Source: Candidatus Bathyarchaeota archaeon (GTDB lineage: Archaea > Thermoproteota > Bathyarchaeia > Bathyarchaeales > DTEX01). From it: a DNA stretch of 64,000 nucleotides. Position numbers and translations under genes: made by a program. The stretch is from positions 384,001 to 448,000 of the forward strand of contig CAVQNT010000006.1 of NCBI GenBank assembly GCA_963714275.1, given 5' to 3'. Shown here one piece after another: positions 1 through 64,000 of the stretch. Every line of letters begins with the position of its first letter. The stretch's first letter is position 1. Under the pieces are notes generated by a model. That model saw only the letters and a list, made by a program, of their open reading frames with translations. It was not told the DNA's origin and did not search any database.

Positions 1-1
1 G

Positions 2-184
2 CACGAAGAGTATCCGGGCGAACCAAACATCTTCGAAATTGAGGACAACAGTTTCATAGATGCCGTCCGCTTAAACGATGCCTCAAAGATACTATGTCCA
101 TACTCCGACGGATTGAAGACACTTGAAGTCACATTAGCAGTCAACACTTCGATGGAAACGGGACAGCCAGTCAAAATATCTTAA
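2..184 (+). CDS. 3' end of a probable Gfo/Idh/MocA oxidoreductase (partial, window edge)
   Basis: Hand translation ...EDNSFIDAVRLNDASKILCPYSDGLKTLEVTLAVNTSMETGQPVKIS* resembles a Gfo/Idh/MocA C-terminus; tandem with the next gene. Confidence 0.6.
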   Translation, partial: HEEYPGEPNIFEIEDNSFIDAVRLNDASKILCPYSDGLKTLEVTLAVNTSMETGQPVKIS

Positions 185-221
185 AAGAATTTCAACAAAA
201 ATTTTTACTATTCTTAATAAA

Positions 222-1340
222 GTGAAAGTTAAGGTGCAAAGCTTGGAAAAAGTAAGGTTTGGCGTTATCGGAGCGAAGGGCATCGGCAGAACCCACATGG
301 AAGGCATCGGTTCCTGCGGGAAAGCAAAGCTTGTGGCTGTGGCTGACATAAATGAGGCTGAAGGAAGGGTGGCAGCTTCAAAGTACGGCGCCAAATGGTA
401 CATGGACTACGAAAAAATGCTTGAACGGAAAGACTTGGACGCAGTTTCTATTTGCACTCCACACTTCCTGCATTGCCCAATGACGCTGAAGGCTCTGGAG
501 CACGGCAAACACGTTTTGGTCGAGAAGCCCATGGCGATTTCGGTCAGCGAAGCCGACAGGATGGTTGATAAAGCCAGAAGCGTAGGGTTAAAGCTGGGTG
601 TGGTCTTTCAATATAGGACTTTTCCTGTTTACAGGGAGATTAAGCAGCTCATAGAATACGGTGAAATCGGCAAAATCTACAGAGTCAACATGGAAGCCTG
701 CACTTTCCGAACCCAAACCTACTACGAAAGCGACTCTTGGAGGGGCAAATGGGCAACCGAAGGCGGCGGGGCTTTGATTAACCAGACGATTCACAACATC
801 GATTTGCTTCAATGGCTCGTCGGAAAACCCTCGAGGCTCATGGGGCAAATAGACACGATGTACCACAACGTTGAGGTTGAGGACATAGCCTCCGCAGCGA
901 TAAAGTTTGAGAACGGAGCCCACGGAACACTACAAGCGAGCATCGTCGATGTCGTCGAAGCGACGAGGCTCGAAATCTGTGGCGAAAAAGGAAAAATCGA
1001 ATCCGACGGAGACGCCAAACGGGCGGTCATGAGTAAAACCCTCAAGGAATGCATCGCTGACAAAAAGGTTTGGGGCGGAAGACCTGAATGCCAGTGGCAC
1101 GAAGTCAAGCCAAAAACGGAGGATAAGGGAGGACATACAGCCGTTATAAAGGAATATTGCGAAGCTTTGATCGAGGGCAGAGAGCCACCTATTCCCGGAG
1201 AAGACGGACGAAATTCCATAGAAATCATAAATGCCATTATCCTCTCGTCGTTCGAAGGACGGGCAGTCACTTTCCCAGTGGACAGAAACGCCTACGACAA
1301 CCTAATGCAAAAACTATCGAAAAAATCTAGGACAATTTGA
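222..1340 (+). CDS. Gfo/Idh/MocA family oxidoreductase
   Basis: GVIGAKGIG Rossmann motif, HVLVEKPMA, GGGALINQTIHNID. Confidence 0.92.
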   Translation: MKVKVQSLEKVRFGVIGAKGIGRTHMEGIGSCGKAKLVAVADINEAEGRVAASKYGAKWYMDYEKMLERKDLDAVSICTPHFLHCPMTLKALEHGKHVLVEKPMAISVSEADRMVDKARSVGLKLGVVFQYRTFPVYREIKQLIEYGEIGKIYRVNMEACTFRTQTYYESDSWRGKWATEGGGALINQTIHNIDLLQWLVGKPSRLMGQIDTMYHNVEVEDIASAAIKFENGAHGTLQASIVDVVEATRLEICGEKGKIESDGDAKRAVMSKTLKECIADKKVWGGRPECQWHEVKPKTEDKGGHTAVIKEYCEALIEGREPPIPGEDGRNSIEIINAIILSSFEGRAVTFPVDRNAYDNLMQKLSKKSRTI

Positions 1341-1401
1341 GCTGCTTTTGACTTTTTTGTGTTAATAAGGCTTTAATATATAGTCAGCTTTTACTTTTTT
1401 T

Positions 1402-1653
1402 ATGCAATATGTAGCAAGGGTTGAAGTTGGTCTTAAGCCAGGCCATTCTGACCCTGAAGGCGAAACGACGAAGGACTCTCTTGTGGAACTGAATTATGCA
1501 GTTGATTCCGTTAAGGTCAGCAAGGTCTACGAGCTGCACATCGAGGCTTCGTCTCTTGAGGCTGCGAAGAAACTGGTTGACGAAATGTGCCGTAGGCTTC
1601 TCGCTAACCCCGTGAAGGACAATTACATTATTCGTGTAGAGGAAAACCGATGA
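1402..1653 (+). CDS. purS: Phosphoribosylformylglycinamidine synthase subunit PurS
   Basis: LKPGHSDPEGET and LLANPV motifs; overlaps purL start. Confidence 0.95.
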   Translation: MQYVARVEVGLKPGHSDPEGETTKDSLVELNYAVDSVKVSKVYELHIEASSLEAAKKLVDEMCRRLLANPVKDNYIIRVEENR

Positions 1654-4031
1654 GCCAACATCCGTATGTAAAGAAAGAGGTTCCGTTCGAGCTGTACGAA
1701 GTTAAGATCACAAAATCTGATAAACGTCAGCTCACCCAAATCAGCGAAGAAATGGGTCTGGCTCTTAACCTCAACGAAATGGTGGCTGTACAAAAATATT
1801 TTGCCCAAAAAAATAGGAATCCGACGGACGTTGAGCTCCAGACTTTAGGTCAAACGTGGTCTGAACACTGTTTCCACAAAACCTTCAAGGGAACAGTTGT
1901 AACGCCTGAAGGCAAGGAGATAAAATCTCTTTTCAAGACGTACATCGCCAAAGCCACGCGTGAGCTGAACAAGCCGTGGTGTATCTCAGTTTTTGAGGAC
2001 AACGCGGGCATAGTTCAATTCCAAGGCGACATAGCCATTGCAGCGAAGGTCGAAACCCACAACCACCCGTCAGCCATTGAGCCTTTCGGCGGAGCTGCAA
2101 CTGGGACAGGCGGAGTAATCCGTGACATACTCGGTGTGTGGGCTGACCCCATAGCCTGCACCGACGTTCTCGGGTTTGGCCCGCTTGACTACGATTTCAA
2201 CAAGTTGCCCCAAGGCGTCAAGCATCCTAAGTACGTTTATAGAGGCGTCGTCGCTGGAATTGGGAGTTACGGGAACAACATGGGCATCCCAACAGTCAAT
2301 GGAGCCATCTACTTTGACGAGAGCTACATGGGAAACGTGGTCGTCTACTGCGGATGCATAGGAACGCTGCCAGTAAAGAAGTACGTAAAGGACGCTAAGC
2401 CGGGGCACCGCCTCGTCTTGGCTGGGGGAAGAACGGGAAGAGACGGAATCCACGGTGTAACCTTCGCCTCGTTGGAGCTCACCGAAAAATCAGAGGAAGT
2501 TTCTAGACCAGCTGTCCAGATTGCCAACCCTATAGAGGAGGAGAAGCTTAAACGAGCAATCGTAAAAATCAGGGACATGGAGATGGCTTCGTCCATTACT
2601 GACCTTGGAGGTGGAGGACTGTCCAGCGCCCTAGGCGAGGCTGCTCACAGATTTGAGTGTGGAGCAAACGTCGAGCTTGAGAGGGTTTCACTGAAGTACC
2701 CGAACATTCCGCCTTGGGAGATCTACATCTCCGAATCTCAGGAAAGAATGCTTATCACCGTGCCCGAGAAGAATCTGAAGAAAGTCTTGGAGATTTTCGC
2801 ATCCGAAGACGTTGAAGCCACCAACATAGGATTTTTATCATCTGAGCAAGTTTTGATGTTAAGTTACGATGGGAATGTAGTTGCTGAAATAGACATGGGA
2901 TTCCTCTTTAACCCTCCGAAGGTTCAGAGAAGGGCTGAATGGGAAAAACCCAAGCATGTTGAGCCAAGTTTTGATGAACCCGAAGGCTTAACGGATGTTT
3001 TGGTTGATTTGTTGTCTTCACCGAACATCGCCAGCAAAGAGGCAGTGATAAGGTCCTACGACCATGAAGTTAAGGGAAACACGGTCCTGAAGCCTCTGTG
3101 CGGAAAATGTGCGGGTCCAAGCGACGCTGCGGTCATTAAACCATTGGATGATTCCTATCGGGGGCTCGTGATTTCGTGCGGGATGAACCCGCAATACGGG
3201 AAAATCGACGCTTACTGGATGGCGGCTTCAAACATTGACGAAGCCATACGGAACAACGTTGCGGTAGGTGGGCAGAGAATCGCGCTTCTAGACAACTTCG
3301 TTTGGGGCAGCCCCGAAAAACCCGACAGAATTGGCTCACTCGTCAAAGCCTGTGAAGCCTGCTACGATTTCACCAAGGGCTTCGAAACCCCGTTCATCTC
3401 GGGCAAAGACAGCCTATACAATGAGTCGCCTTTGGGACCGGTTACGCCGACGCTTTTGATAACTGCAATTGGCATAATCTCTGATGTTAAGAAAACGGTT
3501 TCGATGGACCTGAAGACGCCGGGAGACCTTGTTTACCTTTTTGGGCAGACGTATCCGGAGCTAGGCGGCTCAGAATACTACAGGACGAAAGGTTTCATTG
3601 GACGCTCAGTTCCATTGGTCAGACTGAACGAAGCTAAACGGACAATGGATTTTATCTCAAAAGCCATCGAGGCTGGCTACGTAAGAGCTTGCCACGACTT
3701 GTCTGAGGGTGGATTGGCTGTAGCAGCAGCTGAGATGGCATTCTCAAGCGGTTTTGGATTGGATGTTTGGTTAAACAAGTTTCCTCAATCTGAACCTGTA
3801 AGAAGAAATGATTATGTCCTGTTCTCTGAGTCGAACAGCCGGTTTCTAATTGAAGTCTCCGAAAAAATGATAGGCGATTTCGAGGCTACAATGAAAGGCG
3901 CAAACTTTGCTCAAATCGGTAAAATCAAGAAAGAAAAATGCTTGTCGATTCACGGTTTAGGCGAAGAAACAGTCATCGAGGCTGATTTGGACGACTTGAG
4001 AGACGCTTGGAAGAAAACTTTTGGAGGATGA
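1650..4031 (+). CDS. purL: Phosphoribosylformylglycinamidine synthase subunit PurL
   Basis: QTWSEHCFHK, KVETHNHPSAIEPFGGAATG, DLGGGGL, SESQERM. Confidence 0.97.
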   Translation: MSQHPYVKKEVPFELYEVKITKSDKRQLTQISEEMGLALNLNEMVAVQKYFAQKNRNPTDVELQTLGQTWSEHCFHKTFKGTVVTPEGKEIKSLFKTYIAKATRELNKPWCISVFEDNAGIVQFQGDIAIAAKVETHNHPSAIEPFGGAATGTGGVIRDILGVWADPIACTDVLGFGPLDYDFNKLPQGVKHPKYVYRGVVAGIGSYGNNMGIPTVNGAIYFDESYMGNVVVYCGCIGTLPVKKYVKDAKPGHRLVLAGGRTGRDGIHGVTFASLELTEKSEEVSRPAVQIANPIEEEKLKRAIVKIRDMEMASSITDLGGGGLSSALGEAAHRFECGANVELERVSLKYPNIPPWEIYISESQERMLITVPEKNLKKVLEIFASEDVEATNIGFLSSEQVLMLSYDGNVVAEIDMGFLFNPPKVQRRAEWEKPKHVEPSFDEPEGLTDVLVDLLSSPNIASKEAVIRSYDHEVKGNTVLKPLCGKCAGPSDAAVIKPLDDSYRGLVISCGMNPQYGKIDAYWMAASNIDEAIRNNVAVGGQRIALLDNFVWGSPEKPDRIGSLVKACEACYDFTKGFETPFISGKDSLYNESPLGPVTPTLLITAIGIISDVKKTVSMDLKTPGDLVYLFGQTYPELGGSEYYRTKGFIGRSVPLVRLNEAKRTMDFISKAIEAGYVRACHDLSEGGLAVAAAEMAFSSGFGLDVWLNKFPQSEPVRRNDYVLFSESNSRFLIEVSEKMIGDFEATMKGANFAQIGKIKKEKCLSIHGLGEETVIEADLDDLRDAWKKTFGG

Positions 4032-4034
4032 CTG

Positions 4035-4853
4035 ATGAAAAAGGAAGACATAAAAGTATGCATTATTAGGGTGGGCGGAACTAACTGCGACGCTGAAACA
4101 AGACGGTCCTTCGAAGACCTCGACGTCAGGGCGGAAGTCCTCCATCTGAACGAGATTGTAAAGAAAAAATGCCTGCTTAAATACGATGTTTTGGTGTTTC
4201 CGGGGGGTTTCTCCTTCGGCGACTATGTAAGGGCTGGAGCCATTCTGGCAAAAGACTTCTCTGCCAAGCTTGGAAAGTGCTTGAGAGCCTTTATTGAGGA
4301 AGGTAAACCTGTTCTAGGCATATGCAACGGTTTCCAAGTTCTCGTTGAGTCCGGTCTTCTGCCAGCATTCAACGGAGTCAGTAAATATCCAGAGGCTGTC
4401 CTTGCCACGAATGTGCCAATCGGTTATAGGTGCAGGTGGGTCTACTTAAGACACGAAAATTTAGGCAACTGTCTTTTTACGAGAAAAATTCCAAAAGGTA
4501 AGGTTCTGAGAATCCCCGTTGCTCATGGTGAGGGCAGGTTTATTTTCCCCAAAGACGCTGAAGACGAGTGTCTTAAAAAACTCAAAGACAATGATCAGCT
4601 TGTCTTCAGGTACTGCGACGAGACGGGACAAGAGGCGCAAGGAAAATATCCAGATAATCCGAACGGATCATTCAGCGACATTGCAGGAATCTGCAGCCCA
4701 GATGGAACTGTTTTCGGGTTGATGCCTCATCCTGAAAGAGCCTTTTATGGCTGGCAGCTACCAGACTGGACAAGAGACGGAAAGCCAACGGAATATGGCG
4801 ACGGAAAACTCATCTTTGAATCCATTGTCGAATATGTTACGAAGAAATTTTAG
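4035..4853 (+). CDS. purQ: Phosphoribosylformylglycinamidine synthase subunit PurQ
   Basis: PGGFSFGDY, GICNGFQ, AHGEGR, GLMPHPER. Confidence 0.97.
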   Translation: MKKEDIKVCIIRVGGTNCDAETRRSFEDLDVRAEVLHLNEIVKKKCLLKYDVLVFPGGFSFGDYVRAGAILAKDFSAKLGKCLRAFIEEGKPVLGICNGFQVLVESGLLPAFNGVSKYPEAVLATNVPIGYRCRWVYLRHENLGNCLFTRKIPKGKVLRIPVAHGEGRFIFPKDAEDECLKKLKDNDQLVFRYCDETGQEAQGKYPDNPNGSFSDIAGICSPDGTVFGLMPHPERAFYGWQLPDWTRDGKPTEYGDGKLIFESIVEYVTKKF

Positions 4854-4962
4854 TCAAATTTGCAGTTTCCTTCTTCCTCAAGCATTATTAGTTTCTATCG
4901 GCATACTAAGAAAGCCAAATTCGCGTTCAAACATGTTGAGGTCGGAGTGTAAACAAAAGTTG

Positions 4963-6037
4963 ATGAAGGACGGCAAACTTTACGGAAAACCGAAACTGAA
5001 AGTGGTCCTCTACGGCGCAGGATGGATAGGCAGCAGCATAACACAATTACTAACAAAGAAAAAGGGAGTAGAAATCGTCGGAGCAGTTGACTCTTCGCCA
5101 AGCAAAATTGGACGTGACTTAGGCTCAATTATAGGAACCGACAAACCCTTAGGTGTCGTCGTAACGAATGACATAGCGAAATTGCTGTCCGAAGTAAAAC
5201 CCGATGTTGTCGTTCACGCTACATCTTCTTTTCTCAAGGACGTTTATCCGCAGTTCGAAGAAATCGTCAAACACGGCGTAAACGTGGTTTCAACGTGCGA
5301 GGAGCTTTCATACCCCTATGTCTCAAGTAGCGATTTGACGGCTAAACTTGACAAACTGGCAAAAAAACACAGGGTCACAGTTTTGGGCACAGGAATCAAT
5401 CCCGGATTCGTCATGGACGCTCTGCCGATTACTTTAACAAGCGTCTGCCAAGAAATTAGGCGCATTCAAGTTGAAAGGGTCATGGACGCGGCGGGTCGAA
5501 GGGCGCCTTTCCAGAAAAAGATCGGTGCTGGGCTTTCGGTTGACGAATTCAAAGAAAAAATCGCGGACAAACAGATTACGGGTCACATTGGCTTGGAGCA
5601 GTCGGTCGCCATGATAGACTGATGCGTTGAGGTGGAAGCTTCAAGCCGTCGAAATAGGCGCTGTTGAACCCATCGTCGCTGAGAAACCTGTTGAAAGCAA
5701 TGCTGTGAAGGTTGAACGTGGAAAAGTTGCTGGTCTAAGGCAATCCGTTCGCGGCATAATGGATGGCAAGCCCGTCATAACGTTGTTGTTCAAGGCGTAC
5801 ATTGGCGCGGAAGAGGAATACGATTCAATTACGATCGAGGGCACGCCCAACATACACGAAAAGATCAGCCCATGCGTACACGGCGACCTCGCGACAGCAG
5901 CCATGATCGTCAATTCAATTCCCAAAGTCATCAACGCGGAGCCTGGCTTGAAAACGATGAAGGACTTGCCTATGCCATCCGCTGTTCTTGAGGACATTAG
6001 GCTTTACGTGGATTCGTTTATATCCAAAAATGCGTAA
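4963..6037 (+). CDS. 2,4-diaminopentanoate dehydrogenase / DapB-N-like NAD(P) oxidoreductase (split by an indel near 5620)
   Basis: YGAGWIG, NVVSTCEELSYP, GTGINPGFVMD, GHIGLEQS, then HGDLATAAMIVNSIP in the second frame; start at 4963 inferred. Confidence 0.8.
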
Positions 6038-6076
6038 AAACTGAAAAAACCAAGAGAATTACGTTTAACGATCTTT

Positions 6077-7063
6077 TTAGATTGGCGGCAGCGCACGTTT
6101 TCTTTCCTGTAACGGAATCTTCGTCCATTTCATGAATTCTTGGGAAGGCGGCTCAGTTTTGTAAAGGATTTTTCTATGTGCCTCCAAAAGTTTGTTTGTT
6201 TGCCCAGTGTACTCAGCAGCTGTCAATATTTGATGCCCAAGACCAGACGCCTTGTCGATGGCGGATTGCGTGGTTTTCGTCCAGTTTTCGTCTCTGAGGA
6301 TGTGGTGGTCCAGAATTGTTTCTGGCACGTTTTCCCCGATGGTTTCAAGGTTCAACATTGCTGCCTCGATTTTTTGTGGGCTAACCTTATACTGGGCAAG
6401 GTAAACTGGAGGACCACCCACAATTGCCAGCATAGGCTTTTCTTCTAGGATGATTTTGGCTGTTCTGTCAGACATGGGTCCTTGAACATCAGGCGCGAAA
6501 AGCACCTTTTCCTCTTTATGTTCAATTGCCGTCATTAGTACCCAGCCCAGCTCTGAACCTTCTTCGCCATGGCAAACTGGGACAGAAAACCTCATAGACG
6601 TTTCTCCGAACCTGAATGTTCTGCCATCAACGAACTCGAGCCTTGAAGCCTTTTTTCCAGACGTTTTATGGAACATCCAACCCCGCTGCCTTTGGCTGGG
6701 ATTAATGTTCGACTTGTAACTCTTCACGAAAACAATTTTACCCGCATAAATCTTCTCGGCAATCTCAGCCGAAGACCAGTGGTTCACCCAGTCAGTGAAC
6801 GAAGGCGTGTGATGGTCAAAATGGTAATGGCTGATGGTCACAACGTCCGCTTTTTTAGCTAGATCTAGCATCCTATTTCGGCACTCCCTCAAAGCCACGT
6901 ACTCCTTGGGATGAGGAGTCAGTCCATAACGGTTCGGACACAACGAGACACCAGCATCCAAAAGAATGTTAATATCAGGAGTTTCAACATAGGTACACAT
7001 GGAACGGACGCCTAAGCTTTCGAAGGCTACGGGAACAATCTTGATGAAGCTAAGGTTTCTCAT
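6077..7063 (-). CDS. UPF0282-like metallo-beta-lactamase fold hydrolase
   Basis: ESLGVRSM, ISHYHFDHH, DVQGP, DHHILRD. Confidence 0.85.
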   Translation of the reverse strand: MRNLSFIKIVPVAFESLGVRSMCTYVETPDINILLDAGVSLCPNRYGLTPHPKEYVALRECRNRMLDLAKKADVVTISHYHFDHHTPSFTDWVNHWSSAEIAEKIYAGKIVFVKSYKSNINPSQRQRGWMFHKTSGKKASRLEFVDGRTFRFGETSMRFSVPVCHGEEGSELGWVLMTAIEHKEEKVLFAPDVQGPMSDRTAKIILEEKPMLAIVGGPPVYLAQYKVSPQKIEAAMLNLETIGENVPETILDHHILRDENWTKTTQSAIDKASGLGHQILTAAEYTGQTNKLLEAHRKILYKTEPPSQEFMKWTKIPLQERKRALPPI

Positions 7064-7360
7064 CTAAACACCATATGCGTTGCTGTCCGTGTCGATGTAT
7101 TGTTTAAAGAATCGGTTTTCGCTTCTTATCTCAGTTCCTATAACAAAAGAAGCCTAACTATGATGGTGGCAATTTAATGTGTGGGTTCCACACTCAAGAT
7201 CTACATCATGCCTTATGAATCAGTAGGGTCAGAGCTGTCATCACCCACAAACATGGAATTGCATATGAACAATATTTAAGTTAACACCTGTTTCAGCTCA
7301 GACTGGAATTCATACCCATTTAGTCAAGCTTTTACCGAATTAACATGAATCAGACCCTTT

Positions 7361-7531
7361 ATCATACAAACGGAAAATTCTATTGTCACACAAAACAGGA
7401 CAGGTCTAAGACAGCACTGTTCGTTACACAAAATTGAAAATCGAATGTTACACAAATCAGATAGGTCTTAGACGATATTGTTTGTTGTTCAAAATGCAAA
7501 TTCAGTTGATGAACAAATCAGACCAGACAGA
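7361..7531 (-). repeat. Dispersed 61-bp-unit repeat, copy A (3 units, reverse orientation)
   Basis: Reverse complement aligns by eye with 28671-28790, 31936-32045 and 53298-53405 (TCTGWTTTGTKYRACA...TTTG...ACAA...GTCYTAGACCT). Confidence 0.85.
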
Positions 7532-7643
7532 TCCGCATAAATCGAATAATAGAATAGTATAAACTTTTTTTTAAAAAAAATGAAATTGTTTCTTTACATG
7601 AAATAGAACTTTTGCAGAGTCAAACATACTAAGAATTATTGGA

Positions 7644-7844
7644 TTACCTTATTGTGGATTTTTCTTCTTTCTGGTAGTAGTCTGTCCATTTGAGTTTTCG
7701 TGCGTCTCGCTTCAGTTTCACAGCGCTTTTCCTACATTTGCTTGAACAGAACCACAGGATTGCGCCATCGCCTCTAATGTACATCATTCCTGTGCCCCGC
7801 GGAAACTCGTGACCGCAGAACGCGCATTTTTGGGATTTAGGCAT
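7644..7844 (-). CDS. rpl24e: 50S ribosomal protein L24e
   Basis: CAFCG...PRGTGMMYIRGDG...FCSSKC...KLKWT. Confidence 0.96.
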   Translation of the reverse strand: MPKSQKCAFCGHEFPRGTGMMYIRGDGAILWFCSSKCRKSAVKLKRDARKLKWTDYYQKEEKSTIR

Positions 7845-7913
7845 TTTCAGTTTCTCCGAATGTTAACTGCAAATAATCATCCAAGGTGGCTGATGCGAGG
7901 TTCAGTTGGTTTG

Positions 7914-8132
7914 CTACCTAATTTTTCGGGCTTCCCTTTCTGTCTCTCTCAACATAAGGATGTCTTCCAACCGAATTGGTCCCTTAATGTTCCTTGTTAT
8001 AATGCGTCCTTTGTCGGGACCTTCGAGGATTCTGACCCTAACCTGAATGATTTCGCCTGTTGATCCCGTTCTGCCGACAATTTGAATGACTTGCGCAGGA
8101 GTTTGGGCTACCTCGCTTTCTTTCTGGCTCAT
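7914..8132 (-). CDS. rps28e: 30S ribosomal protein S28e
   Basis: [34 protein letters not shown]. Confidence 0.96.
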
Positions 8133-8518
8133 TAACTGGAACCTTCCTTGATCCTCCGTATCCGAGTCACAATTTCTGCGACTAGGTCGGATGCTTCTCC
8201 AGTCTCAACGATGCACACAGCGGCAGATTGAACATCGATTCCCACAGAATTTCCAAGTTTAACTTTACTTGGGACAAAAACGAAAGTGATCTTCCTTTCG
8301 TCGCATAGTATTGGAAGATGGGCAACCACTTCAGGCGGATCAACGTCCTCAGCTATGATGACAAGCTTCGCCTGTCCCCTTTCTATCGCTTTGGTTGTTT
8401 CATTGGTACCTTTACGTATGCTACCCGTTCGCGTTGCTATTTGAAGCGCCTCGTACGCAGCGTTGGCTACTTCTGCTGGTGTCTCAAACTTTATGAAGAA
8501 TGGTTTCGACATGTTCAT
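8132..8518 (-). CDS. rpl7ae: 50S ribosomal protein L7Ae
   Basis: [28 protein letters not shown]; start may be the second ATG (8512). Confidence 0.96.
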
Positions 8519-8529
8519 TCACCGAAACT

Positions 8530-8548
8530 TCATCAACACATGTTTCAG
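8530..8548 (-). promoter_or_regulatory. Candidate L7Ae-binding K-loop/K-turn in the rpl7ae leader
   Basis: Minus strand reads CTGA-aacatgtgt-TGATGA between a TATA-like element (8581-8587) and the GGTGA RBS. Confidence 0.5.
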
Positions 8549-8686
8549 TTTACGTTTAACCCTAACTGTGAACGTCTCCCTATATATGTTACGGTTTTAA
8601 TGTCAACATTGTAACCTAGAGATCAATAGGATATTAAAACAAAATGGCGAAAAATACTATTATAGGAAAAACGTAGACTCTACGGC

Positions 8687-8911
8687 TTAAACGCTTATGA
8701 CTTTTTTGACTTGGGGAACCTTGCTTTTCAGGTATCGTTCAACGCCTAACTGCAGAGTCATCTGAGACATGGGGCATCCTGCGCATGCACCCTTCAGCTT
8801 AACCTTGACGGTTCCTTCCTTGTCAACATCAACGAGTTCGATGTCTCCGCCGTCCGCCACAAGGTGCGGTCTAATCTCATTGATTATTTTCTCAACCTCG
8901 TCTTTCAACAC
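8687..8911 (-). CDS. NifU C-terminal (Nfu) domain protein
   Basis: IRPHLVADGGDIELV, GACAGCPMS. Confidence 0.92.
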   Translation of the reverse strand: MLKDEVEKIINEIRPHLVADGGDIELVDVDKEGTVKVKLKGACAGCPMSQMTLQLGVERYLKSKVPQVKKVISV

Positions 8912-8971
8912 CCATTCGCTCCTGACCTGATTGACTTTGTTGTGATACCTTTCCGAAAATATAAACGTTCC

Positions 8972-10735
8972 TTATCTATGGGCATAAACCACCCCGATTT
9001 TTTCGTTCTTCTGATCAACCCTCACGAACCCAAAACGTTCAAACTGAACAATCTGACCGACCGAAACGTTACGGAACGCATCTTCCGCCAAACCTTTCAC
9101 TGATGAGCCGTCGGGTATCAAAACCTCGCATGAGACTCCTTCATCCACTGGCAACCAGTGAACCAATGGCACCCTTAGCCGTCTCGCATCATCGTAGGCT
9201 TCGCTGAAATAAGTAGCAGAGAATCCTGTTTCGGTTGCATCTTGAACTTTAACGTTGAAGATCTCCATCAACCGAATGACAGAACCATTCGCAAACAAAG
9301 CTTTATCCCTGCTTGAAACAAGAATCTCCGCTTCATCATTCCGAGGTTTAACGATAAGAGTTCGGTGTCCCCGTTCAGGATGGTCAGGAAGAAAGGGAAT
9401 ATGAGCCGCATACGGTTTTTTGACTCCTTTTACAGTAAGTTTTAACGGTTCTTGAACGAAGAAGAACCTGTCTGCTGTCGGATCAATAATTTTTTTATTG
9501 TAAGCGTAAAGGTTCTCCCAACTGAGGGTAATGTCAACGGGTCTCGGACCAATGTCCAGTATGAGATGCCTTAGGGCGCCAGGCTGTATTCCCCTGCGAC
9601 TCAAAGCCCTGAAAGTTGCAAGCCTAGGATCATCCCAACCCGTGTAGGTTCCATCCTGAACGCCGTGGACAATCTTCGACTTGCTCAATGTGGCTCCAAC
9701 AATCTTGAGCCTGCCGTAATGGATTGCTTCCGGATACTTCCACCCAAGATATGCGTAAAGGTACTCCTGCCTTCTCTGGTTTGCCAAGTGTTCTTTGCCA
9801 CGAATAACATGGGTGATGTCGTTAAGGTGATCGTCGACGCCGTTCGCAAAAGCAAAAAGCGGCCAGACACGATACTTCCTGCCTACCCTTGGATGAGGAT
9901 ACTTCTTGGGATCAACAATTCTGAAAGCTGGCCACTCTCGGATTGCGGGGTTCGGATGATCAAGGTCCGTTTTGACTCGTACGACAGCTTCACCTTCGCC
10001 GTATTCTCCGCTAAGCATGGCTTGCCAACGGTTCATGCTCTCTTCAGGGCTAAGGATTCTGCATGGACACGGTTCTCTGACGGTTACTTTTTCGTGGAAA
10101 TCCTCACGTTTGCATGTGCAGACGTAGGCGTGTCCGTCTTTCAGCAACTTCTCCGCATGCTTGTAGTAAATTTCGATGCGGTCGCTTTGTATGTATTCAG
10201 CATCCCATTCGCACCCAAGCCACCTTAGGTCTTCTCTGATTAAATCGTAAAATTTCAGGGCAGATTTCTTTAAGCGTGTATCTGTGTCTTCGAACCTCAA
10301 AATAAACAAGCCATCATACATATGTGCGTACTCGTGACTCAAAATCACAGCACGAGTCGACCCGATGTGAAGAACCGCGTCAGGGTTAGGAGCAAAACGC
10401 GTGACAACCTGCTTGTACTTTTCGACATTCGGCAACAGCGGAAGTCCTTTCTTCTCTTCAATTTTTCCCTTCTCCTCTAAGAGTGTTGGCCAAAGCTTTC
10501 TAACAATTTCCTTCTGTTTTTCCAAGGTGAAAGAGTTAACTTCGTGAACAACAGTGTCCACTAAAGAAGTGGCTTCTGCGACTTTCCCTCTTAACTCAGG
10601 ATTTTCAGCCAGCAACCTCCCGAGAATAGGTTTCGGTTGTGCCTTTCCTTCATGCTCGATGGCGTTTGTTAGGGCTATTTTGCGAATGGTTTCTTTGATT
10701 TCTAAATGTTTCCCGGAGTCTCTTGAACATACCAT
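8972..10735 (-). CDS. gltX: Glutamate--tRNA ligase (archaeal type)
   Basis: RFAPNPDAVLHIG, LRFEDTD, RGKEH, LSKS, QFERFGF. Confidence 0.96.
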   Translation of the reverse strand: MVCSRDSGKHLEIKETIRKIALTNAIEHEGKAQPKPILGRLLAENPELRGKVAEATSLVDTVVHEVNSFTLEKQKEIVRKLWPTLLEEKGKIEEKKGLPLLPNVEKYKQVVTRFAPNPDAVLHIGSTRAVILSHEYAHMYDGLFILRFEDTDTRLKKSALKFYDLIREDLRWLGCEWDAEYIQSDRIEIYYKHAEKLLKDGHAYVCTCKREDFHEKVTVREPCPCRILSPEESMNRWQAMLSGEYGEGEAVVRVKTDLDHPNPAIREWPAFRIVDPKKYPHPRVGRKYRVWPLFAFANGVDDHLNDITHVIRGKEHLANQRRQEYLYAYLGWKYPEAIHYGRLKIVGATLSKSKIVHGVQDGTYTGWDDPRLATFRALSRRGIQPGALRHLILDIGPRPVDITLSWENLYAYNKKIIDPTADRFFFVQEPLKLTVKGVKKPYAAHIPFLPDHPERGHRTLIVKPRNDEAEILVSSRDKALFANGSVIRLMEIFNVKVQDATETGFSATYFSEAYDDARRLRVPLVHWLPVDEGVSCEVLIPDGSSVKGLAEDAFRNVSVGQIVQFERFGFVRVDQKNEKIGVVYAHR

Positions 10736-10766
10736 TCTTTCTTGCCACCGAGGTCATGTAGATTGT

Positions 10767-11849
10767 TTACGTGTTTCTTTCTATAAGATAGTCGGCGAGT
10801 GCCTTCAAAACATTCTTTGAATCAGAAGGCAGAAGAATTTTATCAACTTCATCCCAGCTCTCACGAACCAACGTTGATGCACATTTCTTAGCGTACTCTA
10901 TTGAGCCATATTTGTTGAATAACTGGATTGCTTTTCTCCTCAACGTTACGTCGGTTGTGTGCAGGCTGAGAATCTGCGTTAACTCTTTTTTGTCCGCAGA
11001 AGACGATTTTCTGAAAGTATGAATGACAATTAACGTCAGCTTTCCTTCAGTGATGTCCATTCCCAATCCGCCTTTTCCTTTGGCAAACTGTTCGCCAACA
11101 AGGTCCAAAACGTCGTCCTGAATTTGGAAAGCCACACCGACGGACTCAGCGAACTTCCCCATCTTCTCAACTGTGTCATCGTCAGCAGCTGCAAGCACTG
11201 CTGCCATTCTTGCTGCCATTCTCGCGAGGGTTCCAGTTTTGTAGGAACACATTTGTAGGTATTGTTCCTCAGAAACCTCGTTTATTGGTGATAAGCCGTT
11301 GTGCCACGCTATGTCGATTGCTTGCCCGAAGTTAATGTTAACCATCTCTTGGACGTAAATTTCGTACAGTCTCTTCGCCCGTTTAGACGTAAGGCAACCA
11401 GCGTTCTCGTTCAATGCGAGCATAGGCAGGAAGTACATCACGTTTGAAAGGTTAATTGCAACATCAACCCCAAACAGTTCGTAGGTGCACGGCTTTCCCC
11501 GCCTCATCTTTGAGGAATCCTCAATGTCGTCCGCAATCAAGGTTCCGTTATGAATGATTTCAGGAATCGTGGCAAAGTCCAAAAATCTCTCAGAATCCCC
11601 ACCTAAAGCGTCGCAAACTAGAACAAAAAGTGCTGGTCTCCAACGTTTGCCCCCTCGGTCCATGAAGTCCCAAAAAGGCTTAGCCACTGTCTTGTTTAAG
11701 GCACTCAAGTCAAGATTGTTTCTTGGAAGGCAGATTTTCAGGATTAAGGAGTCATCTTTGAATTCCCTAGGCACGTACTTCTCGATATAGCGGTCGATTA
11801 ATTCCGCCTTCTGCCTTAGTATTCGTTCTATTGTGTCATCGACGCTCAT
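10767..11849 (-). CDS. idsA: Polyprenyl (geranylgeranyl) diphosphate synthase
   Basis: GGKRWRP, DDIED, FQIQDDVLD, DITEGK; position in the isoprenoid cluster. Confidence 0.9.
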   Translation of the reverse strand: MSVDDTIERILRQKAELIDRYIEKYVPREFKDDSLILKICLPRNNLDLSALNKTVAKPFWDFMDRGGKRWRPALFVLVCDALGGDSERFLDFATIPEIIHNGTLIADDIEDSSKMRRGKPCTYELFGVDVAINLSNVMYFLPMLALNENAGCLTSKRAKRLYEIYVQEMVNINFGQAIDIAWHNGLSPINEVSEEQYLQMCSYKTGTLARMAARMAAVLAAADDDTVEKMGKFAESVGVAFQIQDDVLDLVGEQFAKGKGGLGMDITEGKLTLIVIHTFRKSSSADKKELTQILSLHTTDVTLRRKAIQLFNKYGSIEYAKKCASTLVRESWDEVDKILLPSDSKNVLKALADYLIERNT

Positions 11850-11858
11850 CCCGACTGG

Positions 11859-12975
11859 TCAACCTCCTCGTCCCGCATAGCTCACCAAGTTGAAACCTCT
11901 TGCCCGTAGCCATTCCGCAGTTTTTCCGCTTACTATAACTGGAACAGCCTTTAACCCTTCAATCGAAGAAGCCCCAACAAGAAACATGATGGTTCGCAGT
12001 TGGCGAATGACGAGGTCAAGTTTCATCTTAACTTCTTCGCTGTCCTTCAAAGATGGACCTAAAACAGGAAGCGCAAATCCCGCCAAAGATGCCCCTAAAG
12101 TTAAAGACTTCGCGACGTCGCTGCCTGTGCGGACGCCGCCAGATGCAATTACGGGCACACTGACTGACTGAACCGCCTCAATAAGCGTGACAACAGTCGG
12201 TATCCCCCAATCCCACAGGTCCTTGCCAATTTCCTGCCCCAAAATGTCACCGCGTTGTTTGGCTCTGTAATATTCAACTGCTGCCCAGCTCGGTTCCCCC
12301 TGCTCCTGCAACGTCGATGCCTGAGACTCCAGCATCCACAAGTTTCTTAGTGTCTTCAGTCGATATACCCGCGCCTGTCTCCTTAACGATAACTGGAACA
12401 TCAAGGCTTTTCGCAAGTTCCCCTATTTTCTGTAGAATTCCTGTATAATTGGTTTCTCCTTCTGGCTGCACGGCTTCCTGAAGAGGATTAAGGTGGACTG
12501 CCAAAGCGTCAGCGTTCACCATGTCTACTGCTTTTTTGATTTGGCCTAAGCTGTATCCCTTCTTAATCTGTGGAGCACCAATGTTAGTGAGAATGAAGGC
12601 GTTTGGTGCTTTTTTCCTGACGATTGAGTAGGTTCGTTCAAGTTTCAGGTTTTCAAGGGCTGCTCTTTGGCTCCCGACTCCCATGCCGAGTCCAAGTTCC
12701 TCAACAGCTTCAGCGATAGCTGCATTAATCTGGAATGCCTTTTCGGTTCCTCCAGTTATTCCGGTGATTATCAAAGGCGCTGAGAACTTGTGACCGAAGA
12801 CTTGCGTTGAAAGGTCAACGTCTTTTTGGTTGATTTCGGGAAGTGCCCTGTGAATCAGAAAGACATCCTCGAAGCCTGTTGATGTTTTCTTTGCCTTTAC
12901 ATCTTCCTCTAGGCATATACATATGTGTTCAGTTTTCCTTTCCTCTGTCTGCTTAGCTTGGGATTTACGGTTCAA
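11859..12975 (-). CDS. fni: Type 2 isopentenyl-diphosphate isomerase (indel near 12290)
   Basis: RKTEHI, GITGG, GVGSQRAA, HLNPLQEAVQPEG, KETGAG, IASGGVR; TTG start inferred. Confidence 0.93.
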
Positions 12976-13759
12976 TTTTTGTGCCAACAACCTTCTCTCC
13001 TTTAAGGACTTTGTATATATTACCTGATTTGGAAGCATTCACTATCATAGTCTCGATACCTTTCGTGACTAGTAAAGTGAGCTCTGAAACTTTGCCCAAC
13101 ATTCCGCCTGTAACATCAGTAACTCCTGTTCCGCTAATTCTATTTTTTGGGTTTTTAAGCTCAGCTAACGTTAAGTGCTGAATCAAACGGGCTGAGGGAT
13201 TCTTTTTTGGGTCATCTGTGAAAATTCCGTCAACATCAACTCCCATTATGAGCCTTTGAGCCTTCATTTTTTCCGCTAGAAAAGACGCTAATTGGTCTCC
13301 TGAAAGAACTGTGAAACCCATGTTCAAGTCTAGAACAACATCTCCATATAAAACTGGAACAAGACCCATCTTAACTGCCTGTTTTAGAGTTTCCTTATTA
13401 AAAACGTGGATTCGACCCGACTTCGTGATTATAAAAGATGAAGGAGCCATCCCGAAAGCTGGAACTCCCTTCCTAAGTAGGCTTTCCAGTATTATCTTGT
13501 TCAAAGAAACCATAGCCTCATGGGTCTCCGAAAATCCCGCGAGCTGAGACTTGTCTTTAAACCCGTCTGCGATGCCATATTTTTCGGCAATCGGGTGACC
13601 GAAGCTTCCTCCCCCATGAACCAAAATGAGCTTTGATGGCTGTGCTTGGAAGATTTCGTCTGCAAGCCTTTTTATAGCTGGAAAATTAGGCGTTAAGGGT
13701 CTAGCCTTTTCCGTGATGACGGAGCCTCCGAGCTTCAACACCAAAAGTTTATTCCTCAA
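12965..13759 (-). CDS. ipk: Isopentenyl phosphate kinase
   Basis: [29 protein letters not shown]; lies between mvk and fni. Confidence 0.92.
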
Positions 13760-14734
13760 TCCTCACTCCTTCCATGGTCATCTTTGTTACGAAGGCTTCT
13801 TCTCCCGCCTGTTTTATGGCTTCCGCCACATCCTGAACGCGTTCAGGCTTCGAAAGGGCAACAATGCATCCTCCTCCGCCACCTCCCGTAAGCTTTGCGC
13901 CAAAAGCACCAGCTTTCGTGCTGCGTAGACCATTTTGTCAATGGATTCGTTTGAGACGCCTACTGCGCAGAGAAGAGCATGGTTAATGTTCATCATTTCG
14001 CCCAACGTTTCGAGGTCACCTTGGTCCAAAGCCTCGATGCTTCGGGCAACGATTTCACCACCAGCTCCAATAATTTTGTCAATGACAGATTGATATTGGT
14101 TTCTTAACTCGCCCACGTGGGCAACCATCTCTCCCATTGACCGCTCAATGCCGGTGTTCCCAACCACAAGAGGCAAGTCAGTGCCAACATTCAGTTTCTG
14201 AATATTCTCGCCTTTACGATAACATAAGACGCCACCGTATGTCGAGATGGCTGGATCGAGGCCTGAAGAGTTTCCATGGGCAATCTTTTCCGCATCAAAG
14301 TCTACCTGAAAAATGTCTTTCTCATTTAAGCCTGCATCAAAGAGATGGTTTAATGCAGCAGCAGAAGCAACAGCCACAGCAGCAGAGGAACCTAGCCCAG
14401 CTGCCACAGGAATTGGTGAATCAACCTTAAGACTAACGTCGACATCTCTGCCCGAGAAATTCAAAACGCTTTTAACAACTATATAAATTGGGTCAAGTCT
14501 CTTTTTTATTAAATGCTCATCGCCTTTTTTACTGTAAAACTTATCATTTTCGAAGTAGCCCGAACATTTCATTGCTTTGGATTTTATCCATACCTTCCTG
14601 TCTTTTCGTGGTTCTGCAGTAACTGTTGCCCTTCGGTCAATAGCTAAGACTACCGCTGGCTCTCCGTGTACCACAAAGTGTTCGCCTAACAGTATCACCT
14701 TTGCTGGAGCTGAAGCCTTGGCTTGAGTTTTCAG
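13749..14734 (-). CDS. mvk: Mevalonate kinase (two 3' indels; probable CTG start)
   Basis: [48 protein letters not shown] in the shifted frame. Confidence 0.92.
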
Positions 14735-14881
14735 ACCATTACCTCCAATGCAGATTAGTCTTGGACGTAGTCAATACCGAGAGATTTTAACCGTTTGGGT
14801 TTATCAGATAATCTGTCGAATCTTCGATATAAAACACTTTGATTTTCGAAACGTTAAGAAAGAAACCGAAAAATGCTTCCG

Positions 14882-15584
14882 CTATTGAGTCTGCTGGCTT
14901 TTTTCGACTAGCTTAACCTCAAAGTCCTCGAGTGAGACAGATAATTCCCCGTCAGGAGCAATTTCGCCTCTTTCGCGTATAACCTGCCTTGCCAGAAGCC
15001 AATAGATCACTGCGAGTGCTCTCCTGCCTTTATTGTTTGTGGGTATAACTAAGTCCGCGTAAGCTAAAATCATTGTCCGTGCTGCATAGAGCGATTATGG
15101 GGATTCCCAAGCTTGAAGCTTCTTTCACTGCTTGAAAATCAGCCCTAGGATCAGACACAAAAATCACATCTGGTTCTATCCTATGGAGATAAATGGGATT
15201 TAGAAGCATGCCGGGAACAAACCGTCCGGTGATGGGAGTAGCGCCTACTATCTCGCAGAACTTCATGACTGGTTCACGGGCATAAAGTCTAGCTGCTGCA
15301 ACAGCAATTTTTGTTGGTTCAAAGCGTGCAAGAAATTTCGCGGTGACTCTTATCCGCTCGTCGGTCTTCTTTAGGTCCAAGACGAAGAGTCCGTCACCTC
15401 TGATGCGGTAGATGAAGGGCTCCATGTCTTTGGTTTTGATTTTTGTGCCTATGTGGATGCCTGTTGAAAGCAGCGAATCTTGGGATAAAAGCAAACCTTC
15501 CATCGGAGCAACAGTTGTTTCATCAACAACCTCTTCTTTTTTGACTTCTTCTTCCTCTTTGATTTCTTCTGACACACACATCAA
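14882..15584 (-). CDS. rps2: 30S ribosomal protein S2 (indel near 15065)
   Basis: [25 protein letters not shown], then [14 protein letters not shown]. Confidence 0.95.
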
Positions 15585-15588
15585 CTCC

Positions 15589-16841
15589 TCAAATCTTCAG
15601 TATTGCCATTCGAGCCTTTTCACCTAAACTTTCCTCGATGCGTATAAGCTCATTCAGCTTTGCAATTCTTTCTCCACCAACTACGCCAGTCTTGATAACA
15701 GGGGCTTTGAACGCCACAGCAAGATGAGCTATGTGAGTTGACGCGGTTTCGCCAGACCTGTGCGACACAACCGGAACATAACCGTTTTCCAGCGCCAACC
15801 TTGTTGTATACCAGGTTTCCGTTAAGGTTCCAACCTGGTTCATTTTAATGATTATGGCGTTTCCAGCGTGAACCTTTATGCCTTGGCTAAGCCTTTTCAC
15901 GTTTGTGACGAAAAGGTCGTCGCCACAGATTAGGCATCTGCTGGACTTTTGGGTGAGATCCTTGAAGCCTTGATAATCGTCTTCGTGAACTGGGTCCTCG
16001 ACATAAACAAGTCTTGTATTTCCCAATAAGATCAAGAATATAGTCTAACTGTTCACCTGAGTCTCGGCTTATGCCGTCTCTTGTGTAGACGTAGCTTTTC
16101 TTTTTTGGTTCCCACAATGACGAGGCTGCCACATCTAATCCGGGTCTGCAGTCGAACCCAAGTTCTGTTGAAGCTTCTTTGCAAGTGTTAAACACTGCTT
16201 CGAGGGCCTGATCGTTGGTTACGTTTGGCGCCCACGCTCCTTCATCTCCTCTTCCGCCAGTAAAGGACGAATCAACTTTCTTGAGGATATCCTTCAATTT
16301 CTTATGTATTTTCGTGTTAGACTTCCATTGCAGCTGAGAAGGAGGGAGCACCGACTGGTAGAACGAGAAACTCCTGAATGTCAGTAGCCTTGCCCAAAGC
16401 GTGTTTTCCCCCACCAACAACGTTGCCTAGAGGATACGGAAGATCGGAGGCAAGAGAACCACCTAAATATTGGTACAGAGGAAGATCATACGAGTTTGAT
16501 GCAGCGTCAGCCACAGCCAACGAAACAGCGAACGCAGTGTTTCCACCGATGTTTTGGAAGTTTTCTGTTCCGTCAAGCTCTCGGAGAAGCCTGTCAACTT
16601 CCTCTTGTTCATCTGCGTAGAGCCCAATTATTTCGGGAGCCACAAGCTCCTCAACCTTCCTTACGGCTTCTTCTACTCCGCCTTCAGGAAAGGGGATTGC
16701 TTCTGCTTTTCCTGTGCTTGCTCCACTTGGTGCTGAGGCGTTTCCGAATCCGTCGATTGTGGTCACGTCGACTTCTATTGTTGAGTCTCCGCGGCTGTTG
16801 ATGATCTTTCGGGCTGTCACGTCCTCTATGAGAGCTGACAA
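15589..16841 (-). CDS. eno: Enolase (two indels)
   Basis: [60 protein letters not shown]. Confidence 0.95.
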
Positions 16842-16842
16842 G

Positions 16843-17070
16843 TTACGTTGTTTCCTCCTCTTTTTCCATGGATGGTCTTTCGTAAAACTTTATGATCTCG
16901 TCTATTATCTCAACGTGCGACAAAAGCATGCGTCGGCAACAATAACGAGTGATACCCAAATCGTCCAAGACTTTCCCCGAATTTTCTCCCGCCTTAACTC
17001 TCTTAGCGAACTCTTCCCACTTGTCGCCGACGAGTTTTCCGCATGTGAAACACCTAACAGGTATAATCGT
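16843..17070 (-). CDS. rpoN: DNA-directed RNA polymerase subunit N (Rpo10); absent from the ORF track, start codon reads ACG
   Basis: Hand translation (T)[20 protein letters not shown]...[24 protein letters not shown]. Confidence 0.95.
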
Positions 17071-17107
17071 CTTTGTTCCCTTCCTTCACATCATTATTTT
17101 ATGCTGT

Positions 17108-17530
17108 TTATCTGTAACTTTTCTGGTCCTTCGCTCTGGCGCCGGGTCCGCCGAACTTTTTCGGTTCCTTACGCCGAGGGTCTCCGGCTACCATTGTCCT
17201 GTCATATTTGAGAAACACGCTTCGCAGGTGCGAACTCTTTGTCCACTTCAAAAGAGCGTTGGCAAGAGTCATCCTGCTAGCTTCGGCTTGACCCATGAAT
17301 CCGCCGCCCTTTACTTTGATGCTGATGTCTAACTGTTTCCAGACATCTTCGCCAGCTTGGATAAGGGGTTCTCGGATTTTTTCGCGAGCTACTTCGGGTT
17401 CAAAAATTTCTAGAGGGATATTGTTAACGCGTATTCTACCCGCGCCTGTTCTCACGGTTGCTTTTGCAATTGCTGTTTTGCGTTTTCCGCTGACTACCAG
17501 AACCTTTTTTGTGCTTGACATGTCATGCAC
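17108..17530 (-). CDS. rps9: 30S ribosomal protein S9
   Basis: [44 protein letters not shown]. Confidence 0.97.
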
Positions 17531-17980
17531 CTAATCTTTCCATCCGATGTTGCGTGCTAAATCTGAGACTTTTATGTAAGGACCTCTTAAATTGCTAGCG
17601 TCCGCGTTTGAAAGCATGATTTTTCCTTTGTCCCTAAGCCCTTCTGGAGAGCCAGTATAGACTTTGAGTCTCTTTAGAGCCTCAATTCCGCATGGTTTTG
17701 TTCGTGGAAGCATGCCTCTGACAACCTTTTTCACGATTCTTTCTGGATTTCGGAAGTGCAGTGGTCCTTTTCTATGATGACCTACTTGGAGGAATTCTTC
17801 AGCGTTTCGAAAGATGCTTAGTCTCTTGCCTGAGATAACGGCTTCTTCAGCGTTAATAATCATTATACTTTCGCCATTCAGTAACCGTTTGGCGACTTCG
17901 CTTGCCATTCTTCCGAGTACTAGGCCTTTCGCGTCGACGATTATTGATTTTAGTTCACTGCTTTTGCTCATTGCTTTCAC
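17531..17980 (-). CDS. rpl13: 50S ribosomal protein L13
   Basis: VDAKGLVLGRMAS, VRGMLP. Confidence 0.96.
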   Translation of the reverse strand: MKAMSKSSELKSIIVDAKGLVLGRMASEVAKRLLNGESIMIINAEEAVISGKRLSIFRNAEEFLQVGHHRKGPLHFRNPERIVKKVVRGMLPRTKPCGIEALKRLKVYTGSPEGLRDKGKIMLSNADASNLRGPYIKVSDLARNIGWKD

Positions 17981-18347
17981 CGTATTATCCTTAAATTAGC
18001 GCCTTTAGGATTCACTTCGAGGACCTCTGGTAAAGTCAGGCATTTTCCCTTAGCACTAACTATCTTGGATGAAGCTTCGTCCGAAAAATCTAAAGCCGCG
18101 ACTGTTGCTGGATGGTTCATTATTCCAGAGCCAAGAACCTTTCCAGAAACTACGACTTCTTCGTTTTCTTTCGTGTGTCTATTAATTTTGCTTATGTTTA
18201 CTGCTATGCGTTTGCTTTTTGGTTGAGACAGCTTTTCACTACATCTCGCCATATGGCAGCGTTGTTTTCTCTAGACTTCTTTTTCAATAACCGAATGAGG
18301 TTTACGAAGTTTTGGTTAGTGCTTTTAATCAGTCTTTTCGGGCACAT
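17977..18347 (-). CDS. rpl18e: 50S ribosomal protein L18e (indel near 18240)
   Basis: KSTNQNFVNLIRLLKKKSRENNAAIWRDV then AVNISKINR, VVSGKVLGSG. Confidence 0.93.
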
Positions 18348-19158
18348 TTAATACCGCCACCATCTGGTTCATGAAGTCTGAGCATTTTTCATCATATATT
18401 TTTAGTGCTTCAGAGAATATACGTTCAACGGGAAGGGCGCCTGTGGATTCTATGTAAAAAATGAAAGCGTTCTCCTTCTTGTCTACCTTTATGGCTGAAG
18501 GATTTTTATCACAGGCTTCGACGCAATCCTCGCATAATATGCATTCTATCTCGTTGGCTACCTTCACTTTGTTTCCGTTTTTCTCAAAAACTTTTTTGGG
18601 GCAAATGTCGACGCATTTACCGCAGCCGTCGCATTTGGTTTGATCTATCTTGACAACGGGCACATACCTGTAGATGCAGGAGGATACGGGCTGCCACTTT
18701 GCGTGAGCCATGCCCTTACCTAGTTTTGCATATGCTTCCAGTCTTACCTTTTGTCCTGTCGCTAATTTTACTAACGGGATCTTTTCGCTGACTGGAGCGA
18801 TGTGAGGATCTTCTGGAACCATGTCTCCTGAATAGACGGTTCGTTGTCCATCTTTGGCTTCAACGTCCAATGTTAAGACGGTTCTGCACAGATGGCATCC
18901 GAGTTCGCTTTTGCAGTTGCATTTTTCTGGAAGGTTGTAAGCGTCAAGGTCGGTTTTAAGTGGAACCAAGCCTAACCTTAAGGAAAGTATTTCGTCATGT
19001 ATAACCGAGGAGTTTTCAATCATTACAACATCGTCGACCGCCATCACTGGAACTTCGGAAAGAACAATGCGCCTAAGCGTGTTAGCCATAGGAGTGTCTA
19101 TACCCTCCACCATGAAACGCATCGAATCCTCGTTTTTGTTAAGGAAGTTTATGTTCAT
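18325..19158 (-). CDS. rpoD: DNA-directed RNA polymerase subunit D (Rpo3) with ferredoxin-like insert
   Basis: ANTLRRIVLSEVP, LRLGLVP, HAKWQP; CxxCxxCxxxCP and CxxCxxCxxxC motifs. Confidence 0.96.
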   Translation of the reverse strand: MNINFLNKNEDSMRFMVEGIDTPMANTLRRIVLSEVPVMAVDDVVMIENSSVIHDEILSLRLGLVPLKTDLDAYNLPEKCNCKSELGCHLCRTVLTLDVEAKDGQRTVYSGDMVPEDPHIAPVSEKIPLVKLATGQKVRLEAYAKLGKGMAHAKWQPVSSCIYRYVPVVKIDQTKCDGCGKCVDICPKKVFEKNGNKVKVANEIECILCEDCVEACDKNPSAIKVDKKENAFIFYIESTGALPVERIFSEALKIYDEKCSDFMNQMVAVLNVPEKTD

Positions 19159-19226
19159 GTTTTAATCCTCTTAGTAAAATCGATAAATGTTCGAACAATA
19201 TTCCCTCATAAGAATCAAATACTTTC

Positions 19227-19625
19227 CTATACCCTTCTTCCCCTACGTCCGCCTTTACGTCTTGTTCCATCATGGGGAAGCGGCGTAACCTCCTCTATAC
19301 GACCTATGGACCTGAATCCAGCACGCGCAAGAGCTCTGATTGCTGCCTGTGCCCCTGGTCCCGGCGTGCGTGGACCTGATCCGCCTGGAGCACGGACTTT
19401 TATGTGTATTGCTGTTATGCCTTTGTCTTGGGCGATTGTTGCAACGTGTGACGCTGCTCTCATTGCGGCGTAAGGTGAGGACTGTAGCCTGTCCGCTTTA
19501 ACGAACATGCCTCCGCACGCTGTGGATATTGTTTCTGCTCCTGAAAGGTCTGTTATGTGGACTATGGTGTTGTTGTATGAGCTGAAAATGTGGACGACTC
19601 CCCATCTCTCGTCTTTCTTACTCAT
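19227..19625 (-). CDS. rps11: 30S ribosomal protein S11
   Basis: [34 protein letters not shown]; GGAGTGA RBS before ATG 19625. Confidence 0.96.
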
Positions 19626-20167
19626 TCGTTTCACTCCGTTAACTCTAGGTTCTATTGCCTGCCTGATTGGATGCTCTGGATTGTTCAGAAGGCTTCTTGA
19701 TGCGTAGGAAATACTGTTTTCTTTTCTGCTGGGCACGAGGAAACTTGGAGAAGAAACTTTTCGGTCGCCTAAGGCTATGTGCCCATGCGTTATTAGTTGA
19801 CGGGCTTGATACATGGATTTGGCTAGTCCTTTTCTCTGAACAAGCGTCTGAAGTCGACGTTCCAGTATCGATTCCATACCTAAGTCCAAGACATTGTCCA
19901 AAACAGACTGACTCTGGCAGTATGCCCAGATTCTTCAGCCGACCTAGAAGCTGGGACTCAAGTTCAGCTCTGTCAGAAGTCGACATGCTTAAAAGAGACC
20001 TTGCCATGCTTCGGAACTTTGAAAGCATTGTTCTGTGTTGCCAAAGTTCACGTTTGTTCCTTAAACCGTACCCACCGAGCAACCTGAGACTCGCTGTCGA
20101 GAATGTCTGACCGCCAAGGAAACCTTGGGGTTTCATACTTCTTTTTCTGTTTCCTAGGGTCCCCCAA
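19626..20167 (-). CDS. rps4: 30S ribosomal protein S4 (indels; 3' end uncertain)
   Basis: (M)[45 protein letters not shown]. Confidence 0.92.
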
Positions 20168-20624
20168 CAGGTTTCACCAACGCCTTTTTCTTTACACCGG
20201 TAACTTTTCCTTTTCTGCCACTTGTTCTAGTTCTTTGTCCCCGAGTTTTAAGACCGTAGGAATGCCTGTAACCTCGCCAAGACCTCATCGTTGTCATCCT
20301 TTCAACATCCTGCTTCATTTGAAGGTCAAGGTCAGAGGTTGTAAGGTGGATGTCTTTCCCGGTTTCTACATCTTTTCGGCGATTCAACAGCCAAGAAGGT
20401 AAACTTTGTCCTTCAATGTTGCCAAGGATTTCTACGAGCCTTCTAACTTCAACATCAGAAAGGAAACCTAACCTTTTTTCTTGCGGAATATTGGCTTTCT
20501 TTACCAAGACATTTGCTAATCGTATGTTTATGCCCTTTATTACAGTTAGGGCGAAGACTACGTTTATTGTTCCGTCCAAGTCTTTGCCTAATAGGCGAAC
20601 TATGTGTTTAAACTCAGAGGACAT
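20154..20624 (-). CDS. rps13: 30S ribosomal protein S13
   Basis: IVRLLGKDLDG, WLLNRRKD, WRGYRHSYGLKTRGQRT. Confidence 0.96.
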   Translation of the reverse strand: MSSEFKHIVRLLGKDLDGTINVVFALTVIKGINIRLANVLVKKANIPQEKRLGFLSDVEVRRLVEILGNIEGQSLPSWLLNRRKDVETGKDIHLTTSDLDLQMKQDVERMTTMRSWRGYRHSYGLKTRGQRTRTSGRKGKVTGVKKKALVKPVGGP

Positions 20625-21020
20625 TACGGTTTATGCAGCTCCTCACGAATTAGGTAACTTTGAAGACGCCATTCCTTTTTTAAGCTATGCCTAACCTGTA
20701 TCTTCTGGTGGTTAGACGCTTTTTACCTTGTATTTATTGCGTGTTTATGAAGACAACTTGCGGAATATTTAAAGGTTTTTCCATTCGTGCAGCCAACTTT
20801 CGTATTCATTTAACAACCTTATTCGTGATTTCCTTGAAGGAATTTTACAAAATAATATGAATTTTAATTTAACTCGGTCCGATCTTAAAGCGGAAAAAGG
20901 CTAATGATAGAACCACAAGAATCAACATGAAATAAATGAAAATAAATCTAACTGAATCCAGTTATAGAACTTGGTCTTTTTTTTGGTTTAGCGTTTCTCA
21001 CTACTTTACGTTATTCTTGA

Positions 21021-22042
21021 TTATGGTTTTAACATGATTTTAAGGGTCTTTCCCTTCTTTTCATGCATCAGTTCGAAGCCTTCTTGCGTTTTTTCCAGAG
21101 GCAATATGTTCGTTATTAAGGGTTTCACATCGATCTTGCGGTTTACTATGTAACTAAAGCCTCTTCTGAAATCGTCCGAAGCGTAGGCGTAAGAGCCTCT
21201 AATCTGAAGTTCTCTAGACACAATAGACAAAACATTCAAAGTCATGGTTTTCGACATCATTCCCACAACAGTCAGCTTTCCCCCAATCGCTAACATATTT
21301 ATTCCTTGCTGAACCGTTGCTTCTAAGCCTACAGCTTCGAAAACGACCTCCGCTCCTGAACCGTTAGTTAATTCAATTATTCTTGAGACAGGGTCTTCAG
21401 TCATTGAGTTAATTGTTATGTCTGCGCCTAAGGTTTTGGCAAAATCTAACCTGTAATCAACAACGTCTGTTACAATGAGTCGTCCTGCGCCTGCTGCCTT
21501 TGCTGCTTGCAGAATCGACAACCCGATTATGCCTGCTCCGATGACGACGACGGTGTCCCCAAGTTTAACATCCGTGTTGTTAACCGCGCGTAAAGCCACA
21601 GAAAGCGGCTCAGTCATTGCTCCTTCCTCGTAAGTCACATGGTCTGGCAGCACATAACAATTCAACGCTGGGACAGACTACATACTCAGCGAAAGCCCCG
21701 CCTGTGTGCAACCCAAACAGCTTTACGTTGCGGCAAACGTTGCCCTGACCGCGGACGCAAGGTGTGCATACGCCGCACCGTTTAAGTGGGTCAACGGTAA
21801 TCCTTTCGCCCAACTTGAGGTCTTTCACGTCTTTCCCGATTTCTGCCACTTCACCTGTGAATTCGTGGCCCATGACAAGCGGCGGCGTCCTTCTTTGGGA
21901 GACTCCTTCGTATGCGTGGAGTTCCGAACCGCATATTCCCACAGCCTGAACCTTGACTAAAACTTCGTTGTTTCTTATTTTTGGCTTAGGCATGTCTTCG
22001 ATTCTGATGTCTTTTCCGCCGTACCAAACAGTCTGCTTTCAT
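21021..22042 (-). CDS. Zn-dependent alcohol/polyol dehydrogenase (MDR family; indels)
   Basis: GICGSELH, GHEFTG, CxxCxxC...C structural Zn, GAGIIG. Confidence 0.9.
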
Positions 22043-22189
22043 CGTCATTCGCCATATCCATCTACTGTGTTTTGTGCATTTATTTTTTATTAGTCTAAGT
22101 TAAGGTGTAATAAGTGTTTATCAAAAACAATATCAGCACACAATGTACTAAAAACAATCGTTAAGACACTACTACCATGGGGAAAGGAA

Positions 22190-23381
22190 ATGAAGTCCGT
22201 TGCCAGAACTCTTTTAAAGAAAATTCGTGAACACAATCCGCAACCTAACGTTGAACGGTTGAACGCTGCTCTTTCAAGGTCAAGGATTCCGGACCGCGTG
22301 CCGTTCATGGAGATTTTCGCCGACAACGAGGTGATGGCTGCGGTTTTGGGCAAACGTCTGAACTATTTTGGTAAAAAGATGCGAAGCCGAAGACAGTGGG
22401 AGGAACGGACGCTTGCTCTGATGGAGTTTCATGAAATGTTGGGTTATGACTATGTCCGCGCTGACACACAAGATTACGAAGCTGCAGTCAAGCAGTCCAA
22501 GATTGACGAGAAACTTTTGGCAGCAGGCGAAGTTGGCACCAGAGCCTACAGGTACAAAACTGCAGACAAAGCTGCTGAGCTCAACCGTGGAGAAAGGACG
22601 TGGGCAAACGAGGCTACGGGCGTAATCGCAGACTGGAAAGACTTTAATTCGTATCCCTGGGAGGAGCCTGAACAGATTGCTGAGGAAGGAAACGCTGGGT
22701 TGGAATGGGTATGCGACCACGTTCCTTCAGGCATGGGTGTTGTCACGGGTGCCGGTGCGGTTCTTGAGCCTGTGATGTGGATGATGGGCATAAAGAACTT
22801 CTACGTTAGCCTTTACAAGCAGAAAGACCTCGTTGAAGCCATGTTTAGGAAGGCTACTGAAATAAATGTTGCCCGTTTCAAGCTCTGCAGCTGACACAAG
22901 CAGAAAAATTGTGGCTTTCTGGGGGTCCGACGATTGGGGTTACAAGAACGGGCTTATGATTTCGCCTTCAATGATGAGACGGTGGGTCTTTCCGGTTCAT
23001 AAGAAAATGGCTGAGATGGCGCATTCCAAAGGCTCGCTTTACGTTTTGCATTCATGTGGCGATCTTAAGGTTGTAATGGACAACATAATAAACGATGTTA
23101 AAGTGGACGCCAAGCACTCGTTTGAGGACACTTACCTTCCAGTGACCGAAGCCAAGAAAATCTATGGACACCGAATTGGCTTAATCGGAGGCATCGACAT
23201 GGACGTGTTTTCTAGGTGTAAACCGAAAGAAGTCCAAGAGTACGTAAGCCGAGTTTTGAAAGCATGCAAAATAGGTGGAGGGTATTGCCTAGGAAGCGGA
23301 AACACGGTTGCCAATTATGTTCCATTAGAAAACTTTTTGACGATGCTCAATGTTGGATTGAACGAAGGCTGGTACACCTAA
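22190..23381 (+). CDS. Uroporphyrinogen decarboxylase / MtaA-CmuA family protein (indel near 22890)
   Basis: PDRVPFME, DDWGYK, LHSCG, GGIDMD, YCLGSGNTV. Confidence 0.85.
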
Positions 23382-33485: not shown

Positions 33486-33566
33486 CGGTCTGTTTTGTGT
33501 AACAAATGGCAACTAAAAAAAGATAGGTCTGATTTGTTCGACAACCAAAAAACAATAATGAACAAT
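33486..33566 (+). repeat. Dispersed repeat, degenerate copy E
   Basis: GGTCTGTTTTGTGTAACA (33487) and GGTCTGATTTGTTC-N20-GAACAA (33526-33565). Confidence 0.7.
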
Positions 33567-33604
33567 AAATTATGATCCAAATACATTTTTTGTTAAAAAA
33601 AATT

Positions 33605-33982
33605 TCGGTTCAGTTTGGGAAGCCTAGTCTAGTGTGCGATTTTCAAGAGCTGTACCGTTACCTCATGGACGATTTTCTAATCCAATACTGCCAGAATCTC
33701 AAGGTTAGAGACTTTACGGTTAAATCTGAAAGGCTTTCTAGAAACAAGATGGCGAAGAGGGAATACTTGAATGATCCTAAAACCTCAGACTTGATGAAGA
33801 AGCTTAACCTGTATTTTGAAGGCAAGGTTGAAATTCCCAGAATAAAATATGGTAGAAGGCAGTCTCTTGAGACCTTGATTAACGAAGAAGCCTTACTATT
33901 CGCCAAGTTTCTAAGAGATGAAAGAGAAGCATGGAATCCTAGAATCGCAAGTCTCTTGGTGTACGTCTACCTCTACGTCTAG
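33605..33982 (+). pseudogene. cas1: 5'-truncated solo Cas1 (C-terminal third)
   Basis: SVQFGKPSLVCDFQELYRYLMDDFLI matches the Cas1 'H...SLxxDxxExxR' segment; ETLINEEALLFAKFLR C-terminal helix; no N-terminal part upstream. Confidence 0.75.
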
Positions 33983-34105
33983 GGGGGTATATATAATAAG
34001 GAGGGAAGGGGAGGGGAAGGATATAGGGAAGGATAAGAGTTAGTTTGGGGTTTGGGTTTGGGGATTAAATTTTAATATCAAAACATGAATGTTTAATATT
34101 TTTTG

Positions 34106-35216
34106 TCAGCCTGACTTTTTTGGGTATTTTCCATGTTTGGTTCCGATTTTTAGCATTGCTTTGTAGTTTTCGATTTTCATGTAGTTCGTTATCGAGTTTC
34201 CTGAGCCTAAGGCGTAGCCTCCTCCGGGCATGCACTTTTCGAGAATCACGCGCGTGTATGCTTCCAATTCAGCCACAGGGAGGCGGGAAAGCTTGTCCAC
34301 GTCCACTCCCCCGAGCAGTGCGACTCTGTGCCCGTATTTTTCTTTGGCTTCCGTAACGGGCATGATGTTGTCCTGAAAAGAGTGCCAAGCATCTATCCCA
34401 ACATAGTCAATCAAGTCGTCAATGACCCTTCTCAAGTTGCCGCACGAATGAAGAATAAATGGCTTCCTATGACTATGGGCTATCTCGACACACCGTTTTT
34501 GCCAAGGGAAAACGTACTTGCGGAGGTTCTCAGGAGAAATCATGGTTCCAGACTTATACGCCATGTCGTCCCCCATCCTCATCGCACCGACCCTATTGTT
34601 TTCAGTGATGCGCTTGTCCACCTCCACGATCATAGAACCAATCCTGTCGAACATACTTTCAATCAGCTTCGGGTCTCTGAAAAGGGCTATCGAGAAAGGG
34701 CGGAGACCCATCAGCCACAAAGCATGCTCCAAGACCCCCCCAGCTACCCCCGAAACCGAGCTTCATGTTTTCAGGCAGAATCTTGCACATCCTTTCAAGC
34801 ACATCGTATTCGACAAGATCTTCACTGTCTGGCCACGGATAACTTTCAAAGTCTTCCCGCTTTTCGATTGTCCCACGGTTCTCGTCAACCCACATCCTCG
34901 TTCCTCTCGAAAGGGGAGCTGGGTCCTTGCCCAGTCTGATGTTCGTCCGTGGAAGGTTAAGAGGCAACTCCAAAGGAACATAGTCGTACCCCAAACCCTT
35001 GTAGAACCTAAGAAGACAGTTCACGAAGCCCTCTTTAACCGAGTCCGCCTTGGAAGCTTCACCTGAACGTGGCACGCCAGGCTCCAGAAGGGCGGGAACG
35101 GGTTCACCGATTATGGCTTCTATCACTTCGTTGTCTACCAAATGCTCGTAGAACGGAACATGGTCAGGCTCCTCGCCCCACAAAACCTTAACAAACCTTT
35201 CAAAATCGGGCTCCAT
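34106..35216 (-). CDS. Uroporphyrinogen decarboxylase / MtaA-CmuA family protein (indel near 34750)
   Basis: EPDHVPFYE, GDDMAYK, ILHSCGN, GGVDVD, YALGSGNSI. Confidence 0.85.
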
Positions 35217-35329
35217 GTCAAATCACTATATAGAGTAAGAAAATTATTTTTAAGCCTTAGTTTCCCGTGTTCAGAAAAATAATATAAGTAAAGAGTGTCT
35301 ATTAAAGAGGAAACAAGGAGTGTATAGTT

Positions 35330-36882
35330 ATGCAGTTTAATAACAGCTTAACACTCAAAAAGCGCGTACTAATTTTGTCCATGATCATAATCTTCATCAC
35401 TTTCCCAGCATTAGCATCCGTCCAACAGACCAAAGCGATAGATGAAAACTACACATACTACGGTGTCGTGCCCTCTAAAATCTATAGATACACACTCGCT
35501 GATGGAAACAACCGCAACTCAGGTTGGTCACTCGGAACTGACGACACCACTCTCCTATCAGGAGCCATCAGCCTCAACGGGCACCTCGTCGCCATAGAGT
35601 CTTTGCTAGCGATTGTAGCTTATGAGGACGACACAAATGTAGAAGTTCGCGATTTGACACTTGGGATGTTGCTGGCTGAAGGCAACTTAGCAAGCATGGA
35701 AAAGAAGCTCGTGTTGCTGCCCAATGGCACTCACTTTAAGGTAGTTTCAGACAAGATGGTCTCTATCCTTCTTCTCAACTACCAACAAGAGCCATCTGCG
35801 ACTGTCAGTGAAGGACCGCTTCCACACACCTTCTACACGTCAGTTGACGGCTTATACGTCGGAAAAAGGTTTGTTTTCATGGCATCTGAACAGACAAACG
35901 TAATACCGACTCAGTCTACATAATACTCGCCTTGGAAAAGTCCACAATAACCGTGACCGATGAGGATGGAGGACAGGACAGTTACAGTCTAGAAGTGAAC
36001 TCGTATCAAGACATGGCATTAACGCCCTTCAAGGTCTACGAGATCGAGTCGACGGGCAACATCATGGTCCAATCAATGTTCCTAAGACACGACATATCAG
36101 ATCCCGCTTCAAGTATCGTCCCATGCTATCCCGTTCCATCCGCTCAAGGAGGCTTCGTGGGAACCTTCTTCATCGCAAGATGTATCACAGGCTGGGACGC
36201 CAGCAAAGACTACGGATACCGAATAGCAACCTCAGAAGACGCCCACGTGCTGGTGTACGACCTTGAAACACAACAAGTCAAAAACGACCTCACTGTGACA
36301 GGAGGAAGCGGAATATCCATCAAACCCTCAGCGAACGCGATAATCGTACAAAGCGACAAGCCGATCACGTTGACGCTGATCCACAACGCCAGCATCGAAC
36401 AGAGACGTACCGAACAGGTGGGAGGTTTGAATGGAGAATTCCAGGGATACGGTCACGGAGTTATGTTCATGGGCATCCAACCAAACCAGGATACAATGAT
36501 TCACCTACCAGTTGACGCGAACGTCGAAGCGTACTTCTTCGCCAGCGAGGAAACCCAGCTAACGATTGATGACAACACCCAAACGATTCAAGCAAACACG
36601 GGCTTTCTGTACACTGTTCTGGGAACCCACACAGTACGATCCGACCACAACGTTGTTCTACAGATCAACTTCTGGCCGCTTGAACCAGAAAACCAAGGAC
36701 TCTGGTACACTGGAGCAGTAATACCATGCATCGAAACAGTAAATAATAACCCAACTGTCACAATAACCTCGATTGGAGGAGGCTTCCCAATCATGTATGT
36801 GATAGTTGGTGCAGGTGCTGCTGCGGTCGCTGTTATCGTCGTTTTTTTGGTAATGAAAAAACGCAGTAGTAACCCTAGCTAG
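35330..36882 (+). CDS. Cell-surface protein with signal peptide and C-terminal TM, IgGFc-binding-like repeats (indel near 35920)
   Basis: IVAYEDDTNVEV, VVSDKMVSI, IVQSDKPITL, VRSDHNVVL; C-terminal TM followed by KKR. Confidence 0.65.
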
Positions 36883-37034
36883 AGTACTACAGATTTGCAT
36901 AGTTAGGTCCTGTTAGTAGGCACGAAGTTACCTTTTTTATAAGCAAAGGAAATTAGTCATGAATTTAAATTTGAGAATTACGTGTTTAAAAACATCTTAC
37001 AGTATATATGAAGAGAATGCTGGAGAAACCTTGA

Positions 37035-37794
37035 TTGTCAAAAGTTGAGGTATTCCCGGTTACCAACCTTCCGATCATCAAAACAGGAGACGACCTCGGA
37101 GAACTGATTTGCAGAGCTGCGAAGAAACAGGACACACCCATTCAGGGAGGAGACATAATCGTAGTCACGCACATCGTGGTTTCGCGGGCTGAAGGGAACA
37201 TAATAAACCTTGACGACATAGTTCCTTCACCAACCGCCAAAGCCATAGCCAAAGACATGGACAAAGACCCAGCCTTAATCGAAGTTATCCTCAGAGAAAC
37301 AAAATCAATCATCCGAATTGGAGACGGACACCTAATCACCGAAACTAAGCATGGCCTAATTTGCGCTAACGCAGGAGTCGACAGGTCAAACATTCCAGGA
37401 GAAAGAAACGTTGCTCCACTACCAAAAGACCCAGACCTCTCGGCACGTCGAATCAGACAAAGAATAATGGACTTCGCGGGAAAAGAAGTACGCTGTTTTA
37501 ATTTCAGACACTCATGGACGTGCATTGCGAAGTGGCCAAATCAACGTTGCGGTGGGAATCGCTGGAATGAAACCGATGCGGGACCGAAGAGGCGAAAACG
37601 ACCTTTTTGGCTACACCCTCCGAGTTAAACAGACCGCCATAGCAGACGAGTTATGTTCAGCTGCTGAGCTGGTAATCGGACAGGCAAACGAGGGAATACC
37701 CGTTGCCATCATAAGGGGATACCCATATCAAAAATCCGAAGAAGCATCCCTGAACGAATTGTTGTGGCCTAGGGAAAAAGCTCTTTTCTATTGA
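37035..37794 (+). CDS. cofE: Coenzyme F420-0:L-glutamate ligase (indel near 37495)
   Basis: LPIIKTGDDL, VSRAEG, ANAGVDRSN, DLFGYTL, IADELCSAA, PVAIIRG. Confidence 0.92.
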
Positions 37795-37819
37795 GCATAC
37801 AGCCACGATCCAATCGATA

Positions 37820-38446
37820 TTATGTAACTGTTCCTTTCTTCATCATCTCTTCGGCTCTAACCAAATCCAATGGCGTGTTAACGTTGAAAAATGTCATCAA
37901 TTGAGGGTCCAGCTGCTGGATGACCAACGTCGAAAGGTACCTCATTCTCCTCAGGAGACGAATCATGTTTAAAGGCCTTTTTTCCTCATGCTTTAAGGCT
38001 TGCCTCGTAGCATCAAGAGCGGAACTCGTCCTGTAAACTGCCTGCAAAGGTTCAATGTAATCATTTGGCCACCTCGGAACAGCAGCGTCAACGCCTACAC
38101 ATGTCTCGAACAGCAGTTCAATAACCTTTCCTGAGATAAAGGGCGTATCACATGGCAACAAAAGCGAATATTCAGCACATGTATTGGTTAAACCAGTTAG
38201 GGCACCGATAAGGGGGTTTTGAATGTTCTCGTTGTCAACAAATATCTTGTTTTTGTTCGGAACAACCAAGGAATAAGCTTCCCTTTGACTTTCTGAGCTT
38301 ACGACAACCAGAACCTCATCCACAACTTCACTTGCCCTTTCAAGCACATGTGTCACGAGAGGTTTACCCGCAAGTTTCACAAGACCCTTGTCCTGCCCGA
38401 GCCTTTTCGAAAAACCGCCAGCAAGGACAACAGCTGCTCTTTCCAT
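37820..38446 (-). CDS. mobA: Molybdenum cofactor guanylyltransferase
   Basis: LAGGFSKRLGQDKG, PCDTP, EPLQAVY, FFNVNTPLD. Confidence 0.9.
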   Translation of the reverse strand: MERAAVVLAGGFSKRLGQDKGLVKLAGKPLVTHVLERASEVVDEVLVVVSSESQREAYSLVVPNKNKIFVDNENIQNPLIGALTGLTNTCAEYSLLLPCDTPFISGKVIELLFETCVGVDAAVPRWPNDYIEPLQAVYRTSSALDATRQALKHEEKRPLNMIRLLRRMRYLSTLVIQQLDPQLMTFFNVNTPLDLVRAEEMMKKGTVT

Positions 38447-38459
38447 TCTGCTTTTTCAC

Positions 38460-39337
38460 CTAACTTTTTATTTTGTTAAGGATGTGGCGCACAATCTCGT
38501 CCGCAATGTTAACCTCGGTCACGGACTGCAGCCCTTTCCAGCCTGGTTGACTGTTGAGCTCAATTAACAAGGGACCCTTCTCCATTTCCAAAATATCTAC
38601 GCCAGCAACCTCGCAGTCGACCGTTTCTGCAGCCTTAATAGCCAACTTCTCAACCTCTTTTGAAGGATTATAAGGTTCAGGTTTTGCACCTCGACTTACA
38701 TTGGTCTTCCAGTTTTCAGCAATCCTCCGCATCGAAGCCAACACTTTTCCGCCAAGAACAAAAATTCGGAAATCACAGTTTCCGTGAGGAACAAACTCCT
38801 GAATGTACACAACTTGGTGATGGAACTCTAACGCGCGAAAAACCCTTTCAGCCACATCAGCATCCGAAATTCGGGTGGAGCCGATGCCGCGTGAACCAAA
38901 AATGGGCTTGACAACAACGTCTCCACCGAGTTCACAAAAACCACGTAAAGCAGCATCAGCATTTTCAGCGACAACAGTTCGGGGAACAGGAAGCCCAGCC
39001 TCCTCCAACAAGGCTAAGGCATAGTATTTGTCAATGGACCTTTCGATTGCAGGAGGCGAATTCAGAACATACATACCAAGCCTAACAAGCCTGTGCAGAA
39101 GGTCCATACGAAAGATAATTTCCTCAAGTGAACCTCGCCCAACAGGGCGGACAATGACGGCTTTAAGTTCACCGAGGACGTCGTGTGCATTAACCGTTAA
39201 TTGAGGCTTGAATCCGACACGTGCAACTAACCTTCGGAAATCGAAACACACGGGAAAGGCACCGTGCTTGAGGATTGAGGTTTTAAGTCGACTGAACACC
39301 AAGATTCCTCGTTCCGTGTCAGGATTCCGATCTTCAA
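38460..39337 (-). CDS. RimK-family ATP-grasp glutamate ligase (MptN/CofF-like; 5' indel)
   Basis: GSLEEIIFRMD, KPIFGSRGIG, WKTNVSRG, ELNSQPGW; TTG start (KIGILTRN) at 39337. Confidence 0.85.
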
Positions 39338-39410
39338 ATATCCAGCCTCCCTTATTATGTTCAGCCTTAGATACTATTGGAATTGTCTCCTGAAGTTGGC
39401 TTGTTACAGG

Positions 39411-39782
39411 TTATTCTTTTTGTTGTTTCAGCCAATTTGCTACCTTCCGAATTAAGGAATTGGACGAAAGGTCGATGATTGGGATCATGATTTTCTCTTT
39501 GGTCTCAATCATTGGCTGATACTTAGGCATCAAGGCGTAGCCGACGAGCGTCCAGTAGACTCTTCCACTCTCCATCAAGGCTTTAGCAGCAGTCTCCGTT
39601 GACGCTGGAAGAACGAAATTTAAAAACACTACACCTTCAGCCCAGTTTAATCCTGCTACTTTTCCTCCTGAAACTATCGAGGCAAACCTTGCCAAGTCAT
39701 CTGATGAATCAAAATGGTTTCTATCCAAAATCACAATTTCCTTTATTGGCTCATATTTTATGTCAACTTCTCTGTCATCCAT
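39411..39782 (-). CDS. Conserved archaeal hypothetical protein
   Basis: Intact 123-aa ORF with GGTGGTGG RBS, co-oriented with the RimK-like gene and mobA. Confidence 0.65.
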   Translation of the reverse strand: MDDREVDIKYEPIKEIVILDRNHFDSSDDLARFASIVSGGKVAGLNWAEGVVFLNFVLPASTETAAKALMESGRVYWTLVGYALMPKYQPMIETKEKIMIPIIDLSSNSLIRKVANWLKQQKE

Positions 39783-39952
39783 GGAAAACCCACCACCACA
39801 CGAACAAAACCAAAACCTACATTGACCTTCACATTTTATTCAGCAGTCGATCGTATTTAAGGGTATTACCTGAAACTCAAATCTTATTAAGAAGTGGAAC
39901 CATTTTTCTCAGAACAACCCAAAAATCAGTGGTTGAAGGTGTCAGAGAAACC

Positions 39953-40244
39953 AATGACCAAACTGGAAAGCAAGGTGCTGGCTGAAATCGAAAAGATTGT
40001 TGACTTAGAAACTGAGCTCACGATCGGAGAAATGAAGATGATACGGTTGGTGAAAGAAACCGAGCCCGGCGTAATCAGGGTGGACTTTACACCCACAAGC
40101 CCGGTTTGCCCGATGGCTGTTAAACTGGCTATCGAAATAAGGGACAAGGCTGAAAACATCGAAGGCGTAGAAAGAGCAGTCGTCTACGTTCGTGGACACA
40201 TCATGGAACAAGAAATTAACAAAAGAGTCAACAACCCAGCTTAA
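39953..40244 (+). CDS. DUF59 / Fe-S assembly domain protein
   Basis: IVDLETELTIGEM, FTPTSPVCPMA. Confidence 0.85.
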
Positions 40245-40282
40245 AGTCGCAACCAAAAATACTTTTTGATCGTTTGCCTTAA

Positions 40283-41653
40283 CTACTCAACTGTTTCAGC
40301 TTCCAAATACGTCGATAATGCCCTCGTTATTCTAATATTCATGAACCTTCCGAGAAGACCGTTATTGTCTTTAATGACGATGGGTTTGTAGGCAAAGTTC
40401 CTTCCAATCCACGATTGACCCTTACCCTTTTCGTCGACAAGTATCTCGCCCGTCCACCCGACCCATTTTCCGTTTTTTTCCAAAGCCAATTTTTTAACTA
40501 GGCTTGTTAATACTCGGCTTCTGCTCTTTACCTCTTCAACATCGACCTGTTCCATTCTTTCAGCAGGCGTGCTAGGGCGAGGAAAGAACCTTGAAATGTT
40601 AACAATGTCAGGTTTCACCTCCTCAACAAGATCAAGAGTTCCCTTGAAAGCTTCTTGGGTCTCGCCTGGAAACCCGCAAATAACGTCGGTTGAAAGAGTT
40701 AAATCTAGACACTCCTTCCTGAATTTGTTTATTATGGTCTTATAGTCACTAACAGAGTATCTACGGTTCATCCGTTTCAGGGTGTCATCGTCTCCGCTTT
40801 GAACTGGAAGGTGCAGGAACTTGAAAACCTTGTCATCCTTGTAGTCATCTATCAGTTCATCCAGAATGGGCAGAACATGATCAGGATTCATCATCCCAAC
40901 CCTAATCCAAAATTTGCCCTCAACCTTACAGCATTCCCTGATAAGATCAGCAAGGTTTGTCCCAATCTCCATTCCGTAAGCCCCTGTATCCTGCGAGGTC
41001 AGCCAAATCTCCTTTGCGCCGTTTTGGACTGCTTGATCCAAACTTTTTACAACTGATTCCTTAGGAAACGAAGAAAGAGTTCCTCGAGCGAACCTGACGC
41101 AGCAAAAAGCGCATACTCCAGCGCAACCCTCTGAAATGGCGATTATATCGATGGGTAGTTTGAGATTGATTTTTGGCTGCTCAAGCTTAACAACGGGCTT
41201 CTCTGAAAAGAAAATCTGCCCAGCTTCACTGTTCTCCGTACACTTTATGGCTTCAAGTATCTTGTCAACACTTCGCGGGTCAAGAGCTGCCGAGAAATTT
41301 GGAGCAGCCTTCAAGATTGCCTTAAAGTTTATTTTTGGAAGACAACCCGTGATTATAAGCGGCTTTCGGGTTTGGCTCAGTTTACGTAACCTTCCGATTA
41401 TTCGGTCCTCGGTCGGCTTCTTCACTCCACATGTGTTCACCAAAATAATGTCAGCTGAGCCGATATCGTTTGTAGGATGGTAATTTAAGCTAGCCAAGTG
41501 ACCTAATAGGACTTCGAAGTCGAATGTGTTAGCAGCACAACCATAGTTTTCCGCATAAACCATTTTATTGCTGCATTGAAAAGCGGTTTGTTTTGTTTTT
41601 GGGGATTCATGAACCTCTGGAACGAGTCTAGACGCCAAAGCAATCAAGGACAT
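40283..41653 (-). CDS. tRNA t6A37 methylthiotransferase (MtaB/CDKAL1-like radical SAM)
   Basis: YGCAAN, NTCGVK, EGCAGVCAFC, HLPVQSG, C-terminal TRAM; true start probably further downstream. Confidence 0.9.
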   Translation of the reverse strand: MSLIALASRLVPEVHESPKTKQTAFQCSNKMVYAENYGCAANTFDFEVLLGHLASLNYHPTNDIGSADIILVNTCGVKKPTEDRIIGRLRKLSQTRKPLIITGCLPKINFKAILKAAPNFSAALDPRSVDKILEAIKCTENSEAGQIFFSEKPVVKLEQPKINLKLPIDIIAISEGCAGVCAFCCVRFARGTLSSFPKESVVKSLDQAVQNGAKEIWLTSQDTGAYGMEIGTNLADLIRECCKVEGKFWIRVGMMNPDHVLPILDELIDDYKDDKVFKFLHLPVQSGDDDTLKRMNRRYSVSDYKTIINKFRKECLDLTLSTDVICGFPGETQEAFKGTLDLVEEVKPDIVNISRFFPRPSTPAERMEQVDVEEVKSRSRVLTSLVKKLALEKNGKWVGWTGEILVDEKGKGQSWIGRNFAYKPIVIKDNNGLLGRFMNIRITRALSTYLEAETVE

Positions 41654-41792
41654 CCTCGCGGAAAATGAATATAAGTGTAACTATCCTTAGCAGTGAGAGA
41701 GCGACAATGACCCTTAGCATTATTACCGTTAAAAATATATAATTAGAACTCGAATATTGACATAAACTCGCCACAGGCATTACGAGAGATAG

Positions 41793-41855
41793 AGAAAGTT
41801 TTATAAGATGATGTAACGTTCATGTATGAATCATGTTTGAATCATGTTATACACG
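41793..41855 (+). promoter_or_regulatory. BRE/TATA promoter plus four ATGT boxes at 11-bp period upstream of cdrS-ftsZ
   Basis: AGAAAG-TTTTATAAG then gATGTaacgtt cATGTatgaat cATGTttgaat cATGTtataca. Confidence 0.65.
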
Positions 41856-41870
41856 TATTTATGACAAAAT

Positions 41871-42062
41871 ATGTCTCCTATAGTTTCGGTGAAAAAATTG
41901 AAACTTATTACGCTGTATCTTCCCGAACCATACTTGGAAGCGTTGGACGAGCTGGTGTCTAAGCGGTATTATCCGCACAGAGCTGAAGCCATTCGGGTGG
42001 CAATACGAGACCTAATCTCTACGGAGTTGTGGGGAAGAGAAAAAGATGCCAAAGATAGCTGA
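41871..42062 (+). CDS. cdrS: Ribbon-helix-helix regulator, CdrS-like
   Basis: KLITLYLPEPYLEALDELV...YPHRAEAIRVAIRDL; overlaps the ftsZ start as in archaeal cdrS-ftsZ2. Confidence 0.75.
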   Translation: MSPIVSVKKLKLITLYLPEPYLEALDELVSKRYYPHRAEAIRVAIRDLISTELWGREKDAKDS

Positions 42063-43149
42063 TAAAGCCCTGCAGTACACGTGGGACGAAACCATTCCTG
42101 AGGGAGTCCGAGACCCAGGATACTGCCGCATAATGGTCATGGGAGTCGGAGGGGCAGGAAACAACACCATCAATCGGCTGATGGAAGCAGGTAATGTAGC
42201 CGCCGAATGCGTTGCCCTAAACACGGATATGCAGCACCTGAAAGTTACTCACGCGAAAATTAAGCTTCTGATAGGCGAGAAACTTACCCGCGGTTTAGGT
42301 TCAGGCGGCGACCCGGAGGTTGGCAAAGCAGCCATCGAGGAATCTACTGAACAGGTGTCAAAAATCCTTGAAGGCGTCGACATAAGCTTTTGTTACAGCA
42401 GGCATGGGAGGCGGAACAGGCACAGGCGCAGCTCCTGTCGTGGCGAAACTAGCTCGAGAAAAAGGAGCCATCGTTGTAGGCGTGGTAACGATGCCTTTCA
42501 AGATTGAAAAAGGACGGATCGCCTATGCTATCAAGGGCTTAACTGAAATTCGGAGAGAATGTGACACCGTTATCGTCATAGACAACAACAAGTTGATGAG
42601 GCTGGTTCCCCAGCTACCCATAAACGAAGCGTTCAAGGTCGGAGACAGCGTCCTAGACTAACATGATAAGCGGAATAACTGAAACAATTTCCCTGCCTGA
42701 GCTTGATTAACCTTGACTTTGCAGACTTCAGGACAATCATAAAGAAAGGTGGCGTTGCTGTGGCAGGCGTCGGACAGTCTGACGCTCCGAACCGTGCTGA
42801 AGAGGCGGTGCAGAAAGCCTTGAGGATGCCATTGTTGGACGTTGATTACGCAGGGGCAAAGGGCGCATTGATCCATGTTGCTGGCGACGACCAGATGACG
42901 ATTGACGAAGCCAACAGGGTAGGCGAGATTGTGACGCAGATGATGAGCGACGACGCTCTGGTAATCTGGGGAGCAAGAATCGACCCAGCTCTGGGAGGAA
43001 CACTGAAAGTAACACTCGTGATGACTGGAGTTCACTCGCAGTACCTCTTAAACGGATACGGGTCAGGGATGCCCGAAATATTCAAGTTGGACCAAAACGG
43101 AGAAACCGCGAAACCCCACAACGTTAACCTAGGTTTATATCAAATCTAG
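42046..43149 (+). CDS. ftsZ: Cell division protein FtsZ (two indels)
   Basis: [41 protein letters not shown]. Confidence 0.94.
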
Positions 43150-43174
43150 AGTTAACATTTTTCATTTTTTTCTT

Positions 43175-45205
43175 TTAGCTTATTTCTGCGCCATTTTTTA
43201 AGGGTTTTTCTGGTTGAAGCAGTACGACGTTCTTTTCGTCTTGGGCAGCTAGAATCATCACTTCGGATTCTATGCCGTAGATTTTTCGGGGTTCAAGGTT
43301 CACTATGATTGCGAGCTGCTGACCTACAAGCTGTTCAGGCGAGTAGTATTTGGCTATTCCTGCCACCGCGGGTTTCACTTGGTTGTCGCCTATGTCGATT
43401 GAAAGTTTCAGTAGATTGCTTGAGCCCTGAACTTGTTCTGCCTTAACAATTTTTCCAATACGCAGGTTCATCTTGGAAAATTCTTCGTATGAAACTTTCT
43501 GGGACGTTGCTCTCACTTTCTCCAACTTCTCCTGAATCTTTTCTTCTGAGTCTTCAATCTTGCTAAATAAAGGTTCAGGTTCATTAATCTTGTGACCTGT
43601 CAGGAGAGGCTTAACCGCGTCTTCCCATTTTAGGTTGGGGGGCAGATTCAGGAATTCTCGAAGTTTCTCGCATGTGAAGGGAATAATGGGTTCCAACAAG
43701 ACAGACAGAGCCTTGACGATCTGAACAGAAACGTAAAGCGTGTTTGCTGTTAACTGGATGTCTTCTTTGATGGTTTTCCAGGGCTTTTTGTCATTCAGGT
43801 ACTTGTTTCCTTCTCGGCTTAAATCGAGGATTTCGCGCGTTGCATCTTGCAGTTGAAACTTTTCAAAACCATTGTCTACTTTCTCGAACGTTTTTTGGAT
43901 CAGTTGAAGTACCTTTTTGTCTATTTCATCTAAGTCTTTTGAGGTTGGAACCTGCCCAGCGTAATATCTGGTTATGAACGTAAGAGTGCGGTGGACAAAG
44001 TTGCCCAGAGTGTCGTTGAGGTCCGCGTTCACTTTTTCAAGAAAAATTGCCCAGCTAAAATTGGTGTCTTTCGTTTCAGGTCGGTTGGCGATTAACGTGT
44101 ACCTCCAGTAATCTGCGGGAAATAGTTCAAGGGCTTCGTCTATCCAGATGCCGATTTTTCGGCTCTTCGACGATTTCTGTCCTTCGAAATTCAGGAATTC
44201 GTTTGTGCTTACGTTCCATGGTAGGTTGTAGCCCTCATGGGTGGCTAACAATAATGCGGGAAGAATGAGAGTGTGGAATGGGATGTTGTCTTTACCTATA
44301 AAACAGAGAACCTTCGAGTCTTCGTTGAACCAGAATTCCTTGTATTTTTCTTCATCGCCATGTTGCCTAAAATACTCAATCGTCGCTGAAACGTAGCCTA
44401 AAACGTTCTCGAACCAAACATAAAGTATTTTATCTTCAGCATCTTTGTAGGGTGCAGGAATGCCCCATTCACTGTCCCTTGTCAGCGGCCTCGGCTTAAG
44501 TCCCTCTTTGATATAGTTTAGGCTGAAGTTTCGGGCATTATCTGGCAGCTGCTTATTATTTTGAATATAGTTCAGGAGTTGCTCCGAAAATTTTGGGAGG
44601 TCGAAGTACCAATGTTTCACTTTCTGGAAAACAGGCGTTTTTCCACATATAGAACAGCGAATTTCAAGAAGTGCTATTGGGTCAATTAATCTTCCACATT
44701 GTTCGCATTGGTCTCCCCTGGCACCTTCATAACCGCAATATGGACATTTTCCTTCAACAAACCTGTCAGGAAGGAAACGGTTGCACTCTGGGCAATAAGG
44801 CAATTCGGCTTCTTGCGTGAAAACGTAGCCGTTTTTGTCTATTTTTCGGTGGATGTCTGTGACAATTTCTTTGTGAACGGGACTTTCAGTCGTGGTATAA
44901 TTGTCGAATGAGATGGTCCATTTTTTGAAAAGGTCAGAAACAAGCGCGTGGTTTCTTTCCGTCAGCTCCTTTGGCGAGATTCCCTGTTTTATGGCTTCCA
45001 CCTCAACTGGCGTCCCATGCACGTCTGAACCGCTTACGAACAGAACCTCGTCTCCCTTAAGCCTGTGATACCTTGCAAAAACGTCGGCGGAAAGTATGGG
45101 TAGAAGGTTGCCTAAATGAAGCACATGTTGGATGTAAGGCCAAGCTGAAGTAACCAAAACTTTAACGAGCGCGGTCAACCTCCAAACAACAGCAATAAAA
45201 GTCAT
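43175..45205 (-). CDS. metG: Methionine--tRNA ligase with C-terminal tRNA-binding domain
   Basis: TSAWPY, LHLGN, Zn knuckles, GKDNIPFH, KSSKS. Confidence 0.96.
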   Translation of the reverse strand: MTFIAVVWRLTALVKVLVTSAWPYIQHVLHLGNLLPILSADVFARYHRLKGDEVLFVSGSDVHGTPVEVEAIKQGISPKELTERNHALVSDLFKKWTISFDNYTTTESPVHKEIVTDIHRKIDKNGYVFTQEAELPYCPECNRFLPDRFVEGKCPYCGYEGARGDQCEQCGRLIDPIALLEIRCSICGKTPVFQKVKHWYFDLPKFSEQLLNYIQNNKQLPDNARNFSLNYIKEGLKPRPLTRDSEWGIPAPYKDAEDKILYVWFENVLGYVSATIEYFRQHGDEEKYKEFWFNEDSKVLCFIGKDNIPFHTLILPALLLATHEGYNLPWNVSTNEFLNFEGQKSSKSRKIGIWIDEALELFPADYWRYTLIANRPETKDTNFSWAIFLEKVNADLNDTLGNFVHRTLTFITRYYAGQVPTSKDLDEIDKKVLQLIQKTFEKVDNGFEKFQLQDATREILDLSREGNKYLNDKKPWKTIKEDIQLTANTLYVSVQIVKALSVLLEPIIPFTCEKLREFLNLPPNLKWEDAVKPLLTGHKINEPEPLFSKIEDSEEKIQEKLEKVRATSQKVSYEEFSKMNLRIGKIVKAEQVQGSSNLLKLSIDIGDNQVKPAVAGIAKYYSPEQLVGQQLAIIVNLEPRKIYGIESEVMILAAQDEKNVVLLQPEKPLKNGAEIS

Positions 45206-45241
45206 ATACTAATACTTAAGTAACACGGAGAAGCAGCCAGT

Positions 45242-46688
45242 TTATGCCTGTGCCTTGTTCTTCATATTCTGGACTTGAACAAGAATGCGCTTCAGTATTT
45301 CTTCGTCAGAAAGGCAACCCGTGGGCGGGTTAACAATTTTTCTTAAAGGCAAAGGCACGTGGTCCATGCGGTAAGCTGTTCCTTCCACCTCGATGCCTGC
45401 AAAAGCTGAAGGAATCACAACGTCCGCCATTAACGCTGTTGGCGAAAGATGTGGATCAACAACGACCAACGGATTCTTAACCAATACGTTGACGGATTCT
45501 CGGGGGAAGCTGGACACAGGGTCAGCAGCTACCACAAGCGCAGCGTCGCAGTCTCCTCGGCGTAATACGTCCACGGCTGAGGTTTCTCCTGGATTGTAAC
45601 GTGGGTAACCGTGAGAGAAGTCCACCGCATACGGGAATCCTGTTTGCCACGTGAAGACTGCGTCAGCCCCAGTAACGTTGTAGTGCCCCCTCATGGGCAT
45701 TATGAGAAATTTTGTCCATCTGTTCAGGTCTTGCGTCAGCTTAATCGCTGCTTCAACGTTTCTGTGTTTTCCTTCGCTCATTGTGAGACCTAATCCAAAG
45801 AAGATGACCCCAAATTTAGAGTTTAACATGATGTCAGAGATTTCTTCAAGGTCCGCTATGGGCACTCCGCCAACCACGTCGATGTCTAGTTCCTCGTCAC
45901 GTACCAAGGCTCGAAGCGCCTGCAAAACATCATAGTCCTTGCCAGGTTCGACCTGTACAAAGTAGTCAGCTATGTCGGCTGAACGTGTCCTGCGAACATC
46001 AACGACTATGACTTTGCGTTCTTCGCCATGAAACATTTCAGACTTAGCCGTGCGTTCTTCTTTGACAGCAGAGGAACTGGCTTGTTTTTCGGTTAATCCA
46101 GACTATCCTCGCTACCTTCTTTCTAATGGAATCAGCGTTGAATCGTTGCCAAAAACATTTCCAGATGCTCTTTTGGAACCTTCCCTCTGAAAGGGCTGTG
46201 TAACGTTCAATGTGGCGGGGATGGGCGCTCCACGGGTTGCTTCCCCAATAGATGATGAGGTCTGCACGGTGCCTTATCTGACCCAAGGTGGCCCCGACGA
46301 GTCCAACATCTTGAACTGCGAGTGTCGAAGGTCCGTGGCAAATTGTAGAAGTGTTGTCGATGGTTCCACCTACCTCTTCAGCTAGTTCAAGTCCGACCTT
46401 GATGGCTTCGCAACTGGTGCAGCTCCAACCATAAAGCAGCGGATATTGCGAATTTACGAGGATTTCCGCGCTTTTCCTGATTGCTTCGTCCATTGATGTT
46501 TCTACGAGTTTTCCGTCTTTCCTTATCATGGAGCTTGTGTTTCTGTGTTCATTGAATTTTTCGAATTTTGCAGCGCTTAGGGCGCATGCGTTCTTTACTT
46601 CTATTATTTTGTTACCTTCGATTATGACCTCTATGTCGTCGCAGCAGCACCCACAAACTGGGCAAACGACATTCAAGACCACAGGCAA
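45242..46688 (-). CDS. fwdB: Formylmethanofuran dehydrogenase subunit B (indel near 46045-46100)
   Basis: CPVCGCCCDD, DNTSTICHGP, YWGSNP...HPRH, MRGHYNV, GTAYRMD. Confidence 0.92.
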
Positions 46689-46701
46689 CTTTGTTTCCTT
46701 C

Positions 46702-47097
46702 TTACATTACTTTTCCTTGGACGTTCAATAAAAGTTCATGAATGCTTTGAATCTCAGAATCGGAAGGTTCAACGGTCGCCTTGATACCCTTCAGCGACGG
46801 CATTCCAGTTCCATCCGTGTTCGATGTTAAGACTTGGTTTACCCACGGACCATAAGGAATGAACGCCATGCTAGGTGTTTTAATTCTTCGTGACTTCTTT
46901 GCTTTAAGCACAACTGAACCAAACTCGGTTGTCACCTTTACGTTGCTGTTATCTTTGATTCCGAGCTTTTTCATGTCTTCCGCGTTCATCTCGCAGACTG
47001 CAACGTTTTCCACATATTCTTCAGAGAATTTGCCTGCTTCTTTTCCGCAACCCTGGTCTATCGTTCTACCCGTCAGCAGCGTGACTTCCAATCCCAA
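46702..47097 (-). CDS. fwdD: Formylmethanofuran dehydrogenase subunit D
   Basis: LLTGRTIDQG, FIPYGPWVN, TGMPSLKG. Confidence 0.92.
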   Translation of the reverse strand: MGLEVTLLTGRTIDQGCGKEAGKFSEEYVENVAVCEMNAEDMKKLGIKDNSNVKVTTEFGSVVLKAKKSRRIKTPSMAFIPYGPWVNQVLTSNTDGTGMPSLKGIKATVEPSDSEIQSIHELLLNVQGKVM

Positions 47098-47310
47098 TCA
47101 TCAACTACCGTATTGTTTACTTTGTATTCGCTTCCGCGTTAATCAACTTACCGTTGAACAATATTAGCGACTTTGTGTCATAAAAGAAATCTACATACAA
47201 TCATTATGAAATTTCTATTAAGCCTTAATATGGCTGAGACGTATATTCCTAAATTAAGACACCACAAAAAAGAGTCGATGATCATACGACAAGAAGCGGA
47301 GAAATGATGA

Positions 47311-48207
47311 ATGCCTAAACTGAACGGAGTTGAAATTGAGGACACTTTTGCAGAGCTTTTCGAAATGTGGGCTGGCAGAATCATAATCACAGCTGAAAAT
47401 GGGAAGTGGGCTCTCACTGCAGCTAATGTCGCAACAGGATACGCTTCCTCGATTATTGGTTCACCCGCTGAAGCTGGCATAGAATCCAACGTTGCATTAA
47501 ATGAAACTCCTGACGGCAGACCTGGCGCGATCATTCAGATTTATCACCAAACGAGGAGTGACCTTAAAAAACAGATGATTGGCAGAATAGGGCAGTGCGT
47601 CATGACGTGTCCCACAACAGCTGCTTTCGACGGTTTACCTTCAGCAGTCAGAAAGCTCAGGGTTGGCAGAAGCCTCCGGTTCTTTGGCGATGGCTTCCAG
47701 AAAAAAGAAGAGTTTGAAGGCAGAAAAATTTGGCATATTCCGGTTATGGAAGGTGAGTTCGTTGTTGAAAGCAGCTTCGGCGCTGCGAAGGCTGTGGCTG
47801 GGGGCAACTTTCTCATCTTTGCATCCGACTTTAGAAGTGGTCTCAGAGCAGCTGAGGAAGCTGTTGATTCTATTCGTCGCAACGCGAAACATGTGATTAT
47901 GCCTTTTCCGGGAGGAATATGCAGGTCCGGCTCCAAAGTTGGCTCCTTGAAGTATAAGCTTCCAGCATCGACTAATCATCTGTTCTGTCCAACATTAATA
48001 GACTATGTTCCAGACACACAGGTTCCGAAGAACGTAAAAAGCATATACGAAATTGTGATCAACGGTCTCGACTTGGAATCCGTAAAGAAGGCAATGAGCG
48101 AAGGAATAAAGGCAGCCGATAAAGTTGAAGGCGTAGTTAAAATTTCCGCAGGCAACTATGGCGGAAAAATTGGTCCTATGAGAATATTCTTACGCGACAT
48201 TGTATAA
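47311..48207 (+). CDS. ftr: Formylmethanofuran--H4MPT formyltransferase
   Basis: NGVEIEDTFAE, TPDGRPG, RIGQCVMTCPT, RSGSKVGS, SAGNYGGK. Confidence 0.96.
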   Translation: MPKLNGVEIEDTFAELFEMWAGRIIITAENGKWALTAANVATGYASSIIGSPAEAGIESNVALNETPDGRPGAIIQIYHQTRSDLKKQMIGRIGQCVMTCPTTAAFDGLPSAVRKLRVGRSLRFFGDGFQKKEEFEGRKIWHIPVMEGEFVVESSFGAAKAVAGGNFLIFASDFRSGLRAAEEAVDSIRRNAKHVIMPFPGGICRSGSKVGSLKYKLPASTNHLFCPTLIDYVPDTQVPKNVKSIYEIVINGLDLESVKKAMSEGIKAADKVEGVVKISAGNYGGKIGPMRIFLRDIV

Positions 48208-48356
48208 TAGAAGCTTTTATTGGTCCATGTCTTGGCTGAAGCGTTCTTCCCCATGTTTTATGTGCAAAATTTCCTTAAATATTAGTTTATTATGAACAGA
48301 AACCAGAAGCGAAGACTTACATCGATGTTAGTTCAACTTTTTCGTGCGGGACTTAC

Positions 48357-49281
48357 ATGACCAAATGTTCAGTTTGTAAACGGAACAAAGCTTTTTATGT
48401 TCGGGTTCACTCAGGGGAGAAACTTTGCAGGAAATGTTTTCTCAGTTCAGTCGAAAACAAGGTTCGGGTCACAATTGGCAAACATCGAATGTTCGACATA
48501 AATGACCGAATCGCCGTTGCGGTTTCAGGAGGAAAAGACAGCGTCAGCCTCCTGCATGTACTTTCAAAGATCGAGGCGGACTTTCCACAATCAACTTTAC
48601 AGGCAATAACCGTCGACGAAGGCATAAAGGGATACAGAGACGAAGCAGTAAAAAATGCAGAGGAAAACTGCAGCCAACTCGGAGTCAAACACTTAACGGT
48701 GTCTTTCAAGGAGACTTTTGGCTACACCTTGGACGAGATTGTAAAAAAGACCTGCAATGAAAAGATGACGCCGTGCGCCTATTGCGGAGTTCTGAGAAGA
48801 AGAGCCCTGAATGTCGCAGCGAAGCAGGTTGAAGCATACAAGATTGCCACAGCGCACACTTTGGACGACGAGATTCAGACTTTCCTCCTCAACATTGTGC
48901 ACGGTGACCCATCAAGAATAGCCCGTTCAAATCCTGTTTTCAGACTCGAAACATTCGAGGCTGGTGCCAAGGGTGAAGCCTTTCTGCGAAATTACGGAAC
49001 GAGAATCCGCGTTATACGCTTTTACGATACGTATACCGTTTCAGGAGATGCCTTGCCCTTACGCAGGTGAAGCCCTAAGGAATGACGTTCGTAACACGCT
49101 TAACAGGCTTGAGGAAAAACATCCTAGCATGAAATACACCATTTATGGGTCTATGGAGAAAGTTCAACATGCATTCGAAGCAACAGCTGAAGAAACAATT
49201 TTGAAAGAATGCCAAGAATGTGGAGAACCGACAACCACAAACCTATGCCGAACTTGCCAAATCCTGCAAAAACTTGCATAA
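48357..49281 (+). CDS. tRNA 2-thiolation protein (TtuA/Ncs6 family; indel near 48950)
   Basis: N- and C-terminal Zn fingers, SGGKDS PP-loop, CAYCGVLRR, CPY. Confidence 0.9.
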
Positions 49282-49318
49282 CTATAAAGACTGTGAAGCA
49301 GGCAGAACAAGAGAAAAT

Positions 49319-49647
49319 GGCGGGCCACTGAGGTTGGACGCACAGTTTTCACCGGGTTCCATCGGACTCTTCACTCGTACCCGCACCCCTCTGAGCGCCG
49401 AACGTCCAAGCCTAGGTTGCTCCCTCCCGGGCCTAGCCAGGTTCACCTGGCAAACACAGTAACGGCCTCCTTACAGAGGACGCTCCGCGACCGCCAGCCC
49501 CAGAGGACGGATACTCATAGATGGACGACCGAGGTTCCCTGTGATCTTTTACGCCTCGCCTCAGCTGTCAGTCCGTCGTGAAGGGGGTTTACGGTCAAGG
49601 CTTTGAAGCCTCTCAAGGGACCCCTAGCCCCCCACTTGAGACCCGCC
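49319..49647 (-). ncRNA. ffs: Archaeal signal recognition particle (SRP) RNA
   Basis: Minus strand has the helix-8 motif TAGGCCCGGGAGGGAGCAACCTA, complementary ends GGCGGG...CCCGCC, about 330 nt GC-rich, TTTATTAA box upstream. Confidence 0.92.
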
Positions 49648-49697
49648 AAGAAAAACTAACGCTTAAGGATGTTAATAAAAGCTTTTGGAAATCTAAC

Positions 49698-50978
49698 TTA
49701 ACCTCTCTTCAGAATCTGCATCAGCATGGGCATTAGTTCGGTTCCGTGTTCTAATATGTCTAGGCTTCCTTTTCGGCAGCTTTTTCGGAGAATTCTTTTA
49801 TGCCGTCTGGTATGAGTTTGGCGCTTGCTATCAGTAATGGCACAGGGTCGTCGCTGTGGGCTTTCAGTTCGCACGGTGTCGAATGGTCAGCTGTTACGCA
49901 AATAAGTGTTTCTTTGAGGTTGATTTTTTGCATGATCCGCCCAAAGAAGTGTTTGTCGATGCCTGCGATTATCTGGGTCTTGTGTAGGTAGTCGCCGTCG
50001 TGCCCAGGTTCGTCGGGTCCTTTCAAGTGAATGTAGAAACAGTCGTATGACGGAAGGAGGTTCAGGAGGTTTTCGACCCTCATTTTCATGTCAGCCTCAA
50101 TGTCGGGAGAAGGAGGAGGAAGCTCAACCAAATCCATCCCCGCCAGCCTCGAGATTCCTCTTTCAACAGGCATGTCAGCTAAACAGGCAAAACGGACTCC
50201 GTAACGCTCATTGATGTCAAAGAATTTAGGCAACTCGTCACCTGCATCCCTTGACAATACAACGTTTGCCTTCAATTTTCCCTCAACTGCCCGCATCAGG
50301 TTCACCTCGTGCTTGTCCAGAACCTTGTGGCTTTTCTCGGTGAACTCGTTCACGAGCTGCGCCGAAATCTTCGCGGACTTCGTGTCAGCCATGGGCAAAC
50401 ATTCAGCTAGAACCATCTCAACATCTTTTTTGGCAACTCCGAGACCCGGACACTCTTTCATATGCGGGGTCTGTGTTCGAAATTTTGCCCGAAAGAAGAG
50501 TCTTCTTGCTTTTTATGACTAAGACGCCTCGGTGCCCAAGCGTGCTTTTAAAATATAATTCTGCAGGATGGGATTCCAGCTTCACCTTTTGGTTCATTTC
50601 TTCAGCAAGTATCGCTGCTTCTTCGGTTGACAGGTTTCTACCCGCTCTCCGGTCGATCAGTCTATTATTTTCGCCGAGGGTGGCAAAGTTGCATCTTAAG
50701 GCTAGGTCGCCGTTTTTCATGTCTAATCCAGCACCGTAGGCTTCCAGAGGTCCTCGTCCAACGTGGTACCTGTAAGGATCATAGCCTAGAATCGAGATGA
50801 CTGCCACGTCGCTTTCGGGCGCAATGCCTCTCCCAACAGTGTACATTAGACCGAGTTTTCCTTTGGTTGCCAAAAAATTCATGTTAAGGGCGTCAGCGAA
50901 CTCAAGGGGCGTTTTGTTGCCAAGCTCCGGGATAGGAAGGTCGCCCATGCCGTCTATAACCACATAAATGAGTTTCAG
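49698..50978 (-). CDS. apgM: 2,3-bisphosphoglycerate-independent phosphoglycerate mutase (indels; probable CTG start)
   Basis: IDGMGD, GIAPESD, GRGPLEA, HLKGPDEPGHDG, TADHSTP, HSDDPVP. Confidence 0.92.
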
Positions 50979-51151
50979 GGGTTGTTCCGCTCCTATAATT
51001 TGTTTGTATAGTTGCATCAATATGCTGTTGGGAATCTATAAAACCTTATAGTTGCCATATTGAGGAAAGGAAGAATTTACTTTAGGCACAGACAGACTTA
51101 TTAGAAAAAAAAGGCAAATCTAACACAGCATCATGGAGGGAAAGACGGATT

Positions 51152-52193
51152 ATGCCAGTTTTCACGGCTGAACAGTTAGGGAATGTTGGAACCAAAATTT
51201 TTTTGGCTGCAGGTGCACCGCACGAGGATGCTGAATGGGTTTCGAAGCTCCTCGTTAAAGCGAATCTCGTAGGGCATGACTCTCACGGCGTCATACGAAT
51301 CATGCAGTACGTGAGGGCAATCCAGAAGGGAGACATTAACCCGAACGCAAAAACTGAGGTTGTGAAAGAAACTCGTGCCTCAGCGTTAGTGAACGGAAAT
51401 TGGGGATTTGGACAAATAGTTGCTAGAAAAGCTATGGAAATCGCCATCAGCAAGGCACGGGAGAACACATGTGCCACCGTCTGTGCCTATGATTGTTATC
51501 ACATTGGTAGGCTGGCGGACTATTCGGAGATGGCTGCCGAGAACGGCATGATTGGATTAGTAATGGCGAACTCTCCCAGAAGCGTAGCAGTCTACGGAGG
51601 ATTGGACCGTTTGCTCAGCACTGGACCGTTGAGCTACGCTTTTCCAACCAGCGGCAAAGTTCCGTTCGTTCTGGACATTGCTACGAGCGTTATCGCGGAA
51701 GGGAAAGTCAGGGTCACGCTTCACAAGGGAGGCAAACTTCCAGAAGGCTGCATAATCGACAAAAACGGGAATCCGTCCACGAATCCCTCTGACCTCTACG
51801 ACGGTGGAGCCTTGTTGCCTTTAGGTGGCGACTCTTTTGGGTACAAAGGGTTCGGGATTGGGCTCGTAGTCGAGGTTTTAAGTGGCATCCTTTCAAAGTC
51901 AGGCTTCTCGTACCTGCCTGAAAAAAGGGGGAACGGCTTGTTCTTTCAAGACTATTGACATTGAAAGCTTCATGCCTGTTAACGAATTCAAGGAACAGGT
52001 TGATGCCCTCGTCCAAAAAATCAAATCATCGAAGCTCAGACCCGGATTCACGGAGATTCTGATACCCGGGGAACCTGAATTCAGGACTGAAAAGGAACGG
52101 TTGAAGAACGGAATCTCAATACCCGACAGGACTTTGGAAGAGATCAGGGCTACGGCGACAACATTAGGTTTGAACGTGGACACCTTAATTTGA
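51152..52193 (+). CDS. Ldh_2 family (malate/L-lactate/sulfolactate) dehydrogenase (indel near 51950)
   Basis: GHDSHG, HIGRL, LDIATS, GYKGFG, LIPGEPE. Confidence 0.9.
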
Positions 52194-52413
52194 CAATGAT
52201 TGCCTTGGGTTTGGCGTGATGATAAAAAAATTTTAATAATGATTTTTTTTCATTGTTTGATGCATTTTCCGTTATTGTTTTACGAATTTTTTACAGTTAA
52301 ATGTTAACCATTGTGGTTAGCCTTGAAGAACGGGATATTATTTTCTGATATACACGCATGATGGAAAGATGTTTAACCATACATTGTTATTATGAAACGG
52401 GCTAGGCGGGCAT

Positions 52414-53209
52414 ATGGGTCTCACCGATCTTATTGCGGATCTCGATTCTTACCTCAAAACGGGAGAAAAAGAACTGGAAGCTCTACATAATCTACTGCTT
52501 AATGGCAGGATTTCTCGATCAACTTTCGATCTGGTGGAAAAGAAGGTTAACCGAAAAAAGTCGCTTGTCTCGGAACTGAAAGAAGCCCTCAAAGCGGAAG
52601 AAGACTACTGGCAGAACAGCCTTTCGGACGCAACTCGGATTTTAGAGTGTCTTCTCGTAGAGTCTGAACACAGGCATCTTCTGGGCGAAATCAGCGAAGA
52701 CGAACTAAAACAGAAAGGCAGCATCATAAGCCTTGGGCTTGCATCTCTTACGAACAAAGATATTTCAGTAAATACCGTGATACAGGAGCCTGCCCAGCCC
52801 TTACAGATGACCCTTGAGCGGCACACGATCCCAGAGAATGCGCCAAAGCAAGAGATAATGGCAGTAGAAGAACCAGTAGTAGTGAAAGAAGAGCTAAATC
52901 ACTGAAAAGCCAATAGCAGATGAACCTGTTGCACCACCAACCTTAGCTGAAGAGAAAGTGGACATCGAATCTGTTCAACCCAAAAAGTCGCCTAACGGAG
53001 GACAGGCACCCAGCAAACGCAGAAAACCTCTAGCCAAGGAGCCGCCTGAAGTTGACTCTTCAGTTGGCTCGTCGGTTCACTGCATGAACCCGTGGAAGCC
53101 GGATTGCCGAAACACCGACATCGAGCTAAGCATTTACTATAAGGGACGTTCAATACCCATTTGCCGTAAATGCTGGGAAGAAATCTCCGACAAGAACATC
53201 GAATGGTAA
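52414..53209 (+). CDS. CdvA-like coiled-coil protein with acidic linker and C-terminal Cys4 motif (probable indel near 52900)
   Basis: ALHNLLLNGRISRSTF and LECLL...HLLGEISEDE resemble the CdvA helical repeats; CMNPW..C...PICRKCW at the end. Confidence 0.6.
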
Positions 53210-53297
53210 ACTCGTAAATAATGGAACATTTTACACGCAATTCTTGCATATACAAAATCTATAGACGCATTTTAGAACTGAAGTTTCAAGCGTTTCC

Positions 53298-53405
53298 GTC
53301 TGGTCTGATTTGTTCAACATCCGAATTTGGTGTTTGAACAACAAATACTATCTTCAGGAGGCTATCTGATTTGTGTGACATTAGAGTTTTTTGTTTTTTT
53401 GTTAC
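53298..53405 (+). repeat. Dispersed 61-bp-unit repeat, copy D (2 units)
   Basis: TCTGATTTGTTC at 53304 and TCTGATTTGTGT at 53365. Confidence 0.8.
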
Positions 53406-53458
53406 AATTGGTGTCTTTTATCTTTTATGAATGGTTCCTGAGACATTCGTTGAAGCGT

Positions 53459-53911
53459 CTACTTAATCATTTCGTCCAGTTGGCAGTAACCTGCGTTCAC
53501 TCTTTTCTGCATTTCTTTGACCCAGTTGTCGACTCCTGCAACCTTGATTCGCTTCAAATTCTCTAATGTGCCCACTAGATGTAGCAGTTTTTCGCAGGTG
53601 TCCATTTCGGTGCATTCTACGCAAGTTACGTAACTTTTTTGTCTGCAACACTGACGAACAACGCAGCTTGGGTCTCCGCCACCGTCAACGCATCCTTGGC
53701 ACTCACCAAAGAGCTTAACGAATCCGTCTAGAACCTTCTCGAATTCTGCGTAATGTTGGAATGCTGGTTCATATTTTGCCAGTTCTGGAGCGAACTTGTT
53801 GAAGCCGTAAGCGTATATTGTTTTTCGCAGGTTTTCAGCTGCCTGTTTTATTCGACCTTGTTGTATTCCGCAGGCTCCGCAGTATAAGCCGCAATAGCCC
53901 ACCAATTTCAT
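53459..53911 (-). CDS. DUF3795-like Cys-rich protein
   Basis: GYCGLYCGAC, CQGC, CVVRQCC, CVEC...CEK. Confidence 0.82.
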   Translation of the reverse strand: MKLVGYCGLYCGACGIQQGRIKQAAENLRKTIYAYGFNKFAPELAKYEPAFQHYAEFEKVLDGFVKLFGECQGCVDGGGDPSCVVRQCCRQKSYVTCVECTEMDTCEKLLHLVGTLENLKRIKVAGVDNWVKEMQKRVNAGYCQLDEMIK

Positions 53912-53949
53912 ATTGTTGCCACTCAACAACAGACACCTTCCACATAATG

Positions 53950-64000: not shown

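Follow-up and report, generated by a model that had tools for sequence, protein, structure and literature searches.

Five arrays in the window and their surroundings

The window, a stretch of 64,000 nucleotides from a 2.64-Mb Bathyarchaeia genome (G000), contains five arrays of a repeat unit about 61 bp long, in all the places where a preliminary description of this DNA had put them. The arrays, the units that compose them and the features around them are as follows:

7350-7531, minus strand: array 1, with units A (7465-7524), B (7404-7461) and C (7350-7398) and a 5' junction CTGTCT; on one side is the start of an MBL-fold gene (6077-7063, minus), on the other the 3' end of an rps28e-rpl7ae pair (7914-8518, minus)
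23387-23661, no strand assigned: site filled in G002, which has an element and about 1.4 kb with two ORFs
28673-28790, plus strand: array 2, with units B (28673-28732) and C (28735-28787); the start codon of a 210-aa gene (28013-28645, minus) is 28 bp from its 5' end
31913-31938, plus strand: 5' flank of array 3, repeated at 33461-33486 before array 4
31939-32099, plus strand: array 3, with units B (31940-31998) and C (32001-32058) and a degenerate D-type tail (32061-32099); the 3' ends of an ADH-like gene (31066-31887, plus) and the 417-aa gene converge on it
32104-33357, minus strand: lone 417-aa gene, lying between arrays 3 and 4, which have the same orientation
33461-33486, plus strand: second copy of the 5' flank, TGCTTACGAGCT..., repeat family D3
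33487-33579, plus strand: array 4, degenerate, with a B unit truncated to one box (33487-33515), then an A-like unit (33526-33579)
33572-33982, plus strand: Cas1 C-terminal fragment, profile positions 223-279 of 283
53302-53405, plus strand: array 5, with unit A (53302-53358) and a degenerate C-like unit (53365-53396)

The motif TCTGWTTTGT occurs 10 times in the window (7452 and 7513 on the minus strand; 28675, 28736, 31941, 32002, 33489, 33528, 53304 and 53365), compared with a mean of 0.53 in dinucleotide-preserving shuffles, none of 100 of which reaches 10, and TTTGTGTRACA, expected 0.12 times, is present 8 times. The 61-bp period and the alternation of box spacings between 24 and 37 bp described for these loci both hold, as does the occurrence of TTGTTC-N20-GAACAA at 7485, 33534 and 53310.

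Array 3 extends past its earlier-noted end, to about 32099, through the degenerate D-type tail, and has about 26 nt of 5' flank in common with array 4 (80% over 44 nt including the element start); the two arrays therefore form a local direct duplication around the 417-aa gene. The encoded protein has an N-terminal hydrophobic stretch and a 73% identical ortholog in G002, with no Pfam match and no full-length paralog. Array 4 is missing from the orthologous site in G002 and lies at the truncation point of the Cas1 gene in G000; an intact Cas1 ortholog is present in G001, and homology to it starts about 40 bp past the array. Both the copies flanking a lone gene and the adjoining cas1 remnant were thus correctly described. 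In G002 and G004 the array orthologous to array 3 has a different unit content. An element in G002 links the 5' flank of array 2 with the 3' flank that another element has in G000 (C5:76050). The insert at 23387-23661 is also found, with an identical CCAAC junction, in a contig of run X5, and G000 has only a box-like remnant at 23396-23413, CCGTTTTTTGTGTAAACA.

Unit architecture, distribution and age of the family

Each unit begins GTCTG(A/T)TTTG and holds two direct TTTG-N6-CA boxes exactly 24 bp apart, with a conserved 13-nt spacer between them, followed by a variable linker of about 16 nt that usually closes in GTCTWAGAC-C. GTCTWAGAC is a palindrome, and the unit junctions bear short inverted GTCT/AGAC motifs. 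Information content is up to 2 bits per position over the first 45 nt or so and 0.1-0.7 bits over the last 16 or so, and the same contrast between core and linker is seen inside a single unit type. Box 1 equals box 2 in the three nucleotides before the final CA in 108 of 161 strictly defined units, falling into at least six matched classes (2000 shuffles gave a mean of 28.6 and a maximum of 44), a matching that, like the conservation of the core, is inflated by the shared descent of the units. The preliminary description treated the palindromic unit as a type of its own; the palindrome is there, but "palindrome" and "direct" units align without gaps as variants of one two-box unit.

Searching the whole of G000 (nhmmer, E<0.05) yielded 64 loci with 98 units (36 A, 26 B, 24 C and 12 other), many more than the five loci first reported. 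All 64 are intergenic, in contigs whose coding fraction is 60-78% by a crude gene caller. Units A, B and C and the tails D or E stand head to tail in a fixed 5'-to-3' order, A<B<C<D/E, which is kept at 60 of the 64 loci, with whole units often absent, so that 28 architectures result. Tails nearly always follow on the 3' side in the same orientation, with a unit no more than 80 bp away for 12 of 13 D-core matches and 6 of 9 E-end matches. Successive units are mostly spaced at about 61 bp (54-67), and wider gaps, of 115-116 and 155-181 bp, also occur.

The family was found by BLAST in 4 of 47 genomes of the taxonomic family (G000, G002, G004 and G013) and is missing from 4 of the 7 genomes of the genus. 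A strict search for the two-box pattern gave 11, 15, 12 and 4 occurrences in these four carriers and none in the other 43 genomes, and the reversed control gave none at all. Among genomes from other families of the order, 0 of 16 carry the family; a class-wide sample gave 2 of 401. The copies are old, with no near-identical pairs: aligned over at least 100 bp, the closest paralogs reach 89.5% identity, 257 alignments have a median of 75%, and the longest exact word common to two loci is 45 nt. Rfam returned nothing for the arrays even at E up to 1, and phage, plasmid and viral collections contained no match. A real dispersed family with conserved spacing is upheld, and we regard the arrays, with moderate confidence, as lineage-restricted, dispersed, strictly intergenic, polar mosaic DNA repeats; no known repeat family corresponds to them.

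Rearrangement at element loci

All genomes compared are metagenome bins. When 22 element loci of G002 were examined, 9 were collinear with an element locus in G000, 7 connected, in unchanged polarity, flanks that belong to two separate G000 element loci, and 6 bordered G002-specific DNA. At the collinear loci the arrays are heavily restructured in unit number and type, and the flanking coding sequence is 88-92% identical. The suggested tie to variable DNA and gene-content breakpoints holds in that, of 13 curated long-range junctions, 7 fall inside an element of G002, compared with 22 of 150 intergenic gaps that contain one (binomial P 1.1e-3), a count biased by its coverage of about 243 kb of the 2.1-Mb genome, all but the last 11 kb of it chosen for elements.

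A 12.5-kb inversion has occurred between the inverted pair C3:201246-201460 (minus) and C3:213983-214038 (plus); both reciprocal junctions are present on two G002 contigs, with the crossovers inside elements. In G004 an array connects C7:93683 with C7:78237, which makes a second inversion junction, and a 4.3-kb insert in G002 is flanked by about 20 bp of duplicated unit sequence. Contigs of the same species (95-98% identity) are unchanged through the arrays in 7 of 13 cases, so array turnover is not fast. Congeneric genomes that lack elements also have synteny breaks at these gene-block ends; rearrangement in the genus can therefore take place without the elements, which may simply occupy places where breaks are tolerated.

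Interpretation and comparison with known systems

Our best reading, to which we give about an even chance, is a dispersed mosaic repeat like BOX, STAR or BIME, whose units bind a protein and serve ectopic recombination. The family would have proliferated in the ancestor of one small subclade of Bathyarchaeia and would no longer be visibly transposing. The two-box core is a candidate binding module for a protein, probably a dimer or tandem pair reading two like boxes. We infer binding only from conservation and box matching, because neither a binding protein nor a mobilising enzyme was found, and past mobility from copy number alone, because neither an insertion nor a target-site duplication nor an autonomous relative was found. 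Between species the copies act as dispersed substrates for recombination, with crossovers in elements inverting parts of the chromosome and altering unit number and type at fixed loci, and with adjoining accessory genes gained and lost alongside; the exchange could proceed by general homologous recombination or through one of many tyrosine recombinases. Neighbours of elements in G002 include an MvaI/BcnI restriction-modification pair, a nucleotidyltransferase, a YaaC-like protein and a TrmB-type regulator. Of the interpretation first offered, the dispersed family, its conserved spacing and the link to variable DNA stand; enrichment beside cas1 or integrases does not, and terminal inverted repeats, a clean target-site duplication and a true empty site were not found. 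Its two proposals for a role, as ends or attachment sites of a mobile or cassette system and as a chromosome-organisation site, are conceivable.

The units might instead be protein-binding sites that benefit the host, either loading or positioning a nucleoid or chromatin protein or forming the operator arrays of a large regulon. An archaeal histone tetramer wraps roughly 60 bp, close to the 61-bp period, and conservation of the core in old copies while the linker drifts, matched boxes within a unit and strictly intergenic placement are all compatible with such a role, as are the element of G013, a single two-box unit, and the retention of some sites across species, one of them, adjacent to a tRNA, perhaps across genera (L004 in G013 and C5:27424 in G000). 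We nevertheless think this unlikely, given that 43 of the 47 genomes, including more than half of those in the genus, do without the family and that orthologous loci vary freely in unit number and type. The 64 loci are not biased in how they are oriented or spaced with respect to genes (5' side: 35 gene starts, 29 gene ends; 3' side: 32 and 32; 14 loci between convergent genes), nor do they keep a fixed promoter distance of the kind that would favour an ordinary transcription factor operator, and their orientation along contigs is mixed. Recurrent neighbours, namely Gfo/Idh/MocA oxidoreductases and a wHTH/DUF7436 gene found in 26 of 47 genomes, are either not significant or one orthologous locus sampled several times.

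Dedicated site-specific recombination, with a tyrosine recombinase or some other enzyme bound to the units and strand exchange at the conserved GTCTWAGAC-C-TGTCTG junction, would produce inversions, whole-unit gain or loss and cassette insertion between direct element copies. Crossovers inside elements with polarity kept, the roughly 61-bp spacing of units that are gained or lost whole, the inverted motifs at unit junctions and two cases of DNA between direct copies (the 417-aa gene and the 4.3-kb G002 insert) resemble these outcomes. G000 has 18 tyrosine-recombinase matches, and an archaeal integrase makes inversions between repeats as short as 104 bp, as far as the account in PMC5495485 describes it. 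Such a system is distinctly improbable. No transposase, integrase or Cas1 co-occurs with the family: the carrier G004 has a single tyrosine-recombinase match and no Cas1, no carrier has a Y1 transposase, and G000 and G004 have no rve. The expected enrichment beside cas1 failed to appear (1 of 7 Cas1 matches near an element), as did that of integrases or of any paralogous gene family (best P = 0.009, uncorrected), and the two G000 tyrosine recombinases within about 1 kb of an element (C2:307530 and C7:58020) are close to the background of 10.7% of all genes within 2 kb of one. Neighbouring elements are in direct orientation in 15 of 26 pairs within 15 kb (P = 0.56), and same-species contigs seldom differ.

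Derivation from a known transposon, as a MITE, a REP/BIME with its RAYT, an IS200/605-type element or Tn7-like ends with TnsB sites, is very unlikely. Transposase-binding end arrays are direct arrays of short sites, which the TGT...ACA boxes recall, and the family is multi-copy, intergenic and lineage-restricted; a Tn7-like element is also on record in a wetland Bathyarchaeia bin (10.1101/2025.07.27.667033). Here, however, each locus is a single polar array with no terminal inverted repeats, no hairpin stability and no near-identical copy. Against the proposed transposase link stand the absence of Y1 from all four carriers and the restriction of rve to two matches each in G002 and G013, with no units near these genes; a TniQ search gave no match, but its controls were silent too, so it carries no weight. 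No clean target-site duplication was found, nor a true empty site, the sole candidate, where an element and a flavodoxin gene are missing from G000 (C6:535596-535611), being better read as a deletion than as an empty target.

Small non-coding RNA genes with their own promoter and terminator, at least for the E-tail subfamily, are the most improbable reading: these copies share a leader of about 50 nt in which an A/T box (TTTTTAAAAAG-like) precedes the first unit by 45-55 nt, and a T-run follows the tail, the two being placed as an archaeal TATA box and oligo-T terminator would be, but the A-B-C-D type has no conserved leader, the pooled upstream 20-100 nt of all 64 loci hold at most 0.2 bits per position, Rfam is silent, and the direct, matched boxes are unable to pair together. 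Fold z-scores were +0.12, -0.41, +0.18 and -0.76 on both strands, the mean z of 25 E-type copies was -0.22 (sense) and -0.08 (antisense), and RNAalifold on these 25 gave no consensus pair, and so neither a thermodynamic nor a covariation signal. That the family acts at the level of DNA and not RNA we hold with middling confidence.

Returning to the mosaic repeat that we prefer, several known systems offer parallels. In plasmid iteron arrays and the end arrays of Tn7 and Mu, one protein reads several short direct boxes set at a constant spacing, and the arrays adjoin their rep or transposase gene, with one or two such places in a replicon. The family described here resembles them in its direct boxes at fixed spacing and in the coexistence of direct and inverted box versions, but has 64 chromosomal loci with neither type of gene as neighbour. 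In BIMEs, palindromic units alternate in orientation and are associated with a Y1 (RAYT) transposase, whereas our units are direct and not hairpin-forming, in carriers without Y1.

In Thermococcales, close archaeal relatives differ by integrase-driven chromosome inversions that end in short repeats, a tyrosine recombinase recombining segments of about 100 bp; as far as that report goes, the enzyme is known and its substrates are att sites or any sequence pair (PMC5495485). Here a single dedicated repeat family with no linked enzyme is involved, in a genome, G000, that is also rich in tyrosine recombinases.

STAR elements are short GC-rich repeats with locus-specific spacers. In the Staphylococcus aureus work they are, like our arrays, interspersed intergenic direct repeats whose loci expand and contract, with copy number differing sharply among related species and with no known function (PMC3532100). 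Our arrays differ in a core of about 45 nt, spacer included, that is conserved across loci, in their polar unit order and in the D or E tails that close them.

BOX elements have the layout boxA-boxB-boxC; the Bathyarchaeia units differ from them as 61-bp two-box direct repeats in an archaeal host, with no sequence similarity. Pneumococcal BOX is described as having extensive secondary structure and as thought to be active when co-transcribed (PMC3049150, in the relevant part), unlike our arrays, which show no fold signal on either strand. In the same account, BOX elements are small interspersed intergenic repeats with a fixed module order and a variable number of internal modules, confined to one species group, with past proliferation and few new insertions now, and are judged parasitic rather than host-serving (PMC3049150, as far as described there), all likenesses to the family reported here.

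The window arrays and the two-box unit

The repeats in the window are real and highly non-random. Five intergenic arrays sit at the positions first given in the preliminary description, and the 61-bp period, the alternation of box spacings of 24 and 37 bp and the three TTGTTC-N20-GAACAA sites reported there are all correct. The unit start TCTGWTTTGT is present 10 times in the window against 0.53 expected, a count that none of 100 shuffles reached, and TTTGTGTRACA occurs 8 times against 0.12 expected. The loci were linked to one another by a repeat finder at 64-93% identity over 40-109 nt. The arrays are:

7350-7531 (-): array 1
28673-28790 (+): array 2
31939-32099 (+): array 3, reaching ~32099 through a degenerate tail
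33487-33579 (+): array 4
53302-53405 (+): array 5

Arrays 3 and 4 share ~26 nt of 5' flank (repeat family D3) and bracket, as direct repeats with this common flank, the gene for a 417-aa protein, for which a related-locus search found no relative. The genes flanking the five loci are unrelated: an MBL-fold protein, S28e/L7Ae, a 210-aa protein, a TRAM-domain protein, an Ssb-like OB protein, ADH, the 417-aa protein without family, a Cas1 fragment, DUF3795 and a metallopeptidase. Other features of the window are:

29067-29420: stretch with 80-82% identity in G001, G003 and G005 (element-free genomes of the genus) as against 66-71% for neighbouring genes; it holds a 64-aa TRAM-domain ORF (29237-29431), upstream of which lies a chance-level C/D-box snoRNA-like Rfam match at 29075-29123 (-), E = 0.37
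30583-30738 (+): 51-aa treble-clef zinc-finger ORF (PF23477)
33572-33982 (+): C-terminal piece of Cas1
33980-34076: purine-/G-rich low-complexity stretch ending in GGGGTTTGGGTTTGGGG, with a depth of 109-2249 in metagenome runs at position 34060
49318-49648 (-): archaeal SRP RNA (Rfam RF01857, 147 bits)
53459-54426 (-): DUF3795 and 'putative phage metallopeptidase' genes adjoining array 5, which may be a small mobile or defence-type islet

Contig depth is very high (~107-1060 in four metagenome runs) in the bin 30401-31000, where loose ends at 30514 and 30678 flank the high-depth piece; because of this depth, the PF23477 ORF looks like a small protein widely conserved across organisms.

When all loci of the source genome (G000) were aligned in register, a modular element was seen. 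Each unit starts with (G)GTCTG(A/T)TTTG and carries two TTTG-N6-CA boxes exactly 24 bp apart, with a conserved inter-box spacer of 13 nt (e.g., TTCGATTTTCAAT or TTAGAATTTTCCG), followed by a variable linker that usually ends in GTCTWAGAC-C, so that unit junctions read ...AGACCTGTCTG.... The first ~45 nt of the unit carry up to 2 bits per position and the last ~16 nt 0.1-0.7 bits, a contrast between core and linker that persists inside a single unit type. Units fall into three main types, and many arrays are terminated by one of two alternative 3' tails; the TTGTTCA...TGAACAA palindrome is a by-product of the type A box pair.

Unit types and 3' tails in G000
Type A: boxes TTCAACA/AACAACA; 36 of 98 units
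Type B: boxes TGTAACA twice; 26 of 98 units
Type C: boxes TGTGACA/CATGACA; 24 of 98 units
Other unit types: 12 of 98 units
Tail D: boxes CGGCGCA/GGGCGCA; 13 core matches genome-wide, 12 of them adjoining units
Tail E: ~110 nt; terminates in TTGGTTTCTGGGCTGAACGGAAT and a T-run

Every locus is one polar array, whose 5' end (GGTCTG) differs from its 3' end (the D or E tail). Although 28 architectures occur among the 64 loci of the genome, the order A<B<C<D/E is kept in 60 of them, and strand is uniform within all arrays except one, which holds facing copies (1/64). Further box classes (AGTGGCA, AGTGTCA and others) are present in the closest relative, G002, and in G004 of the same genus. These two genomes also carry an extra module, GGGGGTC..TCTCGTCCGATTATCTGACC, with the fuller form GGGGGTC..(A/G)T..TCTCGTCCGATT(A/G)TC(T/G)GACC, which follows a D tail or C unit and precedes the next A unit (G002 L037:10790-10835; G004 L007 and L127:5255-5300); none was found among the G000 copies aligned. 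In G013, from a different genus, the element is a lone B-type unit.

The two boxes of a unit tend to match. In 108 of 161 strictly defined units (69 from G000, 68 from the G002 stretches and 24 from the G004 stretches) box 1 equals box 2 in the three letters before the final CA, a count inflated by shared descent of the units, while shuffling box partners gave a mean of 28.6 identical pairs and a maximum of 44 in 2000 shuffles. In no fewer than six box classes, a change in one box is repeated in the other. Judged from the sequence, the matched boxes would be two like half-sites for one putative protein, and the unit design as a whole points to a putative DNA-binding protein. The combination of matched direct boxes at 24 bp, many box classes, polar modules and no RNA fold is unlike that of any repeat family with which it was matched.

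Distribution and placement of the family

By BLAST the element is carried by 4 of 47 genomes of the GTDB family: three of the seven of the genus (G000, G002 and G004) and G013 from another genus. A strict two-box pattern occurs 11, 15, 12 and 4 times in these four carriers and not at all in the other 43 genomes, and a reversed two-box control pattern gave no occurrences. A search of 16 genomes from other families of the order was negative, and a 401-genome sample of the class, scored for two candidates per genome only, gave matches in G000 and G004 alone. A metagenome scan matched at least 120 contigs. Eighty of these (366 kb) hold 145 units, and 57 of the 80 match G000 by megablast at a median identity of 88%.

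Scanning the genome with a model of the units, as the preliminary description had proposed, extends the family well beyond the window, which is C6:384001-448000 of G000. An HMM built from 11 window units (cut-off E<0.05) found 98 units at 64 loci in the 2.64-Mb, 10-contig G000 bin: 27 loci on C2, 5 on C3, 3 on C4, 6 on C5, 18 on C6 and 5 on C7, with no copy on C1, C8, C9 or C10. About 4 copies would be expected on C1 (162 kb) at the density of the other contigs and none is present; this contig may belong to another replicon, have been acquired recently or have been binned wrongly (estimated contamination 3.7%).

All 64 loci are intergenic according to a crude codon-usage gene caller, which called 60-78% of each contig coding. 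Their 5' neighbours are 35 gene starts and 29 gene ends, their 3' neighbours 32 of each, and the gene context is convergent at 14 loci, divergent at 17 and tandem at 33. Distance to the nearest gene ranges from overlap up to ~900 bp, orientation to the neighbouring genes is random, and so is the mutual orientation of neighbouring elements. The fixed promoter distance that the preliminary description had named as favouring a regulatory site was thus not seen, and the random orientation and variable gene distance rule out an ordinary operator or promoter element. Neither a fixed promoter position nor the coherent gene set of a transcription-factor operator was found; the flanking genes are unrelated, and 14 of 64 loci have convergent neighbours.

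Several elements are found 60-80 nt from a tRNA gene, on its 3' side (G000 C5:76115, C7:168221 and C5:27424; G013 L004), and one such tRNA-adjacent site may be common to G000 and G013. The element at C7:168221 stops after 27 nt and gives way to AT-rich DNA; neither a complementary half nor an att-like duplication was found for it.

Rearrangement at elements and age of the copies

We compared G000 with its closest relative, G002, in which coding sequence is ~88-92% identical, over 19 stretches (231,664 bases) chosen around elements. These stretches hold 62 units at 22 loci. Nine of the loci are collinear with a G000 element locus, seven (L029, L030, L031, L034, L037b, L038 and L039) combine flanks from two separate G000 element loci without a change of polarity, and six border G002-specific DNA. 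At the collinear loci the flanks are conserved and the arrays strongly restructured; the single unit at G000 C2:869134, for example, has a counterpart of 4-5 units in G002. From a list of 15 automatic junctions, with three artefacts removed by hand, 7 of 13 long-range junctions fall inside a G002 element, compared with an element in 22 of 150 intergenic gaps (binomial P 1.1e-3), an excess that is biased because the sample was chosen for elements. Next to elements, the DNA specific to G002 holds genes for an MvaI/BcnI restriction-modification pair, a YaaC-like protein, a TrmB-type regulator, a nucleotidyltransferase and family-less proteins; no integrase was found in it.

One rearrangement was recovered from both sides. 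G000 has an inverted element pair at C3:201246-201460 (-) and C3:213983-214038 (+). In G000 coordinates, G002 contig C103 runs from C3:212319 to 214001, through an element and on from C3:201294 to 197238, and G002 contig C7 runs from C3:214805 to 213978, through an element and on from C3:201419 to 209594. The two contigs are the reciprocal junctions of a 12.5-kb inversion, with both crossovers within elements. This arrangement is unlikely to be an assembly chimera, since the longest exact word common to two G000 loci is 45 nt. G004 has one junction of a second inversion (C7:93683, array, C7:78237), corresponding to the inverted pair at G000 C7:78312 (+) and C7:93760 (-). G001, G003 and G005 carry no elements, and their gene order breaks at these same gene-block ends too, with still other neighbours; the genus therefore rearranges without elements as well. 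Synteny with G001 is broken every 1-2 kb, and for this reason breaks relative to G001 were set aside as evidence.

Within the window, array 4 is specific to G000; G002 lacks it and runs on into another gene. The array lies ~40 bp ahead of the start of homology to the intact cas1 of G001, so at 33572-33982 the Cas1 fragment records a rearrangement with its end at the element. At 23387-23661, G002 and a contig from one metagenome DNA run (X5) carry an element and 1.4 kb, where G000 has only a box-like remnant; the X5 joint from 23387 to 33488, with CCAAC, is the same junction as in G002. The contigs from the four metagenome DNA runs are all short, and other joints at elements in them were set aside, as their sides of 38-44 nt probably derive from paralogous copies.

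The copies are old. Among paralog alignments of 100 bp or longer, the best reaches 89.5% identity and the median is 75% (257 alignments), therefore there are no recent copies; past spread of the family is inferred from copy number. Neither a clean target-site duplication nor a true empty site was found. The one apparent empty site, G000 C6:535596-535611, faces an insert of ~890 bp in contig L142 made up of a leader, a C unit, an E tail and the gene for a flavodoxin; each border carries CTTTT. As G002 and G004 carry the filled state, it reads as a deletion in G000, and no other was found among the 22 G002 loci. Thirteen metagenome contigs include a stretch that matches G000 at 93% identity or more. 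Of these, seven are collinear through the arrays, L185 has one extra unit, identity in L140 drops from 96% to 81% at the element, and others have different flanks. Within-species array change is slow.

Candidate partners, alternative readings and known repeat systems

Based on these observations, we favor a lineage-restricted, DNA-level mosaic repeat family whose units bind a putative protein and whose dispersed copies serve as recombination substrates; this is the most likely reading, and we give it roughly an even chance. In this reading the family would be new, and the literature searched contains no account of such repeats in Bathyarchaeia. The family is a sequence-defined marker of inversion, gene loss and gene gain in the genomes of one subclade of Bathyarchaeia, abundant uncultured sediment archaea in which the forces shaping genomes are little known.

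Host-serving binding arrays, with which the matched boxes would agree, are unlikely, and the random orientation relative to genes speaks against them. A dedicated site-specific recombination system is somewhat more doubtful still. In its fullest form, which we hold to be just as doubtful, the arrays would be the cis sites of an archaeal genome-shuffling system: a putative trans-acting recombinase, with or without an accessory protein, would read the matched boxes and exchange strands at unit junctions, giving inversions between inverted copies and loading or unloading of accessory genes between direct copies. That crossovers fall within elements, with polarity kept, speaks for site-specific exchange, and an archaeal integrase able to invert DNA between repeats as short as 104 bp is reported (PMC5495485). 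Were it true, the accessory cargo would comprise restriction-modification, other accessory or defence-type genes and surface proteins, and Bathyarchaeia would possess a dispersed, integron-like cassette and inversion system.

The search for a partner enzyme weighs against such a system. Within 2 kb of elements, none of the paralogous protein families of G000 is overrepresented (best P = 0.009, uncorrected), and the 80 metagenome contigs, out of at least 120, show no recurrent enzyme beside units. The enrichment of integrases that the preliminary description had envisaged was not borne out by the paralog families, and the integrase link was rejected; tyrosine recombinase matches number 18 in G000, 4 in G002 and only 1 in G004. 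The suggested link to Cas1 held in part: array 4 does adjoin a Cas1 fragment, but the other six of seven G000 matches are not near elements and G002 and G004 have none, so a casposon or Cas1 partner was rejected. Nor are there attC sites or cassettes of the integron kind, the loci being dispersed, with no integrase enrichment nearby and no hairpin signal.

Two of the seven G000 Cas1 matches are full-length and the others, including the window piece, are fragments. Those outside the window include C7:144376-145197, C4:100381-101202, C2:934184-934967, C2:354100-354432 and C9:5512-5739, full-length matches and fragments taken together. Cas1 without a CRISPR array in a simple scan may reflect unassembled arrays, decaying systems or Cas1-solo elements. 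In the region C2:354100-354878, ~300 bp separate a second Cas1 fragment from an ORF that matches the 417-aa protein at 55% identity over the initial 51 residues of the ORF, which echoes the window pairing of Cas1 fragment and 417-aa gene in a different arrangement.

Two recurrent neighbours were also considered. Gfo/Idh/MocA oxidoreductases adjoin elements in 7 of the 80 metagenome contigs (of at least 120), judged to be ~4 distinct loci. The family is apparently large in G000, and 6 members of a 25-member G000 paralog family, possibly this one, lie within 2 kb of an element (P = 0.045, uncorrected); we took this neighbourhood as chance. A wHTH/DUF7436 gene downstream of an element was rejected as a partner, being a single orthologous locus sampled repeatedly; the gene occurs in 26 of 47 genomes, including element-free ones, and has its own conserved promoter region.

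Descent from a known transposon class is improbable. The transposase link proposed in the preliminary description failed: none of the four carriers has a Y1 transposase, G000 and G004 have no rve, and no units lie beside the two rve matches each of G002 and G013. The 64 loci have no MITE terminal inverted repeats, and no autonomous relative with a transposase was found in carriers or near units. A Tn7-like element is reported from a Bathyarchaeia bin of a wetland (10.1101/2025.07.27.667033). Of the features of such transposons, neither paired ends nor, in G000 and G004, an rve gene was found; a search for TniQ gave no match in the carriers or in its control genomes and so carries no weight. 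BLAST against phage and plasmid sequences and a pattern scan of viral contigs gave no match. A CRISPR array was rejected because the 'spacers' are conserved between loci and Cas1 is absent from G002 and G004; the G000 scan found no run of at least 3 exact 18-mers at CRISPR spacing.

Small RNA genes, suggested by the ~50-nt conserved leader, the TTTTTAAAAAG-like box 45-55 nt upstream and the T-run past the tail in the E-tail subfamily, are the least probable reading, as the folding of two whole arrays is matched by that of shuffled sequences on both strands (z = +0.12, -0.41, +0.18, -0.76) and 25 distinct E-tail copies give a mean z of -0.22 sense and -0.08 antisense, with no RNAalifold consensus pair. 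The arrays also match no Rfam family, a match that the preliminary description had named as refuting its reading: at gathering scores the whole window yields SRP RNA alone, at E up to 1 six element loci give no matches, and 28600-34300 gives two chance-level matches, both outside arrays.

The mosaic family that we favor is best compared with bacterial interspersed repeats. REP/BIME-like palindromic hairpins in alternating orientation were not found, with one strand in 63/64 loci and z from -0.76 to +0.18, and RAYT (PF01797) has no matches in G000, G002, G004 or G013, with controls positive in 6 of 14 genomes. The elements share with BOX and STAR that they are intergenic, multi-copy, modular, lineage-restricted and variable in module number at fixed loci. 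This is a likeness by description, of a shared kind and not of a homologous family, and homology is not expected because the hosts are archaeal versus Gram-positive. Should the putative binding protein prove to be a recombinase, the arrays would constitute a new system of site-specific shuffling; if it is not, they are an archaeal counterpart of BOX/STAR/BIME repeats, still of use for strain typing, assembly checks and studies of repeat-mediated rearrangement. In its behaviour the two-box family resembles BOX (PMC3049150), STAR (PMC3532100) and BIME repeats, but it is a member of none of them.
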